Shown here one piece after another: positions 1 through 64,000 of a stretch of DNA of 64,000 nt. Numbering within the stretch: position 1 is the stretch's first letter; every line of letters starts with the position of its first letter. Location: NCBI GenBank assembly GCA_963809035.1, contig CAWEHV010000002.1, forward strand, positions 1,312,113-1,376,112, written 5' to 3'. The notes below the pieces were generated by a model, which made no database searches, was not told where the DNA came from, and saw only the letters and a program-made list of their open reading frames with translations. Source of the stretch: an uncultured Thermoplasmata archaeon. Lineage in GTDB: Archaea > Thermoplasmatota > Thermoplasmata > Lutacidiplasmatales > UBA184. A program made the position numbers and the translations under genes.

Positions 1-101
1 GCTATCTCCGACGTTAGAGGCTCCCGCAGCGGGACTGCGCGGACTTCGGGCCATCGGCCCCAACACGCGCCTCGCCGGGTCGCCTGATCCTCGAGTTTGG
101 G

Positions 102-3100
102 TTGGGGATATACGTCTGCGAACGATTGCGCTCGGCCAAAGGGGGTGGAATGCGCGCATCAATCACGATTGTTCTCGCATGCGTGGTATTGCTTTCGGGA
201 CTGGCTGTCGGCCAGTCCTTCGTAGATCCGGAACCAGCCCCTACGACCACGTTCGCAGCGAGCCTGGCTCCTCCCACCCTGGGGGCTGCCGTCTCTGAGT
301 CTTTCTCGGCAAGCACGTCCGGCACGACGTCGGCAATCCCCGTTTCCTCAGGGGACGCCGTCTACGTCTTCGTGTCCCAAAACGGTACCATCGGAACCCC
401 CTCGGTGAAGGCCTCCTCCACCCTACCATTCGTCCAGAGAGGTCAGGGCGCTCGCGGTACCTTCCTCCGCACCACTCTCTTCGAGGCCGACAACGTACCG
501 GCTTCACCCAGTCTGACGGTCACGGTCAGCTTCACCGAGGCGCAGACGTTCGCAGTCGCGGTGGTCGACCTCGTCGGAGGCGGGGCCTCCCCCAATGACA
601 CGGTCGGAGGATTCGCCACCGGCGGATCCGGACCCGGTGCCCAGCCCAAGGTGAATACGACCGTTGCCAACGACCTCGTCCTCGGGGTGATCGGCGACAC
701 CTACAACGGGCCCGTGACGGGATATGAGGGGTCCACCACGGTGACCAGCACTTCGGTCGGCTCGCCCGCGGTGATCACGCTCGGTGTGGTAAGTCAGACC
801 GATCCGACCACGGGCTGGTTCACCATCTGGGGCAACATGGGAACGAAGACCACCAGCTCGGCATCGTTCGCCATCGCGATCAAGACGCAAGGCATCGTGC
901 CGCCTCCGACTTTGTACTCGGTCAGCGTCGACCCGAGCGGCCTTCCCTCGGGTACGAGCTGGTCCCTCACCCTCGGAGGGACTCTTGGGTCCAATCTCGC
1001 TCCGGGAGCAATTATTTTCAGCGAGCCCAATGGGACGTATTTCTACACTGTGTGGACGGTCCCCGGTTATGAGGTCACTCAGAGCTCCGGCAGTGTCACG
1101 GTCGCCGGGGCCAACCCTTCAACCGTCGATATACAATTCGCGACGTTTCCGCCCAACTCGAAGTCCATCCAGCATGTGGTCGTGATCATGCTGGAGAACG
1201 AGAATTCATCTTCAGTGTGGAGCAAGACGTCGGGGGGATTCTACGAACAGTACCTCGCATCCCACTATGGTAACGCTACCGACTTTTACGCCGCGTGCCA
1301 CGACTCCGCCCCGAATTACATGGCGGTCACGGGTGGCAGCACGAACAATGAGTGTGTGGAAGCGAAACAAACGGGAATCTCTTCGGGCCGGAACATTGGC
1401 GACCTGATGCAGGCGGCCGGATTGAGCTGGGACGAGTACATGGAATCTCTGCCCCCCACTTCCACGATTCCCTGCAACACGTCCACCGGCATCACCAATT
1501 ACTACAACGGGGGGCACAACCCATTCATTGAGTACTCTGACGTAGTGAACCCCCTCTCCGTATGCGAAAACCACGTGTTCAGCAGCCAGGAGTTCAACGC
1601 CAGCCTCGAACACGGGAAGCTCGGTAACTATTCCCTCTACATCCCGAACGATTTCGACGATGGTCACACTACCGCCTATGGGGTCTTGGGGAACCTCTCG
1701 AATGGGGACGCGTGGCTCAAGGGCTTCCTTGGGCCCATCCTGAACGGCACCGAGAACGCTAGCGGCACCGGAAATTATGGGCTCCAGGCGACCCGGAACG
1801 AAGTCGCCCACACGGCGTTCTTTATCCTTTACGATGAGGGGAAGTCGGCCAGCTACACGGGGTACATTTCCGGTCCTCCCCTCCCGGCTTGTGAGGGAAT
1901 CAGCTCCCCACCGGACGCGAGCGTCTGTGGAGGGCAGACCTACATGAGCGTGGTCAGCCCGTACTCCCTCGGGACGACCTGGACCCAGGACGCGACCCAG
2001 TACAGCGTGGAGTCCACGATCGAGTGGCTCTTCGGCTTGGGGAGCGACGGCGGGAATGACAGCACACCCTACTTCCCCCCCCTGACCGGCTTGTTCGCGT
2101 TCCAGTCGAATGGGTTCGGGTCCAACGTTACGTTCGAAGAATCGGGTCTACCGACGGGGACCAACTGGTCGGTGACCCTGGGGGGCGTCTCGCAAAGCGC
2201 GAAGGCGTCGGAGGGCTCTCACACCTCGTCCATCGTCTTCGTCGAACCGAACGGGACCTACCAGTATTCGGTCGGGCCGGCGGGGGGGTTCATGGCGAGC
2301 CCTTCGAGCGGTCAGGTGACGGTGAACGGAGCGAGCAAGTCCGTCTTCGAGACTTATGCTCTGCCCTATTCGGTCACCTTTACGGAAACAGGGTTGGCTT
2401 CCGGCACGACCTGGAACGTGACGATGGGCTCCACCGTGGGGCACGCGGATTCGCCCACCAGTATCGTCTTCCCCGTATCGAACGGCACCTATCCCTTCAC
2501 CGTGGGTCCGATCCTCGGCTACTCCGTGGCTCCGGGCTCCGGGAACGCGGTGGTGAGCGGGTCCTCGATCACGTACCCGATCACCTTCACCGCGATCACC
2601 TATCCGGCGACGTTCACCGAGAGTGGCCTACCGTCGGGCCGGACGTTTCAGGTGACGGTCAACGGCAACACGATGAGTCTCACCACGGACGGGTCGACCG
2701 ATACGCTGACTTTCACCGGCCTTGCGAACGGGAGCTATCCCTACACGATCACGGGCAACTCGGGATGGTACCAGTCAACTCTTGCCTACACCGGGACAGT
2801 CGTGGTGATAGGCGGAGCGCTCACCGAGCCCACCCTGGTCTACACGCAGGTGACGTATTCCGTGGTCTTCTCCGAGAGCGGCTTGCCGTCGGGCCAGACG
2901 TTCCAAGTCACGGTTAACGGCAGCGCGCAGGAACTTACGACGGATGGGGCGACGGACCCACTGACATTCACCGGTCTTGTGAATGGTACCTACCCCTATT
3001 CCGTCACGGGGATCGCGGGATGGTACCAATCCTCCATGCCTTCCACCGGAACCGTACCGGTGGCGGGCGGTTCGGTCACCGAGCCTACCCTCGCCTACAG

Positions 3101-5123
3101 CCCGCTGGAGACCTTTTCGGCCGTGTTCTCGGAGAGTGGCTTGCCGTCAGGTCAGACGTTCCAGGTCACGGTCAACGGCGTGCCGATGAGCCTTACGACG
3201 GACGGAGGGACAGATACGCTGACGTTCCCCGGCCTGACGAACGGGACCTACTCATACACGGTCACCAGCGACCCCGGATGGTACCAGTCCACTCTAACCT
3301 ACACTGGATCCGTTGTGGTGGATGGCACGGCCGTCATCGAACCGACCCTGGTCTACACCCTAGTGACGTACTCGGTGGCGTTCTCGGAGGCCGGGCTTCC
3401 CTCCGGACTCACGTGGAACGTTTTGGTCAACGGCGTGAGCGAGTATCTCACGACCGACGGCGGCACCGATAGCCTCACCTGGACGGGCTTAGCGAACGGG
3501 ACCTTCTCGTACACTATCACCGGCAACTCGGGGTGGTCCCAGCTCGTTCTACCCTACAGTGGAACGCTCACGATCAGTGGCGCACCCGTCACCGAACCAA
3601 CCCTCGTGTATGCGCAGGTGACGTATTCCGTAGTGTTCTCCGAGAGCGGCCTGCCGTCCGGCCTGACGTTCCAGGTGACGCTCAACAGTGCGGCAGAGAG
3701 CGTGACGACGAACGGAGGGACGGATTCGCTGACTTTCACGGGCCTTGCGAACGGCACGTATAGCTACACGATCGCGGGGATCTCGGGGTGGTACCAGCCG
3801 ACCCTCCCCTACACCGGGACGGTCGTGGTGAGTGGGGGGGCGGTCGCCGAGCCGACCCTTGTTTACGCGCAAGTGACCTATTCGGTGGTCTTCTCGGAAA
3901 GTGGCCTACCGTCCGGACAGGCGTACCAGGTGATGGTCAACGGTGTGGCGAAGAGCCTCACGACCGACGGCGGCACGGACAGTCTCACGTGGGCGGGCCT
4001 GGCGAACGGGACCTATCCCTATACGATCACCGGCGACGCGGGCTGGCACCAGAGCACCCTCGCGTACGGTGGGAACGTCGTGGTGAACGGCCTAACGGTG
4101 ACGGAGCCGACGCTCGTCTACAACCAGGTAACGTACTCGGTGATGTTCTCGGAGCGCGGACTTCCCTCTGGTCTCATGTGGACCGTGACGGTCAACAGTA
4201 TGCCGGAATCCCTTACGACCGACGGCGGCACGGACAGTCTCACGTGGACGGACCTGGCCAATGGGAGCTACGTCTACACGGTCTCTGGCAACGCGGGCTG
4301 GCACCAGAGCACCCTCCCGTACAGTGGGAACGTCGTGGTGAACGGCTTGTCGGTGACGGAGCCGACACTCGCCTACAACCAGGTGACGTACTCGGTGAAG
4401 TTCTCGGAGAGCGGACTTCCATCCGGTCTGACGTGGGCCGTGACGGTCAACAGTTTGCCGAAATCCCTTACGACCGACGGCGGCACGGACAGTCTCACAT
4501 GGACGGGCCTGGCCAACGGGACTTATCCCTACACGATCACCGGCAACGCGGGCTGGCACCAAACAAAGCTGAGCTACAGTGGAACACAAACGATCAACGG
4601 CGGGTCGGTGACCAAGTCGACGCTCGTCTACTCCCAGGTGACGTACTCGGTGAAGTTCTCCGAGAGCGGACTCAAGTCCGGACTCACGTGGAAGGTGAAG
4701 GTGAACGGCGTGACGAAGTCCCTGACGACCAGCAGCGGCACCAACACCCTCACCTGGACCGGCCTCGCGAACGGGACCTACAGCTACTCGATCACGGACA
4801 ACTCCGGCTGGCACCAAACCACGCTGGCCTACAGCGGCTCGCTGACCGTGAACGGCGCCACGGTAACCGAGCCGAAGCTCGTCTACTCCCAGGTGACGTA
4901 CTCGGTGACCTTCACCGAGAGCGGACTCCCGTCGGGAACGACGTGGTCGGTCAAGCTGAACGGGGTGACCAAGTCCTCGACCGGCCCTTCGATCGTCTTC
5001 ACGGAACCGAACGGGACGTTCAGCTATACGGTAGGGCACGTGGCAGGCTACACCGCTAGCCCATCGTCCGGGTCGGTGACGGTAAGCGGAGCTTCGGCCG
5101 CGGTCAGCGTGCAGTACAGCTGA
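102..5123 (+). CDS. Giant secreted protein: signal peptide + phosphoesterase (phospholipase C / acid phosphatase AcpA family) domain + ~24 tandem ~90-aa 'FxESGLPSGxTW' repeats; likely true start at M17 (nt 150)
   Basis: N-terminus 'MRASITIVLACVVLLSGLAVG' is a signal peptide. 'IQHVVVIMLENENSS', 'NDFDDGHT' and 'YDEGKSASY' match the conserved HVVxxMxENRSFD / NDxHP / DEGGG blocks of the phosphoesterase family. These are followed by ~24 tandem repeats 'VTYSVxFSESGLPSGxTWxVTVNG..TDGGTDSLTWTGLANGTY.YTI.G..GW.QSTL.Y.G.V.V.G..VTEPTLVY'. Numerous N-x-S/T sequons. No C-terminal TM. Confidence 0.75.
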   Translation: MGIYVCERLRSAKGGGMRASITIVLACVVLLSGLAVGQSFVDPEPAPTTTFAASLAPPTLGAAVSESFSASTSGTTSAIPVSSGDAVYVFVSQNGTIGTPSVKASSTLPFVQRGQGARGTFLRTTLFEADNVPASPSLTVTVSFTEAQTFAVAVVDLVGGGASPNDTVGGFATGGSGPGAQPKVNTTVANDLVLGVIGDTYNGPVTGYEGSTTVTSTSVGSPAVITLGVVSQTDPTTGWFTIWGNMGTKTTSSASFAIAIKTQGIVPPPTLYSVSVDPSGLPSGTSWSLTLGGTLGSNLAPGAIIFSEPNGTYFYTVWTVPGYEVTQSSGSVTVAGANPSTVDIQFATFPPNSKSIQHVVVIMLENENSSSVWSKTSGGFYEQYLASHYGNATDFYAACHDSAPNYMAVTGGSTNNECVEAKQTGISSGRNIGDLMQAAGLSWDEYMESLPPTSTIPCNTSTGITNYYNGGHNPFIEYSDVVNPLSVCENHVFSSQEFNASLEHGKLGNYSLYIPNDFDDGHTTAYGVLGNLSNGDAWLKGFLGPILNGTENASGTGNYGLQATRNEVAHTAFFILYDEGKSASYTGYISGPPLPACEGISSPPDASVCGGQTYMSVVSPYSLGTTWTQDATQYSVESTIEWLFGLGSDGGNDSTPYFPPLTGLFAFQSNGFGSNVTFEESGLPTGTNWSVTLGGVSQSAKASEGSHTSSIVFVEPNGTYQYSVGPAGGFMASPSSGQVTVNGASKSVFETYALPYSVTFTETGLASGTTWNVTMGSTVGHADSPTSIVFPVSNGTYPFTVGPILGYSVAPGSGNAVVSGSSITYPITFTAITYPATFTESGLPSGRTFQVTVNGNTMSLTTDGSTDTLTFTGLANGSYPYTITGNSGWYQSTLAYTGTVVVIGGALTEPTLVYTQVTYSVVFSESGLPSGQTFQVTVNGSAQELTTDGATDPLTFTGLVNGTYPYSVTGIAGWYQSSMPSTGTVPVAGGSVTEPTLAYSPLETFSAVFSESGLPSGQTFQVTVNGVPMSLTTDGGTDTLTFPGLTNGTYSYTVTSDPGWYQSTLTYTGSVVVDGTAVIEPTLVYTLVTYSVAFSEAGLPSGLTWNVLVNGVSEYLTTDGGTDSLTWTGLANGTFSYTITGNSGWSQLVLPYSGTLTISGAPVTEPTLVYAQVTYSVVFSESGLPSGLTFQVTLNSAAESVTTNGGTDSLTFTGLANGTYSYTIAGISGWYQPTLPYTGTVVVSGGAVAEPTLVYAQVTYSVVFSESGLPSGQAYQVMVNGVAKSLTTDGGTDSLTWAGLANGTYPYTITGDAGWHQSTLAYGGNVVVNGLTVTEPTLVYNQVTYSVMFSERGLPSGLMWTVTVNSMPESLTTDGGTDSLTWTDLANGSYVYTVSGNAGWHQSTLPYSGNVVVNGLSVTEPTLAYNQVTYSVKFSESGLPSGLTWAVTVNSLPKSLTTDGGTDSLTWTGLANGTYPYTITGNAGWHQTKLSYSGTQTINGGSVTKSTLVYSQVTYSVKFSESGLKSGLTWKVKVNGVTKSLTTSSGTNTLTWTGLANGTYSYSITDNSGWHQTTLAYSGSLTVNGATVTEPKLVYSQVTYSVTFTESGLPSGTTWSVKLNGVTKSSTGPSIVFTEPNGTFSYTVGHVAGYTASPSSGSVTVSGASAAVSVQYS

Positions 5124-5589
5124 CCCGGCCCACGTCGGGACTGTCCTCCCTCGCAGGAGGCCCAGCGGGCGGCGTAGGACAGGTCAAGCTGAGGGGGCAC
5201 TAAGCGCAAGCCCCCCGTGCGACGACGTTCGCGATGACGAAGCCCGGCTGTATGATGAGCCCGGCGAACGCTCCGACCGAATGGACTGCTCGAGCGCCCT
5301 CATCCGCCGCGCGCAGCCTTCCTCGTACCGTCGACCCTTACCCGCCCGGCCTGATTGGGCGGGATATCGATTACAGCCACCCCGGCTTGGACCCGCTAAA
5401 TGGCTGGGGTATGTGTATGGGGCATTGCAACCACCCCATCTCGAGAGTGACATGTCGGAGGGGGGATTTACTGAATTCTTCAAATCCCCTGGATGGGAGC
5501 TCTGGCAGGGCCGCGTCTTCCAGGAACCGGATCTCTTGGTGGAAGACGCATAGTAAGCTATATGCCAACCCTATGCTGTCCCATAGTCG

Positions 5590-5826
5590 ATGATTACGAC
5601 GATCCAAGTTACGCCGGCCACCCGCGAACGACTTGCCGCGTTGAAAAGTTCCCCTCGAGAGACCTACGATGAGCTCCTGAACAAACTACTGTCTCTGGTC
5701 CCACAGGGAGACGATGAAGGGACGTACACCGATGCGTTTCGCATGGGGCTGCTGAACGCTCGACTTGACATCCGATCGGGCCGCGTGACGGAGCACGAGC
5801 AGATCAAGAAACGGTTGGGCCTCTGA
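5590..5826 (+). CDS. Small antitoxin-like protein (archaeal VapB-like / DUF217-type fold)
   Basis: 78 aa, 'ITTIQVTPATRERLAALKSSPRETYDELLNKLLSL' resembles archaeal 'TIxVSxExxxRLxxLK...SYDDVIxxLL' antitoxins; immediately followed by a RelE-like coding remnant. Confidence 0.5.
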   Translation: MITTIQVTPATRERLAALKSSPRETYDELLNKLLSLVPQGDDEGTYTDAFRMGLLNARLDIRSGRVTEHEQIKKRLGL

Positions 5827-5832
5827 CGCGCA

Positions 5833-6090
5833 CATGGTCGATTAAGTGGTCGGACCTCACCGGGTCGGTACCGCGACCTGCACAGACTGGATCGGACGGC
5901 AGCCCGAGGGGTTGTAACCCGGCTTGAAGCTTCGGCTTTGGACCCAACCCACTATTTCACGAGATTAACGACTTCGGACGAATACAAGCTTCGTATTGGT
6001 GACTACCGCCTCCTGGCGGTGCTCTCTCTCTCAGAACAGACCATTCTGGTCGAACGAGTAGACCATCGGTCGCGAATTTATGACCGCTGA
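5833..6090 (+). pseudogene. RelE/ParE-family toxin remnant (no ATG, apparent frameshift) downstream of antitoxin
   Basis: Frame ending TGA at 6088-6090 encodes '...DEYKLRIGDYRLLAVLSLSEQTILVERVDHRSRIYDR'. This matches the conserved RelE C-terminus (YRLRVGDYRIIY...ILRVGHRKDVY). Another frame gives an N-terminal-like 'WSIKWSDL', with a stop at ~5925; there is no intact ORF with a start codon. Confidence 0.5.
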
Positions 6091-6306
6091 CGGTGATCTC
6101 TTCGCGGGCGGTCCCCTCCGGGCAACCGGTGGACCAGTTGCACCTCCCGGAGCGCTGCCATGCGCGTATTGCCGGGCAATTGCAGGAAGGTCCGTGGTCG
6201 TTCCGGAACGTACTGTGATCTCGTCGGGGGTCATCGGGAGAGGAGGGAAGACCGCGGTCTGTTTCAGGTTTGTCTGATCAACCAAGTATACATTTCAGAA
6301 TCCTTC

Positions 6307-6642
6307 TTAGGGTCTTTCCACGGGCCACTTGGTCGCTCGCCGAGTGGACTCGGAAATGGGCGGACGTGCCGACTGGTCATAATTCAGTTTCATCGCAACC
6401 ATCGTGAGCGACAGCGCCAACGTCGCCGCGTTCGCGAGGATCACCGGTACCGATTGGATCAGGAGGCCGTAAATCAGCCACGTGAATGTACCAACGGAGA
6501 AGGCGAGGAATGCCACTAGCGAAATCTCCTTGGCGCTCTTGAGTCGCCATACTCGCATCACTTGGGGCACAAACGCGCCGGTCGTGCAGAACGCTGCAAT
6601 CAACCCGATTAGAGTAATCCACCAGTCCGCGAGGGCAATCAC
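6307..6642 (-). CDS. SemiSWEET / PQ-loop (MtN3-like) small membrane transporter
   Basis: 111 aa, 3 predicted TM helices, conserved 'FVPQV' PQ-motif after first helix. Confidence 0.55.
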   Translation of the reverse strand: MIALADWWITLIGLIAAFCTTGAFVPQVMRVWRLKSAKEISLVAFLAFSVGTFTWLIYGLLIQSVPVILANAATLALSLTMVAMKLNYDQSARPPISESTRRATKWPVERP

Positions 6643-6802
6643 TCCCCGGTCCAGTCCGGTCAGCAGAAGAGGCTGGCGGGGTCTGCCTTTCCTCAGTGGA
6701 CACCATCAGCGGAGACTCGACATCACGCCGTTGAGTCCGGTTTCATCGTGAGTGCAAGTTCGGTTGCGACCCAGGCCCTGAGAACCGAGCTCTCTCGATA
6801 CC

Positions 6803-7836
6803 TTACTCCAGTTCCCTTCCGGCTCGCTGCTGCTCCTCGGCTCTTCTATCGTAGGGGTAGGTGACCTCTAACTCGCTCGCCTTGTTCAGTACCGCGACCT
6901 GGTCCTTACTGAGCGACCAGCCGGTCGAGCCCAGGTTCTCTGAGAGCTGCTCGAGGGTCCGTGCGCCGATTATCGGAGCGGTAACGGCTGGATGGCTGAG
7001 GACCCAGTTGAGCGCCACTTGCGACATGGTCTTCCCCGCCTCCTGAGCGACCGCCTCGACGGCACGGACGATACGATTCGTTCGGTCGTTCTCGAACCGA
7101 CTCGCATAGAACTCCACGTCTTCGGCGTCGGCGATCCGAGTGCCGCTGGGAGGCTTCCGCACCCCCTCTTGTACTTCCCGGTCAGGAAGCCACCGGCCAG
7201 CGGGCTCCAGGGCAGGACCGCGATATTCTCTGCAAGGCACATGGGAAGGAGCTCGAATTCGGTGGCCCGGGCGTACAGACTGTATTGGGGCTGGAGGCTG
7301 ACGGGTTCATGCCAGCCTCGAGACCGGCACAACTGCAGCGCCTTCTCGAACTGCCAGGCGCGGTAATTGCTGATGCCTACGTACCGGACCGGTCCGTCCT
7401 CTACCAGTCTATTGAGAGTGCCAAACGTCTCTTCCAACGGAGTAAGCGGGTCCCACGCGTGGACCTGCAGGAGATCGATGTAATCGGTCTGCAAGCGGCG
7501 GAGACTCTCGTTGACGGCATGGAGGAGATGCTTTCGGGACAGCCCGACGCGGTTCGCGCCCTCGGCCGTCCGGAACCGGGCCTTGGTCGCCAAGACAATG
7601 TCCTGGCGATCGTGATGGGAAAGCCACTTGCCGATGATCTCTTCGGACTTGCCGGATGAGTAGACATTCGAGGTGTCGAGAAAGTTGCCGCCCGACTCGA
7701 CGAAGCGGTCCAGCACCCGGTGACTGGCCTCCTCCTCGGACTGCCAGCCAAAGGTCATCGTTCCGAGGCAGAGCTCGCTAACGAGAACCCCCGTCCGTCC
7801 CAGTTTCTTCAGCTTCATGCCTCCCCCAAGACTCAT
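6803..7836 (-). pseudogene. Aldo/keto reductase, split into two ORFs (6970-7836 and 6803-7240) by a frameshift near nt ~7190
   Basis: N-terminal ORF has AKR motifs: 'LGRTGVLVSELCLGTMTFG', 'IDLLQVHAWD', 'RYVGISNY', 'WSPLAGGFLTGKY'. C-terminal ORF has 'QVALNWVLSHPAVTAPIIGARTLEQL'. Combined length ~344 aa, matching typical AKRs. Confidence 0.7.
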
Positions 7837-8016
7837 CGAATAATCACCCTTCCCGGGCCCCCGACCTCAGCGAGAGCCCGGCTGTCCGCAAGGCAACTGC
7901 CTGAGGAATCTCTGTCGCCCGAGGGTGGTTGTAAATCACGTTGCACCCACTCTTCCGCCTGACGGCGGTGACCGCCCGGGGGCAACGGTAGCCAAGCTTC
8001 TTGATTCAGGAGGAGT

Positions 8017-8907
8017 TTGCGAATCTGGTTGCTGATGGGGGCGTCGCGAGGTCTACTCTGGCCAATCGTCCGACTGGGCGCAGGGACGGCCCTTGTGGCG
8101 CTGGGTTGCGCAGTCGAGATTGTTGAGGACCAGAACGTCTACACCATTTCTCAGTCGATCTCACTTCCGGCCTTGCTTGCCATCGTCGTGGGATTGGTCC
8201 TCGTGGCAACAGGATACTCCCGGGTGCTTCGATGCACCTACGGGGGCACTCGCAGAATCGCGTTCGGGGTCGGAGTGGCGGCCGGCGCTGCCACATACCT
8301 CATCTCATGGTGGTGGTTGTTGACCTACGGGTTCACTGCCTATCTCGAAGCATCTTCTGTCGGGCTGGTGCTCTTCGGCGGAGCCGCCATGGTGCAGGTC
8401 GGATGTCGGTTCGCGACCGCCCCCAAGTTGAGCTTTACAGATCGCGACGCACAGATTCGAGGGAATGCGCGTCCGTCACCCCTCTTCTTGTCCAGTAGCG
8501 CGCGGACCGCTGTCGCCTGGGCTCTTATCGGAGTGGCTGTCGTGCTCTTAGGCGAGATGACCCTGAATCTTGGGTGGCTCAACAACCAGGCGGCGACAGT
8601 CGATCCGGCCTACCAGTACCTTGCAATCGAAGTCATGGGACCCGCCGCGTGGTGGCTCGCCACAGGTTACTCTGGCCTAATCGACAATCTTTCCCCGCGC
8701 CCCGCACTATGGGTCGGGTTAGGGGGGATAGGGGCCGGTGCCGCCTTCGTGCTTGGGGGGTACGCGTGGTGGTCCGGTTGGTCGCTCTATCCCGAGCTCG
8801 GGCAGGTCATCTTCATCCTGTTGACCATCACCGGCCTGGGCCTTTGCCTCTTCTCCGCCAGTTCGCTCCGACGCCGCACTGCACTTGCCGCGGGCATCGC
8901 GGTGTAG
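8017..8907 (+). CDS. Polytopic membrane protein of unknown function
   Basis: 296 aa, ~8 hydrophobic helices, Trp/Gly-rich loops; no recognisable family motif. Confidence 0.4.
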   Translation: MRIWLLMGASRGLLWPIVRLGAGTALVALGCAVEIVEDQNVYTISQSISLPALLAIVVGLVLVATGYSRVLRCTYGGTRRIAFGVGVAAGAATYLISWWWLLTYGFTAYLEASSVGLVLFGGAAMVQVGCRFATAPKLSFTDRDAQIRGNARPSPLFLSSSARTAVAWALIGVAVVLLGEMTLNLGWLNNQAATVDPAYQYLAIEVMGPAAWWLATGYSGLIDNLSPRPALWVGLGGIGAGAAFVLGGYAWWSGWSLYPELGQVIFILLTITGLGLCLFSASSLRRRTALAAGIAV

Positions 8908-9014
8908 ATCCCTCGACCGCGCAGTCGACCCCCCCATTCACGAGTGATCCGGCCGTCAGCTCCTGGAATATCTCACGAAAGCACCTAAGGTGCAAATCTG
9001 TGGGTGCATCTGAG

Positions 9015-9240
9015 GTTACACCCACCGCCCGGCTCCAAGTGAAACAGTTCGTTGATTGGCAATCGAATACGCTAACGCTAGCAGTTAGTGTGCCAATGGC
9101 CGTTCTGTGCAATGCAACTACTCGAGGAACCTCTGTCGCACAAGAATGGTTGCAACTCCGATTACACCCGCCCCCCGGCGCCAAGCAGAACACTTCGTTC
9201 AACAACGATCGAATACGCTGATGTTAGCAGTCGGTCCGTC
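9015..9240. repeat. Two copies of an ~85-nt direct repeat (9015-9100 and 9155-9240, ~75 % identity) in intergenic DNA at the high-GC/low-GC boundary
   Basis: 'ttacacccaccgcccggctccaagtgaaacagttcgttgattggcaatcgaatacgctaacgctagcagtta...' versus 'ttacacccgccccccggcgccaagcagaacacttcgttcaacaacgatcgaatacgctgatgttagcagtc...'. Confidence 0.6.
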
Positions 9241-9403
9241 GATGGGTGTGTAATGCATTACGCATTCCACAGGAGTCTCGATGGTTGCATCCAGGCCGGG
9301 GCCCTGGCGCAAGATGAGAAGCAACCAACCCGGCTACAAACCGACCAGGGGCCGTCATCCTGAGAAGAACTTAATTCATTGAAACTGGGTCCTCATAGAG
9401 TGA

Positions 9404-10432
9404 ATGGTCGATATCACCGTAATCGTTCTTGCACATGACCGAACGGAATACATAGTCGGGGCCCTCCGGAGCTTACTGCGCCAGACGCTCCCGCGGGATT
9501 CGTTTGAGGTCGTTATCGTCAAGAACTTCGTTCTCGAAGAGGCCGACCGGCTTGCGGCCGAATGTGGATTCAAATCCATACTGGCCGAATCGAAAGCGTA
9601 TGGCGAGAATCTCCTAAAGGGCCTCAACAATTCCTCTGGAGAATTCGTCTGCCTTCTCGATGAGGATGACCTCTTCGTTCCCAAGAAGCTTGAAACGGTT
9701 CTGGGAGAGTTTAGTAAACACCCACGAGTGGGGTCTTGTTCGAATAATTTTGGAATCTCGATAGTAAAGGCGGATACCGTCCAGAGCATTGGGGTCACGG
9801 AGAGCAGATCGTAAGGCCCGCGTTCGAGCTGGTACGATTTTATCTTGGGCCCCCACACCAGCTTCGCCAACTCGCAAAGCTACCTCCGTTGAGCCCTGAC
9901 TTCAATTCGAGTTCGATTACTTTTCGGCGTGATCTTCTCACGACAGCAATGCGCGATGCGATTCGCAAGCTGGATGGGGGCGGAGATACATTCCTGTTTT
10001 ACTGCGCCGTTACATCAAAATTGGAATTGGGTATTGGTTCGGATATTCTGACCCTGTACCGACTTCACTCGGCAAATAGGTCCTCAGGGTTAGGGCCTCC
10101 TGGAAGTGGAGGATGGGTCCGGATTCGCCGGTACCGTACTAACCGTTCAGTTCAGTGGTCGATGCTGGCGAACGGGGCTGTTCGACGCACTCGACGACCC
10201 TTCAGTTGGGCGATCGGTTCGGGCGTTGGCAGCCTATCATGCATTTTACGCCGCAGAGATGGACGCAAGTCCGGCTCGCAAGAGAATCCTAGAATCTGCC
10301 TCTCGACTGACCCAGTTCCGCGACACATATACGGCACAGGTAGCACCCAACGTTCTCCTTCCGACACTTCTGTACCTGACATCACCTCGCATAGCACAAT
10401 GGTTCTCCTTCATTCGGCAAGCTTTGCGATAA
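9404..10432 (+). pseudogene. Family-2 glycosyltransferase broken into >=3 frames (9404-9814, 9889-~10100, 10106-10432)
   Basis: N-terminal fragment 'VDITVIVLAHDRTEYIVGALRSLLRQT...FEVVIVKN...LLDEDDLFVPKKLE' carries GT-A/GT2 motifs including DxD. The ORF stops at 9814 and continues in other frames. Confidence 0.55.
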
Positions 10433-11054
10433 GGCTAGTCCTTGTAATGCCCGGGAAGAATTTCTATCAATGGCGTTCAGAGTTAACCAGTGCGCTCTCT
10501 CGACTATTGATACACGGGTATGCGCTCAGATTGACTTGTGAGAGTTTCAGCTCTCCAGCTCCGGTTCCACCATTCTTACGCGAAAAAAACTGTGGCTCGT
10601 TTGAAACTGCGTGAGTCTGCCTAGCGAACGAGTAGGGGACAAAGAGACCAACTTGTCGCACGCTCTGGGCGAATAGGGGACATTCCATGTCGAACTTACG
10701 AGTTAGTGAGGGTCTCCAACTTGAAGCGGTCGCGAATTTCATTCCAAGTCGCTTTCCTACTGGATCGTCATGAAGTCGGGACTGAACTGGCAGTTGGACC
10801 CGGTTTGGGTCATCAAATAGATTTTGATCATTGAAAGTGCTATAATTTACCGTCCCGCATCGGGAGCCGGCAGACCAAAGAAATCAGGTCTAGTTAGCGT
10901 CGATGGGTTCCGCCAGACAGGAACTTCCTGAGGCGCTCCGTCAAGCTGAGCGACCAGAAATAGGACCATTCCCTGGGGAGTGGCGGTAAAGCGTTCATAA
11001 CCCGATAAGCGAAAGCATAGTGAGGCATGACGCGAATCTTGATCGGCACCCTGG

Positions 11055-11705
11055 CTACGGTGGGGTCCCAGTACGGCAGTAGCGCCCTCTGAGTCTGAAG
11101 AAATGACCGCTCGATATACAACAATGTGTTTTGCGCGTACCATGAAGCGACATCTGGGTTCGGAGTAAGGCGGTCCCGTAGCGCATCGACTGGGACGTAA
11201 TTGTACAGCCCCGGAACTTCCGGGCCCAATAGTCAGGCCACTGGCAGTTCAAGTGGTTGACACCTGTTTGGCCGGGAACTGCAGCAGAGAACAAGACCAC
11301 CGGGGCGAGATTGACAAGGGATTTTACGATCGAATCACTGCTGATCTTTTCCAAGTGCTCGGCCACCTCAAGGCAGATGACCAAATCGAATCGGCGCCCA
11401 ATCTGTAGTGGTTGCTCGAGATTGAGCGCACGAAATCGATCTGGAGAAATCGAAAGGGAACCGACTGGAACCCAGCTACCATCGACTCCCAAGAAGTCCG
11501 AGACGCCAAATCGCGAAAACTCTGCTAAGAAGGCTCCAACCCCGCATCCGACGTCAATCACGCTTCGGGGGGGCGTGGAGAGTAATTGGTTCAGCATCGG
11601 CACAATCACACGAGCTGCTGCTTCTGAATCGGCCCGAATCCCTTCGAAAAACGACTCACTGTACTGGCTCTGCGGGATAAGCCGAGAGCCACAATTTCCC
11701 GGCAT
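11055..11705 (-). CDS. Class I SAM-dependent methyltransferase
   Basis: 'VIDVGCGVGAFLAEF' (motif I GxGxG), 'RFDLVICLEVAEHLE' (motif II/III). Confidence 0.75.
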   Translation of the reverse strand: MPGNCGSRLIPQSQYSESFFEGIRADSEAAARVIVPMLNQLLSTPPRSVIDVGCGVGAFLAEFSRFGVSDFLGVDGSWVPVGSLSISPDRFRALNLEQPLQIGRRFDLVICLEVAEHLEKISSDSIVKSLVNLAPVVLFSAAVPGQTGVNHLNCQWPDYWARKFRGCTITSQSMRYGTALLRTQMSLHGTRKTHCCISSGHFFRLRGRYCRTGTPP

Positions 11706-11969
11706 CAGTTAGGTGCTCACCCAGTTTGATTCTGCATCATGGATTCGAATAGACCGACATACAGACTCCACGAACTCTATACTGACATCGGGTAGCTGGC
11801 GCAAACAACCAGGAATACCATGACTTCAATGAAGGCTCATGATTGGGTATCCAATAGATTCAACCTTCCGGTCAATGCGAAAATCATGGGGGGTCTGTTC
11901 TAGGAATCGCCGTTGGATTTCAGGGCCGCCCGCCCTTCAAACCTGATACCCGTGGGGTGATAAACTCGA

Positions 11970-12752
11970 TTGGGGTTTAAGAGTGGCACAATGGACGCCT
12001 TGAACCAACTATTCAACAGCAACGACCCTAAAGAAGTATTCCAATTCTATTCACATTTCCCTAGCCGCGAGAGCTTGATCGACTGGATGCAAAGAAGGCC
12101 GGTTAGCGAGCCCATAATACGTGAGGTCGCAGGAGAATCTGACTTGGTGATCGTGATCCCTACGGCGGATTACAACGGTGTAATGGCGAAACGGTGTCGC
12201 GAGGAGGTCTTCTCCGGCCAGCAACTGGTTTTTCTGGAAAGCAAGGAATCCCCGGATCCGTTTTTTAACTTCGGTCGATTTGTAAACCTCGGTTTTGCAA
12301 GGGCACTGGACTATCAACCTCACTGGATTGCCTATTCCGGTGATGACGTCAGCAAAGTTGATGATATCGCCACACTAAAGCAGGCCCTTTCAAAACTCAA
12401 CCGGAGCGAAATCAAGACTGTATTCTGCCAACCATCGGGGGCGTATCATTCTGTTAGGTCCAAGGTCGTGCGATACAACTTATTGTATTTCACGGCCATG
12501 CATGCTCTCGGCAGAGAGCGGAGGCGAATGGCCAAGCTGCTTCGAAAGTTCAAACTCACTTATGCACCGGGAAGCCCGCAGGGCTTGAGGAAAACTCCAA
12601 GGTTCTTGTATTCCACGATACACGAATACATTGACTCGACTGCGTTCGGGATCTATAGCGCAGAATTCGTGCGGGCAGCCTTGTTAAGCTTTTCGACGAA
12701 GTCTATATCAACAATCGAGAAGAAAGTGAGCTTTCTATTCGACTCAGTTTGA
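11970..12752 (+). CDS. Hypothetical protein, possibly GT-A-like glycosyltransferase
   Basis: 'DLVIVIPTADYNG' and downstream 'YSGDDV' loosely resemble the GT-A 'IPTYN' and DxD motifs; no strong family match; lower-GC codon usage. Confidence 0.3.
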   Translation: MGFKSGTMDALNQLFNSNDPKEVFQFYSHFPSRESLIDWMQRRPVSEPIIREVAGESDLVIVIPTADYNGVMAKRCREEVFSGQQLVFLESKESPDPFFNFGRFVNLGFARALDYQPHWIAYSGDDVSKVDDIATLKQALSKLNRSEIKTVFCQPSGAYHSVRSKVVRYNLLYFTAMHALGRERRRMAKLLRKFKLTYAPGSPQGLRKTPRFLYSTIHEYIDSTAFGIYSAEFVRAALLSFSTKSISTIEKKVSFLFDSV

Positions 12753-13113
12753 ATCCTGAGGAGTGCGCCTTCGTCACTTTCCGTATTAACCCCGGAATTG
12801 GAGCCACCCTTGGCAGGGGCGAGGCGCGAGCGCTGAGGGGTGTCGCCAGCGAGTGTTATTTCAATCAAAAGATAGAGCGCGGTGACTTGCTCCCTATATG
12901 TCAGGATCAGCCAATGATAATCAGATAGGACCGCAAGGAACACTTCGGTTACTGCGCTTCAAGGCATGTGGGTCGGCCGCGAGTGGATGAAAAATGGGTG
13001 ACCAACTATGAGAGAAATGCGATCGTACGGGCTCAGGCGATAAGAGGTGATGAAAACCCGAGGCACGATCAACGCGCCTGCGGAAGGTTATCTCCCGACT
13101 GGGTCTTCTTCGG

Positions 13114-15293
13114 TCAGTTTCGGCGCGGAGGTTTCTCATTGGAATCTGCCGTTTTCCCTGATCCACCAGACCGTCGTTGCATGAGCCAGCGAATTGCGCG
13201 CCCAATTCTCAGGGGTGGGGCAAAAACTGATACGATCAACAAGGACGCGAGGAGAATTGTCAGGGCTAGAGCTTGCACCCCAACAAGTATCAAGTGGATG
13301 CTTTGACCTTCGAATTGTAGGACGTAGCCGAAATCGTTCTGTTTGAATGCCTTTGGCACTACAAACCCGTCCTCCCAGCCGGCGACTATATGGGACGAAG
13401 TAATGGTTGAATCAACGGTCATTGACCAAAGCGAGCTGAACCCATCAGAAAGCATAACAATGGATGTCATGTTTCCCAATGTGCCTGAGTATTCGGTTAG
13501 ACTAGTCGAAGTGATGGTCAGAGTTGAATTTCCGGTTGATGCCGTTGCGGAGGATCCTCGGGTCGAACGGACCGAGCAAAAGTGAATCCAACTCTATGGA
13601 CCCCCTGACATTGATTCTTAACTGCGTGGACCGGACTTCCGACTGAAGCGCTATTGGAAGCCATTCCAAGTAGCGATTCGTCACCGTAAAGTTGGCAATC
13701 GCCATCGACCCGTTAGCGACCGCGACGCTGCCGTTTCCACTTACATGAAGCGCGAGACTCGCGAACGGGGACGGATTCACCGTGAGGCTCGCATTTAGGC
13801 TACCGTTGGAGGCGATCACTTCGCCAGCCAAGGCAGTTGGAGTTGCCTCGATGTGACGCGCATATCCGGGGAAATCTAGTGACGAATACGCAAAGAAGAG
13901 CTGGTCCGATACGGACGCGTTCGAGTCGCAGAGATCAAAGCACACCTCTCTGACCGGAGTCCCTGCCGTTGTTAGGGCATCTGCAATCGAACTGGAGAAA
14001 TCAATGGTTGGTAGGGGGATGTAGGCAGACAGTGCCGATGATGAGGGTAGCTGAGAAAGGGGCAATTCCGCAACCAGTACCCGATGGGACTGAGGGGAAG
14101 TCGAGTGATAAACTCAGATTAGAAACGGTGTATGTAGCCAGGCTTCCAGATCCAAAGTTGGTTGGGAAGGCTACGGTGATCCCTACGTCCGCGGTGAGGG
14201 GGTTGAGTTGTTGTGGACTGAACGGAACTGACACGTTGGGCTGCGTCGGAGTCCCAACGGTGTAGGAGGGGATCTCCCAAAGGATAGCACCAACGGAATC
14301 GAATCCCGCAACCGTAACGTACCCCCCGAGATGCTTCGTGGGACCCGTATAGTTTTGATAGAATCTGTACTCCATACATTTGGTCCTCCACTGGGATCCG
14401 GTTTGAGACCAGATAGAACCCCGGATTGCTCAGCTGGGTACTACTCCCAGTGATTGTGTTGCTCGCGCTTAGAACGGTGATGTTCATTACTCCCGAGCCG
14501 TTGACACCGAAAACCTCGTACCCATTAGTAGTATCTTGAATGCCATTAATGAGATTCGCTGGACCGGGCATGGACCAGCGAGACAGGTTTGCGGGCCAGC
14601 TCCCAACTGTCTGGTTGAGGGGCACTGATGCATTCCCTGCCTGAACCACCGCTATGCCTGGAGCGGCCGTGACAAACGGTCGGTAGTCGATGTTGAGGAA
14701 GGCGACGAAGAGACTGGAATTGAACACATCTTCCAAGTCACGTTGCGCTCTAAGGAGGTCAAGGAACGTCTTGTAGGTGAACCGATGAGCGAACCCTCAT
14801 TCCATTGTGGGGGGCCGGTGAAGTTCGCTTGGAGATCGACCAGCACGTACCTAACTGAAGCCTGTCCGAGCAGGACCCCGATCCGATCCGTTCGATTCTG
14901 AATCAAGTAGTTCAACACCGTCGTAGAGTAGTCAGAACTAAGGGGACCTACGAACAGATTGGACACGCTGGTCGCACCTTCATACTCCGCTAAACCAAAC
15001 GTGTTAATGGCGAATGGCCCGAACTCAGAACCTCCTCCCGGACCAGGGAAAGGAAGTACGAGAAATCGCGAGTCTGAGATTCCACCATGAAGCTCGAGGA
15101 ACGAATCCATTGCAGGATAAGCCGAGGGAACCGTCGGTCCCCATTGCGGAGGTAGCCCGAATGTGCCGGGGGCCTCAAGCACGTTGAAGTCGCCGCTTTC
15201 CAAGTAGAATCCCGCGGGGGCCACCAGGAGAATGAGTACCGAGAGCACATGATGCCACGGTCCCCGGTTGGTGAATCGCCCGATTAATCCCAT
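13114..15293 (-). pseudogene. Degraded ~730-aa surface protein gene split over five overlapping frames (14652-15293, 14119-14736, 14001-14375, 13502-14065, 13114-13479)
   Basis: Head fragment has a signal/TM 'HHVLSVLILLVAPAGF'; body fragments are rich in N-x-S/T sequons. Tail fragment ends in a TM helix plus basic tail 'LILVGVQALALTILLASLLIVSVF...RRSGGSGK', like the intact surface proteins in this window. Confidence 0.5.
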
Positions 15294-15532
15294 GGCGCAG
15301 CCTAACGGGGTGGGTGTGTCCAGTTCGACGATCCGTGCCGGTAGTGCCGGGTGAAAGGGAAATCATATCGGTGGAAAGGCCGCTTTGTTCTAAGTTCGCA
15401 ATTCTGTCAATGGTGAAAGTGGCGAGAATCGTTAACGAAACGAAACGTGGTACGCGTAGAACTCCCCAGGATAGTTGAATATAGTGAGCAGACCGAATGC
15501 TTTGTACAGGGGGAGGGTGAATCCGGCCGCTG

Positions 15533-16738
15533 TCAAAAAGATCCATAGGCCGCAGGAGACGTAGAGAAGGGCGACGAGGTGGCCGAGTTCTCGGTACTTG
15601 GGCATCTCACGAAGAGCAGTCCGGAAAGCGCGAACCCACTGAATCCGACAAGGAGAGCCTCCGACGGAGGAGGATAGAAAATGGCGTATCGCACAGATAA
15701 TCCGGCGCCGAGGAGGGAAAAGAAATTGAGTGGGTAGCTGAACCCATAGGAGATTGGAACTATCGATGTCGCGACCCCGAAGGAGGGTTGAATCGCTCCG
15801 CTAGTGAAATAGGTAAGGTTTCCAAAGTAGAACGGAGCGTTAAGGAGCAACGCCAGCGCAACCGCCATTGTTATCCCGCCAAACAGCCGAAGCCCAGTAC
15901 CAAGCGACTGCCGCGTCAATCCGAGTGAGAGTGGAAGAAGGAGTAGGAGGGGCAATACGTAGACCGGGCCAAAAGGAACAAATGCGAAGATGAAACCAAG
16001 AACCAGCGACAGCAGAATCACCGGTTTTGCCCAAGAACCCTGAGCGATACGTAATGAGAGAAGGAAAACCGTGGGCAAGAGAAGGTCAAAGGGAATCGAA
16101 CCGCTGGCGTCGAAGACGTCGATAAAAAGATAGGGACTGAGCAGAAATAGGATTCCCCCTATCAGCGCAAACTTTGGCTGCTCAAGATGGGGTTCAAGGA
16201 GACGTTGAAATGAAACCGCGCCGACAAATGAGAATGAGATCAGTGTGAGAGGCTCGAGGAGGGCGGGCGGAATTCCAATGATTGAGAGCATTGAGAGGAG
16301 GACATAACTCGCGGGCTGGGAGGAAGAATAGCCTAGCACTCGAGGATTCCACTGGGAGAGGTATACTGCTATACCATCGGTTGAACGCGTGCCTGGGAAA
16401 AGCAGGAAGAAGTCAGGCGTGATCAGTTGGCCGTTCGAAAACATTGTGCGGAAGAGGACCAAGATTAGAGTGAGCAATGTTCCATAGCTGCAAAGCCGCC
16501 ATTGGACTCGTGCGCCCCAAAACAGGGGCGGTGATCGATCGCCGTTGGAGATGTTGGCCACGGAAGTCACGTTGTCGATTCGTTCATCCTGAGTGCCGGG
16601 ACGAATCAAAACTCCTAAATTGATGTGGTGAGTCCTGGCGGTCAATTCTGGACAACACGTTTCGGTACCCACGCTCGGTGAGTTCCCCGATACGCTCGGC
16701 GGAATAGGCTTGCGCGGCCAAAGTCCTCGCTGCCTCAC
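15533..16738 (-). CDS. Polytopic membrane protein (possibly a GT-C-type glycosyltransferase or polymerase; family unassigned)
   Basis: 401 aa with ~10 hydrophobic helices, Pro/Leu/Phe-rich; sits among glycosyltransferase genes. Confidence 0.4.
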   Translation of the reverse strand: MRQRGLWPRKPIPPSVSGNSPSVGTETCCPELTARTHHINLGVLIRPGTQDERIDNVTSVANISNGDRSPPLFWGARVQWRLCSYGTLLTLILVLFRTMFSNGQLITPDFFLLFPGTRSTDGIAVYLSQWNPRVLGYSSSQPASYVLLSMLSIIGIPPALLEPLTLISFSFVGAVSFQRLLEPHLEQPKFALIGGILFLLSPYLFIDVFDASGSIPFDLLLPTVFLLSLRIAQGSWAKPVILLSLVLGFIFAFVPFGPVYVLPLLLLLPLSLGLTRQSLGTGLRLFGGITMAVALALLLNAPFYFGNLTYFTSGAIQPSFGVATSIVPISYGFSYPLNFFSLLGAGLSVRYAIFYPPPSEALLVGFSGFALSGLLFVRCPSTENSATSSPFSTSPAAYGSF

Positions 16739-17668
16739 CCAACCTTTTGCGAAGGCCGGTGTCCTCGATCAACATACGAAAGGCAGAGGCCCAGTCTTTG
16801 GGGTTACAAGAAGGGACAATTATCCCGTTTTGTTTATGGCGAACGAAGTCACGGACGGGCGCCAGATCAGATACTATCGAAGGTGTGCCATGAAACGCTG
16901 CCTCGATAACAGTTCCGCAGTACGCTTCTCGGAAGGATGGGAGGACGAATGCGCATGATCCGGGAAGTGCCTTCCGCATTTCGTCGTTCGACAAAACGGT
17001 CTCGAACCTGACGTTCAATTTCCAACCCTGAAGCTAGGAATCGAAATCGTTGTCGCTCCTCTCGTAAGACTGTTGCCTTGACTGGAACACCCTGTTGGTA
17101 GAGTATGTGAAGTGCCTTGAGAAACAAACCGGTATCACGACGCTGGTCCGGCCCCCACGTAGAGGAAGTGGAAAGGGTCACACAGCACCGTCTCGGACGA
17201 AGCCCATGACCGCGGTACCAGTTCAGGTATCACTTCCATTTTCGAGGAGGCGCCGGGATACAACTTGGTAAGTTCTTTCCGCACAGCCGTGGTCTCCGCG
17301 ACGATCCAATCTGCCACTTGCACGCACAAACGGTCGTTATGGGCAAGCATGAAATATTTCGGAGCCGACCAGAAGCGTGTCCGAAGGGGAAGCCGTTCCC
17401 ATTCCTTCAAAGTGACGTCAACCACATGGAAGACGCGAGCACTCCAGTGAGGAGCGTTGCGGCTGAAAGCCCATCCTAGGCCGCCCCCTCGGGCATCAAT
17501 GATATCAGCCCCCGACTTTTTTGCCGAAGCTGCGAGGAATTTCGATACCGCCAGGTTCGCCGTCCATCCGCCAACATAAGGGTAATGGTAGTTAGGGATA
17601 CCACTGACGTGAACGCCACGAATAAATGAATTCTGCGAGATTTGGACGTACGAGTGGATGATGGTCAC
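16584..17668 (-). pseudogene. GT4-family glycosyltransferase broken into three overlapping ORFs (17135-17668, 16867-17181, 16584-17018)
   Basis: C-terminal fragment 'FREAYCGTVIEAAFHGTPSIVSDLAPVRDFVRHKQNGIIV' is the GT4 E-x7-E region. N-terminal fragment has a GT4-like N-domain. Overlaps imply two frameshifts. Confidence 0.5.
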
Positions 17669-18051
17669 GTCGTGCCCCTCCTAGCCATTTCCATTGCGAG
17701 CTCCCCCGTAAAAACTGACGCGCCCAACATCGTGGTTGAGCTGAACGGGTCATGCGGGACAAGGTAGGTAATCGAAAGTGACTCGCTCATCGAATCCCCG
17801 GGCCGATTGAGAGCATCATGTGTGTGAGGGGGGAGAATATCCAATGTAATCGCAAACTCTTCACGTCGATGTGGTTCGAGGTTGCAAAATCCCGATAGAG
17901 CCGCCGGCCACAGGACCAACGACTGTCGGAGAGGATTTTGAAGTGACTCATGCTCGCGAAGAGATTCACGGCGCAAAACCTCTCGAAAAGTGATAACGAG
18001 GACACCAAGAGAAGAATACTATTCCTGTCACGAGCATCGGCAATTTGTGAC

Positions 18052-19336
18052 TTACAGTAAGCGTGCTCGGAAGAAAGCTATCTGATTACTTGCCGTGCGC
18101 TCGGCAGTGAAGGTCGGTGGTATCACTTCCAAGCTGGCTGCGATCTTGTCTCGAGTTTGATTGTTCCCAAGCAAATTCACCACCCGGTCAGCAAATAGAG
18201 TCGCGCTTCCGACCGGTACTCGAGGAATGGCAGATCCAAGATAATCATATGCTGGAAGGTCATAGACGATAGGGACGCAACCGTAAGCAGCTGCCTCCAT
18301 TACGGCCAAGGACCACCCTTCCTCATAGCTGGGGTATGCGAACAGTTTGGACGCGGCGAGGAGGTCGCGTTTGTCGTCGTCTGAAAGATGACCTCTCAAT
18401 CTGATGAATTCGGTGAGTCCCACTTTCTCTATGGCTAGTCGGATTTGTCGTTCGAACTGCGGCGATTCGAAATCTCCGCCGACGACCAAGCAAGCGGTGG
18501 GCAGCCGGCGATGGACTTCAGCCCAAATGGATACGAGATCGAATAGTCCCTTCATTGGAGAAAGCCGACTGACAAAACACACATCAATGGGTCGGTCGTG
18601 CGCCCTTAACGTGTCAGGTTCCGGATAGCTGTCAAGGAAGATTTCGTCGTGGAGGACGGGGCCTGAAAACCTCCATCCCGACTCAGAAAGAATGCGTACT
18701 TGGTCAATACTCGGCACGAACCTGCAGACCTTTGTGATGACCAGTGCGGCTTGGTTGACAAGCCAGGGCACCGGCGCACCGAATTACGCCGCCCCGTCGT
18801 CTCGGGTGCCGCCAGGGAGCAGGGGTGAGGTGATGAAATGCAATGACTAAAGGCAGGTTTGACCTTTCTGCGATTCGGCGCGCAGGGACGATATCTAGTA
18901 GATTGGGTGACGCCGCGATGACGATGGATTTGGTGGGGATCTGAGTGGAAGGCGCGACCGGGATGCCAGGGGCTACCGTATTCGTCAGCGCACCGACCAG
19001 AGTCCTGAGGGGTTCCAAGAGGCTACCAGCCTCTTGGTTGATCACGGTTCGCCTAGTCTGCCCAATTGAGACCACTTGGCTGCACTTTCCTTCAAACTCG
19101 TGTGGAAGGTTCGTATACACTGATACAAAGTGCCCCTGCCTGACCCACTCCTGCGCCAAGCGAACGATATGGATTAGTCCTCCTCCGCCTCCTCCCACCA
19201 GCGACGGTCCCGACCTGGTACGGACGGTCACCATATGAAATATCTGGATGTGAAGAGGCGGGTTTCCGGAGGGTTGTGGCACTCCGGGAAAATTCGACAT
19301 TAAATCTTCCAGATTAGCGGGCTTAGGTCTCCGCAT
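18052..19336 (-). pseudogene. GT4-family glycosyltransferase split by a frameshift (18704-19336 N-domain; 18052-18771 C-domain)
   Basis: N-domain 'GGGGGLIHIVRLAQEWVRQGHFVSVYT'. C-domain 'AYPSYEEGWSLAVMEAAAYGCVPIVYDLPAY'. The two ORFs overlap by 68 nt in different frames. Confidence 0.55.
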
Positions 19337-20466
19337 CCCACATCTAGTTGGTTAGTTTGAGTATGGCTTTTAAGTCTCACTGTAGGAACGGTGCTGCACT
19401 CTATTTGGTTGGCCTCGGGAAGCGAAATGATTTTGCTTCTTCACTCGGTGATGATTGCTCGGACGCCTGAAATTTGTAACCTCGGTGGCGCCAGCACGTC
19501 GTTCCTCCCTTGAGTAAGCAGGGCCCGCCCTTGTTCCAAGGCATGGTGCTCTCGAGACCGTTTCCACACCCCCGAAATGCAGTCTTGGTTTGCGACGCTA
19601 CGAGTACACGCAAATCTCGTTCTCGAGCCAGCACTCAATTTTCCAGCTCCTTCCGGCCGAATCCAGAAACGACCAGGTAGACGATTGCGGTCTACCATCG
19701 CATCGGGGATCCAGGTCAGTTACTCTTTCAGTCGACCCTTTGGGATGTGTCCGAATCTATCCCGACGAAATGCGAGCTCGAGCTTACCCAGCTCTAATGA
19801 AGCCAACCCATTGCTTGCGAGGAATCGATGACTTCAGCGCCTGACCTCCTTCGACCGGTACCGATCGATTCGAGTGTAGCCCCTACTCTTGACGAGCTCA
19901 GTGTCGTCCCGGATTGCTGGAGGTTCGTGATGAGTCTTCCTCTGATTCCGGACCCGAGGTCGAAACATCTCGTCCTCCTATCCAGTTGCCCACTTAGTGC
20001 GGTCCGAGCACCCTCCCGGCAATTGTCGATGTGCTCGGGAAAATAGGGCGTCGACCTTTAGCGGCGACGACCGAGGGGAGATGAAGTGCATGTCATCCCC
20101 CGAGAGAAACCTGAGTGGAAAAGGGGCTAAAGCACGCGGCGGGGCGCTTGTTTCCATATGCTGTGGCGAGAATCCAGCCCAAATATCGCCATGTTGCTAT
20201 GTCAAGTTGAGCGTTACCTATATTTCCTCTCTCCCGAAGTCAATGCGGGGCCTGAAAATTAATGAAGAAGCACGGAGGGGTGCGTTGCCCCTGGTCGATC
20301 GCGTGGTTCAGTGGTTGCCCTCTGCGATAATCAGGTTCTCTCATGTCCAGGCGAAGTTCGCACCGTTCCGGGCCCGTGACTCTCACTCAAGCGTAGGGCC
20401 AAAAGGCGCGAAGGGTTTGAATCAGATGCTCGGAAGGACCAGCATCCGCTGCAGTGTTGGTGTCCG

Positions 20467-21540
20467 ATGAGGATTCTGTGGTTCAGCCATCGCGACATCG
20501 AGCATCCGAGCAGTGGCGGTGACGAACGAGCCATCTACGAGATCACAAAACGTCTGGTCGCTTCCGATAACGACGTCACATGGGTCGCATGCCGATTCCC
20601 GGAATCTCAAAGGGAAGCCACCAGGGACGGAATTCGAATTCTTCGACCCGGCCACGCCTTAGTCACGCATCTTAGTGTAGCCTCCATTATCAAGTCCACG
20701 AGACCGGAAGTCATTGTTGACGACTTGGGCCATGTGATTCCATGGTTCTCGGAAGAGCTAACCGATACTCCTGGGACCGCTTTCTTCCTCCACCTGCATG
20801 CTCGAACACTTTCAGGGCAGGTGAATTCGCTCTTCGTTCCAGGACTCACCTACCTCGAACGACAGTACCGACACATTTACCCAAGGTGGCCGTTCGTCAC
20901 AATAAGTACCCACAGTCTGCAGGATCTAGTTGAACTCGGAATTCCCGAACGTCGGGTGACGAGAATCCCATTGGGCGTGGATTTGCAGAGATTCCATCCC
21001 TCGCCAAAGAACCAGAATCCCATAGTGGTTTATTTCGGCGGATTCCGCGACTACAAGCGACCCTGGGTACCGGTGCAACTGTACAAGAAATTGCAGCAAT
21101 CGGTGAAGGGGGTCAAGCTTGTCATGATTGGCGACGGACCCATTCGAGCTCGAGTTCAGTCCGCCGCTCGTGATTCGGGAATTGAGTTTGTGGGGAAAGT
21201 CAACCCAGACCGCCTCTCGGAGCTTGTTGCGCGGTCGTGGCTGAACGTACACAGTTCGGTTTCGGAGGGATGGGGACTCTCAATAATCGAGGCCTCAGCA
21301 TGTGGAACGCCGACCGTCGCTTTCGCGGTACCTGGCGTCGCCGAGACTATTGAAAATGGATTCAATGGAATCCTTGTCCCTGACGGCAACCTGGATGAAC
21401 TAGCTGATGCGGCGACCGGGCTTCTAAATCACCTCGATGACTGGCCTGAGCGTTCAAGGAGACTTGCAGAACGCTACACTTGGGACGCGACCGCAGCCAA
21501 TTGGTTGAGCCACCTTGAGCGGACGCTGACCGAAAAGTAG
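20467..21540 (+). CDS. GT4-family glycosyltransferase (intact)
   Basis: 357 aa; 'HSSVSEGWGLSIIEASACGTPTVAFAVPGVAETIENGFNGILV' is the canonical GT4 EX7E region. Confidence 0.8.
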   Translation: MRILWFSHRDIEHPSSGGDERAIYEITKRLVASDNDVTWVACRFPESQREATRDGIRILRPGHALVTHLSVASIIKSTRPEVIVDDLGHVIPWFSEELTDTPGTAFFLHLHARTLSGQVNSLFVPGLTYLERQYRHIYPRWPFVTISTHSLQDLVELGIPERRVTRIPLGVDLQRFHPSPKNQNPIVVYFGGFRDYKRPWVPVQLYKKLQQSVKGVKLVMIGDGPIRARVQSAARDSGIEFVGKVNPDRLSELVARSWLNVHSSVSEGWGLSIIEASACGTPTVAFAVPGVAETIENGFNGILVPDGNLDELADAATGLLNHLDDWPERSRRLAERYTWDATAANWLSHLERTLTEK

Positions 21541-21876
21541 GGAAACGTCCGATCAACTTGCGGGTGAGCGAACGTGCCGCGAATCCCTTCGCTCGAGCTG
21601 AGTGCAGCTACCCAACCGCTCACATGGGTCAGAAAGCTGAAGCTCTCCGCGACCTCTCCTCAAGGGAGTCAAACGCTCGACGCTTGGCAACGGAATAAGC
21701 GGAGACAACGAGGGGGTGCCGCCTAGAGCTCTTCGTATCAGATCGACCCAAGCAAATCATGGAACTTTTGAATCAGCCTGGGGGGGACCCTCTTCCCCGC
21801 TGGAGAGTTCATTACACGAATCCCGACCAGAGAAACAAACATTACCGGAATCGCCCCCCCGATAGGCATCCTGGTC

Positions 21877-22521
21877 TCAAGATTGTGCGTCCAATGAATG
21901 GGTACTTCTCGAACTCAGGTGCCCGGCTTTGCGGACATGGTAAAGGAAATCGACATCGAACGCCCGGTTCGTCAGTGTCACAGTCTTCAAAACCGGGCCA
22001 ATGACCGAACTCCGGAAGAACTTCACTCCGCACTGCGTGTCCCGTAGGGGCAAAAATAGAAGAGAGCGCGTTAGGAGGTTCCATACGCGTCCGACGGCTC
22101 GGTTGAAAAGGGGTTCCGCCCCAACCCCCGTTGCGCCACGTGTCCAGCGCGAAGCAAGGACAAAATCAACTTCCGCAAGGTGTTCCACCATTCCGAACAT
22201 CTCGGCTGGGGAGATCGGACCGTCGGCGTCGAGGTACCCTACGAATTCGAACTTTGCCTCTTTTAAGCCCTCGAGCACCGCGCCGCCCTTCCCTAATTTT
22301 GTCGGGTACCTTAGCACTCGAACATGCCGTCCAGTGTACGCCTCGGCGACCTGGGCGGTACGATCGCGAACCCCGTCAGCAACAACGATAATTTCGAACT
22401 GCTCCCCTCGGGCCTCAAGTGCAGAGACGTAGCGCTCGAGCGTCCGGGAGAGGCGGTCCTCTTCATTCCAGGCAGGAATGACGATGCTAACCCCCGGAGC
22501 GCTCAAGTCCAGCTTCGTCAC
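21877..22521 (-). CDS. GT2 glycosyltransferase, dolichyl-phosphate mannose/glucose synthase-like
   Basis: 'VSIVIPAWNEEDRLSRTLERY', 'EIIVVADGVRDRT', 'YLDADGP' (DxD); 214 aa catalytic-domain-only architecture typical of archaeal DPM-synthase-like enzymes. Confidence 0.75.
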   Translation of the reverse strand: MTKLDLSAPGVSIVIPAWNEEDRLSRTLERYVSALEARGEQFEIIVVADGVRDRTAQVAEAYTGRHVRVLRYPTKLGKGGAVLEGLKEAKFEFVGYLDADGPISPAEMFGMVEHLAEVDFVLASRWTRGATGVGAEPLFNRAVGRVWNLLTRSLLFLPLRDTQCGVKFFRSSVIGPVLKTVTLTNRAFDVDFLYHVRKAGHLSSRSTHSLDAQS

Positions 22522-22663
22522 TACCGTTTACCACGATTGTAGCCCTATTTCCCCCTTCCGAGGGACTCCACGGGCTCGGGGAGGTATAACCGGGCCCGTC
22601 CTCTGTGAAATCCAAGGAGGGAGGGTCTCGGATCGTGAATTGACGGTGTGTGTAATTGCACAT

Positions 22664-22775
22664 GCACCTACACAGTTGCTTGCTTCCGGTAAGGGGACCC
22701 TTCGGAGAGCCGGAGCTCAGCCGCCGTAGGGTTGACCCTTCTCAAAGCCGGAGATTGTCAAAGGACCCCCTGAAT
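22664..22775 (+). repeat. Intergenic repeat element copy A (contains both modules 1 and 2)
   Basis: 'cacctacacagttgcttgcttccggtaaggggaccctt...ccgccgtagggttgacccttctcaaagccggagattgtcaaaggacc'; module 1 recurs at 26917-26975 and module 2 at 30505-30595. Confidence 0.6.
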
Positions 22776-22953
22776 TTGGGCAGTAACCCTCCTCGGTCGA
22801 CAAGTCGAAAGAGGATTGGAAATGGCTCGTCCGTCAAGCCCCGGGGAGAATGGGAGCTCTCGACCCTCCTGGGCCGCGAACCATCCCTACGTCGCGAGTA
22901 GGGCCCCCTTATCCGGCTGGGGATCGTGTAAGAGGCCCTATTGTCGCTCCGAT

Positions 22954-24708
22954 CTAACCCGTGCCATCGGACATCACGGCCGCGTCGTTCGCAAACGAGA
23001 ACGCGACAAAGATTTCCCCCTTCGCACTGTCATACGCCACTCCAACAGGGGCGGAAACCAAAGGGGGGGTGGCGCCTGCCCAGACATCCCCCACCATCCT
23101 GTTTGTGGATGTCGACATCACACCAACGACCTCTGAGATCCAGCAAGTGATGAAGAGCTCCCCAGTCCCGCCATCGTACACTAGCCCGGAGGGGTAGTTG
23201 AACCAGCCAATGGTCCCGTTCACGGCCCCGTACACATTGATCCGCATCCCCGTGTTGGTCGTGTCATTGATCACGAAGACCCCTCTCCACGTTCCTAGCA
23301 CTCCATCGACCGCGACAAAGACCTCTCCGTTCGTGGGGTCATACGCGAGCATCTGGGGCTGGTAGCCTACTGGGACGGACGCCACCACCGAGTAGTTGGT
23401 ATCGTTGATCACGTTCACATCGGCCAAGGTGTAGCTTCCCACAAAGGCTGTGGCGAAGATTTCGCCTTTACCGCTGTCGTATGCAAGGCTGAGGATATTG
23501 CCTCCCATCGCAATCGTGCGGACCACTTTGTTGGTGGAAGTGGAGATCACACTTATGCCACTGCCACCGCCAACAAAGACCATCCGCTTCGCGCTGTCGT
23601 ACGCAATGCCTTGAGGATTGGCGGTCACGTTGATGTTCGCCACGACCGAGTTTGTCGCATCATCGATCACGCTTACGTTGTTCGACCCGGTATTCGTGAC
23701 AAAGATCTCGCCCTTCGCGGGGTCGTACGCCATTTGGTCAGTGTTGTTGCCTGCCGCGATGATCGCCACTACTGTGTTCGACGTGTCGTTGATCACGCTC
23801 ACGTTGTTCGCGCCCTCGTCGGAGACAAAGACCTCCCCCTTCCCGCTGTCATAGGTTGCAGCATACGGATTGCTGCCCACCGGGACGGTCGCAATGGTTT
23901 GGATTACTGATTTGTCTATGAACCCCGCCTTCGAGTTTGAGAAGGCGAAAAGGCCGAGCAGTTCGGTACGTTGAGGCGCATTGGATGCGTGATAGATTGT
24001 AGTCTCCGCGACGTGGTAGGTACCGGCCGCGAGCTGCGCCACACCAAACGCCATGCCGGGATAACTTCCAGCGGTTGCACTCGATTCGAGGGTCAGCCCC
24101 GGGATTCCTGCAAGGACGATGGTGCTGCGAGTACCGCTACTAACTCCGACGACCACGACGAACGCGGGCTCTGGCAAAACGAGCTTTTCCTTGAGCGTGC
24201 TGTTTTACCTGATAGGTAACGAGTGCGATGTGGTCTTCTCACCGTAGAACTGGAATCCGCTCACGCCCACGGCTCCAATTGAGAAGTGGTAGTCGCTTGT
24301 CGTGTAGTTGTCCAAATCAGCCTGGGTAGCGGCAATCCCTGCTGCGATGTGCCCCTGCGAATCGACGGCGGAGACCAGATTCCCGACCCAGAATCCGGTG
24401 GTTTGGCGGACACCACTGTTGGCCATCGCGAAGATGTTCAAGGTAGCAGGCGCCGTCGGGTTCGTGAAATTAAGCGAGTCCGTCTTGTTGAGGATCGAGA
24501 CACCTGTCACATAAGGGGTGGTCGCAGCCGCGCCGGTAGGTCCAGCGGCCAGGGGTGTATCGGCCATTAGGGCCGAGACAGACGGTACCAGCATGATGGC
24601 GCCGATTGCCACGACTATGGTCACGGCAATCATGTGAGCGACCCCAATACGCGCTTGGCCATTCCACCCGGACGACACCTTCTGCATGGTTCGGTCTCCC
24701 GTTCCCAA
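22954..24708 (-). pseudogene. YVTN beta-propeller surface protein with N-terminal class-III-like signal/TM, interrupted by one in-frame TAA (24205-24207)
   Basis: ORFs 24205-24708 and 22954-24177 are in the same frame, separated by a single stop. The upstream part has 'RIGVAHMIAVTIVVAIGAIMLV'. The downstream part has >=8 YVTN repeats ('VxxTIxVGxxPxGxAYDxxxGEVFVxN'). Confidence 0.55.
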
Positions 24709-24960
24709 CGCCTGGCAAAGTGGGACAGCGGCCAGAGACTACCCACCTCCGTTGATTCGAATTGACTTACAGCTAATATACACTGACATAGCGGGGGCCG
24801 TCTCGAGCTCAATCGGGCATTCGTAAGGGTTGAGGGGACGCGTCATGACTGCCTACGGTAACGGCGCAGTGCTCAAACCGTCTGTATACCCGAAACCTAT
24901 TACGCGAATCGAGCCTTCGAGCGACTGCGATGCGAATCGGAGAAAATTGGGGGGAGGAGC

Positions 24961-25380
24961 ATGGAAGGGGAAACAGCAACGAACCAGATTGGCGAGGAAG
25001 AAGGGCAGGCCATAGGCTTTCGGGTCCAGTCGGACTTAATTCACGGAGCCCGTCTTGAAGTGACAGTGCGCAGCCAGGGGAAGCTGCTGGGGGAAGAGTC
25101 AACCTCGATAGTAACCTACTGGTACGTCGTTCGAGAAGACGGCACATTGTACGGTGAGGGACACGGGATCGGCAGACTCAAGGAGGGGAGCATGGGCACA
25201 TTCACAATGTCGGGAATCGGGAGTCAGAAGACTCCCGGTGGACCTACACATTGGCGCGCGACGCTCTATTACTCGACCACCACTGGGAAGTTGTCGAAAC
25301 TCGCCCATCGACCGATTTTTGTCGAGTTCGATGTCGATGAGTCTGGGAAGGCGAAGGCACGAATCTTCGAGTGGAGGTAG
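24961..25380 (+). CDS. Hypothetical protein
   Basis: 139 aa ORF with moderate GC and no recognisable motif. Confidence 0.3.
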   Translation: MEGETATNQIGEEEGQAIGFRVQSDLIHGARLEVTVRSQGKLLGEESTSIVTYWYVVREDGTLYGEGHGIGRLKEGSMGTFTMSGIGSQKTPGGPTHWRATLYYSTTTGKLSKLAHRPIFVEFDVDESGKAKARIFEWR

Positions 25381-25721
25381 GCCGAATTTTAAGAGCGCCG
25401 GTCGTTTTTGGCCTCTACCTCATCGGAAAGCGATGGGACAACGGTTGATGAGAGGTCGGTAAAGATTGCTACTAGGACGGATCCGATCGTTACATTGATA
25501 CCCGCAACAAGCAGCAGAGGGCGCCACGTCCGCTCGTTGCTTCTATCGTGACGGTAAAGGATGAGCCCACCCTCGGTTCTCCGAGGGAGGGAATCGGTTA
25601 GTACTCTATTCGGTGGATAGCCGAATCGGGGTCGTACGCAGGCGGTCGAGAAGGTCGTCAAAGGCTCCTTCGGTCGTCGTTCGGGGGCCCGTCTTTGCCG
25701 AGCGGTCAGCTCGCCTGAAAG

Positions 25722-25958
25722 GTGGCGCCCCTACTGAGAGTCCGGCTCCGCACGACCGGGGAGAACCTCCTCGTCGCGAGCGGACCCGGGTCCGGACAGA
25801 GCGTCTTCCATGTCCATATTCACGTCATCCCGCGACAGACGGACGACGACCTCCGCTGGAATGACTGGTGGCAAACCAAAGTAAGGCCAATCGGTAGGCC
25901 CGAGCTCAGTGACTTAGCCGCTTCTATTCGGGGGTCGGCCGACCCCCCTCCCCGGTAG
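25722..25958 (+). pseudogene. HIT-family (histidine triad) hydrolase C-terminal remnant
   Basis: 'GQSVFHVHIHVIPR' is the HxHxHxx triad motif; the expected N-terminal half is not in frame. Confidence 0.4.
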
Positions 25959-26130
25959 AAATCCACCGCTTTCTGAACATCATGCAAAGGGTTCCCTTAG
26001 CCGAGTGGGGGGAATGTGTGTAACAGTACGCGCACCCACATTCCGGGCTGCCAACATTTGGGCTCCGTGAGGTCAGTCGCGCGCGACCGGCCGGCTGTAG
26101 GCACCCGTCCAAGACCCGGACGTGCACCAC

Positions 26131-26466
26131 CTATGCCAGTTCCAGGACCAGCCCCTTATCCTTGTTCGGTGAAACCATCACTTCCTGGCCGGCTTTGATC
26201 TTAAGGCGCCGAGCGAGGGGTGCCGGAATGCGAACCACCAACGAGTTGCCGGAGCGAACGACCTTGACCTTCGTCCCCAATCCCCAGAGACCGAGTTCCT
26301 TCGCTCGTTCCTCGATTGCCTTCATAGCTTCTGATCCGAGGAATGATTCGCCGCATTCGTCGCACACCTCGCCATCGTATGTGCCGAGGTCAACTCCAAA
26401 CATTTCCTCATGGACCTCCCCGGCCAGGAGCACGCCCTTGCCACAAATGGGGCACCGTTCAGCCAT
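26131..26466 (-). CDS. Zn-ribbon + AbrB/SpoVT-type DNA-binding protein (putative antitoxin)
   Basis: 'CPICGK...CDECGE' zinc ribbon followed by an AbrB swapped-hairpin region 'KVKVVRSGNSLVVRIPAPLARRLKIKAGQEVMVSP'. ATG at 26464-26466 is preceded by GGTGGTGA; the upstream gene stops at 26469. Confidence 0.6.
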   Translation of the reverse strand: MAERCPICGKGVLLAGEVHEEMFGVDLGTYDGEVCDECGESFLGSEAMKAIEERAKELGLWGLGTKVKVVRSGNSLVVRIPAPLARRLKIKAGQEVMVSPNKDKGLVLELA

Positions 26467-26468
26467 TC

Positions 26469-26675
26469 TCACCACCTCGGTTTGACCGTGATCACGTAGC
26501 ACCTAGATCTGCGCAGAACATAGACGACACTGAAGTATCGGTAAGTCGAGACAATCCGGGCGTCTTGTCGAGACTTGACCCCAATTCGAATGGCTTCCTC
26601 GACCTCGGTGGACGAGATTCCACGAAGGACCATCCGCTCTCGGGCATGGTTGCTGTAGACGACCGTGTAGGCCAT
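26469..26675 (-). CDS. DUF4258-like small protein (RelE/ParE-fold putative toxin)
   Basis: 'YTVVYSNHARERMVLRGISSTEVEEAI...RYFSVVY....YVITVKPR' matches the DUF4258 pattern (HAxERMxERGIS..EV). Confidence 0.55.
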   Translation of the reverse strand: MAYTVVYSNHARERMVLRGISSTEVEEAIRIGVKSRQDARIVSTYRYFSVVYVLRRSRCYVITVKPRW

Positions 26676-26916
26676 CTGTTACGTGTAATACATGTCATAC
26701 TATAAAGACAATCGAGGATAGGTGCAGGCCGGGTAGGACCAGGGGCCATACTCTCCGTCCTTGCACGACATTCGGGCACTAGGGCGCCCGGCCAGTTGGG
26801 GTCACGCGAGCAAAGTCCGTCCGCCTCCGGAGTTGGGGTGAACATGGATCAACCGTTGTGCGTTCAATCGACCTGGCACATCCAAGGGCAAGTGATGGCG
26901 CGGGTGCAACAGCACG

Positions 26917-26975
26917 TACACCTACACAGTTGCCCGCTTCCGGTAAGGGGTCCCTTGGCAACGCGCCGGAAGTAT
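26917..26975 (+). repeat. Intergenic repeat element copy B (module 1), ~190 nt upstream of surface protein gene 27159
   Basis: 'cacctacacagttgcccgcttccggtaaggggtcccttggcaacgcgccgg' vs copy A. Confidence 0.55.
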
Positions 26976-27158
26976 GCAATTCACCCTACACCCGCCCAAG
27001 CCTCTCCGGGCAGCGCGACTACGGTGGCAACCGCGCAATCGGCCGACGCGTCGACCCACGTTCCTTGTCGGGAGGGCCACTTCGTTGGCGAACTGCTCAC
27101 AGCCAGGTTTCCGGTCGTGTTCCACTTTGCGAACACGGCTTAGCTCTTTTAGCCCCCC

Positions 27159-30100
27159 GTGATGTCGCCTATCGATTCGATGGCGCGCCGCAACTCCAGA
27201 GTTCGTAGATTTTGGATCGTGGTCCCCCTTGTCGCCATCTTGAGCCTTTCCGGCCTTGTTGGAGCGATTCCCTCATCCTCCGCTGGTGGTTCTGGGAACG
27301 GATTTCATGGGGCAGTCGGGCACGCCACAGGCGAGGGCCGATTAGGGGCGGTCACGCCGAATCTGGGTCGCGTGACCATGGGTTCGAGCTGGCGAGCCAA
27401 CGCGGCTCGAAGTCCCTCGGCGTCATTCGCGCCATTTGTCCGGTCAACGTTGATTCTCCTGAACAGCACTCTCGCCGCCGGGAACGATTTGGCCGGGAAT
27501 GGAGAGGGTCCGTATGGGGCCGTACTGATACCAGGGACTGACTTACTAGTGATTCCGGACGAGGGAAGCGGCTACCTTTCGGTTTTGAACGTCTCGACGA
27601 ACCAGTTAATCACCGTCGGTCCGGTGGGAACGGCTCCTTCAGCCATTGCATTCGACCCGACGCGCGACCTCCTAATGGTCACTGACGAGGGAGCAGGCCA
27701 AGTCAGCATCGTGTCAGCCACGAATTACTCGGTCTTGGACCGGGTGGATGTCGGAAGCAGCCCCGATGCCATCGCCTACGACCCACTCAACGGCACCACC
27801 TACGTCGTGAACGGTAACTCAAACAACGTGACGGTCATCAACGACAGCTCCATGGCCGTGATCGCAACGATTTCGGTTGGGAATTACCCTGACGGCGTCG
27901 CAGTGGACAACCACACGGACCAGATTTTCGTCACCGATTACTACGATGATAACGTTTCGGTTATCAACGCCTCATCCAACACTGTCGTCAAGACCGTCGG
28001 GGTGGGTTCGGGTCCCAAGGGACTCGTATTTGACTATCTGTCGAACAAGGTCTACGTCGCCAACAGCGCGGGGGAAGATCTCAGTATCATCAAGGACAGC
28101 ACAGACTCCGTCACGCACACTCAAGAATACGGGGCCTACACCAGCCCCCAAACAATCGCGCTCGACCCGGCCAACGATACCCTCTACGTCACGGAAGGGT
28201 TCGCGGCCCTTTCGCCGGTGAACAATGTCACCTTGGTGAACGTCTCCACGGGTGCGGCCATACTGAATATATCGGTCGGACTCTACCCGTACGGGATCGC
28301 CTACGATCCCGCGGATCAGTCTGTATTCGTCGTCAACTCCGCTTCTGAGAACGTGAGCCGCGTCTCGACCATCTCGAACAACGTAACGGCCACCATTTCG
28401 GTCGGAACCCATCCCCACGCGATCTTCTATGACCCGAGTGCCGGTGAGATTTGGGTCTCGGACACAGACTCAAACAACCTCACCGCCATCAGTCTGACGA
28501 GTGGAAAACTCGTGGGGTACGTACCCGCGAACACGTTCCCGTCCGGCCTCGCCTTCGACCCCGCCCTGGGACAGCTACTAGTGACCGACGAGTCCTCGAA
28601 CGAGGTCACCCTGATAAACATCACGACCCACTCGGTCACCGACACGGTGCCGGTCTCGTCGCAGCCGATCGCGGCTAGCTTCGATTCGCTCAATGGCGAC
28701 TACTACATCTCCACATCCCTGGATGGCGGTGCCCTGGCCGTGCTTTCCTCGGCAAGTGACTCTGTCACCGGCAACGTCACGTTGTTGGGAGTTTTGACCC
28801 GTTCCTCGGTATTTGTCCCATCTCTGAATGAAACGTATGTCTCGGACCTAGGGTCCGCTACGATTTCGATTGTCTCCGACGTGACGAACACGCGCGTGAA
28901 GAACGTGGTCGTCGGCACTTCGCCGCTCGGGGTCGCCCTCGACCCGGCCCGAGGAGAGGTGTTCGCTGCCGATTCGGGTTCAGACCAGGTTTCCGTGATC
29001 AACACCTCGACGCAGACCGTCGTGGCGACCGTGCCGGTCGGTTCACAACCTTCGAGCGTCGGGTATGACCCCGCGGCTGGCGAAGTGTTCGTCACGAATT
29101 CGGGTTCGAACAATGTCAGCGTGATCAATGACACGACCAACACAGTCATCGCGAATCTCGCCGTTGGCGCACTCCCGATTGGAGTTACCTACGACCCGAC
29201 TAACCAATTGATGCTCGTCACGAACGAGAATCAGGGTACGGTCTCCATGATCCAAACAGCGAATACGACCTTCGCTCTCACGTTCCAGGAGTCAGGGTTG
29301 CCCGCGAGCACCCTCTGGAATGTTTCCGTGGGTGGAACGTCCCACCAATCGACGAGCTCGTCCGTAGTCTTCTCTGAACCGAACGGGACAGTCGCGTATT
29401 CGATCGGACACGTGGCAGGATACCACCCCGCGCCCTCGTCCGGGTCGTTGGTCGTCAGCGGCCAGCCTTCCATCGTCAACGTGACGTTCGCCACGAACGC
29501 CGTCCAGTTGTACAACGTGACGTTCAGTGCCCAAGGGTTGCCTTCGGGCGCGACCTTCGGGGTCACGCTTAACGGTTCTGCGATGTCCTCGTTGGGCGGT
29601 CCGCTGGTCTTCGAAGAACCGAACGGGAGCTTCCCCTTCAGTGTAAGTTCGGTCACGGGCTATCGCGCGACGCCGACGAGTGGGGCGATCGTCGTCCACG
29701 GGACTCCTGCCGACCAAACGATTACATTCACCGAGAATGCTACTCCTACCTACACGGTCGACTTCGAGGAATCTGGTTTGGCCCCGGGAACCAGGTGGTC
29801 GGTCACCTTCAACGGTTCTCTCAACGCCTCCACCACCTCGGAGATCGGCTTCAAAGTCTCGAGTGGAACCTACACGTACAACGTCACACCCATCCCCACA
29901 TACTCTGCGAGTCCCTCCCACGGCTCCGTGCCAGTCACTGGCCCGACCGCGGTCGATATCGGCTACACGATCCCAGCATATGTCGCGACGTTCACGGAGT
30001 CCGGGCTTCCCAGTTCTACCAACTGGTCAGTGACCCTTGGTGGCGAGCCATACTGGACGACCTCCGCATCGATCTACCTGGACTTGGCCAACGGCAGTTA

Positions 30101-30371
30101 CCCATGGACGGTCTCGACCGTGAAAGGATTCACGGCCACTCCGGTAAGCGGGAAGCTCTCGGTTAGCGGAGCGAATGTCACCACGCCCATCAGCTTCGCT
30201 CAGAACACCACCACCAACGTGCCGCCCTCCAACAACACCTCGAACGGAGGAGTATTGGGCCTCTCCGACCTCGATTGGGTTGTCATCGGGGTATTCGGAG
30301 CATTGGCGGTAGTGGTACTCGCGGTCGTTCTGACGAGGTACCGGCGACCCGGCGCTCCTCCCGAGACCTGA
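27159..30371 (+). CDS. Surface protein: signal peptide, ~14 YVTN beta-propeller repeats, 7 'FxESGLPxxTxW' repeat modules, C-terminal TM anchor
   Basis: 'RRFWIVVPLVAILSLSGLVGA' signal; repeated 'VxVGxxPxxIAYDPxxGxxYVxN'; repeats 'FALTFQESGLPASTLWNVSV', 'YNVTFSAQGLPSGATFGVTL', etc.; C-terminus 'LSDLDWVVIGVFGALAVVVLAVVLTRYRRPG'. Confidence 0.8.
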   Translation: MMSPIDSMARRNSRVRRFWIVVPLVAILSLSGLVGAIPSSSAGGSGNGFHGAVGHATGEGRLGAVTPNLGRVTMGSSWRANAARSPSASFAPFVRSTLILLNSTLAAGNDLAGNGEGPYGAVLIPGTDLLVIPDEGSGYLSVLNVSTNQLITVGPVGTAPSAIAFDPTRDLLMVTDEGAGQVSIVSATNYSVLDRVDVGSSPDAIAYDPLNGTTYVVNGNSNNVTVINDSSMAVIATISVGNYPDGVAVDNHTDQIFVTDYYDDNVSVINASSNTVVKTVGVGSGPKGLVFDYLSNKVYVANSAGEDLSIIKDSTDSVTHTQEYGAYTSPQTIALDPANDTLYVTEGFAALSPVNNVTLVNVSTGAAILNISVGLYPYGIAYDPADQSVFVVNSASENVSRVSTISNNVTATISVGTHPHAIFYDPSAGEIWVSDTDSNNLTAISLTSGKLVGYVPANTFPSGLAFDPALGQLLVTDESSNEVTLINITTHSVTDTVPVSSQPIAASFDSLNGDYYISTSLDGGALAVLSSASDSVTGNVTLLGVLTRSSVFVPSLNETYVSDLGSATISIVSDVTNTRVKNVVVGTSPLGVALDPARGEVFAADSGSDQVSVINTSTQTVVATVPVGSQPSSVGYDPAAGEVFVTNSGSNNVSVINDTTNTVIANLAVGALPIGVTYDPTNQLMLVTNENQGTVSMIQTANTTFALTFQESGLPASTLWNVSVGGTSHQSTSSSVVFSEPNGTVAYSIGHVAGYHPAPSSGSLVVSGQPSIVNVTFATNAVQLYNVTFSAQGLPSGATFGVTLNGSAMSSLGGPLVFEEPNGSFPFSVSSVTGYRATPTSGAIVVHGTPADQTITFTENATPTYTVDFEESGLAPGTRWSVTFNGSLNASTTSEIGFKVSSGTYTYNVTPIPTYSASPSHGSVPVTGPTAVDIGYTIPAYVATFTESGLPSSTNWSVTLGGEPYWTTSASIYLDLANGSYPWTVSTVKGFTATPVSGKLSVSGANVTTPISFAQNTTTNVPPSNNTSNGGVLGLSDLDWVVIGVFGALAVVVLAVVLTRYRRPGAPPET

Positions 30372-30504
30372 TCCTGAGTCGATCCCACCCCGAGCTCGGG
30401 TAGACGCTTCTCGATCAATCCTACCGATCGTGACGACACCGGAGTGTCGAACGTGTACTGGCGCTTTTGTCCATCCCCTCGCCTAGTCCGACCTTTACGG
30501 GGCT

Positions 30505-30595
30505 TCCGCATAGGGTCCCTTCTGAAAGTCGGAGTTCCGCCGCCGTAGGGTTGACCCTTCGCAAGACCGGAGATTGCCAAAGGAGCCCATAGAGA
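30505..30595 (+). repeat. Intergenic repeat element copy C (module 2) between surface protein genes
   Basis: 'ccgccgtagggttgacccttcgcaagaccggagattgccaaaggagcc', ~90 % identical to copy A module 2. Confidence 0.55.
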
Positions 30596-31108
30596 ACCCT
30601 CTGATTAGAAATGGGTCAGAGCCAACGAAGAAGGGCTGGGTCCTTCCCCAAAGAGCCCGTTGACAGCGAGGCTGCACTGATCCCGCCTGGCTCTCAGCAT
30701 AGATGAACGGAGCACACACTCGGTGATCGACCGGGAGGAGCGAGGGGAGCCACGCAGAGGGCGACGCCCCGCCTCGCCAGGAAAGCAAGCCCATCCAGTT
30801 GACCTGGGGCAGGCCTACTCGACGCCATGCGCCTGCACGTCGTTCTTCAAGACCACCCCAGGTAGAGAGCGGAGTCGAGGCAGAACCAGATAGCACCGGC
30901 CCGGCGGACTTGTCAGTGGCGAGTGTTCTCCTCGGCGTTTGCCATTGGAGGCAGTCGCCGGGCCAGCAGGGGCGCCAACCGCCCCTCTCCCCACCCCCTC
31001 ACCCTGTGCAAACCGGCGGGGTACAATGTCAAGTCCGCGTGACTAAAGGTTCAAGAGCCCAGTCCCGGACCTATCCGCTGGTCCTTCCGGGATTGGGAGC
31101 AAGCCATC

Positions 31109-32680
31109 ATGAGCATAACCAGAGTTTGGGGTGGACGATCCGCGGTGCGGGCCGTGGTGTCGATCGTGGTCCTCTGTTCCATGCTCGCGAGCGGTGGCGC
31201 GCTGGCCGGCCACCTCCACGCCGGTTCGTTGTACAATTCCTCCGACCTCTACGCCGGTTCGTCGTACAATTCCTCCAGCGTGGGAGCTGGAACGATGCCG
31301 GCAGCCTTGGTCGCGTCGACGATTCCCGTGGGATCCGACCCCACCGACGTCGTGTACGACAGTGGGAGAGGGGAGGTGTTCGTCATGAACGCGGTTTCGA
31401 ACACCGTGAGCGTGATCAACGACACGACGGACCTGGTCGTCGCGTCGATCACGGTGGGGGGCATTCCCCAGGCCGCGGTGTATGATAGCGGGAAAGGGGA
31501 GGTCTTCATCGAGAATGGGAGCTCGAATGGGGGCTACCCCTACCTCAGCGTGATCAGCGACGCGACGGACACGGTAACGACTACCGTCTACCTCGAGGGT
31601 AGTGGTGCCGACGCCATGGCGTACGACCGTGCGGCCGGCGAGATCGTCTTGTGCGTCCCGGAGGTCGGCGTAGTCGGCATGAACGACACGACGTATGCCT
31701 TCACGTCGCTCGGAGGCGGCGACTCTGCCGTGGGAGTAGCGGTGGACCCCGCGCTTTCGGAGATTTTCGTAACCAACTACGGAGCCGCCGGCACCGTCAG
31801 CGTAATCGGGGCCAGCAACGGGACCCCTGTGGCGACCATACCCGTGGGATCCGATCCTGTCGGGGTGGCGTACGACAGCGCGAAAGCCGAGGTCTTCGTC
31901 GCGAACTCCGGCACATACACCCTGAGCGTGATCTCCACCGCGACGAACAAGGTCGTCGCGAACGTGACCGTAGGTGCCGCCTACCAGACGCCAACTCCAA
32001 CGGGTGTGGCCTATGACGGCGCGATCGGGGAGCTCTTCGTTACAAACAATGAGGCGAACGATGTGGCCATAGTCTCGGACACGACGGACACCGTGACCGC
32101 GACCCTGGGGGTAGGAAGCAGCCCCTCCGGTGTCGCCTACGACAGCGCGAAAGGAGAGGTCTTCGTCGCGAACTCCGACTCCAACGACGTGAGCGTGTTC
32201 ACGCCTGGGGCAATTATCTACACCGTGTCTTTCGGGACCACCCCGGCGAACTGCAGCATCACCTTCGCCGGAAAGTCGTACGCGAGCGGTACGAACAATT
32301 CGAGCGTCCTCGAGGGGACGTATTCGATCGTCGCGAACGCGTGTAGCGGGGAGACGTTCGATTTCTGGGGGGACGGCTCTGGAAACGTCAAGTCCCCCAC
32401 CTCGTCCTCCACGACGGTTGTGATCAACGCAAGTGATCAGGGGGTGAGTGCGGTGTACACGTCAAGCGGATCGCCCTCCGGAACCCCCCCGGGGTCAGGC
32501 TCGCCCTCCTCGTCCTCGGGACTCTCCACGTTCGACTACGTGATCATCGCCGTCCTGGTGGTGGCCGTGCTCGTGATTGTCGCGGGAGGAGCCCGCAGGC
32601 GCCGAAGAAGGAAAGCATCCGTCGCTCCCCCGACGCCCTCCCGGGAGGCTGGCCCGGGCGTCCCCCCCCCTCCACCGTGA
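31109..32680 (+). CDS. Surface protein: signal peptide, YVTN beta-propeller repeats, Ser-rich linker, 'GLSTFDY' motif, TM helix, poly-Arg tail
   Basis: 'VVSIVVLCSMLASGGALA' signal; 'VxxTIPVGSDPxxVVYDSGRGEVFVMN' repeats; C-terminus 'SPSSSSGLSTFDYVIIAVLVVAVLVIVAGGARRRRRRK'. Confidence 0.8.
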   Translation: MSITRVWGGRSAVRAVVSIVVLCSMLASGGALAGHLHAGSLYNSSDLYAGSSYNSSSVGAGTMPAALVASTIPVGSDPTDVVYDSGRGEVFVMNAVSNTVSVINDTTDLVVASITVGGIPQAAVYDSGKGEVFIENGSSNGGYPYLSVISDATDTVTTTVYLEGSGADAMAYDRAAGEIVLCVPEVGVVGMNDTTYAFTSLGGGDSAVGVAVDPALSEIFVTNYGAAGTVSVIGASNGTPVATIPVGSDPVGVAYDSAKAEVFVANSGTYTLSVISTATNKVVANVTVGAAYQTPTPTGVAYDGAIGELFVTNNEANDVAIVSDTTDTVTATLGVGSSPSGVAYDSAKGEVFVANSDSNDVSVFTPGAIIYTVSFGTTPANCSITFAGKSYASGTNNSSVLEGTYSIVANACSGETFDFWGDGSGNVKSPTSSSTTVVINASDQGVSAVYTSSGSPSGTPPGSGSPSSSSGLSTFDYVIIAVLVVAVLVIVAGGARRRRRRKASVAPPTPSREAGPGVPPPPP

Positions 32681-33004
32681 TCCTGGGTCATCGCACGCCT
32701 AGGTCTCTCCCGGCCGCTCCTCCCCACCGTCGTCGCTCGCGTGAGCGACAACGAGGTCGCGGGCCGCCGAAATCGCGACCGCTCGCCCCCGGGGGATCAC
32801 AATAAGCACCCGTTAAGGGCGGAGGGTATTCGCTCGAGTGCCGGGCCCGAAGCGACGTCCGCGACGGAGACCCCCGCTCCCCCCTCCGATTTGCACCTGC
32901 TCGGCCGAATCATTCAAGTACCTCTACGCCCGAGTGTATCGACGTGGGCTGAGAGCCCTCCCGGGGGCTGCGAGGAGTTGAGCCGCTTCAAACTGACTGC
33001 TAGA

Positions 33005-33616
33005 ATGCGCCGAGGGGCGCGGAAGCGCGCGGTTTCGCCCATCATCGCAACGATCTTGCTAGTCGCCATCACGGTAGTCTTGGCCGCCGTTCTGTATGTG
33101 ATGGTTTCCGGACTGATCCGCGGTCCGGGGTCCACGCCGATTGGAACCGCATTCGCCGCCGGCCATCCCGTTACCGGCACCTGCGCGGCAGGAAGCTCAC
33201 AGACTCTTGGTGCGGCAGCGATAACGGGTGGCTGCAAGCCGGGGGACTTCGTTTACACCCTCACGGTCGAATCGTCAACGGTTTCGCTCGGCAGCGTCCT
33301 CTTCGAGGTCAGGACCTCCGCGGGAGTAGCGTACGCAGCGGGTGGGGCGAGTTCCTCCTTCTCAGTGGTGGACGTCACCAGCCATGTCGCGGCGATCAGC
33401 GTGACCGGTTCAATGATGGCCATGACTTCGACGTGGCAGGGCTACGGTCTCACGACCACGGCCCCGACATACAAGGCGTCCACCCCGATCACAAACCTGC
33501 ACATCATAGTAGTGGACATGGGCTCCGCGTCGGTGACCACCGGCCAGGGTCTCAAGTTCGTCGCGCTGGGAACTGGCTCCTACACGGGAGTTACCGGCCC
33601 AATCGACCTACCGTAG
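33005..33616 (+). CDS. Archaeal type IV pilin-like protein (class III signal peptide, Pilin_N/DUF361-type)
   Basis: 'MRRGARKRAVSPIIATILLVAITVVLAAVLYVMVSGL': basic N-terminus then the conserved 'VSPIIATILLVAITVVLAAVLY' hydrophobic segment, diagnostic of PibD/FlaK substrates. The ORF-track start at 32741 is an upstream extension; ATG at 33005. Confidence 0.8.
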   Translation: MRRGARKRAVSPIIATILLVAITVVLAAVLYVMVSGLIRGPGSTPIGTAFAAGHPVTGTCAAGSSQTLGAAAITGGCKPGDFVYTLTVESSTVSLGSVLFEVRTSAGVAYAAGGASSSFSVVDVTSHVAAISVTGSMMAMTSTWQGYGLTTTAPTYKASTPITNLHIIVVDMGSASVTTGQGLKFVALGTGSYTGVTGPIDLP

Positions 33617-33778
33617 AGCGTTTCTCCGACAGTAGGCCAACCCCGGTTTCATCCCCTTCCTCTCATCCGCTTCCGGCATAGCAAACGGACCCTTTCCCGG
33701 GACGGGACAGCGCGACGGGGAAAACCCTGGCAAGAGGGTTGAAATAGCGAAAGTCCTGTCTCGCCGCAGAGGGATCAG

Positions 33779-34098
33779 ATGGCGCTCTTTGTGTTGATAG
33801 CCACTCATTCGTCCGACCAGTGTCCGACCGCCAATGAGAAGACGCGAAAACTGTTTGGGGCCGACCCTGCCCCGATCATGGCGTTGGCGCAGAAGCTGGG
33901 TGTCAAGCCAGTGGTGGGACCGCTAGTCAGGTACCCGAACACCGGACCTTTGTTGTCATGGAAGCCCAGAAGGTCGAGGCTGTTCGGGACTTCGTAATGC
34001 AGAGCGGCCTGATCCAGTGGAACAGCGTTGAGATCATCAACGTCATTACCCAGGAAGAAGCGATAAAGGAAATCGCCGCTCTGACCCCAATATACTAA
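33779..34098 (+). pseudogene. Small conserved protein ('MALFVLIATHSSDQCP...') with a frameshift near 33955; paralog of the 49916-50200 protein
   Basis: Frame 1 gives 'MALFVLIATHSSDQCPTANEKTRKLFGADPAPIMALAQKLGVKPVVGP'. Frame 2 continues from 33957 as 'MEAQKVEAVRDFVMQSGLIQWNSVEIINVITQEEAIKEIAALTPIY'. N-terminus resembles 'MALYVAEHTHPAERCPAQNPQMAQ' in the 49916-50200 protein. Confidence 0.4.
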
Positions 34099-34287
34099 TT
34101 CAACCACAGGGACCGGCGCACCTACGCCGGTCCCCCGACCTACAGAAGGCACCCGCTTGTCGGGAGAACGCGCCAGCCGCTTGCGGAGCGACCCGGGCGA
34201 CGGCCCGCGACCGGGTTCGTGGGCTAGGGTCGGCTGGGTTCGCCTACACGCAGCCTGGATCTGAGCGGCGGTTGGCCCCTCACTGAG

Positions 34288-34608
34288 TCAGTGCTGGCCG
34301 GACCTCTTCTGAATGGCGCGAACATTCAGTTCGTTGTACTTTAGGATCGGTATCGTCCGGTGAAGCTCGAAGGTGAAGTAGGGAGACCACATGGCGAGAG
34401 CCTCGGCAATCTGTTCATCGGGGAGGTCCGCCGTCATGAAGCAACCTGCGTTGCCCTGAACGAACGCATACACGTCCTTGACGATCCCTGCCTTGGTCTG
34501 GGCTGTGATGAGGGCTTCAAACGCCTTCGCCTGGGCAAGCTGCTCTGCCGGATTCGCGGGGGGCTGGATGCTCATGTTCTGCTTCCAAAGTCCGAAGTAG
34601 GTCGGCAT
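34288..34608 (-). CDS. Hypothetical small protein (possibly DUF3303-like)
   Basis: 106 aa ORF with a clean start and coding-like composition; weak resemblance to DUF3303 ('...GNAGCFMTADLPDEQIAEALAMWSPYFTFEL'). Confidence 0.35.
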   Translation of the reverse strand: MPTYFGLWKQNMSIQPPANPAEQLAQAKAFEALITAQTKAGIVKDVYAFVQGNAGCFMTADLPDEQIAEALAMWSPYFTFELHRTIPILKYNELNVRAIQKRSGQH

Positions 34609-35082
34609 GAACCCCCCGACAAGTTCCCCCTTACTAACCCTCCCGATGACCTCAAACCCGTTCCGACTGGGTGAGGCGTTTCATCGGATCCCCGGGGACT
34701 GTTGCGATAGGCAAGTCTCCGGGTGGTTCGGACCGATTGTTGTAGATAAACCGGGAGTGCCATGATACAGCCTACTTCATCGGTCGGACAGCGGGGATCT
34801 GCGGGGCACGGGCCCAACGAGGTGCCGCGGGAGATCCTCGACGCCGCGGAGACTCGAATACCCACCGCTTTCTGAAAAACATGCAACGGGTTCCCTTTGC
34901 AAGGATGGGGGAATAGTTGCAACCGGACATGCACCTACCAGCCCCCCCTAGAGCTCTCGCCGAGAACCTGGCCGGCCCGAGGGTTCATACATTCAAGCCC
35001 CCCCGTCGGCCTCGCTAACGGTGCCGTCGCCAGTGTTCAGACCCGAAGGAAGTCTCAAATCGATTGGATACTATTGGAGCCC

Positions 35083-35307
35083 GTGTCCGTACACCTGAGC
35101 CGGGCCACCACAATCACCGTCACCGAGCGGACACGACGGCTCCTTGAGTCAGTGAAGGGTGAGGGCGAGAGCTTCGACCAGACGATTCAGACCCTCCTCG
35201 AGGAGACGTTCTTCGACGACGAGTTCTACCACGAGATCGAGCGACGCTGGCAGTCAGAGAAGCGCGTTCCCGGCCGTACCGTGTTGATACGTGCAGGGTT
35301 GGCTTGA
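35083..35307 (+). CDS. Orphan VapB-like antitoxin (same family as the 5590 protein), probable TTG/GTG start
   Basis: 'VSVHLSRATTITVTERTRRLLESVKGEGESFDQTIQTLLEETFFDDEFYHEIERRWQ' parallels 'TTIQVTPATRERLAALK...TYDELLNKLL'; no toxin gene adjacent. Confidence 0.45.
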   Translation: MSVHLSRATTITVTERTRRLLESVKGEGESFDQTIQTLLEETFFDDEFYHEIERRWQSEKRVPGRTVLIRAGLA

Positions 35308-35459
35308 AAACCTACCAATACGAGTTCCTTGAATCTGCTGAGGGCGAGAAGCGATTGCAGCTTGTTGGCGGTTGGCCCCCTTCGCACGGATCTGTGGCCA
35401 CCGGAGTGTCAGAGAATTCGTACTGAACGTAACCCCGCATCGTTTGCCAGACGGGGCGG

Positions 35460-35867
35460 TTGAACATGCCGAAGAGAACACCACTTCGCTACAAGGCCAA
35501 ACGACCCTATGCTAAGGTGGTCGGGGTCATCCTGATCGTCCTTCTTGTTCTCTTAATGCTCCCTCTCCCATTGCCTTTCAGTCGGACGATCGTGACCAAC
35601 GGCCTCAGTCCCGCCCGAAGCCAAATCAGCTCCATCGACTGTCTCTGGCTTTCCGGAACATGGTCGACCGAAGGCGTAGGAACGGTGACCCTGGAGATCG
35701 TCAGCGCCGATGGAACGATCGCCTACAACGACAGTCTTGGGTTCGGAACCTTCTCTTTCTACGCTCCCGATGCGCCGTACACCGCCATAATTTTCTCGAT
35801 GTACCCCGTAACGGTCCAAATCAGCGGGACTGCTTGGGGCCCGCCGATCCCGGTGGGCCTACCCTAA
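35460..35867 (+). CDS. Small N-terminally membrane-anchored protein, unknown function
   Basis: 'VVGVILIVLLVLLMLPLPL' TM followed by a ~100-aa extracytoplasmic domain. Confidence 0.4.
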   Translation: MNMPKRTPLRYKAKRPYAKVVGVILIVLLVLLMLPLPLPFSRTIVTNGLSPARSQISSIDCLWLSGTWSTEGVGTVTLEIVSADGTIAYNDSLGFGTFSFYAPDAPYTAIIFSMYPVTVQISGTAWGPPIPVGLP

Positions 35868-36077
35868 GGTCAGCGTACGCGCTGCAGATGGATCGGTCCG
35901 AGCCTCCCAACCGAGGGCTGGCTACTGGCGCGTTTAGTGTGGCCCGCGCCGAAAGGGGGCTCGACGCATGACCCTGGATTGATCCGGGGACGATCTCTCG
36001 GTGCAACCGACCTCACACCCACTGTTCATCCTTCGCCCAGCCGGAAAGGCTTATTTTGCATGCTTGCATGCAGAGAG

Positions 36078-36293
36078 ATGATGGGCGGCGCGAGCACCTC
36101 GGTGAGGGTCTCTCACGAGACCTTGCGCGAGCTCGAGCGGCTACGCCGGGCGTTCCAGGTTCAAACGGCAGAAGAGACCATACGCGAGCTCATTCGAGAG
36201 CGGAAGTTCCGATCCCTTGCCCGCCTATTCGGGAGCGGAAAGGGAGTCGTCGCACCATTCACGGAGGACGACCGCCTTGATTCTCACTATTGA
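36078..36293 (+). CDS. vapB: VapB-type antitoxin (pair 1)
   Basis: 'SVRVSHETLRELERLRRAFQVQTAEETIRELI...FTEDDRLDSHY'; paralog of the 37775-37984 protein; overlaps the downstream PIN gene by 17 nt. Confidence 0.65.
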   Translation: MMGGASTSVRVSHETLRELERLRRAFQVQTAEETIRELIRERKFRSLARLFGSGKGVVAPFTEDDRLDSHY

Positions 36294-36684
36294 TACATTC
36301 GCCTGGGTCGAGATGATACGAGGAAGCCGCCTGGGGAGTCGAGCTCGGGAAGCGATGGAGGGCACGGAGCGCTGCCTAACGCCCTCCGTCGTGGTGGCCG
36401 AAGTCGCCTCCAAGTGCGTCAGGGATGCTCTTCCCGATTCGCTCATCAGGCGAGAACTCCAGGCCATCCGCGAATCTTCGGAGGTGGTACCCATCGACGA
36501 TTTCATTGCGACCGCAGGTGCCCACGCTTTCGATGAGCTTAGACAAATCGCGCAGGAACAAAGCCTTCAACGACCCGGGCTGGCGGACGGTCTCGTTCTG
36601 GCCACGGCTCGAAGGTCAGGCGCCAGATTGCTCACCGGAGACCCGCACTTCCGTTCCTTCCCTGAGACCATCTGGTTGGCTTAA
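36277..36684 (+). CDS. vapC: PIN-domain toxin VapC (pair 1), TTG start
   Basis: 'LILTIDTFAWVEMIRGS' (PIN N-terminal acidic motif), '...TPSVVVAEVASK...', 'TGDPHF' C-terminal PIN motif. Confidence 0.7.
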   Translation: MILTIDTFAWVEMIRGSRLGSRAREAMEGTERCLTPSVVVAEVASKCVRDALPDSLIRRELQAIRESSEVVPIDDFIATAGAHAFDELRQIAQEQSLQRPGLADGLVLATARRSGARLLTGDPHFRSFPETIWLA

Positions 36685-36870
36685 CCGGGGAAGAAGAGAG
36701 GCGCCGAGCTTGCTTCTTGCCCGACATCGGGCGGAAGTCACAGAAGTGCCCCCAATGCCACGATTTCTGCCCTTCGGGGCTTGGAAAACATGTTAACGCC
36801 CTTTCGTTAATTAACCACCAGATTCCATGAATGTTAGCGACGCTCCCTCTCACCGAAGATCTGGTACGGG

Positions 36871-37074
36871 ATGCCCGCCTTTGCCAAGGACGACCAGGTC
36901 GTCTGTTTCTTCCAGCCCGCTCAGAATTTCAAAACACGATACGCGACGCTCGGCTTCAGCGACGAGGCGAACTTGGACGACGGCTACGTGTGGCCGACCG
37001 CCTTCGCATTGATGGAACTGACTCCCACAGATGAGGCAAGGATCGCCACCTTCGTGAAGAGGGCGGTGAGCTGA
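36871..37074 (+). CDS. Hypothetical small protein
   Basis: 67-aa ORF between the two VapBC pairs; no recognisable motif. Confidence 0.2.
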
Positions 37075-37380
37075 GAATTGAGTCCGAATCTGGGCGCCTT
37101 GAAAGCGACGGGTCCGCTCAGGGGCGGGCAGAATCCTTGTTGGGCCCAACGTTCCGAGGGGCCTCCAAGACCATGGATGGGTGAAGGGTACCGCTTCTCG
37201 ATTAGGCCCTGGCTCGAGAGTGTGTGCCTCACCTGAGTCCCATTCTGTCTCAGGGGTCGGCGGAACCCATATAACAGATCATTGTGGATTGCACCAGTCG
37301 GCCCTTAGCACCTGATTTCGGACAGTGCTAATGAATCACCATTGAACCGAATGGACCCGCGGCACGAACAATAGATCCTG

Positions 37381-37791
37381 TCATGCCCCGATCCACTCTA
37401 CATTCGGTAGAGCCTCGAAGTGCGCATCTGCAGTCAACACCTTGCCGTCGAGCGCCCGAGCAAAGGACAGAATAACGACATCAGCGAAGCTAGGTTGGTT
37501 CAACTTGCGCCGGCGGGCGTGGGCCCGGAGGTCGGAGTCGGCCTTCGGAGCATGAATGGCCACCTCGATAGTAACCGGGGCGACTTCACTAAGCGCCGTG
37601 ATCGCTCGAAGGTGGCCTTGGACGAGGGTTTCTGACTGCCCATCACGACCGAACTTTCGGGCAACCTCCGCAAGGACCAAGTCCGGAGTGATCAGGTGGT
37701 CCACCGACTCCAGACGTCGGCGAACCTCGGGCCCTTTTCGACCGCCAGTGAGGAACTCGATCCAGGCGTAAGAGTCAATGATCAGTATCAA
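37381..37791 (-). CDS. vapC: PIN-domain toxin VapC (pair 2, paralog of pair 1, inverted)
   Basis: 'MILIIDSYAWIEFLTGG...TPDLVLAEVARKF...TADAHFEALPNVEWIG'. Confidence 0.75.
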   Translation of the reverse strand: MILIIDSYAWIEFLTGGRKGPEVRRRLESVDHLITPDLVLAEVARKFGRDGQSETLVQGHLRAITALSEVAPVTIEVAIHAPKADSDLRAHARRRKLNQPSFADVVILSFARALDGKVLTADAHFEALPNVEWIGA

Positions 37792-37984
37792 GGCGATCCG
37801 ACTCCCGGAATGGGCTAGACAATCGAGCGCTACCGTACAGGCGCGAAATGAGCTCGCGACGGCGGAGAATCATCAACGACTTGATGGTCTCATCAGCGGT
37901 CTTGGCGTGCAGCGCCTTGCGGAACCGCTCGAGTTCTGACAACGTGCTTCTAGAAACTCGGATGGAGGTTACCGCGGTCGCCAT
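37775..37984 (-). CDS. vapB: VapB-type antitoxin (pair 2)
   Basis: 'MATAVTSIRVSRSTLSELERFRKALHAKTADETIKSLM...FRESDRLDTDH'; overlaps vapC by 17 nt, the same overlap as pair 1. Confidence 0.65.
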   Translation of the reverse strand: MATAVTSIRVSRSTLSELERFRKALHAKTADETIKSLMILRRRELISRLYGSARLSSPFRESDRLDTDH

Positions 37985-38368
37985 GAATCCTGCATGCGGC
38001 ATGCAGTATATGAAATCTCTTCTGCCGACGGCAGATGGTCCGACGAGTTGAGCGGCACGTTTCGAACTGGGTGCATTGCGTCATGCAACCACCGTGTGCG
38101 CTTAGACCGTCCGGGAATGAGGCGCCCAGGCGATCACCTTGAAGAGACGTGGTCACGAGAGATGAGCGTAGACGGCCGCACGCGGTGCCCTCGCGCACTT
38201 TGCGAACTCCCGGTCCTCCCGGAGGATGATGTGTCGCTCTTCGTAGTCGACCTCGCTCTTACGCGTAATGAAACTTGGTTGTGAAGTCTAAGCCCCCCCG
38301 ACCCCGAATCGAGCTGGGGTATCGGGGTTACCAGTTACGGTAGGTCGCTTTGCTATCCTCGATGACAT

Positions 38369-38740
38369 TCAGATGGTGGTCACGCCTTCCACACTTGCCA
38401 AGTCCCGGTCGCTCGTGTATAATGTTGCGCGGAACCGACGGGCCGTCGCGTAGACAAGCGCATCGGCGAAGTGTAGTCCCAACGAGAGGCTGTAGTCGCC
38501 AGCTTCCAAGGCAAGCTCCTGGTCCACTGGGATAACGTGTGTCTGATCGAGCGCCGCGACTGCTTCCAGGGCTGCCAGCTCCCCCTTCAATCGCTTGATC
38601 TTCTTGTACACCTCGTAGAGCACCACCACGGATGTGACAATCTCCGCCGGGAGTTCCGCGTCGATAACCCGGTTGTAAGCTGACGCTTTGGGCCCCCCGG
38701 TGAGTCGCTCAATCCAACCAGAGCTGTCCACGGAGATCAT
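38369..38740 (-). CDS. vapC: PIN-domain toxin VapC (pair 3)
   Basis: 'MISVDSSGWIERLTGGPKA...VVLYEVYKKI...TSDRDLASVEGVTTI'; the ORF-track N-terminal extension to 39154 is rejected (internal ATG at 38740 follows the antitoxin). Confidence 0.7.
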   Translation of the reverse strand: MISVDSSGWIERLTGGPKASAYNRVIDAELPAEIVTSVVVLYEVYKKIKRLKGELAALEAVAALDQTHVIPVDQELALEAGDYSLSLGLHFADALVYATARRFRATLYTSDRDLASVEGVTTI

Positions 38741-38751
38741 TCCGAGGATCC

Positions 38752-38961
38752 TCAGGACCGGTCCTCTTCGTCTCGCAAGCCCCGGGTCGTCAATCCCGGG
38801 ACCATCCCCTTTGTCTTCGATAATGGGCGAACGGGGACGAAGTACAGAATCCCATGCTTCATGAGGGCGGCCATTTTGTCCCCCGGGTGGATTCGTCCGC
38901 CACGACGCAATTTCTCTGGGATCACGACCTGATACTTCGGGGATACCGTGACGGTCTCCAT
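38752..38961 (-). CDS. vapB: AbrB/MazE-type antitoxin (pair 3)
   Basis: 'TVTVSPKYQVVIPEKLRRGGRIHPGDKMAALMKHGILYFVPV' has the SpoVT/AbrB swapped-hairpin signature; 11 nt upstream of the PIN gene. Confidence 0.65.
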   Translation of the reverse strand: METVTVSPKYQVVIPEKLRRGGRIHPGDKMAALMKHGILYFVPVRPLSKTKGMVPGLTTRGLRDEEDRS

Positions 38962-39130
38962 CGATGCCTCTAGTGTTCAACAGGAAGATGGTCGATATAA
39001 AAGTACCGGAGTCGATGGAAGTTGGGTCGATGCCAGCGCGACGTTTGGGCGCTCCTCGACCCGATACACGAGGAACCCCCCCCCCAGCAGGTCCGACCGG
39101 GAAGAAACACCCCCGTTCGCAACCGAGCCG

Positions 39131-39820
39131 ATGCCTTCTTACTGGGGCGCCCATCGGTGGGACACCCCCGTGGCAGCTCCCACCAGCTCGATAGCGAAAC
39201 CAAGCGACACGCTCCCCCGGCCCCGCCCGCGGATCGAATCACTCTCCGACATGGTGTTCGGCCTCGCCCTTTCGGTGGGTGCCCTGGCCCTCGTCGCCAC
39301 TCCCCCGACCTCCTCCGAGCAGCTGTACTCGGACATTGTGACGTTCGGGTTCAGCTTCCTGATCCTGATCATGGTCTGGTTTTCCTACACACGGATCATG
39401 TCCGAGATGACCTTCGAGGACCACCGGACGCTGACGTTGAACACCGTCCTCCTGTTCACGGTCTCGGTCGAGCCGTTCCTCTTCAACCTCCTCCATTCGG
39501 CCAACCACCTCAACGGGTTCTTCAACGCGGCCAGCCAAGCCTATGCCGTGGACCTCGGCCTCATGATGGTCATCTTGGGGTTGTTCGCGTGGGGGCTATC
39601 GGTATCGACGCAACCCCCGCTCGCCCTGTCGGTCCGGACGGGTTTCCGAGCCGAAGCCATCAATCGGTGGGTGGCCGCCGGTATCTTTTTCGTGACGGTC
39701 GCTCCTGTGTTCGATCAGGTTTCGGTCGGCCCCGAGCCCCTCCGGATCTGGCTGTGGCTCATCCCGCTCTTCTTCTTCGCTTTCGCCCGCCGTACCCGTC
39801 GGAAGGCTGAAGGTCCCTGA
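39131..39820 (+). CDS. DUF1211 (TMEM175-like) membrane protein
   Basis: 'RIESLSDMVFGLALSVGALALV' matches the RxxxFSDGVFAIAxTLL signature; ~6 TM helices; start taken at ATG 39131 to avoid overlap with the opposite-strand antitoxin. Confidence 0.55.
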   Translation: MPSYWGAHRWDTPVAAPTSSIAKPSDTLPRPRPRIESLSDMVFGLALSVGALALVATPPTSSEQLYSDIVTFGFSFLILIMVWFSYTRIMSEMTFEDHRTLTLNTVLLFTVSVEPFLFNLLHSANHLNGFFNAASQAYAVDLGLMMVILGLFAWGLSVSTQPPLALSVRTGFRAEAINRWVAAGIFFVTVAPVFDQVSVGPEPLRIWLWLIPLFFFAFARRTRRKAEGP

Positions 39821-39844
39821 AGGGTGACCTAGGGCGAAGCTACC

Positions 39845-40195
39845 ATGCCGACGGAACGTGAGGATGAGCGAGCGGGCCTCTTAGTGATCGAGAAGGCGGC
39901 CCATCAGGCCGTCCTGGTCGCGGGCCCCCAGTTACACATCGAAAGAAAGTGGGGACACGACTGGTACGTCGGAACGGACAACGTCTGCGGAGTGTTCGCG
40001 TTCCAGGGGCACGTCTCGGTCGAATTCTGGCGTGGATCGACCCTCCCGGACCCCACCCACCTCCTCGAAGGCCTCGGCCAGCACCTTCGTCATGTCAAGC
40101 TCCGGTCCCCGGGCGAGGTGCAGACTCCGGCGTTCCGCGCACTCTTGCTCGCGGCCGTCAAACTCGACCACGACTCCCCCAAACGAACCCGCTAG
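39845..40195 (+). CDS. Small cytoplasmic protein, DUF1801 (YdhG-like)-like
   Basis: 116 aa; 'KWGHDWYVG...GVFAFQGHVSVEFWRG' pattern. Confidence 0.35.
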   Translation: MPTEREDERAGLLVIEKAAHQAVLVAGPQLHIERKWGHDWYVGTDNVCGVFAFQGHVSVEFWRGSTLPDPTHLLEGLGQHLRHVKLRSPGEVQTPAFRALLLAAVKLDHDSPKRTR

Positions 40196-40692
40196 GGCGC
40201 CCGCCGGCGCCGGACCCCCCGCCCCGTTTCCCGCGGTTCCCAGAGCTCGAACCGGTTCCCTTCTGGATCGCACGCCCATGCGAACCGGCCATTGTCGGCG
40301 GTCTCCTGGTGGGGGTCGATGGGGACCCGGGCCCGACGGAGCCGGGCGAGGATCCCATCTAAGTTCTCGACCCGGTAATTGATCATCGCGGCCTGCCGCC
40401 GATCCCCGAAGTAGTCGGTGTCCTGCGGAAAGAGCCCCCAGGTGGTGCTGCCGGCTACTCGCCCGCGGGGGTTCTCGTTCCCAAAGAACGTGACGCCGCC
40501 GAACTCCTCGAGCCGGATTCCCAAATATCGTTCGTACCAAAGGAGCAGCCGCCGCTGGTTCCGGGCCCGAAGGAACACCCCTCCGATCCCGGTGACACGA
40601 AACGCGCCTTGGGTTCCTTTCGGCTCGTTCCGCTCCCTCCCCGCGATTCGTCCTTTCCCAGCTCCCTTCGGCATAGCCTTGGGGCGGGGCAT
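40192..40692 (-). CDS. VOC-family (glyoxalase/bleomycin-resistance fold) protein
   Basis: 'FRVTGIGGVFLRARN...LLWYERYLGIRLEE...RFAWACDPEGNRFELWEP'; likely start at internal Met (ORF-track start 40845 gives an implausible Pro/Gly-rich extension). Confidence 0.55.
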   Translation of the reverse strand: MPRPKAMPKGAGKGRIAGRERNEPKGTQGAFRVTGIGGVFLRARNQRRLLLWYERYLGIRLEEFGGVTFFGNENPRGRVAGSTTWGLFPQDTDYFGDRRQAAMINYRVENLDGILARLRRARVPIDPHQETADNGRFAWACDPEGNRFELWEPRETGRGVRRRRAP

Positions 40693-40883
40693 CCCACGCC
40701 GCGGCGATAGGCCTGACGGGTTCGGTGTGAGGGGCACAGGCGAGCCATTGGGGGGCTGGGGGTGGGCCGGGAAGTCGGCCCTTGAGGCTTCGGATCCCGA
40801 GACGCCCGGGATTCCCAGATTCAAGGCTCCTCTACCTCCGCCCAAACGGTCTTAAAAGGGGAGGGCGCCGTGTTTAGTCGATT

Positions 40884-43800
40884 ATGGCCGACCGGCGAGC
40901 GGTGACCGTGGCTGTGACCTTGGTGATCGGAGTTCTCGGTACTCTCGTCGTTGGGCCTCCTGGCAGGGCTGGGAACCTCCCCTTCCGCAGCCCACGGGGC
41001 GGCGTTGCATGTGGCTTCCTCGCGCAGCACTGCTCCAGCCTCGGCTGGAGGCGCTCGCTCCCCTGGCGCCCTTATGGCATCCGAGCTGGGCTTGAACGGT
41101 GTCGGCGGCAACGCTCTCCCCAATCCGGTGGCGGTCGAGGCGCTCGCCCAGGCCAAAGCATCGGGGGTACCCACGACCGATGTCTTCGTCCCCCGCGCTG
41201 GAGCCACTCCGGCCGAGGTCGCCCAGTCCATGGCCAAAGGCCACGTTACGCCGCTTTACGGTGGGGACACTCCGGCCCCGATCGGTCTCGCTGACTACGG
41301 TCTCTCCGCCAACCCGAACGGCAACGGCAGTATCGTGCCCTCGATCCTCAACACGCCCAGCGTGAAGGCCACTTTCGCCCCCAATGCGACCGGCATCCAG
41401 CCCCTCTACCCGTTCGACAGCACACCGGACGGCTACGGAGTGCAGCTGAACGCCGTCACGACCAACATCAGCCTCCTTGGCAACTCGAGCTACTCGTTCT
41501 GGACGCAGAATGTCGTGGAGTACTTGGCCCACGCGCACGAGCTGATCCTCGTCACGAACGTATGGAACTTCTCGAGCCCCTTGTCCTCGCTCTCAGCGAA
41601 CGCCATCTACCAGCACGGCGCCTACGGAACGCAGGTCGGCACCGAACTGTACTACGCCGAATATCCGGTCCTGACCTCGATCACCTATCCGTTCAGCGTG
41701 GACCTTTGGATGAACAACTCCGTCATCTCCGGGCGCAATGCCGTGAATTTCACGGTGGCGTTGAATGAGAGCGGCGTCACGACCGTCTTCCCATACGACT
41801 ACGTCATCTTCAACTCGACCAACCTGACCTCCGGACCGGCGCCTCCGTCGAACTACACGGCCAACGGCTACCAGTACAATCCCCTCGGACTCACGGATGA
41901 CTTCGAGGTCGTTCTGGGAGGCCCGGGCGGCGGGTCCCAGGCCAACCTGTATGCGGCGGATGCGAACTTCACCCTCCAGTATTGGAACATCTCCTCCTCC
42001 TCGTACAAGACGGTCCCTAGTGCTTTCTCCTACGGCGGCGAGACCGGGGAGACCGTCACCGGTGCGTACGTCGGGTGGCACAACGGGACGAACGGAGCCC
42101 CCTATGGGGCCGTCCGAACCGGTCCGTCGATGCTGGTCGGGCTCTGGAACGCGACCGGGGCCCCGGGCTTGGGTCAGGTCAGTCTGACGCTCTCACCGGA
42201 GAATGCGTTCGTCTTCTTCGGCCCCAACTGGACGAGCAACTTCACCCAGGGGGACCTACCCTACTGGGCGCCTCAAGAGACGACCAATACCTTCTGGCTC
42301 GCCCCTGGGACGTACGACCTCACGGTCGCTCTGAGCGACTATTTCCCGGTGGTGCTGTCGGTGACCGTCACGCTCGGCTCGAACCCGATCAGTGCGACCC
42401 TGGCGCTCGACACCTTTGAGGGGATCTACACTCCGATCTGGGTCTGGAATAACGACCAGTACGCCGCCGTCTCGAGCGGCGGGAGCGGGACTCCGAGCGA
42501 CCCGTACCATATCTACAACGCTCAGACGAACTTCATGCCGAGCGTCTTCGGAACTTGGAACGATTTCGCGTTCCCGGTCTTCACCGGGGTGTTCCTCTTC
42601 GGCACGACCGCCTCGGTCGTACTTTCCAATATGTCGGCCCTGGTGACCAGCATGCCCTCCGGGCTGGCCGCCCCGACCGACTCCCTTGGCTACGTCTTCT
42701 ACAACGCCTCGAACGTGGCCCTGGTCAACTCGACCAACATCAGCGGCTGGTACTCGAGCGGGCTCTACGACCCGGTGGATGCCCCGGCCTTCGCCGGAAA
42801 CTACTACGGGACGTTCAGCGTCGTCCTGTGGGACTCGTCGGGGAACCTGATCGCCGACAACACGTTCGAAACGCAATCCGGCGGCCTCACTCTGTCCGGC
42901 GGATCGAGCAACACCGTCTTTGGCAACTCGTTCACGATGGTACCCTTCCCGACGTTCCCGCACCCGACCGTCCTGTCGGGCCTGAACCAGAGCCTCGGCC
43001 TGCAGGAGACGGAGAGCGGGGACCTGGTCTACGGCAATGCGTTCGACACGACCGTCACCGCCGTGACCGAACCCTACGATCTCTACAACGGGAATCCCCT
43101 CGCTCCGCTCGAGACATGGAACATCACCCCCACGCCGGCGGCGACGATCCACTACGCGACGAACTTCCCCGACTTCCCCCTCACCGGGACGATCGTTGGC
43201 AACTCGACCCAGGGCGGCAACTACTGGTGGGACTACGGCGGGGCCTCCAACCCCCTCGGCACCCTTCCCTACACCGAGGTCCTGGTCGGGATCTCCCAGA
43301 TCTTCACCGGCGGCGACTACTGGCCCCTCGTCGCACCCACGCCCGCGAGCTACCTGGCCGCGTTCACAGAGAGCGGGCTGCCGGCCAGCACACCCTGGGA
43401 GATCTACCTCGCCGGCACCCACCCCGGGTCGAACCGGACGATCCAGTTCGACCTCACCAACGGCAGCTACCCCTGGTCCGTCGGCGCGGTGAGCGGCTAC
43501 GTAGCCCTGCCTCCCAACGGGACCCTGGTGGTCGCGGGCGAGCCGACGAACATCACGATCGCCTTCACCCCGGCGGTGCCCCCGACGACCTACCGGGTGA
43601 CGTTCAGCGAGACCGGCCTACCGAACGGAACGGCCTGGGCGGTCATCCTGGGCAGCCAGACGAACTCGTCGACCACCACCGTTGTCACCTTCGAGGATCC
43701 GAACGGGACCTTCCCCTTCTCGTTCGGGAACGTGTCCGGGTATCGGCCGACCCCGGTGAACGGACAGGTCACGGTCCATGGGGCCGCCCAGGGCCAGAGC

Positions 43801-44754
43801 GTGGCCTTCGCTGCGAGTTCGCGGACCTACACGCTCACCTTCTCCGAGACGGGCCTGCCGACCGGGACGCTGTGGTCCGTGGCCGTCGGACTCTCGAACC
43901 TGAACTCCACCGGCCCCGAGATCAATTTCAGCGTGACTCCAGGGACCCATGGCTATGAGATCGGCACGGTCGCTGGATACCAGTCCTCGCCCGCGAGCGG
44001 GGCGACGACGGTCCTGGCCGCGAACCAGACGATCTTGGTGGCGTTCACCAAACTAGCGAGCGGGGAGTACACGGTGACCTTCACCGAGTCGGGCCTTTCC
44101 ACGGGCACCAGTTGGTCGGTGACGATTGGTTCGACCACCCAACCCTCGACGGGGACCACGGTCGTCTTCACCGAGCTCAATGGGACGTACGCCTACTCGG
44201 TCACCACGGTCCCCGGCTATACCCTCGCTAAGTCCTCCGGGTCGATCACGGTCTCCGGAGCGAACACGGGGACCGCCGTGGCCTTCTCCGCCATCCCCCC
44301 TGGGAAGTACGCGCTCACGTTCACGGAGAGCGGTCTACCCGGCGGGACGAACTGGTCCGTGACGATCGGCACCTCCACCGTCTTTTCGAACGGGGGGAAC
44401 GTGGTCGCCTTCCAAGAGGCGAACGGTACGGCTTCTTACCAGGTCGCGTCGGTCGACGGATATACGGCCAGCCCGAGCGCCGGCTCGGTGGACCTCGCGG
44501 GGGCGGCCAAGGATGTGGCCGTCACGTTCTCCAGCAGTGGATCCTCGGGCTCCTCCAGCAGCGGGCTGTCCACTCTGGACTGGACGATCATCGCGGTGGT
44601 GGTCTTGCTGATCGTGATCGCGGCGGTGTTCGCGCTCTCCCGTCGCGGGCGCGGTGGTCCGAGCGCTACCATTCCGCCGGAGGGCTCCCCCACGGAACCG
44701 GTCGAGCCCGCGGGGCCCGGCGGGCCTCCGGCGGGGGGCGGGGATACGCCGTAG
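40884..44754 (+). CDS. Thermopsin (peptidase A5)-like giant surface protein + beta-helix region + 7 'FxESGLPxGTxW' repeats + C-terminal TM anchor; signal peptide separated from the body by a 1-nt frameshift near 40938
   Basis: Frame 0 'MADRRAVTVAVTLVIGVL' and frame 1 'SSLGLLAGLGTSP' together match the paralog N-terminus 'MADRRVMLLTVTLVTLVMILSSLGLLSVGA'. 'FWTQNVVEYL...LVTNVWNFSS', 'FEVVLGGPGGGSQANLYAADANFTLQYW' and 'FSYGGETGETVTGAY' align with thermopsin blocks (YWLQDVGQF..IDNVWNLTG, AELVWGGGGNG.., FGADTAEAAYN). C-terminus 'SSSSGLSTLDWTIIAVVVLLIVIAAVFALSRRGRGG'. Confidence 0.7.
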
Positions 44755-44892
44755 TTGTGTCCGGGCGCCCCAAAGCACCACCGCTTCCTCGCTGCCCGCC
44801 TACGGCCGCCCCACGACGGTCTTTGTCACTGGAAGAACCCCTCGAGATCGAGACGCCGGTTTTGTCCGGATGGACGTTAAGTAGAGGGGGGC

Positions 44893-47800
44893 GTGTGGCC
44901 GGCCGAAATGGCCGACCGACGAGTGATGCTCCTGACGGTGACCCTAGTGACCTTGGTGATGATCCTCTCCTCCCTTGGACTTCTGTCCGTGGGCGCCCGG
45001 GCCCCGGCCGGCCCTTCGAGGCCCTCGGGGGTCTCCCCGCTGGTCTCCGCGCCCGCCCCGCCCTCCCCCGCCCGGCCCGCGTCAACCCCGGTGGGCTTGG
45101 CCCAGGCCGGTACCACCCTCCCCACAACCTCGACCGCAGTGACTCCCACCGAGGGCGTTAATCCCGCGGTCGCCAAGGCAAAGCTCCTCATCGCCGAAAA
45201 GAAGCTGAACCCGTCGAGCGTCTTCTTCCCCGCGGCGGCACCGGCCACCCCCCCGTCCTCGACGTCCTCCCTTACCACTGCCTACACCGGCAACCCCGCG
45301 CCGATGGGTCTCTCGGACATCGGGCTCGGCTCGTCCGGTCCCTACATTTACAATAGCTCGAGCTTCGAGGCCTCGATCCACCTCAATTCGTTCACGGACT
45401 ACAATCCCGGCTACTCCGGGTGGGTCGCTCCGCCGAACTACATGACCTGGCAGCTGAACACGGTCACGGTCAACGTCTCTTTTCCGGGATCGACCACCGG
45501 GGTCTTCTGGATGCAGAACGTCGTCCACTTCAATGGGACCTCGCTGCAGTTCGAGAACAACATCTGGAACATGTCCAGCTCGAACGCAGCGCTCAACCCC
45601 GGTACGCTCCTGAATTACAACGGTACCCTGGTCGCGGGCTCGTTCTACTACATCTACGGTCCGACCTTCCAGGTGACGTATCCCTTCACGCTGGACCTGT
45701 ACAACAACATCACCTCGCGGGGCGGGCACCCGGGGCTTTACTTCAACTACACTCTCACCAACACGACCACGGGATCCCACACCGGCTCGTTCGACTACGT
45801 GACCTTCAACGGGACGACCTCGCTGAGCGCTCCCCCGCAGTTCTCCGTGAACGGAAAGCACTACAACCCGTTCGGCGCCACTCCCTACCTGCTCTGGGAC
45901 GCGGAGCTCATCTTCGGCGGGAACGGGGGCGGTGCCAACGCGGTCATCACGAACCTCAACGGAACCTCCACCCTCCGGTTCTGGGACAAGACGGCCGCGA
46001 AGTACGAGAACGTCCGGTCCGCGTACGATTACGGCGTGGACACGGGCGAGACCGCCGACGGGGTCGCCGCGGCGTACCAGGGGACGACCGAACTCCTGAG
46101 CCAGGGGCCCTCGATGCTTTACGGGCTCTGGAACACCAGCGTCTCGTCCTGGGGGCCCGCGGCCAACCCGGGTTGGATCAACGTCGACCTGACCGGACAG
46201 CCGAGCTACGGGTTCGTCTTCGGCACGAACCAATCGTCCGCGAACTACCTGAGGGGCACCGGGAACTGGTCCTACTCCCCCTCGGGGGCGACCGGCACGA
46301 CGGTGACCCACCTGCCGCCCCCGGCCTCGGGGAACCCGTACGTCTTCCGGGCGTACGCGAACGGGTTCGGTCAGTCCAACCTCACGGTCAGCAACAACGC
46401 GTCCGGTGTAGCGGCGTTCTCGTTGGTGGCGAACTCTAAGTCGTTCGACACCCCCGTGTACCTCAGCACCACGGCCCAAGTGGCGGCGTTCGGTGCGGCG
46501 GGCCTGTCGGGCGTGACCTACTCTGCCCTGCACAACGGGCTCTGGATCAATAAGACGCAAGCTTCGTACGAGATCCCGTTCGACCTCCTGAACGATTTCC
46601 GGTACCCGGAATTCATGCTGTTCGCGGCCGACAACCTGTCCACGAACGTCTCGCTCAATCACTTCGTCCAGGACCCACTGACGTTCATCTACTGGAAGTA
46701 TGACGTCATCCGGGCCACGAGCTACTACGCGGACTTGACCCAGGGATACTTCTTCAACTACGGAACCGGCGTGTTCTCCGTGACGAACACGACGGTCGCG
46801 GGGAGCCCGTACCTCACCTACGACGCGGGCTTCACGGCGCTCTCCGCGGTCGAGTTCTGGCAAACCACGAACAGCCGGGCGGGCTGGATCATCACCAACG
46901 GGGACTCCTTCGGGGTCGACGTGATGAACAGCACCCGTGCGACCCTCTGGAACATCCAAGGAGAGACCGGCGCGAACGCGATCGCGGTCTTCTACTCGGA
47001 GTTCGTGACCGCCACGGACATCAGCTCCAACGGAACCGACCTCGGCGGCGGCGTGGCCGGCGTAACTCCCTTCCCGACGTGGGCGGCCTATCTCGAGCTC
47101 GACAGGTTCGTCTCCCTCAACGGGGTGACGGCCTCGAACGGCTCGGTCTGGGTATTCTCCGTAGATGATGGGGCCTTGGACCTCGTCAACTTCAGCGCCA
47201 CGAACAACGTCGTGCTGAACGGCGCAGGTCCCGAGTATGGGTTCATGGCTCTCTTCGAGGGCGACCTGGACGATACGCTTACCAACTGGGTGGCCACGAA
47301 CTCTTCGAGCTACTTCCCCTTTATCGCGACGTTCGTCGAGGTCGTAGGTCTCAGTGTGTACAATTTCAGTGTCTCGGGAGTGGCGCCGACGGGCACCCTG
47401 GATCCCGGCTCCCCGATCTACGGGATCGTGTTGGATATCCCATTCGGGTTCTACATCTCCGCGGAAGTCGACCTGGTCGACGTCACGGCCACGTTCGGCG
47501 CGGTCGCCGTCCTGGGCGAGTACGTCATCGGCCTGACCGTAGACGACATCACCGCGACCGCCGGAGGTTCCGCCGTGGTCTTGGAGGAGGCGGAAAATTT
47601 CGTCGCGTCCAACGTCAGCGCGTCGTCGGCGGGAATCGGCATATTCGTCGCCTTGGCGACCAACGTGACCGCATGGAACGTCACCTCCAGCGCCGGATCG
47701 GTCGGCGTTTTCGTCGAGGGGGCCGTCAATGTCGATGTTTGGAACGTCAACGCGACCTCTCCCAGCCTTGGCCCCGCATATTTCAGCAACGTTGCCCTCA

Positions 47801-49878
47801 ACGGAATGATCCCGAACGCCGGGGTCGCCCTGTTCGAGAACGAGAATGAGACGGTCTCCAACGTCTCGACGGTCGACTACGCCTACGGCGTCTGGGACAA
47901 CTCCTCCGCGGACGGGGTCGCCTTCTCGAACATCACGTCGTGGAACGGCGGCACCGCGGTCGCGTTCAACGGTACCAACGGGGCCACCGTATCCTCCGTG
48001 TTCGCCTACGGCAACCAGTGGGGCGCGACGTTCCTCAACACGACCGCCACGACCGTGACCGCGAGCACCTTCGAGGGCTCGGCGAGCTACGGAGTGACCG
48101 TGACGGGGGGAAGTGGGTTCGTCGCCTACGGGAACAACTTCGTGGCGAACAACGGAGCCTCCACGAACGGCACGTTCAACGCCGCGACCGTCCAAGCCTC
48201 GGTGTTCTTGCCCTCGGCGATGTTCACGTACCTCGGGATCGGCAACTACTGGTCCGACTGGGACGGCTCGGGATCCTACACGATCAACGGCGCGGTGTCC
48301 GACACGGCACCGCTCGCTGCCTTCATCTCGAGCTGGCTCGAGATCAACGAGACCGGCCTCCCGGCGGGCTTCGCCTGGGGATTCACCCTGGACACGGTCG
48401 ACTACACCACCTCCGCCCCCCTCGTGTTCATCCCGAGCTGGAGCCTCGCGGACGCGACGCTCGGGTTCGTCGTGAACCCGCCCACCGGCTACACGCCCAC
48501 GCCCGCCTCCGGGACGATCCCGTACGCCGGCGCGAACACGACGGTGACCATCTCGTTCGTGAAGGCGCACTACAACGTAGTGTTCCAAGAGAGCGGCCTT
48601 CCCTCGGGCACGACCTGGAGCGTCACGTTCAACGGGACGACCCTGCAGGACACGACGGTCGGAAGCACCGGGTCGATCACGTTCTCGGTGTACGACGGCA
48701 GCTATCCCTACACCGTCGGGTCGGTGACCAACTACAACTCCGCTCCGTCGAGCGGGACGAAGGCCGTGTCGGGAGCCAACGTGAACGTGCCGATCGTCTT
48801 CACCCACGTGCCTGTGGCCTACTCGGTGACCTTCACCGAGTCGGGTCTGGTGCCGGGAACGTCCTGGTCGGTCACGCTCGGGTCGAGCACGAAGTCGTCC
48901 ATGAACACGACGATCGTGTTCTCCGAGCTCAACGCGAGCTACATCTACACCATCCCGAACGCCGACGGCCTCATACCGGCCCCTAGCGCGGGAACGATCG
49001 CGGTCAACGGGACGAACACGGGGCTGTCGGTCGTCTTCACCGCCGCCCCGGTGGGGACCTACGCGGTGGTGTTCAACGAGGCCGGCCTGGGACCCGGCAC
49101 CAACTGGTCGGTGACGATCGGTTCCTCGACGTTGTACTCTCGCGGGGGGACGAGCGTGACCTTTGAGCTCGTCAACGGCTCGTACACCTACCTGGTCAAC
49201 GCGGTCCCCGGCTACAAGATCGAGCAGGTGAGCGGTAGTGTGCAGGTGACGGGTCAGCCCCAATCATTCACCGTCACCTTCGTCGCTACCCCGTTCACCT
49301 ACACGATCACCTTCGCGGAGACCGGACTTCCGAGCGGCACCGACTGGTCGGTGACGATCGGGACCACGACGCACTACTCGGACGGGAACGCGACCGTCAC
49401 CTTCCAGGAAGGGAACGGGACGTACAGCTACCAGGTCGGGTCGGTCACGGGCTACTCGGTCTCGCCGTCGAGCGGCCCCCTCACCCTGACGGGCGCCGGG
49501 ACGAGCGTGAATCTCGCGTTCACGAGCACGGGCTCCAGTTCCTCGTCCTCCGGGCTATCGACCCTCGACTGGGCGATCATCGGGATCGTCATCGCGATCC
49601 TCGTGATCGTCCTGGTCGTGGCCCTGGTGATGCGCGGACGCGGCGGGTCGGGGTCCGGAGCGACCACTGACACCACCTCGACGACGACCTCCGACGAGAC
49701 GGTGAGTCCAGAACCGTGGGCGGAGGAAAGCCCCCCGGAGAGTCCCCCTAGTTCCCTGAACGGGAACCGGGACCAACCCTTTCCTCTCCTTTCTTCCCGA
49801 ATGCATCCGACCGCTGGACCGCTGCCTCAGCGTGCCTCGAGACCTTGGACCCGGGCGGAAAGGGTTGGAGACCGGTAG
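44893..49878 (+). CDS. Thermopsin (peptidase A5)-like giant surface protein (1661 aa) with extended parallel beta-helix region, 7 'FxESGLPxGTxW' repeats and C-terminal TM anchor
   Basis: 'VFWMQNVVHFNGTSLQFENNIWNMSS', 'LWDAELIFGGNGGGANAV', 'YDYGVDTGETADGVAAAYQG'. Middle region has N/G/S/T-rich beta-helix-like repeats. C-terminus 'SSSSSGLSTLDWAIIGIVIAILVIVLVVALVMRGRGGSG'. Confidence 0.75.
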   Translation: MWPAEMADRRVMLLTVTLVTLVMILSSLGLLSVGARAPAGPSRPSGVSPLVSAPAPPSPARPASTPVGLAQAGTTLPTTSTAVTPTEGVNPAVAKAKLLIAEKKLNPSSVFFPAAAPATPPSSTSSLTTAYTGNPAPMGLSDIGLGSSGPYIYNSSSFEASIHLNSFTDYNPGYSGWVAPPNYMTWQLNTVTVNVSFPGSTTGVFWMQNVVHFNGTSLQFENNIWNMSSSNAALNPGTLLNYNGTLVAGSFYYIYGPTFQVTYPFTLDLYNNITSRGGHPGLYFNYTLTNTTTGSHTGSFDYVTFNGTTSLSAPPQFSVNGKHYNPFGATPYLLWDAELIFGGNGGGANAVITNLNGTSTLRFWDKTAAKYENVRSAYDYGVDTGETADGVAAAYQGTTELLSQGPSMLYGLWNTSVSSWGPAANPGWINVDLTGQPSYGFVFGTNQSSANYLRGTGNWSYSPSGATGTTVTHLPPPASGNPYVFRAYANGFGQSNLTVSNNASGVAAFSLVANSKSFDTPVYLSTTAQVAAFGAAGLSGVTYSALHNGLWINKTQASYEIPFDLLNDFRYPEFMLFAADNLSTNVSLNHFVQDPLTFIYWKYDVIRATSYYADLTQGYFFNYGTGVFSVTNTTVAGSPYLTYDAGFTALSAVEFWQTTNSRAGWIITNGDSFGVDVMNSTRATLWNIQGETGANAIAVFYSEFVTATDISSNGTDLGGGVAGVTPFPTWAAYLELDRFVSLNGVTASNGSVWVFSVDDGALDLVNFSATNNVVLNGAGPEYGFMALFEGDLDDTLTNWVATNSSSYFPFIATFVEVVGLSVYNFSVSGVAPTGTLDPGSPIYGIVLDIPFGFYISAEVDLVDVTATFGAVAVLGEYVIGLTVDDITATAGGSAVVLEEAENFVASNVSASSAGIGIFVALATNVTAWNVTSSAGSVGVFVEGAVNVDVWNVNATSPSLGPAYFSNVALNGMIPNAGVALFENENETVSNVSTVDYAYGVWDNSSADGVAFSNITSWNGGTAVAFNGTNGATVSSVFAYGNQWGATFLNTTATTVTASTFEGSASYGVTVTGGSGFVAYGNNFVANNGASTNGTFNAATVQASVFLPSAMFTYLGIGNYWSDWDGSGSYTINGAVSDTAPLAAFISSWLEINETGLPAGFAWGFTLDTVDYTTSAPLVFIPSWSLADATLGFVVNPPTGYTPTPASGTIPYAGANTTVTISFVKAHYNVVFQESGLPSGTTWSVTFNGTTLQDTTVGSTGSITFSVYDGSYPYTVGSVTNYNSAPSSGTKAVSGANVNVPIVFTHVPVAYSVTFTESGLVPGTSWSVTLGSSTKSSMNTTIVFSELNASYIYTIPNADGLIPAPSAGTIAVNGTNTGLSVVFTAAPVGTYAVVFNEAGLGPGTNWSVTIGSSTLYSRGGTSVTFELVNGSYTYLVNAVPGYKIEQVSGSVQVTGQPQSFTVTFVATPFTYTITFAETGLPSGTDWSVTIGTTTHYSDGNATVTFQEGNGTYSYQVGSVTGYSVSPSSGPLTLTGAGTSVNLAFTSTGSSSSSSGLSTLDWAIIGIVIAILVIVLVVALVMRGRGGSGSGATTDTTSTTTSDETVSPEPWAEESPPESPPSSLNGNRDQPFPLLSSRMHPTAGPLPQRASRPWTRAERVGDR

Positions 49879-49915
49879 GGGACCTGACCCGGGCCGGCCC
49901 TTCTCGAGTACCGGC

Positions 49916-50200
49916 CTAGCAGGCCCCGCGCGCGACGACTTCCTCGCAGTGCGAAGCCGGGGCAACTGAAAGGGTTCCCATCTGGCCGAACGGAGCGAAG
50001 TAGTCCTGGACCGCTTTCTCGTTGGGCGCCTCCACGATCAGATAGAGGTGGTGGCCACCCGTAGTTACGGCGTCCCCGTGGACCTTGATCCCGTGCTGGC
50101 CGGCCCCGTGGATGATCGCGAGGAGCCCTTGGGCCATCTGGGGGTTCTGAGCGGGGCATCGTTCGGCGGGGTGCGTGTGTTCGGCGACGTACAGAGCCAT
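49916..50200 (-). CDS. Small conserved protein, paralog of the disrupted 33779 gene
   Basis: 'MALYVAEHTHPAERCPAQNPQMAQGLLAIIHGAGQHGIKVHGDAVTTGGHHLYLIVEAPNEKAVQDYFAPF'; start taken at internal Met matching the paralog. Confidence 0.4.
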   Translation of the reverse strand: MALYVAEHTHPAERCPAQNPQMAQGLLAIIHGAGQHGIKVHGDAVTTGGHHLYLIVEAPNEKAVQDYFAPFGQMGTLSVAPASHCEEVVARGAC

Positions 50201-50368
50201 GGTCCCCCGTGTCCGGTGGGGGTCTTGAGGGTGGGCTTTTGCGTCAGAACGACTGCGCGGGGCGATTTCCGCGTCATTCCCGCCCTGGAACGGCGTCCAG
50301 GACGCGGTTTCGGGCGCTGCCGATCCCACCGGGACCTGGACGACCGACCGCGTCGGTCCGGGCGAACG

Positions 50369-50908
50369 CTAACCCCCGCCGGTGACGAGCGCCTGACCGC
50401 ACGCCATGCAGTGGTTCGAGCCGGGGGGGTTCTGCTTCCCGCATCGGGTACACCACACCGGGCCCGCCGCCGGGGCCGCAGCCGCCGTCGGCGCGAACGG
50501 GGCAGCCGGTGGGGGCGCAGGGGCGCTCGCCGGGGGCATCCCGGAGGGGAGCGGGTGCTGACCGCGGGCCTGCTGGATCGAGTTCATCCACTCCTGGGCC
50601 CGGGGGGTCTGGAAGTGGTAGACGTAGGCCCCCCCGTTTGCCTCGACTCGCAAGGTGTGCCACCCGGACGGAGCGGGAGCCGCGGTGACGTTCGTGATCG
50701 ACCGTACTTCCAGGTTCAGCATCGGGGGCATCGTCTGCGGGGCGAGACCCAGCGCCTGGTCGAATCCGTACCCCGAGGAGTACGGCGAGGCGGTCTCGAA
50801 GACGAGACGGAGGTTCGTGAGAAAGAGCGTCCCCGGGATCTGCTGGGGGGGCGCCCACGCATACAGCTGTTCGGAGCAGACGCCGACCTCACCGGGGTAG
50901 AGCATCAT
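50369..50908 (-). CDS. PH/GRAM-like domain protein with Pro/Ala-rich linker and C-terminal zinc ribbon
   Basis: 'GTLFLTNLRLVFE' bacterial-PH-like core; 'CTRCGKQNPPGSNHCMACGQ' zinc ribbon. Confidence 0.4.
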   Translation of the reverse strand: MMLYPGEVGVCSEQLYAWAPPQQIPGTLFLTNLRLVFETASPYSSGYGFDQALGLAPQTMPPMLNLEVRSITNVTAAPAPSGWHTLRVEANGGAYVYHFQTPRAQEWMNSIQQARGQHPLPSGMPPASAPAPPPAAPFAPTAAAAPAAGPVWCTRCGKQNPPGSNHCMACGQALVTGGG

Positions 50909-51005
50909 GATGGAGCCACCTGCCGGTGAAAGCAGGAGAGAGCCACTCTAAGAACGTTCCCCCCCGGGCCCGAGCTCCGGGCCGGTCGGCGAACCTGCGA
51001 AGACC

Positions 51006-51806
51006 TCAGGAAGGGCCGGCGCGCAGCTTGCCATGGAGCACCGTGACCGCCCGTCCGTAGATGTGGACGCGGTCCCCGGCCGGTTCGGCCTCCAGGACCG
51101 CCCCTCGAGCGGAGGCCTGGAAGCTCCGGACGCGCTTCTCGTCCAGCTTATCCGACCAGTAGGGGCCGAGAGCACACTGGATAGAGCCCGTCGCCGGGTC
51201 CTCGGGGACCCCGGAGGCGGGCGCGAAGAAGCGGACGAGAAAATCGAACCCTCGCAGGTCCGGTCGGGACGTCACGATCACGCCCCGTCCCCCGACCGCG
51301 GCGATCTTCTCGAAGTCCGGCTTTAGAGTTCGGAGATGTTGGGGGGAGTCGAGCTCGATAAGGTAATCGAAGCGGTTCTGCCCGACGAACCGGAACTTTC
51401 CTCCGATCGCCTCCTTCAGCAGAGCCGGTGCGTTCACCTCCGTGCAGGGGTCGGCGGGAAAGTCGAGCTCGATGAAGGGCGCCCGTCGCACCGCCGTCAA
51501 CGGTCCGCTCCGGGTGAAGAACCTCGCCTCGCCGCGGAGCGGGACGGCCCCGGTCTCCCACAGGACGTGGGCGGAGGCGAGCGTCGCATGCCCGCAGAGG
51601 TCCACCTCGGTCGTCGGCGAGAACCAGCGAAGCCGGAACCCCCCCGCGGTGGGGGAGAGAAAGGCGGTCTCGGCGTGCTTCATCTCGGCGGCGACCCGTT
51701 GCATCCAGGCCTTCGAGGCCGGCCGCGGGAGCAGGCAGACGCCGGCGGGGTTGCCCGTGAATTCACGCGAAGCGAAGGCGTCCACGACGAAGATCGGGGC
51801 GTCCAT
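51006..51806 (-). CDS. PhzF-family isomerase-like protein
   Basis: 'IFVVDAFASREFTGNPAGVCLL...MQRVAAEMKHAETAFL...FRLRWFSPTTEVDLCGHATLASAHVLWE' matches PhzF/DapF-fold signatures; start at internal Met 51806 (~266 aa). Confidence 0.7.
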   Translation of the reverse strand: MDAPIFVVDAFASREFTGNPAGVCLLPRPASKAWMQRVAAEMKHAETAFLSPTAGGFRLRWFSPTTEVDLCGHATLASAHVLWETGAVPLRGEARFFTRSGPLTAVRRAPFIELDFPADPCTEVNAPALLKEAIGGKFRFVGQNRFDYLIELDSPQHLRTLKPDFEKIAAVGGRGVIVTSRPDLRGFDFLVRFFAPASGVPEDPATGSIQCALGPYWSDKLDEKRVRSFQASARGAVLEAEPAGDRVHIYGRAVTVLHGKLRAGPS

Positions 51807-51909
51807 CGGCGATCGGGAAGAGCCACCTCCCCATAGGCCTGCGGAGGGGTCCGGGAATCCCGCAGCAGCCCCCTTTTTGCGGGTCGGCGCCTTGGCGGGG
51901 CCGTAGACC

Positions 51910-52359
51910 ATGGTGTCCAAGTCGCTCACCATCGACCAGTCATTCTTCTTCGAGAAGTCGCCGCGCACCGTCTTCCGGGCCCTTTCCGAATCGAAGCAGA
52001 TCGTTCGCTGGTTCCTCGCGAAGGCCGAGCTCCCTCATGAGAAGGGGGCGCGCTACCGCTTCGAGTGGCCGGGCGGGTACTTCCACGAGGGAACGGTGCT
52101 CGAGTTCGTGCGCGACCGTCGACTCACGCTCACTTGGCCGAACGGGTCTCGTTCGAAGCGATTCTTCACCCGAGTGACCTTCACGGTCCGCCGGGCGGGA
52201 CGCGGAACGTTCCTCACCGTGCACCACACGGGCTTCCCGCGTACCCCCGTCGGGATCGAGCAGTACGGCGGGACGGAGTCGGGGTGGGCCTACTATCTGG
52301 TCAACCTGCGTTCCGTCCTCGAGCACGGAGTCGACCTACGATCGCCTCGCGACGGATAG
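51910..52359 (+). CDS. SRPBCC-superfamily protein (AHSA1 / polyketide-cyclase-like)
   Basis: 149 aa; 'PRTVFRALSESKQIVRWF' and 'GGYFHEGTVLEFVRDRRLTLTW' are typical of the AHSA1 family. Confidence 0.55.
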   Translation: MVSKSLTIDQSFFFEKSPRTVFRALSESKQIVRWFLAKAELPHEKGARYRFEWPGGYFHEGTVLEFVRDRRLTLTWPNGSRSKRFFTRVTFTVRRAGRGTFLTVHHTGFPRTPVGIEQYGGTESGWAYYLVNLRSVLEHGVDLRSPRDG

Positions 52360-52555
52360 GGACCGAGCACCTCCCCCGCTCGCTAGGCGAGTCTCGGAGG
52401 CCTCCTCCGCTTCCCGATGACCGTTAGGAGGGGCGATCGCGAGCGCATCGAGCCCTCCACGCGAAATTCGGTCGCTGATTTTCCGTGCGTGAAATCCGCC
52501 GGATCTCGTCGGCTGGGCGGCCTGGCCGTCCGCGCAGCGGGCGGGCACCAAGCTC

Positions 52556-53035
52556 TTGAGGACAGCGAACGCTCGTTCGGCGATGGCGCGGATGGTGGAG
52601 TACGAGGAGTCGGAGGTCTTTCCCTTCTCGCGGGAGAAGGTCTGGAGGTTGCTTCGGGCCCACAATGACGAGGCAACGATCGGCCGCATTCACCCGCTGA
52701 TCAAGAGCCAGAAGACGCTCTCGAAGGACGGCGACGACACGACATTACAGCGCTCGATCGACGTCCGAGGAAAGCAGCTCAACTCCCAGTGGAAGATCAC
52801 CTTCCGCCCGCCGGGTTTCTCCCGCTACGAGATCCTGGCGAGCGAGGGGCCCTGGTCGCAGGGGAGCTCGGTGGAGAACCACTACTCGGAGGCTCCGGGT
52901 GGGACGATGATTCAGAGCCGAATGAAGCTCCACATCAGCGTGTTGCCGTTCTTCTTGCCACAGAAAACGATGTCCCGGCGGATCCTGAACGACATCGACA
53001 AGGAAGACCGCGCGTTCCTCGCCAACTCCCCGTAA
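52556..53035 (+). CDS. SRPBCC-like protein (second copy, different subfamily)
   Basis: 'FPFSREKVWRLLRAHNDE...HPLIKSQK' START-like pattern; start may be at an internal Met (~52583). Confidence 0.4.
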   Translation: MRTANARSAMARMVEYEESEVFPFSREKVWRLLRAHNDEATIGRIHPLIKSQKTLSKDGDDTTLQRSIDVRGKQLNSQWKITFRPPGFSRYEILASEGPWSQGSSVENHYSEAPGGTMIQSRMKLHISVLPFFLPQKTMSRRILNDIDKEDRAFLANSP

Positions 53036-53042
53036 GTCGGCG

Positions 53043-53714
53043 TCACCCCCGCCGGTCCCCGCGTACCGAACCCTTGGCCGGTGAGGCCTCCCCGTCCGTC
53101 GGGCCGGTCCTCCAATCGGGGGGGCGGGCCAACAGGTGGCGGGTCACGGGCCAGGATCTCTGCGCGAGCAGGACGTGCCAGGGGTGGGCTTGAACGAGAT
53201 AGGCCCACCGTTCGGGGGTCACCCGAAGGGAGGGTCGACGGCGGACGAACGAACAGCTCACGCGAGGGTAGCTCGCGTAGAGGAGGCCACCCGGACGGAG
53301 GATGCGCCAGGCTTCGTCCATGGCCCCCTCCTTGTCGACCATGCAGCACAGCACGAGCGAGAGGAGGACCCGGTCGACCGACCCGTCGGGGATCTCGGGA
53401 ACGTGGGCCGCGGATCCGACGAGAAAGCGGACCCGAGGGTTAGACCCCGCGCGTCGGCGAGCCTGATCCAGATTTGCCGGGTCCGGGTCGACGGCGTAGA
53501 GCGACCCCTGGGGGCCGACCCGCCGGAGCAGCTCTTCGACGAAGAAGCCCACCCCGGCTCCCAGGTCCGCCACGGTCTGCCCGGGCTGGATCTGGAGGTG
53601 GGTCAGCTCGCGGGTGGACGGAGCCAGGTAGCGACGGAGGGGGTTGTCGAGGGACCACGGACGGCACCGGCGGTCCATCGGTGCCATGGGCAAGCGCGAC
53701 GTCATGGAATTCAC
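53043..53714 (-). CDS. Class I SAM-dependent methyltransferase
   Basis: 'VADLGAGVGFFVEEL' motif I, 'LYAVDPDPANLDQA', 'VDRVLLSLVLCCMVDKE...ILRPGGLL'. Confidence 0.75.
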   Translation of the reverse strand: MNSMTSRLPMAPMDRRCRPWSLDNPLRRYLAPSTRELTHLQIQPGQTVADLGAGVGFFVEELLRRVGPQGSLYAVDPDPANLDQARRRAGSNPRVRFLVGSAAHVPEIPDGSVDRVLLSLVLCCMVDKEGAMDEAWRILRPGGLLYASYPRVSCSFVRRRPSLRVTPERWAYLVQAHPWHVLLAQRSWPVTRHLLARPPDWRTGPTDGEASPAKGSVRGDRRG

Positions 53715-53822
53715 CAGAGGGACCCCAGGGGCGCCCGCGGGGAGGCGTCCGAGAGGTCGTTGGGACGGGGGACCGCCACCAGCCTAAAGAGGCCGCTCCC
53801 TTCCGACCGCTGGGTACGATCG

Positions 53823-54773
53823 GTGCGGGCGCTCGTGACGGGAGGGACCGGGTTCCTGGGCAGCTACATGGCGTCCCACCTGGCCGACGAAGGGGTCGAG
53901 GTCACGGCCAGCCATCTCCCGCGGCTCGCGCCCAGCGGAGCGGAACCGCCGAAGGGGGTCCGGGTCGTCCCGCTGGACGTCACGGACCGCGCCCAGGTCA
54001 TGCGGTTGGTGGCCGAGACGCGACCGGAGGTGGTCTACCATTTCGCGGGGCAGGCCTTTGTCATCCCTTCCTGGGAGGACCCCGCCGGAACCTTTGCCAC
54101 CAACCTGACCGGGACGCTGTACCTGCTCGAGGAGCTTCGGCATCACTTCCCGCAAACACGGTTTGCCTTCGCCGGAAGCGGGACGGAGTACGGGGACCCT
54201 CCGCACATCCCCACGTCCGAGGACTCCCCGCTCCGACCGACGAGCCCGTACGCCTCCAGCAAAGCGGCCGCCGACCTGCTCTGCTACCAGTACTTCCGGA
54301 GCTTCGGGGTCCCCGTATTCCGGTACCGGATCTTCGGGACGACCGGCCCGGGCAAGCGCGGCGACTCCACGAACGATTTTGCCAGCCAGATCGCCCAGCT
54401 CGAACGCCAGCCCGAGCCCCGGGTGCTCCGCGTCGGGAACCTCGACAAGCAGCGGGATATCCAGGACGTCCGGGACGCGGTACGGGCGATGGTGGCGGTC
54501 GTTGAAAAGGGGCAACCCGGCGAGGCCTACAACATCGCGAGCGGGGTCCCCCGGAACGTGCGGCAGAACCTCGAGACGCTCCTCTCCTTCGCCCAGGTCC
54601 CCATCCGCGTCGAGACCGCTCCGGACCGGATGCGGCTCGTGGACGAGCCCATCCACCTGGCGGACGTCTCGAAGCTCCGAGCGCTCGGCTGGGCGCCCCA
54701 GATCCCGTTCGAGCGGACGTTAAAGGATATCTTGGAAAGTTGGCGGAAGACGGACGTCCCTCCGGCGGCGTGA
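53823..54773 (+). CDS. NAD-dependent epimerase/dehydratase (extended SDR; GDP-mannose dehydratase / UDP-sugar epimerase-like), probable GTG start
   Basis: 'RALVTGGTGFLGSYMASHL' Rossmann GxxGxxG; 'SPYASSKAAADLLCYQY' catalytic YxxxK. The ORF-track 5' extension to 53136 is antisense to the methyltransferase and rejected. Confidence 0.75.
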   Translation: MRALVTGGTGFLGSYMASHLADEGVEVTASHLPRLAPSGAEPPKGVRVVPLDVTDRAQVMRLVAETRPEVVYHFAGQAFVIPSWEDPAGTFATNLTGTLYLLEELRHHFPQTRFAFAGSGTEYGDPPHIPTSEDSPLRPTSPYASSKAAADLLCYQYFRSFGVPVFRYRIFGTTGPGKRGDSTNDFASQIAQLERQPEPRVLRVGNLDKQRDIQDVRDAVRAMVAVVEKGQPGEAYNIASGVPRNVRQNLETLLSFAQVPIRVETAPDRMRLVDEPIHLADVSKLRALGWAPQIPFERTLKDILESWRKTDVPPAA

Positions 54774-54807
54774 CCGACCGTCCACGCCAAAGGTCCGTGG
54801 GGATGGA

Positions 54808-57597
54808 CTAGGCGGACCCGCCCTCGGACCCGGGTCCCGACCCCTCGGTGGGGAAGGGGTTCTCCTCGTACAGCTGCGCCCGGGGGGGTTCCCTCGCCCG
54901 GCGCCGCAGGTTGACCACCGCGACCGTCCCGACGACGACCACCACGATGTCCATGGCCAGCAGCAGGTAGTCGACCGGCCCGAACGCGAAGGGGGAAGGG
55001 ACGGTGGAGATAGCCACGAAGCTCAGGTACAAGGCCACGGGCGCCCCGTAGACCCCGAAGGATCCCTCGTCACGGGCCGAGGCGTAGCCGGAGACGCTGG
55101 TGACCCGGAAGAAGTGCGTGCCGTTCGGCTCGAGGAATACCATGGCGGGGCTGTTCGTATCCTGCTGGATGCTGTCCACGGTGGCGAACCAGACCGCTCC
55201 GTAAGGAAGGCCGGACTCGGTCAGCGTGACCCGGTACGTCGTCCGGATGAAGGTGGCCGCGAGCGCGGGGCCGGCCCCGTTGACGACGAACGTCACCCCT
55301 TCCACCGCCCCCTCGAAGGTCTTGTTCGCGCTGTCGACGAAGTACTGGTAGGACCCGTTCGTCAGGTTGAGCTCCACGAGCGTTCCTGTCGAGTTCACCG
55401 GTGCGTTGGCACTGAGATTGAGGTACCAAAGGGTTCCGGTCGGAAGGCCCGACTGTTGGAACGTGACCAGGTACGTCTCCGCGATGAACAGGACGGAGAC
55501 CGTCCCCTGGAGGTAGTTGGTGACGTACGCCCGGCCACTGACGGAATCGAAGGCCAGATCTCCCGGCCCCGCGCCGACCGGGACGGTCGCCACGACCGAC
55601 CCGAGGGAATCGGAGATGACGCTCACGTCGTCCTGGACGAGCGAGCTCGTGACCAGCACCTCCCCGGTCCCCGGGTCATACGCGGCACTTTCCGGGTGAC
55701 CCGGCATCGGGATCGCCCCCACGACCGCGTCGGTACGGTCCGAGATGATGCTGACGTTGTCGTCGAGGGAGTTCGCGACGAAGACCTCGGCTTGTCCGCT
55801 GTCGTACGCGATACTGACGGGGTTCGCACCGACCGAGACGGTCCCCACGACCCGGTTCGTGACGTCCGACACGACCGAGACGTTGCTCGAGAAGTAGTTC
55901 GCGACCATGACCTCGTGGCGTCCGGCGTCGTAGGCGATCCCCTCCGGGTGGTCGCCCACCGAGAACCGGGCGAGGACCGTGTTCGTCAGGTCCGAGATGA
56001 CGCTCACCTGGTTCGAGGCCCCGTCACTGACGAAGACCTCGCCCCGATCGGCGTCGTACGCGAGCCCGTCCGCGCCGCCCCGGACCGGGATAGTCGCGAC
56101 CACGGCGTTCGAGGCATCCGAGATCACGCTCACGACATTGGAGGCAGCGTACCCCACGAAGACCTCCCCGGTCCCGCCGTCGTAGGCGATGGCGTCGGGA
56201 AAGCTCGGGACCGCGACCGTGGCCACGATCGTGTTCGATACGCCCGAGATGACGCTCACCGTGTTCGAGAACGCGCTGATGACGAACGCCTCGGCCGCGC
56301 GGGTGTCGTAGGCCACCGCCACCGGCTCCGCCCCGACCGGGACCGTCGCCACCACCTCCTCGGACACATCGGAGAGGACGCTGACGTTGTTCGAGTCCGA
56401 GTTGGCGACGAAGATCCGGCCGGCGTTCCCGTCGTAGCTCATCCCCGCGGGCCCGCTCCCGACCGGGACCGAGCCCGCGATCCGGTTCGTACCGCCAGCG
56501 ATGAGGCTCACGTTGTTGGATCCGTGGTTGCCGACCACCACGTCCCGGGTGCCGGAATCGAACGTGACGCTCTGCGGTTGGCTGCCGACCGGGACGGTCG
56601 CCACGACCGTATCGGTCGAGTCGGACACGACACTGACGTTGTCCGAGCCGGAGTTGGTCACGAAGATCGTGCCGGTCAGGTCGTCGTACGCCACCGCGAC
56701 CGGATCGGTTCCGACCGGAACGGTCGCGAAGAGAGCCCCGGTCCCCACGGTGAGGACGCTGACGGTATCTGAACGGGAATTGCTGACGAAGAGCTGGTTC
56801 GTCCCGCTGTCGAGGGCGATCCCGGAGGGTCCGTCGCCCACGGGGATCAGACCCACCACGCCATCGGTCGTATCCGAAATGACGGTGACATTGCCCGTCG
56901 CCTGGTTCACGACGAACACCTCCCCCGCCGGACCGTCGACCACGGCCGCCACGGGCGAGCCTCCGACCGGGATGGTCTGGACCACCGTGTCCGAGGCGTC
57001 GGAGATCACGCTGACGCTCCCCGACCCGCTGTTCGTGACGAAGACCTCTCCCCGGCTCGCGTCGTAGGCCCCTCCGGTCGGACTTTCGCCGGTCGCGATC
57101 GTGCGGACCACGGGTTGGCTTCCGGAGGAGAAGACGGCCACGTTCGAGGAGTAATAGTTCGCGACGAAGACCTGGGCCGTCCCCCCATCGTAGACGAGCC
57201 CTTCCGGTGAGGCACCGTTCTCGGCCAGGAAATCGCCGGGAAGGAGGCTGTCGTTGAACAGGACGAGCGTTCCGGAGACGTACGGCCGTTGGGGGCTGAC
57301 CGAAGGGTGGGGCGCGAGCGGGGGCGGAGGTACCGCCGAAACCGCCGAGCCGCCGGAGCTCACTGGCTCAGAGGTCGCCCCGAGCGCGAGGCCCCGATCC
57401 ACCCCCAGAGTCCCTGGGGGTCCTCCGGAGGCCCCTGGGGGAGCCGGGGCATGGGCCAGCAGAACGAGGGCGACGAACCCACTAAGAATCACGACTCCGA
57501 CGGTCCCCAGGGCGACGGTCCCGGAAACCGTGCCCCGAGCCGGCCAGCGTTCCGGCGTCTTCATCTCGGGCGCGTCGGGGGGACGCAGGAGACCCAA
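54808..57597 (-). CDS. Surface protein with >=14 YVTN beta-propeller repeats, 3 'FxxSGLPxGTxW' modules and C-terminal TM + Arg tail
   Basis: N-terminal TM 'VALGTVGVVILSGFVALVLLA'; repeats 'VVxTIxxGxxPxGxAYDxxRGEVFVTN'; C-terminus 'VDYLLLAMDIVVVVVGTVAVVNLRRRARE'. Confidence 0.8.
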   Translation of the reverse strand: MGLLRPPDAPEMKTPERWPARGTVSGTVALGTVGVVILSGFVALVLLAHAPAPPGASGGPPGTLGVDRGLALGATSEPVSSGGSAVSAVPPPPLAPHPSVSPQRPYVSGTLVLFNDSLLPGDFLAENGASPEGLVYDGGTAQVFVANYYSSNVAVFSSGSQPVVRTIATGESPTGGAYDASRGEVFVTNSGSGSVSVISDASDTVVQTIPVGGSPVAAVVDGPAGEVFVVNQATGNVTVISDTTDGVVGLIPVGDGPSGIALDSGTNQLFVSNSRSDTVSVLTVGTGALFATVPVGTDPVAVAYDDLTGTIFVTNSGSDNVSVVSDSTDTVVATVPVGSQPQSVTFDSGTRDVVVGNHGSNNVSLIAGGTNRIAGSVPVGSGPAGMSYDGNAGRIFVANSDSNNVSVLSDVSEEVVATVPVGAEPVAVAYDTRAAEAFVISAFSNTVSVISGVSNTIVATVAVPSFPDAIAYDGGTGEVFVGYAASNVVSVISDASNAVVATIPVRGGADGLAYDADRGEVFVSDGASNQVSVISDLTNTVLARFSVGDHPEGIAYDAGRHEVMVANYFSSNVSVVSDVTNRVVGTVSVGANPVSIAYDSGQAEVFVANSLDDNVSIISDRTDAVVGAIPMPGHPESAAYDPGTGEVLVTSSLVQDDVSVISDSLGSVVATVPVGAGPGDLAFDSVSGRAYVTNYLQGTVSVLFIAETYLVTFQQSGLPTGTLWYLNLSANAPVNSTGTLVELNLTNGSYQYFVDSANKTFEGAVEGVTFVVNGAGPALAATFIRTTYRVTLTESGLPYGAVWFATVDSIQQDTNSPAMVFLEPNGTHFFRVTSVSGYASARDEGSFGVYGAPVALYLSFVAISTVPSPFAFGPVDYLLLAMDIVVVVVGTVAVVNLRRRAREPPRAQLYEENPFPTEGSGPGSEGGSA

Positions 57598-57702
57598 GGG
57601 GCATGGACGTTATCTGACCTTCGAGGGCCAGGAGACCTTCGTCGGCTCACCCCTCCCACCTCCGGGGCGTGCGGCGGGTGGGGTCGATACGGCCGCGCGC
57701 GG

Positions 57703-60459
57703 TCACGGGGCTTTGAACCAATCGGGGTCGGGTTTCCGACGCCTCTGGCGCCAGACGGCCCAGGAGATCAGAACGGCCACGGCGGCGACGATTCCCAGCA
57801 ACTCCGCCACGAGCGTCTCGGTCTGGGACCCCGGGGAGGGGCCCACGGCCCCAGGGGGAGGCTGGAAGCTGACCGGGATCGTCCCCGCCGGTGGTCCGTC
57901 GACCCGGACGGAGCTATTGGACGGCGAGGCGACGTATCCGCGGACCGGATCCACGACGTACCCGTACGACCCATTGGTCATCTGTGCAAACTCGATGGAG
58001 GGGGTCGTGCTGGATAGGAAAACCCCGTTCAGGACCACCGACCAGCTCGTGCCCGGCGGAAGACCGCTCTCGACGAACCCGAGGGTATACGTCGTCGGAA
58101 CGAAGACGACCTCCTCACGGACCGCCCCTCCTTCGACCTGGAGCGTTCCGCCCGCGAGGGTCGGATGGTAGATCGAGTTCGGAGTCCCGATGGAGTAGGA
58201 ATAGGTCCCGTTCGTGAGGTTGATCCACGCCGAGGTCGTCGCGGTGAGGACGGGTAGCTCGCCACTGACATTGAGGGACCACACCTGGCTCGTGGTAAGC
58301 CCGGTCTCGTTGACGGTCAACAGATAGGTCGTCGGGCCGGCCGAGAGCAGGGAGAGGGTGCCCTGAGCGTAATCACTGACCGCGAACTGCTCCACCGCTG
58401 GGTCCCAGGCCACGCCGCGAGGGCTCGCTCCGACCGGGACGGTCGCGATCACGGAATTCGTCGCGTCCGACAGTACGCTCGTGTTCGCCGAGGCGTCGTT
58501 GGCGACCGCGACCTCCCCCAGCCCCGGGTCGTAGGCGACCCCCTGGGGGGCGGACCCGACCCGGACGGTCGCGACCAGGGCGTCGCTCCGGTCGGAGAGG
58601 ACGCTGACGGTGTTGGAATCCTGGTTCGCGACGAACACCTCCCCCCGGGTCGAGTCGTACGCGAGACCATCGGGGTACGTCCCGACGGGGATCGTCGCTA
58701 CCACCCGGTTCACCGTGTCCGAGATCACGCTCACGTTGTCCCAGCCGACTCCGGGCTGCGTCACGAACACTTCTCCCCGCCCGCGGTCGTACGTCACCGC
58801 GTCCGGGGCACCTCCGACCGGGATCGAGCTCACCACGGTGTAGCTCGAGTCAGAGATCACGCTCACGGTGTTGGAGACCTCGTCGGCCACGAAGATCTCC
58901 CGAAGGCCCCCGTCATAGGCGAGCCCTGCGGGGCTCCCCGGAGAGGGCACGCTCGCGACGACCTGATCGCTCTGGTCGGAGATCACGCTGATCGTGTCCG
59001 AGCCCGTATTCGCCACGAAGACCTCCCGGGCCGCGGGGTCGTAGGCCAGCGCGCTCGGATCGAGGCCGACCGGGATGCTCGCCACGACGGTTCGGCTCGT
59101 ATCGGGGACGACCAACACTCGGTCGGTGGTGTAATCGGTGACGAACATCTCGCCCATCGCGGTATCGTACGCCACCGCGTCGGGGTACGAACCCACGGCG
59201 ACGGCGGCGATCTCGTTATACAACAGGTCCGAGAGCACGGTGACGCTGTTGGGAAAATAGCTCACGACGAAGATCTCCCCTCTTCCGGAGTCGTACGCCT
59301 CGGCCACAGGGGTCGTCGCCACCTGGGGGCTCGCGACGACGGTCGTGTTGGCCCCGAGGATCACGCTCAGGTTGCTCGACCCGTAATTGGCCACAAAGAC
59401 CTCCCCCCGCCCCGGGTCGTAGACCGTCGCAAGCGGGTTGGTTCCCACGGTCACGGTGTGCACGATCTGGTCGTTCGCGTCGGAGACCACGCTGACCGTA
59501 TCCGAGGCGTAGTTGGCCACATAGAACTCCGAGTTCTCCGTGTCGAACGCGACGGATACGGGATGTCTACCCGTCGTGACGCTCGCGACGACCGAATTGG
59601 TCACGTCGGAGATCACGCTCACGTTGTCCGAATCGTAGTTGGCTACGAACACCTCCTCGGGGGTCGGGCCATAGGCCAGGGCGTCCGGATCCCGGGCCGT
59701 GGCCACCGTCGCCACGACCGAGTCGGTGACGTCCGAGATAACGGATACATTGTCCGACCCCGAGTTCGCGACGAAGACCTCGGCCAGGCGGGGGTCGTAC
59801 ACGACCGCGCTCGGAGTGAATCCCACTGGAACCGTCGCGACGACCTGATCGTTCGCCCCGTCGATGACGCTCACATTGGCCGAATACAGGTTCGCTACGA
59901 ACACCTGGCCGGTGCCCGTGTCGAAGGCGTCGGCGTCGGGGTAGGTCCCGACCCGCACGGTCGCCACGACCTCGTTGAGAGCATCGGAGATGATGCTGAC
60001 GCTGTCGGTGGCGAAGTCGCAAATGAAAACCTGGCCGGTCGTGGAGTCGTACGCCGCGCCGTCGGGATCCGCCCCATTCCCGGCGAGGAAGTTACCGGGC
60101 AGTACGCTGCTGTTGAACAACACGACGGTCGCGGCCACGTGGGGAGCGTCGGCTCCGGGTCCCGAAGCCCTCCGCGTGCCGGGGGGCGAGGGAGGTGCGC
60201 TCGAGCCGAGGGTCCCATGGAGGGCGGGGACCCTGGGTCCAGGGCTCCCAGCATGGCCTGGAGCAGATTGAGAGACCTGGATCGGACTGGTCGGTGCCCT
60301 CCAGCCGTCAGGGACAACGCTTGGAATGGTTGGCAGACCCGGGGCCGTGATCAGGAAGGCTCCCGCAATAGCGATGGAGAGCGCCACCCGGAGGTGGAGT
60401 CCATGCCGCCCCGGGTGGTTCGGCCGTTCCATCCAACGTCCTCCCTGAGGGCAGGTCAC
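57703..60459 (-). CDS. Surface protein paralog: >=14 YVTN beta-propeller repeats, 3 C-terminal repeat modules, C-terminal TM + basic tail
   Basis: 'LRVALSIAIAGAFLITA' signal/TM; YVTN repeats throughout; 'YLLTVNETGLTTSQVWSLNVSG', 'YTLGFVESGLPPGTSWSVVLNG'; C-terminus 'LLGIVAAVAVLISWAVWRQRRRKPD'. Confidence 0.8.
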   Translation of the reverse strand: MTCPQGGRWMERPNHPGRHGLHLRVALSIAIAGAFLITAPGLPTIPSVVPDGWRAPTSPIQVSQSAPGHAGSPGPRVPALHGTLGSSAPPSPPGTRRASGPGADAPHVAATVVLFNSSVLPGNFLAGNGADPDGAAYDSTTGQVFICDFATDSVSIISDALNEVVATVRVGTYPDADAFDTGTGQVFVANLYSANVSVIDGANDQVVATVPVGFTPSAVVYDPRLAEVFVANSGSDNVSVISDVTDSVVATVATARDPDALAYGPTPEEVFVANYDSDNVSVISDVTNSVVASVTTGRHPVSVAFDTENSEFYVANYASDTVSVVSDANDQIVHTVTVGTNPLATVYDPGRGEVFVANYGSSNLSVILGANTTVVASPQVATTPVAEAYDSGRGEIFVVSYFPNSVTVLSDLLYNEIAAVAVGSYPDAVAYDTAMGEMFVTDYTTDRVLVVPDTSRTVVASIPVGLDPSALAYDPAAREVFVANTGSDTISVISDQSDQVVASVPSPGSPAGLAYDGGLREIFVADEVSNTVSVISDSSYTVVSSIPVGGAPDAVTYDRGRGEVFVTQPGVGWDNVSVISDTVNRVVATIPVGTYPDGLAYDSTRGEVFVANQDSNTVSVLSDRSDALVATVRVGSAPQGVAYDPGLGEVAVANDASANTSVLSDATNSVIATVPVGASPRGVAWDPAVEQFAVSDYAQGTLSLLSAGPTTYLLTVNETGLTTSQVWSLNVSGELPVLTATTSAWINLTNGTYSYSIGTPNSIYHPTLAGGTLQVEGGAVREEVVFVPTTYTLGFVESGLPPGTSWSVVLNGVFLSSTTPSIEFAQMTNGSYGYVVDPVRGYVASPSNSSVRVDGPPAGTIPVSFQPPPGAVGPSPGSQTETLVAELLGIVAAVAVLISWAVWRQRRRKPDPDWFKAP

Positions 60460-60644
60460 GTCAGCGGAACCCGGAACAGCTCTTCTAGGCTTCTGGGCGC
60501 ACCGTCGGCGGGGCGCCCAGCGACCATCGCCAGGTCGACTGGACCACCCCAGGATCGATTGGGGGCCTCAACGTGAGCCGGGCCCTTCGGCGCTGCTTCG
60601 GTCGGTCTCCGGGGCTTCCAGGGCGGGGAGAGACGCATGCATTC

Positions 60645-63149
60645 CTATGGGTTCGATCCAGGAGGCGGGACGGTGGGTCCAGGCGATCCCTGCTGCGGAG
60701 AGCCCGGGGCGGGGGCCGACCCACGTCCTCTCCGCATCAGCACGACCGCCGCGATGATGACCAGGATCGCGAAGATGATCCCGATGAGCACGGAGAGTCC
60801 GGTGCCCGAGGTGAGCGAGAAGCCGCTCGAGGACGATGTTACGGTGATCGTGTCGTGCGCAGTGACCCTCTGGCCCAGGGCGTCCGTGATGACCAACGTG
60901 ACGGTGTACGTGCCCGCCGATCCGTAGGCATGGGTCGGGCCGCCGCTGGAACTAGTCCCGCCGTCGCCGAAGTTCCAGGCATAGGAGAGGGGCGGCGTCC
61001 CGTCGCTGGCCCCGGCGCCGAAGCTGACCGTCTCGCCGCTCGCCGGCGAGGAGGGGATTGCCGTGATCGTGGCTCCCGCGAGCGCCGCGTTGACGAAGAC
61101 GGTCAGGGAAGCCGTTCCCACGAACCCGAGACTGTCGGTCACGTTGATCTGGACGTGGTAGGTCCCCGCCGCCGCGAACGTGTGCGTCGCGGACGCGGTG
61201 CTGGCGGTCCCTCCGTCGCCGAAGCTCCAGTGGTACGACCCGTACGTGCCGCTCCCGGAGGATCCGGATCCGGTGAAGCTGACCGGCAGACCGGCGTCCG
61301 TCGTCGTCACGTTCGAGGAGGCATGCGCCACCACCGCCGCGATCACGTCGACGGTGACGTTCCCGGTGACGTTTCCCCCGCCCGAGTCGTGGATGAGCAA
61401 GCTCGCAACGTAGGTTCCCGGCGAGGCGTATGTGTGGGTGGGGGCCACGGCCGAGGAGGTGCCCGCATCTCCAAAGTTCCAGGAGTACGTGTACGGCGAG
61501 ACGCCCTGACTTACCGTGGCGTTGAAGCTCACCTCGTGTCCGGCCTCGGCAGTGGTCGGATCGGCGTAGACCGTTACCTGAGGGCCGGCCACGACGCTCA
61601 GGTTGTAGAATACCGTCGCGTTGACGTAGAAGAAGTCCTCGACCGTGAACTCCATTTCGTACGTGCCGACCGCGGGGTAGGAGAGTTGCGTTTGGCTGTA
61701 GTTCCAGGGGGTGGTGACGTTGACCCCGTAGATAGTGGTCGATCCGCCCTGCGAATTCCCGTAGTCGGCCTCAAGGTCGATCCAAGGTCCGGACCCGGCA
61801 CCCGCGGCTCCGTGGATCGTCACCGTTACGTTGGCGCCCACGTCGGCGGGATTGGGGGAAACGGCCGATACCTCGAAGGTCGGCGGGATGTCGAGGCTGT
61901 AGGTTTGCCCGATGCAGGAGCAATATCCTCCGATCAGGACGGGGGCATAGGCCGAGCTGTTGACCGGCATCGCATTGTAGGCTCCCTCGGGAGGCGCGTA
62001 GGAACTGTTGGTGAGGAAGGGGAACCAACTGTTCCCGGAGAACGACCAGGAATCGTTGAACCCGGCCCCGGTTGTGTTCAAGCCGCCAAAGAGCAGGATC
62101 GAGTCGGTCTGCCCGTCCCAACTCATCGCCGAGAACGACCGCCCCGTAGGGTACAGGTCGCAAGTGAAGAAGCAACCGACCGAGGAGGCGGTGCGGTTCG
62201 TCCAGGTCCCGTCGGCGAGGGTCCAAGTGGCATTCAGCTGGGCGCCACTCGGGCTCGTTCCCCCGTAGGCGACCATCTCCTGGTCGGCCGCATCGTACGC
62301 CATCGACTCCCCGTAGACGAATCCGAAGGCCTCGACCCCGGACCATGTGCCGGAGGGCCCGAGGGACCAAATCGCATTCCAGACACTGCCGCAGGTTTCG
62401 TTCGTGCAGCCACTGACGTAGTCGATCGACTGGGTGGCAGGGTCCCAAGCCATCGCTCCGAACACCGACGACGGCGAGGCGCCGAGCCCGCCGGTGGTGG
62501 ATGTGATGTTTTCCCAGGTGCCGTCGGTGAAGAGCCAGGTACCGACATCGGGCAACCCGTTCAGATCCCCACCTCCGGCCATCACGATGCCTTCCAAGGC
62601 CGGGTCCCAGTCCATCGACTGACCGGCGATCGGGGGAGGGGCGATTCCGATCGTTAGGCTCTCGTTGACCCAGTTGTTGCCCCCGAAAGCCCAGGTGTAG
62701 TTGTCGGGGCACGGCCCCAAGATATCGCAGCCACCGAAGTAAATCAGTTCCCCAGTGCCGAGGTTAGGATCCCAGGCGATGGCGGCGACATAGGTGGGGT
62801 CGATCGTGCCTGCGTCGTCCGTAACATTGTACCACGAGGGAGAATTGGTAACCGCAGGAGCGGCAGACAAGCGACAGTGGGCCGAGCCCGCCATGAGCAC
62901 GGCACACGACTCGGAATGACCCAGTGCCGGGCCGGCTCCTCTTGCGAGGGAGGCTTCGGCCGACTGGGATACCAGGGACTCGTGGACCGCCGCAAGGGGA
63001 GCGGTCGTGGACCCAGCCATCGGCGCGACGAAGAGAGAGGTCCGGTCCTGAAGGGCGTTATCTCCGCCAATGATGCCCACCGCGAAGCCTAAAATCATGA
63101 CCGACGCGACGATTTCGACCAAGGTTCGAGAGGGTCGGGCGGGTGCCAT
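60645..63149 (-). CDS. Surface protein with Kelch/galactose-oxidase-like beta-propeller region, three PKD domains and C-terminal TM anchor
   Basis: PKD signatures 'YSWNFGDAGTSSAVAPTHTYASPGTY', 'YHWSFGDGGTASTASATHTFAAAGTY' and 'YAWNFGDGGTSSSGGPTHAYGSAGTY'. The N-terminal half has repeated W/G-rich blades. C-terminus 'SSSSGFSLTSGTGLSVLIGIIFAILVIIAAVVLMRRGRGS'. Start taken at internal Met 63149, just before the signal/TM. Confidence 0.75.
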   Translation of the reverse strand: MAPARPSRTLVEIVASVMILGFAVGIIGGDNALQDRTSLFVAPMAGSTTAPLAAVHESLVSQSAEASLARGAGPALGHSESCAVLMAGSAHCRLSAAPAVTNSPSWYNVTDDAGTIDPTYVAAIAWDPNLGTGELIYFGGCDILGPCPDNYTWAFGGNNWVNESLTIGIAPPPIAGQSMDWDPALEGIVMAGGGDLNGLPDVGTWLFTDGTWENITSTTGGLGASPSSVFGAMAWDPATQSIDYVSGCTNETCGSVWNAIWSLGPSGTWSGVEAFGFVYGESMAYDAADQEMVAYGGTSPSGAQLNATWTLADGTWTNRTASSVGCFFTCDLYPTGRSFSAMSWDGQTDSILLFGGLNTTGAGFNDSWSFSGNSWFPFLTNSSYAPPEGAYNAMPVNSSAYAPVLIGGYCSCIGQTYSLDIPPTFEVSAVSPNPADVGANVTVTIHGAAGAGSGPWIDLEADYGNSQGGSTTIYGVNVTTPWNYSQTQLSYPAVGTYEMEFTVEDFFYVNATVFYNLSVVAGPQVTVYADPTTAEAGHEVSFNATVSQGVSPYTYSWNFGDAGTSSAVAPTHTYASPGTYVASLLIHDSGGGNVTGNVTVDVIAAVVAHASSNVTTTDAGLPVSFTGSGSSGSGTYGSYHWSFGDGGTASTASATHTFAAAGTYHVQINVTDSLGFVGTASLTVFVNAALAGATITAIPSSPASGETVSFGAGASDGTPPLSYAWNFGDGGTSSSGGPTHAYGSAGTYTVTLVITDALGQRVTAHDTITVTSSSSGFSLTSGTGLSVLIGIIFAILVIIAAVVLMRRGRGSAPAPGSPQQGSPGPTVPPPGSNP

Positions 63150-64000
63150 ATGATTTGACCGTCGCCCCCCTATTTGGCTCCTTTGGCCCGGGCTCCATAT
63201 TCCACCGAGGTAAAATCGCTCGCTGGTCCCGGAGCCGCCGGCCCGGTCCCGTCGCTTAAAGCATGAATTTGACCTATCCATACATATGTAGATGCATATG
63301 CATATTTGATGACGTACGGGGCGGTGGATCCAGGACCGCGATTCATTCGTTCGATCTCAGGTCCTACGTTGCGGGAACGGCGTCAGCGTAGCTGCTTCAG
63401 GGCACGAGTATCAGCTCGCCGCTCAGCCCCGGGCCACCGCGAATAAGGGTTCACGTGACCTCAGATACTACAAACACTTCTTCCACGCTTCTTTGATAAG
63501 CCCTATGCGTTACTGCAGGGAGCAGGGAGCCCACCGGCCCCCATTGGAGGCCAAGAGGCTGTGGCCTACGCCAATCACCCCGCTCAAAAGAATTAGACCG
63601 GCGGAGAGAGACGGTGGGGGAAGGATCGAGGCGCCCAATTGATCGCGCCGAAGGAGGGAACTGGGATGACGTTCCTTAGTAACTGGAGTGCTGGGGCAGG
63701 CGTACGTTGGGGGCCACCCTCCATGAGGGCCCGGACCCAACTCTACGAGTGTTTTCAGGGTTCGTATAACTCCAGTTATACAATATCACCGTCAGGGAAG
63801 GTCGATCCGGCCCGGGCCGCACCTCCCCCCAAATAGCACATAATCAAGAATTAGGGATGCATTATACGGTATACTAGCTACTTGGGATGGGTCCTCATGA
63901 AACAGGTCGATCCCGCTGTCTGGGGCCTGCATTAGGCCCCCTGGGCGCGAAAGTGGCCCGGAGGGCCGTTTCCGACGTCCTCCTCAGACCCTGACCCACG

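Follow-up and report, generated by a model that had tools for sequence, protein, structure and literature searches.

The locus comprises four plus-strand genes, p1 to p4, within a 64-kb window (the whole stretch of DNA that was analysed), encoding large secreted proteins that end in a common C-terminal module (Table 1). In this module a linker rich in Ser, Gly, Thr and Asn leads to the motif G-L-S-[TD]-[LF]-D-[WY], which is followed by a hydrophobic helix of 18–20 residues and a basic cluster, and the chain continues beyond the Arg cluster as a Pro-rich inner tail. The pattern G-L-S-x-[LF]-D-[WY] occurs four times in the six reading frames of the window, against 0.0097 matches expected from residue composition, and every occurrence adjoins a transmembrane (TM) helix and then an Arg cluster. 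The first-pass annotation had attributed this architecture to at least five proteins; it was borne out for p1–p4, whereas the fifth protein, p5, has a motif of its own. The positions given there for four tails (40884, 44893, 31109 and 27159) are in fact the 5' ends of the genes, and the tails quoted as ending at the basic cluster had been cut short: 7 further residues follow in p1, 21 in p2, 31 in p3 and 76 as read in p4, the last figure being 34 in a 98.8%-identical strain.

Two of the genes carry single-nucleotide differences relative to that strain. In p3, a 1-nt insertion at 40938 places the signal peptide (ATG at 40884) out of frame with the body of the protein (ORF from 40951). In p4, the C-run at 49744 has lost 1 nt and with it the stop codon, so that the last 42 codons are read-through; the protein of the related strain ends with PWAEESPPESPP. 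The exact p2 protein is present in metagenome contig records. The N-termini of p1, p2 and p4, and of p3 after frameshift correction, are basic and then hydrophobic and are read here as putative signal peptides. Taken with the single TM helix near the C-terminus, the positive charges on its cytoplasmic flank and the tail beyond them, this gives the predicted topology of type-I (bitopic) membrane proteins with a stop-transfer anchor.

Table 1. Genes p1–p7 and their C-terminal anchors in the window.
Feature	Coordinates	Strand	Description	Basis
p1	27159..30371	+	Secreted YVTN/NHL beta-propeller protein, 1070 aa, three FxExGL-type repeats and C-terminal module	ORF/translation; TIGR02276 and PF21783 matches; repeat count
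p1 module	30204..30371	+	N/T/S-rich linker; GLSDLDW 30258-30278; TM helix to 30335; RYRR to 30347; 7-aa tail PGAPPET; stop	
p2	31109..32680	+	Secreted YVTN/NHL propeller protein, 523 aa, without FxExGL repeats	
p2 module	32465..32680	+	S/G/P linker; GLSTFDY 32519-32539; TM helix to 32593; RRRRRRK to 32614; 21-aa Pro-rich tail ASVAPPTPSREAGPGVPPPPP	
p3	40884..44754	+	Thermopsin-like protein, beta-helix, five FxExGL repeats	PF05317, E=7e-51
p3 module	44509..44754	+	SSSGSSGSSSS linker; GLSTLDW 44563-44583; TM helix to 44640; RRGRGG to 44658; 31-aa acidic Pro/Gly-rich tail	
p4	44893..49878	+	Thermopsin-like protein, 1661 aa as read, right-handed beta-helix, five FxExGL repeats	PF05317, E=1e-52
p4 module	49498..49749	+	STGSSSSSS linker; GLSTLDW 49552-49572; TM helix to 49632; RGRGG to 49647; 34-aa acidic Thr/Ser/Pro tail with PW[SAKD]E[EG]	
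p5	60645-63281	-	Kelch/PKD protein; C-terminal anchor 60645..60824: GFSLTSGTGL, TM helix, RRGRG, 24-aa Pro-rich tail	
p6	54808-57597	-	Propeller protein, non-member; TM anchor 54808..54984: FGPVDYLLL..., RRR, 29-aa tail	
p7	57703-60459	-	Propeller protein, non-member; TM anchor 57703..57813: LVAELLGIV..., RQRRRK, short tail	

Other anchors in the window and in related genomes

Several proteins of the window are anchored differently or not at all. p5 was rejected as a fifth carrier of the module: its juxtamembrane motif, GFSLTSGTGL, is identical at 10 of 10 positions in a homologue with 35% protein identity, in which the Ser after GL is replaced by Tyr. p6 and p7 end in a TM helix followed by RRR, but do not have the motif, and the protein at 102–5123 lacks an anchor altogether. 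The degraded gene at 13114–15293, previously thought to keep the same tail, has neither the GLS motif nor the Ser linker; its minus-strand end (13114–13593) shows a TM helix from 13296 and scattered Arg residues. In related genomes, a second kind of conserved anchor motif, of the ..TLVFLGA.GL type, is found with a TM helix and basic cluster in surface-protein families, and some members of the related FLGLPGxDGYY class of Thermoplasmata anchors have a cytoplasmic tail with the zinc-ribbon motif CPACG..CESCG. Since surface-protein families thus have their own juxtamembrane motif with a TM helix and basic cluster, hyper-conserved anchors are general in the lineage and not bound to one signal.

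Conservation, spread and cytoplasmic tails

Comparison with orthologues identifies the module as the most conserved portion of these proteins, with 86–100% identity in the motif and 100% in RGRGG against 46–70% in the ectodomain. In p3 the motif is 86–100% identical, RRGRGG 100%, the TM helix 79% and the ectodomain 70%; in p4 the corresponding values are 100% for the motif, 100% for RGRGG, 60–85% and 46–61%. Different codons specify 14 of the 24 residues identical between p3 and p4, and four of the seven motif codons differ. Furthermore, p2 has the tail alone in common with p3 and p4 (no BLAST HSP was obtained), and a p2 homologue at 37% identity retains GGLSTLDY.

A profile of the tail retrieved 146 protein clusters at 50% identity, in which every source-named member belongs to a Thermoplasmata MAG and which annotation pipelines currently label only “hypothetical” or “YncE family.” The signature is preserved across the clusters (G 91%, L 78%, D 73%, Y/W 92%) and is without Pro in 80% of members; the 30 residues upstream of it are 38% Ser+Thr, helix position 4 is Gly in 72% and Ala in 22%, and Arg occupies four consecutive positions of the basic cluster in 57, 86, 50 and 74%. 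The passengers, S53 peptidases among them, are unrelated: a Pfam census of 61 members found NHL/YVTN (14), PKD (5), CarboxypepD_reg (4), phosphoesterase (3), Kelch (3) and thermopsin (2) domains, together with fn3, PEGA, pro-kumamolisin, purple acid phosphatase and others. An N-terminal hydrophobic stretch is present in 48 of 71 members (Met start, at least 400 aa) by a crude rule. A tail conserved above its ectodomain, through different codons and on unrelated passengers, is therefore a conserved, modular, selected C-terminal domain of many Thermoplasmata MAGs and not a quirk of a few paralogues. The enrichment beyond these paralogues whose absence, according to the first-pass annotation, would have left a simple paralog-specific anchor is thus real.

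The segment beyond the basic cluster comprises at least six residues in 132 of 144 clusters (92%) and is typically Pro-rich, 16–50 aa long, with a mode of 21 (five residues or fewer in 12 clusters, 16–30 in 53, 31–50 in 38); the GLSxLD[WY]-type tails of the initial sets of homologues all had 6–35 residues there. Its composition (P 28%, S 12%, A 12%, G 10%, E 7%, R only 3%) is not that of random GC-rich read-through. In about a dozen of the 50%-identity clusters, with passengers of 353–1067 aa, the tail is exactly 21 aa long and reads APP.P...PSQPG.G.PP.PP, a subfamily (APP..SQPG.G.PP.PP) that the p2 tail matches; in all p4 orthologues, at 46–61% ectodomain identity, PW[SAKD]E[EG] is retained near the C-terminus. 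A segment destined for removal by cleavage would not be expected to keep its length and motifs within subfamilies in this way. In a related variant, G[IM]SxxE[LI]Y-IIGAVVAIAVIG-RKRK of Thermoplasmatales-like metagenome proteins, the basic cluster is itself the C-terminus in 7/7 cases.

Membrane anchor or sorting signal

The eight attributes of C-terminal sorting domains listed by Haft (bioRxiv 10.1101/2023.06.07.544157) were used as a yardstick, and the module has seven of them (2–8). It occurs in several copies (four in 64 kb, two per locus in related MAGs), with a signature motif, a TM helix (attribute 4) and a basic cluster of two to five residues (attribute 5); a putative signal peptide is found on most members (attribute 6), namely p1–p4, with p3 frameshift-corrected, and those picked out by the crude family rule. 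Many member pairs have only the tail in common (attribute 7), as seen for p2 versus p3/p4 and in the passenger census, and homologues elsewhere have no tail or a different one (attribute 8): p6, p7, the 102–5123 protein and the p2 homologues that bear FLGLPGxDGYY, PEF-like (by eye) or other tails, or none. The attribute it lacks is position at the extreme C-terminus.

The claim that the motif lies outside the catalogued variants was upheld, with no Pfam or NCBIfam model at cut-off on the module. None of the CTERM models (PGF, PEF, PIP, VPXXXP, Loki etc.) reached cut-off on the p1–p7 tails or on 46 homologous tails, in a scan whose sensitivity for such short models is doubtful, as it also missed tails that are PEF-type by eye. 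The nearest curated model, NF041738 (GG_III-CTERM), scored 20.4 bits on p1, 7.4 on p4, 7.1 on p5 and 10–20 on related Thermoplasmata tails, always below its curated cut-off of 22 bits, and had no match on p2 or p3. Within the 64-kb window, Pfam and NCBIfam scans found no exosortase, archaeosortase, rhomboid or CPBP gene; an orphan polytopic protein (8017–8907) was rejected as a processing enzyme, since it has no His and cannot carry a Cys-Arg-His triad.

The archaeosortase-type reading first put forward is not backed by these results; a permanent membrane anchor seems a better description of the module than an archaeosortase signal that is cleaved. We consider, with slightly better than even confidence, that the tail is a conserved type-I (bitopic) anchor module of Thermoplasmata surface proteins that stays on the mature protein. 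The N-terminal signal peptide would direct the protein through Sec, the hydrophobic helix would act as a stop-transfer anchor and the Arg cluster would set an N-out/C-in orientation according to the positive-inside rule. The Ser/Thr/Gly-rich stretch would form an extended, probably glycosylated stalk, G-L-S-T-L-D-[W/Y] would lie at the outer membrane interface, with an acidic and an aromatic residue in the interface zone, and the conserved small helix residues (I-I-G-V-V-V-A) suggest helix-helix packing. The short Pro-rich or acidic tail would stay in the cytoplasm, where the subfamily motifs (APP..SQPG.G.PP.PP-COOH; PW.EE.PP) presumably bind a partner, and the module would tether thermopsin-like acid proteases, YVTN propellers and other exo-proteins to the cell. 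Anatomy, conservation, modularity and the conserved cytoplasmic tails are observed; topology, glycosylation and the role of the motif are deduced from the sequence, and retention of helix and tail is suggested by the conserved length and motifs of the latter. The anatomy of the four genes, the tails of at least six residues, the other anchors of the lineage and the window's want of an exosortase/archaeosortase-like gene speak for a retained anchor; against it stand the conservation of the module above the ectodomain and through different codons, Haft's attributes 2–8 and the RKRK variant.

A new C-terminal sorting signal, in which a membrane-embedded enzyme (archaeosortase-like or another intramembrane protease) would recognise GLSTLD[W/Y] at the start of the helix, cleave there and transfer the protein to a lipid or other anchor, appears unlikely, although much of the anatomy agrees with it: a tripartite core with a near-invariant motif abutting the helix and then R-R-R-R, at least four copies in 64 kb, mutually unrelated passengers, homologues elsewhere without the tail or with others (including PEF-like by eye), and a Ser+Thr content upstream of the motif similar to that reported by Haft for sorted proteins. 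Motif and basic cluster are conserved above the ectodomain, and the maintenance of the module through different codons agrees no less well with a specific recognition element than with a passive anchor. Helix and cytoplasmic tail would then be discarded, or the tail would serve as a recognition handle before cleavage. We regard as equally doubtful the specific form in which GLSTLD[W/Y]-TM-RRR(G) is a new Thermoplasmata-specific sorting/recognition domain for a putative membrane enzyme (divergent archaeosortase, rhomboid or CPBP-type protease), with the Pro-rich tail as second handle, a design that, if true, is absent from every catalogued CTERM system. The conserved length and motifs of the cytoplasmic tails, the rarity of Pro in the signature, unlike PEP, PGF, PEF, PIP and VPXXXP, and the window's lack of a candidate enzyme all tell against sorting. 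Moreover, archaeosortases are described by Haft in halophiles and methanogens only, and no paper linking them to Thermoplasmatota was found in the literature searched.

Shedding at a juxtamembrane site is a less probable alternative: a normal type-I protein would later be cut near GLSTLD[W/Y] by a rhomboid-type or surface protease, freeing the ectodomain (e.g., an active thermopsin) and leaving a stub with the conserved cytoplasmic tail, with which this alternative is compatible. Small residues (S, G) just outside the helix and a conserved G/A at helix position 4 resemble rhomboid substrates, and the GlyGly-CTERM/rhombosortase system shows that rhomboids can act on a G/S-rich motif next to a TM helix. 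However, there is no rhomboid gene in the window, and propeller, PKD and Kelch proteins, which are not enzymes, conserve the motif just as well. A similarity that reflects only common descent, or recent gene conversion within a few paralogues of this genome, and has no special meaning is highly improbable; in p1, p3 and p4 the tail directly follows FxExGL repeats common to all three and could therefore have travelled with the repeat, but such an origin is already contradicted by the codon differences between p3 and p4, by p2 and its 37%-identical homologue and by the 146 clusters with their many unrelated passengers.

The Thermoplasmata living in acid soils and peat have yet to be cultured. 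A large set of their exo-proteins (acid proteases, propellers, PKD/Kelch proteins, phosphoesterases) bears the module, so searching with its profile would be an easy route to a list of their surface proteome. A permanent anchor would hold digestive enzymes at the membrane and leave inside the cell a conserved Pro-rich handle to which a cytoplasmic partner may bind; a processed one would represent a new sorting system in a lineage without a known one. Either way, the module merits a curated model.

Relation to known anchoring and sorting systems

The module resembles PGF-CTERM/archaeosortase A, as well as PEF-, VPXXXP- and PIP-CTERM and exosortase PEP-CTERM, in its Ser/Thr-rich linker, short signature abutting a TM helix, Arg cluster and several copies per genome on unrelated secreted passengers. 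It differs in the lack of a Pro-centred signature and in continuing with a conserved Pro-rich cytoplasmic tail, typically of 16–50 aa, where those systems end at the basic cluster; TIGR04126 and related models remain below their cut-offs, no archaeosortase was found in the 64-kb window, and Thermoplasmata lie outside the lineages with described archaeosortases. NF041738 (GGIII-like transmembrane region-containing protein) aligns to the helix and basic cluster of p1 and of several Thermoplasmata tails, but covers only this part and leaves out the GLSTLD[WY] signature. GlyGly-CTERM/rhombosortase, in which processing falls to an intramembrane protease and not to an exosortase, likewise has a Gly/Ser-rich stretch directly before the TM helix and basic cluster; it is, however, bacterial and located at the extreme C-terminus, whereas the module lacks a GG signature and no rhombosortase was found in the window.

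Ordinary C-terminal TM anchors of archaeal surface proteins include those of the S-layer stalk proteins of Sulfolobales and of the membrane glycoproteins of wall-less Thermoplasma. The module shares with them the N-terminal signal peptide, the single C-terminal helix, the positive-inside residues and, probably, the glycosylated stalk and membrane retention; unlike them, its juxtamembrane and helix sequence is unusually conserved, is common to unrelated passengers and is coupled to conserved Pro-rich cytoplasmic tails.

A shared C-terminal module in four surface-protein genes

The tail shared by four genes (p1-p4) is a new, conserved and modular C-terminal domain. The window, with a G+C content of 55-67%, is an archaeal cell-surface and glycosylation region: genes for eight large secreted proteins lie here together with several for glycosyltransferases, three for PIN-domain toxins, one for an archaeal type IV pilin and a few housekeeping genes. 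In p1-p4 the order of elements is always a Ser/Gly/Thr/Asn-rich linker, the motif G-L-S-[TD]-[LF]-D-[WY], a hydrophobic helix of 18-20 residues and a basic cluster (RYRR, RRRRRRK, RRGRGG and RGRGG, respectively). In the six reading frames of the window the strict motif is present four times, against 0.0097 occurrences expected from composition, and always next to these elements. The earlier observation of this tail holds for four genes, and several of its details were wrong. The first-pass annotation had counted at least five large proteins, but the fifth, a Kelch/PKD protein (p5, 60645-63281, - strand), falls outside the group: in a homologue of 35% identity GFSLTSGTGL is kept before the helix, with Y replacing the "S" of the window's "GLS". 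Similarly, the tail of the "degraded gene" (13114-13593, - strand) combines a helix with scattered Arg residues, and lacks both motif and Ser linker. Moreover, the positions assigned to the tails were the 5' ends of the genes (true motif starts are in the table), and the quoted tails stopped at the basic cluster, beyond which the proteins extend for 7 (p1), 21 (p2), 31 (p3) and, as read, 76 (p4) residues. The cytoplasmic tail of p2 is ASVAPPTPSREAGPGVPPPPP, and that of p3 includes the tryptic peptide GGPSATIPPEGSPTEPVEPAGPGGPPAGGGDTP.

The normal form of the p4 tail, deduced from a 98.8%-identical metagenome contig (L007), has 34 residues and terminates in ...PWAEESPPESPP. Relative to L007, the window lacks one C of a C-run at 49744, a change that abolishes the p4 stop codon and adds 42 codons, and carries a 1-nt insertion (extra G) at 40938, which separates the reading frame of the p3 signal peptide (ATG 40884) from that of the body; further single-base indels lie at 40747, 50331 and 51846. 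They represent either homopolymer assembly errors or changes in the surface proteins themselves, by strain-specific pseudogenisation or by phase variation. Neither p5, queried with two alternative starts, nor the 102-5123 protein had an exact match in the database.

Features of the window discussed in the text
Feature	Position	Strand	Remarks
Large secreted protein	102-5123		without anchor
Orphan polytopic protein	8017-8907	+	296 aa, ~8 hydrophobic segments, no His; adjoins glycosylation genes; no Pfam/NCBIfam match
MazE/AbrB-type protein	26131-26502		N-terminal zinc ribbon; upstream of and outside 34897-39154
p1, YVTN/NHL propeller	27159-30371	+	motif start 30258
p2, YVTN/NHL propeller	31109-32680	+	motif start 32519
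Archaeal type IV pilin-like gene	32741-33616	+	PF07790 Pilin_N; directly downstream of p2
VapB-like antitoxin	34897-35307
PIN-domain protein	36217-36684	+
PIN-domain protein	37381-37791	-
PIN-domain protein	38369-39154	-
p3, thermopsin-like + beta-helix	40951-44754	+	motif start 44563
p4, thermopsin-like + beta-helix	44893-49878	+	motif start 49552
p6, propeller protein	54808-57597	-	C-terminal TM + RRR, without motif
p7, propeller protein	57703-60459	-	C-terminal TM + RRR, without motif

Several large proteins of the window carry tandem repeats of ~80-85 aa, which start with F/V-x-E-x-G-L-P-x-G-T-x-W and include NGTY.Y (12 copies in the 102-5123 protein, five each in p3 and p4, three in p1 and two each in p6 and p7). 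These repeats have no Pfam model, weak matches being spurious, and they are common in Thermoplasmata and mine-drainage metagenome proteins. The stretch ~8000-26000 has a G+C content of 53-57%, compared with 61-67% elsewhere in the window, and contains many glycosyltransferase genes (GT2, GT4), of which several exist in split or truncated form (17135-17668 / 18052-18771 / 18704-19336); one possible reading is a glycosylation island that was acquired or is decaying. Here the fragmented gene 13114-15293 lies downstream of a polytopic membrane protein (15533-16738). A toxin-antitoxin cluster (34897-39154) separates the p1/p2 and p3/p4 pairs, and the order p2-pilin recurs in two independent metagenome contigs (L001, L002).

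Spread and conservation of the module

A profile of 11 aligned tails, searched against 1.84 billion representative proteins, retrieved 146 clusters (50% identity) at E <= 0.001, 14 of which at E <= 1e-10. Across these clusters the motif columns read G (91%), L (78%), S/P/T (64/20/12%), T (53%), L (66%), D (73%) and Y/W (92%), followed by x-[IL]-I(79%)-G/A(72/22%)-V-V and later by L(77%)-x-R-R-R-R, while Ser (23%), Thr (15%) and Gly (11%) are prominent in the 30 residues before the motif. Every member with a named source is a protein of a "Thermoplasmata archaeon" MAG, whose annotation goes no further than hypothetical or YncE/YVTN family. Passengers identified by Pfam in 61 members are NHL/YVTN propellers (14), PKD (5), CarboxypepD_reg (4), phosphoesterase (3), Kelch (3), thermopsin (2) and, furthermore, fn3, PEGA, pro-kumamolisin (S53), purple acid phosphatase and DUF929. 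Since the 146 clusters include many unrelated passengers, the tail belongs to a modular C-terminal domain family, and the null hypothesis of a paralogue-specific anchor, with no enrichment beyond the paralogues, fails. A five-sequence profile gave nothing at E <= 0.01 against a word-indexed database of 5.8 billion proteins, for whose size the query is too short and biased, and strict patterns, too narrow to sample the family, found only four GTDB and three metagenome loci, all p3/p4 orthologues.

Within the window, identity between paralogue bodies is 34-41%; outside the tail, no similarity of p2 to p3/p4 is detectable. Recent gene conversion is excluded as the source of tail identity because 14 of the 24 residues identical between the p3 and p4 tails use different codons, including four of the seven motif codons. 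Orthologues are present in Thermoplasmata MAGs from SPRUCE peat, acid soil and other sources; the name of the acid-soil isolate AcS1-45 follows the scheme of the Lutacidiplasmatales genomes in PMC9287336. Identity to orthologues is 46-70% in the ectodomain, 86-100% in the motif, 100% in RGRGG/RRGRGG, 60-85% in the TM helix and 24-68% in the cytoplasmic tail, the module being the best conserved part of p3/p4-type proteins.

Curated models and search for a sorting enzyme

No Pfam model covers the tails of p1-p4, and none of the NCBIfam CTERM models reaches its cut-off on them. Thaumarchaeal control tails that look PEF-like by eye were also missed by NCBIfam, so the absence of a match to models this short carries little weight. 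The nearest model, NF041738 (GG_III-CTERM), scores 20.4 bits on p1 against a cut-off of 22, and 10-20 bits on related tails; it was rejected as the identity of the tail, being always under cut-off and aligned only to helix and basic cluster.

Pfam and NCBIfam scans of the 64-kb window detected no exosortase, archaeosortase, rhomboid or CPBP protein, and the neighbourhood sampled around one family member contained no enzyme candidate. Two orphan polytopic proteins (8017-8907 and 15533-16738) were considered as hidden sorting enzymes and discarded: neither has a family match, and the one at 8017-8907, lacking histidine, is unable to carry the Cys-Arg-His triad attributed to exosortase/archaeosortase enzymes. 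Haft describes archaeosortases in halophiles and methanogens. A literature search linked no archaeosortase to Thermoplasmata, Thermoplasmatota or Thermoplasmatales and gave nothing relevant on GGIII or GLSTLD; sortases are unmentioned in the Lutacidiplasmatales paper (PMC9287336) and its supplements.

Membrane anchor or processed signal

The first-pass annotation had proposed an uncatalogued sorting signal of archaeosortase type: a conserved modular C-terminal domain scoring below every CTERM cut-off is indeed present, but the sequence evidence tips, by a modest margin of confidence, towards a type I membrane anchor that is retained. In such an anchor the stalk would be glycosylated, the motif would place an acidic and an aromatic residue at the interface, the helix would provide small-residue packing positions, the Arg cluster would impose a positive-inside, type I topology, and the conserved Pro-rich cytoplasmic tail, kept with the helix in the mature protein, would probably bind a partner.

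That the tail is instead a processed sorting signal appears unlikely, and a shedding site more doubtful still; both draw some credit from the motif and basic cluster, whose conservation exceeds what a passive anchor would seem to require. Of the eight attributes that Haft (bioRxiv 10.1101/2023.06.07.544157) gives for C-terminal sorting domains, numbers 2-8 are found here: the tail is present in several copies per genome on unrelated passengers with N-terminal signal peptides, its motif has at least three near-invariant residues and is followed by a TM helix and a basic cluster, and there are homologues without the tail or with another. In addition, a sister tail (S-rich linker, G[IM]SxxE[LI]Y, IIGAVVAIAVIG, RKRK), without match to curated models, stops exactly at the basic cluster in 7/7 Thermoplasmatales-like metagenome proteins (P0018, P0022, P0023, P0039, P0053, P0056, P0057), which also favours sorting; this sister tail agrees with the published description of sorting domains better than the window's own does. 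Against sorting stand the cytoplasmic tails of the family, conserved in length and motif. The module seldom stands at the extreme C-terminus: the basic cluster is followed by <=5 residues in only 12 of 144 clusters, by 6-15 in 27, by 16-30 in 53, by 31-50 in 38 and by >50 in 14. A tail of exactly 21 aa (APP.P...PSQPG.G.PP.PP) recurs in about a dozen clusters, whose passengers span 353-1067 aa, and p2 fits it; PW[SAKD]E[EG] is kept near the C-terminus of all p4 orthologues. Such subfamily-specific conservation is not expected of a segment that cleavage would remove from the protein. The composition of the tails (P 28%, S 12%, A 12%, G 10%, T 8%, E 7%, R only 3%) and their conserved length and motifs also rule out an origin by GC-rich read-through.

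Other C-terminal ends occur among homologous proteins. Many archaeal YVTN homologues of p2 (including P0073, P0084, P0087 and P0100) end in a conserved GSFFGTFP.SPMSGKDIF.HSK.LWAGLF... helix that lacks a basic cluster, with sub-threshold matches to NF041501 ("FGLLP motif-containing membrane protein", ~26 bits, cut-off 150); others end PEF-like, unflagged by the NCBIfam scan, and the sole named source among these homologues is Nitrososphaerales (P0137). In Thermoplasmata, P0134, P0141, P0164, P0169 and ~20 other metagenome proteins share [FL]LGLPGxDGYY, a helix starting (V/L)LGG, RRR and a cytoplasmic tail of 0-67 aa, in four cases with a zinc-ribbon motif (CPACG...CESCG); NF041738 seems nearest to this class, yet under cut-off. 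Other surface-protein families of these genomes each have their own hyper-conserved juxtamembrane motif, and these motifs, together with the FLGLPGxDGYY class, point in the same direction as a retained anchor.

Follow-up and report, generated by a model that had tools for sequence, protein, structure and literature searches.

The question raised by this locus is what two adjacent giant genes are for, when each encodes a protein headed by a domain of thermopsin, to our knowledge the only archaea-restricted peptidase family. The window (the whole stretch of DNA that was analysed, 64,000 nucleotides from an uncultured Thermoplasmata archaeon) had been given a preliminary description that took thermopsin to be a free enzyme of ~30 kDa only, a premise that is wrong, as multi-domain anchored forms have been published (PMC3958906, PMC6712394, PMC12207459). 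Its proposal of a cell-anchored protease or protease-like surface protein, on the other hand, is supported by the domain content of both gene products, i.e. head, beta-helix, stalk and anchor. With a probability of roughly 0.6, we read the products of gene 1 (P1, the short paralogue) and gene 2 (P2, the long paralogue) as cell-surface acid peptidases mounted on a generic stalk and anchor cassette.

The two large open reading frames first listed (40951-44754, 1267 aa; 44893-49878, 1661 aa) are both real and lie next to each other on the + strand, and the real start of gene 2 is the ATG at 44908. For gene 1, position 40884 had been given as the beginning of the span and is indeed the true ATG (MADRR...), but its frame differs from that of the 1267-aa frame, the N-terminal 18 codons being out of frame with 40951-44754 in the sequence as assembled. 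The promoter-like element in front of gene 1 is closely similar to the one in front of gene 2 (Table 1). A 1393-aa frame antisense to gene 2 (45082-49263) was dismissed as a gene, since it is most likely an artefact of the high GC3 (0.89) of the coding strand, and scanning the window for tRNAs and Rfam families gave no match.

Table 1. Features of the gene pair; positions are those of the window.
Feature	Position	Strand	Remarks
Promoter-like TATA/BRE-type element TTAAAAGGGGAGGGCG	40852..40867	+	32 nt 5' of the gene 1 ATG; read from the sequence, putative function
Gene 1 (P1, short paralogue)	40884..44754	+	1289 aa with the frameshift corrected; intact orthologue in contig L001, 3865-7734
Extra G (GTTCTCGGTAC versus GTTCTC-GTAC in L001)	40938	+	frameshifts the gene 1 signal peptide
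P1 thermopsin (A5) domain	41263..42063	+	residues 105-371 of the listed frame; PF05317, E 7e-51
P1 middle region: beta-sandwich and short NosD/PbH1-type beta-helix	42148..43350	+	Pfam stretch residues 623-764; fold predicted from homology to P2
P1 stalk: five tandem ~80-aa beta-sandwich repeats (YxxTFTESGLPxGTxWSV...)	43351..44547	+	residues 801-1199; repeat HMM
P1 C-terminal transmembrane helix WTIIAVVVLLIVIAAVFAL	44581..44637	+	Ser-rich linker before, RRGRGG and Pro/Glu-rich tail after; read from the sequence
Promoter-like element TTAAGTAGAGGGGGGCG	44877..44893	+	31 nt 5' of the gene 2 ATG; putative
Gene 2 (P2, long paralogue)	44908..49878	+	1656 aa as assembled; orthologues 1614 aa, stop ~42 codons earlier
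P2 thermopsin (A5) domain	45271..46065	+	residues 127-391 of the listed frame; PF05317, E 1.2e-52; modelled head 45208-46152
P2 small beta-sandwich after the head	46165..46452	+	~residues 425-520; strands in AF2 model B, model residues 38-117
P2 right-handed parallel beta-helix (NosD/CASH type) with N-terminal cap	46453..48330	+	~residues 521-1146; Pfam, AF2, Foldseek
P2 stalk: five tandem ~80-aa beta-sandwich repeats	48331..49539	+	residues 1147-1549; repeat HMM, AF2, Foldseek
P2 C-terminal transmembrane helix WAIIGIVIAILVIVLVVALVM	49570..49632	+	RGRGG and Thr/Ser/Glu/Pro-rich tail after
1-base deletion in a C-run versus L001	49743	+	orthologous stop (…ESPP*) lost, 42 unrelated residues added to P2

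Taken at face value, the sequence would allow gene 1 to be a pseudogene in this genome, its +1 frameshift being real and gene 2 alone being functional: the extra G cuts the MADRR... signal peptide off from the remaining frame, and the longest in-frame ORF begins at a TTG within the hydrophobic core, so that its product would not be exported. That gene 1 has no in-frame signal peptide in the present assembly is also a point against the surface-peptidase view. We nevertheless regard the loss of gene 1 as unlikely, given that the remaining 3.8 kb of the frame are intact with a GC3 of 0.87 and that the 98.7%-identical contig L001, which does not have the extra G, carries the uninterrupted 1289-aa frame. 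Moreover, six single-base indels set the window apart from L001 over 15 kb, and several fall within homopolymers, a pattern typical of assembly or sequencing error; a comparable indel, the missing C in gene 2, removes the very stop codon that is used by all orthologues.

The thermopsin-like head is borne out in both proteins by matches to PF05317 over almost the whole model (P1, 173.6 bits, profile positions 10-255 of 256; P2, 179.4 bits, positions 5-256 of 256; cutoff 25 bits). A phmmer comparison of the P2 head, a query of 290 residues, with P0082, confirmed to be 'thermopsin precursor [S. acidocaldarius DSM 639]' and thus the type enzyme, gives 55.6 bits, the match covering query residues 20-282. 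The homology to the catalytic domains of P1 and P2 extends over their whole length, at an identity of only ~27%, and the type enzyme is secreted, as is predicted for P1 and P2, and like them rich in N-glycosylation sequons; it is, however, a 340-aa precursor devoid of extra domains, whereas in P1 and P2 the head is joined to a beta-sandwich, a beta-helix, five repeats and a transmembrane helix. The conserved blocks that had been reported occur in P2 as FWMQNV...NNIWNMSS, DAELIFGGNGGG and GVDTGET; in P1 they are present as well, but as the variants FWTQNV...TNVWNFSS, DFEVVLGGPGGG and GGETGET.

Eight polar residues that are invariant in the family and shared with the type enzyme (Q109, N111, Q128, N148, D228, D257, E259 and E305 in thermopsin numbering, which is used throughout) are all found in both P1 and P2, and each of them occurs in at least 74 of the 79 heads taken from related loci, a degree of conservation that speaks for a functional site under purifying selection. 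In P2, the residues Q128, E259 and E305 are Q208, E338 and E386. The preliminary description had held that both copies should be seen as non-catalytic adhesins if their catalytic residues were absent, a test that is ill-posed because for thermopsin there are only candidate catalytic residues, among them the five aspartates D129, D144, D228, D257 and D302 (Rawlings 2013, PMC3842238). The comparison with S. acidocaldarius thermopsin that had been suggested gives a divided outcome: every invariant polar residue is kept, D228 and D257 among them, but three of the five aspartates are replaced. Both proteins have N in place of D129, as do 73 of the 79 heads; at D144, P1 has T and P2 has N, and at D302, P1 has E and P2 keeps D. 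All three positions vary across the family, and T144 and E302 form a fixed signature of the P1 lineage. These three substitutions are among the observations that speak against a surface peptidase; the variation of D129, D144 and D302 among divergent heads is equally an argument against their being catalytic, which would leave Q109, Q128, D228, D257, E259 and E305 as the remaining candidates. Judging from conservation, the heads of P1 and P2 may well be catalytically competent.

The structure prediction that had been proposed for the head yields a confident AF2 model, a ConA-like beta-sandwich (pLDDT 83, pTM 0.87) whose closest solved neighbour is the di-glutamate mucinase HC7 (8pmu/8pn3) and whose best solved neighbours also include neprosin (7zvc, G3) and aspergilloglutamic peptidase (1y43, G1), all of them glutamate-type peptidases. 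These enzymes have the beta-sandwich fold in common with the modelled head, yet the identity in structural alignments is just 7-11%; a profile of 30 heads searched against all PDB sequences gave no peptidase match at E <= 10, and the P2 sequence gave no meaningful match among all PDB chains. The model thus points to a link with the glutamic peptidases that would be one of fold, without sequence similarity. We know of no solved thermopsin structure. As a weak lead, Q109 and Q128 lie at ~22-29% of the mature chain and D228 and E259 at ~62-73%, presumably much as the catalytic residue pairs do in neprosin, whose dyad is E188/E297, and in the eqolisins. Among the solved structures of HC7 (8pn3/8pn5) is an E200A mutant with a bound glycopeptide. 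Thermopsin is sensitive to pepstatin, G1 enzymes are not (PMC3842238). A literature search on DUF3472 found no functional information.

Behind the head, the beta-helix of the original proposal is recovered in both proteins. P2 exceeds the NosD cutoff of 23.6 bits both as a whole (24.3 bits) and as the excised region (30.1 bits, with a further 24.2 bits for the Pfam Beta_helix profile), while P1 stays under that cutoff (18.5-23.1 bits) and passes the 19.45-bit cutoff of TIGR03804 (PbH1) with 22.6 bits. For P2 the fold gains further support from AF2, whose model exceeds a pLDDT of 90 over ~520 residues (model residues ~230-750), and from Foldseek matches at probability 1.0 to AlgE4/AlgE6, 8jaz, NosD 7o0y_A and PfbA, along with matches to tailspikes. 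One may ask whether this module, the largest and best-modelled domain of P2, is the one that matters most, as a glycan-binding adhesin or a polysaccharide-active enzyme of the lyase, epimerase or hydrolase type, to which the head would be an accessory or a glycoprotein-directed peptidase. Its resemblance to mannuronan C-5 epimerases, an alginate epimerase/lyase, the adhesin PfbA and phage depolymerase tailspikes would fit such a role, as would the motifs NNFVANNGAS and GNYWSDW kept at its C-terminal end in P2 orthologues and the fact that HC7 is a glycan-dependent mucinase acting with a carbohydrate-binding module (PMC13003899). We find this very doubtful: the catalytic constellation of any polysaccharide-active family was not identified, with such enzymes Foldseek gives low TM-scores of 0.3-0.37 on the target, purely structural surface proteins frequently have the NosD/CASH fold as well, and the far shorter helix of P1, together with lengths that vary widely among homologues, makes a pattern that fits a spacer.

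Improbable, too, is the idea that the pair forms a two-subunit, glycan-guided surface glycoprotease, in which a glutamate-type head would act together with a glycan-binding CASH beta-helix and P1, with its T144 and E302, would serve P2 as a specialised or regulatory partner. The head would then be related in fold to the HC7 mucinase, neprosin and the eqolisins instead of being aspartic as its MEROPS class A5 implies, and the targets of the beta-helix would be glycans on glycoprotein or cell-wall substrates. If this were true, the large Thermoplasmata family could be used directly to settle the catalytic mechanism of thermopsin, a question that dates from 1990.

The stalk is shorter than had been counted, with five repeats per protein in place of seven, and the repeat HMM finds no more copies. 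The P1 repeats score between E 1e-31 and 1e-34 per copy, and the AF2 model of the P2 stalk resolves five 7-strand domains with high confidence, for which Foldseek returns tandem CnaB/Ig-like pilin and adhesin domains. In a Pfam scan at E <= 1, the excised stalk matched nothing beyond DUF5979, SpaA, Y_Y_Y and DUF1214, all of them below threshold; an assignment to PKD or Y_Y_Y repeats was discarded, there being no PKD match and the Y_Y_Y match (E 0.081) reaching 13.3 bits against a cutoff of 26.6. By sequence the repeats thus appear to be an undescribed family without a Pfam model. The membrane anchor also holds, in the form of a C-terminal hydrophobic helix followed by RRGRGG or RGRGG in the two proteins. 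In the window the same repeat and anchor occur under beta-propeller heads, the repeat alone, with no anchor seen, is part of a phosphoesterase protein, and more than 435 further protein clusters contain the repeat; because other surface proteins of the window carry them under different heads, stalk and anchor can be understood as a generic display cassette of the organism. None of the NCBIfam C-terminal sorting domains (PGF-CTERM and relatives) matches P1 or P2 at E <= 0.01. The juxtamembrane GLSTLDW was considered as a general new sorting signal and dismissed, being present only in close relatives (24 of 342 proteins). The two ectodomains, with 38 and 46 N-glycosylation sequons, no cysteine, 7-7.5% charged residues and a pI of ~4.1, have a composition that fits acid-exposed surface proteins.

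The closest characterised parallels come from Sulfolobus. SsMTP (120 kDa) and SsMTP-1/SSO1175 (75 kDa) of S. solfataricus are thermopsin-like proteases of several domains, for which a transmembrane anchor is predicted at the C terminus; they were purified from culture supernatant and are active at pH 2 (PMC3958906). Their homologues M164_1049 of S. islandicus and Saci1846 of S. acidocaldarius are secondary S-layer anchors with Ig-like domains (PMC6712394, PMC12207459). All four follow the same order of parts as P1 and P2 (signal, thermopsin-like domain, tandem beta-sandwich or Ig-like repeats, C-terminal transmembrane helix) and are cell-associated and N-glycosylated (PMC3958906, PMC6712394, PMC12207459), two properties that are predicted for P1 and P2. 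They differ in that they belong to another phylum, measure 600 to ~1300 aa, have no beta-helix and bear repeats annotated as PKD, Y_Y_Y or RPT, whereas the stalk of P1 and P2 matches no Pfam family. [quoted passage not shown]

That Saci1846 and M164_1049 are demonstrated S-layer anchors is an observation against the surface-peptidase view, and it gives substance to the alternative that P1 and P2 are mainly structural parts of the envelope, be it S-layer stalks and anchors or the main glycoprotein coat, with a head that would serve as a module for binding or lattice contact and not as an enzyme, as has been proposed for these two Sulfolobales proteins. [quoted passage not shown] We consider a mainly structural role distinctly unlikely all the same, in that eight polar residues invariant over ~79 divergent sequences go beyond the usual need of a scaffold, that an S-layer would be hypothetical in this lineage, and that protease activity is known for SSO1175 (PMC3958906), to which the S-layer-associated M164_1049 is homologous; on account of the latter, structural and enzymatic roles are not exclusive.

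The architecture is not rare but common in the Thermoplasmata lineage. The combination of thermopsin and beta-helix is represented by about 70 protein clusters and 74 loci in Thermoplasmata MAGs, the related loci having been gathered with an alignment of orthologues, and it is the prevailing form in the nearest part of the thermopsin-head family, where 127 of the 150 best-scoring representatives (out of 1439 at E <= 0.001) have at least 1000 aa. Tandem pairs of a short and a long gene exist in at least six species-level genomes, with orthologues 41-57% identical; this conservation across species is the one hint at the complexes that the preliminary description had suggested and that P1 and P2 might form. 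Source databases already label such proteins 'thermopsin family protease [Thermoplasmata archaeon]' or 'Thermopsin/NosD', and the Thermoplasmata entries of the former name (such as P0018, P0019 and P0030), 39-99% identical to P2, have the full architecture of P1 and P2 and are their orthologues or paralogues, several genomes showing the same tandem arrangement; no experimental study of these proteins was found in the searched literature. The host is probably a mesophilic acidophile of soil or peat and not a thermophile, and for related soil Thermoplasmata (Lutacidiplasmatales) a reliance on extracellular peptidases of the thermopsin, S53 and A4 families has been reported (PMC9287336). No peptide transporter was found among the scanned neighbouring ORFs, which counts against the surface-peptidase view.

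On our preferred reading as surface peptidases, P1 and P2 would be ancient paralogues, belonging to a short and a long lineage, and type-I membrane-anchored, heavily N-glycosylated and acid-stable surface proteins of an archaeon living in acidic soil or peat. Each comprises, in order, a signal sequence in which an RR is conserved, a pro-region or linker rich in Pro/Ser/Thr, the A5 head, a small beta-sandwich, a beta-helix (long in P2, short in P1), five Ig-like repeats, a Ser-rich linker, the transmembrane helix and a short cytoplasmic tail. The proteins would be exported, glycosylated and held by the C-terminal helix, with stalk and beta-helix keeping the peptidase head at a distance from the membrane, and the head would cut extracellular proteins at low pH in order to scavenge peptides; the beta-helix would be a rigid spacer and possibly a glycan-binding module.

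The gene content of the locus is ordinary for its lineage and comparable multi-domain enzymes have been characterised in Sulfolobus, the giant anchored forms being the commonest among the 150 best-scoring thermopsin-head representatives. The analysis narrows the catalytic candidates of thermopsin and places its predicted fold next to the glutamate-type peptidases, both of which bear on its mechanism. It also extends the thermopsin family well beyond hot acid habitats to the Thermoplasmata of peat and soil, on whose surfaces a reusable cassette of stalk repeats and anchor appears to mount varied enzymatic heads.

The two adjacent plus-strand genes recognized in the preliminary description, encoding proteins of 1267 aa (P1, the short thermopsin paralogue) and 1661 aa (P2, the long one), are real, although three corrections apply: the stalk repeats number five, a frameshift interrupts gene 1, and an indel removes the stop codon of gene 2. 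The best-supported function, to which we assign a probability of about 0.6, is that P1 and P2 are a pair of putative surface-displayed acid peptidases. Both heads contain the quoted motif blocks and match the Pfam Thermopsin model PF05317 over nearly its full length (E 7e-51 for P1, 1.2e-52 for P2); they are 35% identical to each other, the C-terminal repeat regions ~40%. The P2 head aligns directly with the type enzyme, S. acidocaldarius thermopsin (P0082), at 55.6 bits, and the 340-aa thermopsin sequence equals P0082 at 100% identity. P0082 numbering reproduces all the residues named by Rawlings, who gives catalytic residues and fold of thermopsin as unknown and lists D129, D144, D228, D257 and D302, plus Q109, N111, Q128, N148 and E305, as candidates (PMC3842238). 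Across 79 heads taken from related loci, Q109, N111, Q128, N148, D228, D257, E259 and E305 are essentially invariant; P1 and P2 keep all eight, and nothing in their sequences indicates loss of a functional site. Because position 129 (N in both proteins and in 73 of the 79), position 144 (T in P1, N in P2; D 61, N 8, T 8, Q 2) and position 302 (E in P1, D in P2; D 65, E 7, N 6) vary, D129, D144 and D302 appear to be poor catalytic candidates.

The solved folds close to the head are HC7 (DUF3472; 8pmu, score 14.6), an uncharacterised Bacteroides protein (4qhx, 13.1), YncM (4hfs, 11.1), neprosin (7zvc/7zu8, 10.7) and aspergilloglutamic peptidase (1y43_B, 8.9), below which stand many GH16 and lectin folds; Foldseek independently ranked 4qhw and HC7 at the top. 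A passage in PMC13003899, citing Narimatsu et al. 2024, describes HC7 as a di-glutamate mucinase of Bacillus cereus. Since HC7, neprosin and aspergilloglutamic peptidase are among these matches, the closest solved folds to the modelled head include three different glutamate-type peptidase families, to which the head has no detectable sequence similarity; Rawlings' 2013 discussion excepted, no link of thermopsin to this fold was found in the searched literature.

Behind the head, NosD, Beta_helix and PbH1 matches, weaker than Thermopsin, occupy the middle of both proteins. In an AF2 model (pLDDT 83), residues 392-1560 of P2 fold into a small beta-sandwich (~425-520), a long right-handed beta-helix (~620-1140, pLDDT >90), as the preliminary description had proposed, and five 7-stranded beta-sandwich domains; the helix region is ~330 residues shorter in P1. 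By Foldseek, the tandem sandwiches resemble the CnaB/Ig-like shafts seen in pilins and adhesins of Gram-positive bacteria (TIE, PitA, SpaA, SdrD), and the helix resembles AlgE4/AlgE6, alginate epimerase/lyase, NosD, PfbA and phage tailspikes; a glycan-directed role is one main rival to the peptidase reading. Where seven stalk repeats had been counted, a motif scan and a repeat-built HMM gave exactly five ~80-aa copies each (P1 801-1199, P2 1147-1549). The expected membrane anchor is present in both proteins, each C-terminus running from a Ser-rich linker through a hydrophobic helix of 19-21 residues to RRGRGG/RGRGG and a short tail rich in Pro, Glu and Thr. The ectodomains have 38 and 46 N-glycosylation sequons and lack cysteine; charged residues make up 7-7.5% and S/T/N/G ~41%, and the pI is ~4.1, a composition expected of acid-exposed glycoproteins. 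Immediately N-terminal to the TM helix lies a G-L-S-T/D-L-D-W motif (44560-44580, 49549-49569 and ~30290), common to P1, P2 and an NHL propeller protein; we rejected it as a general sorting signal, since only 24 of 342 retrieved homologues carry it and it is thus lineage-restricted.

Features of the window
Feature	Position	Strand	Remark
Phosphoesterase protein	18-5123	+	cupredoxin-like region; 13 stalk repeats
NHL/YncE beta-propeller protein	27153-30371	+	4 stalk repeats
Archaeal type IV pilin N-terminal domain protein	32681-33616	+	
PIN-domain protein	36106-36684	+	
P1 ORF, 1267 aa	40951-44754	+	ORF listing
P2 ORF, 1661 aa	44893-49878	+	ORF listing; adjoins P1
NHL/YncE beta-propeller protein	54808-57609	-	2 stalk repeats
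NHL/YncE beta-propeller protein	57703-60567	-	2 stalk repeats
Kelch + PKD-repeat surface protein	60645-63281	-	
Other single-base indels vs L001	39076, 40746, 50331, 51846		

The ~80-aa stalk repeat of P1 and P2 ('ESGLP') occurs in four other very large secreted proteins of the window, three with a similar C-terminal TM anchor, and as a lone query retrieves >435 clusters, nearly all of them Thermoplasmata proteins that have neither a name nor a Pfam domain; stalk and anchor are therefore not specific to a protease-adhesin complex, which suggests a generic, modular surface-display cassette lacking a Pfam model. At about 9.7-22.6 kb, GC falls to 0.52-0.55 (0.60-0.69 elsewhere in the window). This stretch, which encodes a methyltransferase, several glycosyltransferases of the GT4 and GT2 types and numerous ORFs lacking a Pfam match, may be a laterally acquired island for glycosylation or surface polysaccharide. 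Two PIN genes precede the pair in L001, a near-identical contig.

The architecture is less unusual than first claimed. P2 has 81 homologous protein clusters, ~70 of them Thermopsin plus NosD/Beta_helix (1100-2160 aa) and several already titled 'thermopsin family protease [Thermoplasmata archaeon]'. When a single genome was scanned for each species, 74 loci emerged, UBA184 included; 73 lie in MAG records whose titles read Thermoplasmata, Thermoplasmatales or Thermoplasmataceae archaeon (the exception, L041, is 'MAG: bacterium'), and many of the isolate names suggest surveys of peat and soil (SPRUCE, JOPF, MFD, SMAG). UBA184 belongs to Lutacidiplasmatales, a high-GC acid-soil order (PMC9287336). 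A head profile search gave 1439 representatives (50% clustering), and among the best 150 of these, 127 reach 1000 aa or more (median 1274 aa), while the stalk repeat is present in 120 and a C-terminal TM-like segment in 80. Moreover, SsMTP (120 kDa) and SsMTP-1/SSO1175 (75 kDa; optimum pH 2, pepstatin-insensitive) of S. solfataricus are characterised multi-domain thermopsin-like proteases with thermopsin, PKD/Y_Y_Y/RPT and TM parts and a predicted C-terminal anchor (PMC3958906). Their homologues M164_1049 and Saci1846 help in S-layer anchoring (PMC6712394, PMC12207459); a structural or S-layer role is the other main rival for P1 and P2, and the structural, glycan-directed and peptidase roles are not mutually exclusive. 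The early picture of anchored protease-like surface proteins was thus right in outline but overstated their rarity. The Nanobdella surface is described as carrying thermopsin + Ig-like + TM proteins and, as separate proteins, beta-helices (bioRxiv 10.1101/2023.10.27.564410). The fusion of a thermopsin head to a long CASH beta-helix is abundant in databases, but no description of it was found in the searched literature.

The short and long genes stand in tandem at L001, L002, L004, L006 and L013, fragmented at L015 and L019 and reversed at L007. Since T144 and E302 are common to all seven P1-lineage proteins, window copy included, the duplication appears to be old, with both copies maintained. 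A TTAA-rich, G-rich element 31-32 nt 5' of the ATG, alike in both genes, suggests separate archaeal promoters duplicated with them. A twin-arginine N-terminus (MADRR plus a hydrophobic stretch) is kept at 40884-40900, 44908-44925, in the orthologues and in the consensus of their alignment (A3).

At 40884, proposed as the start of gene 1, there is indeed a MADRR... ATG, but in a frame other than that of the 1267-aa ORF: aligned with L001, a JGI metagenome contig of identical gene order and 98.74% identity across 15 kb, the window has an extra single G at 40938, and in L001 the ORF is intact (1289 aa). Because P2 orthologues begin MADRR..., translation of gene 2 must really begin at ATG 44908; at its other end, one C absent from a C-run at 49743 abolishes the stop after ...ESPP seen in the orthologues P0001-P0003 and adds 42 unrelated residues. 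One of the four further indels falls in a C9/C10 run of a TMEM175-like gene (38948-39820) listed as two overlapping ORFs in different frames, and together they suggest homopolymer errors in one assembly, the window or L001. As the six single-base indels in 15 kb include several in homopolymers, we consider an error of sequencing or assembly more likely than true pseudogenisation. In two MFD MAGs (L015 3224-5798, L019 4553-6536), the P1-like gene that precedes the P2-like one is split into two overlapping ORFs, which reflects either indels in the assemblies, as here, or a short paralogue that has decayed repeatedly. A 1393-aa minus-strand ORF antisense to gene 2 (45082-49263) was treated as an artefact, because a coding-strand GC3 of 0.89 makes long stop-free antisense frames expected.

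The main value of these findings would lie in the model-based, fold-level link of thermopsin to glutamate-type peptidases and in a narrowed list of candidate catalytic residues.
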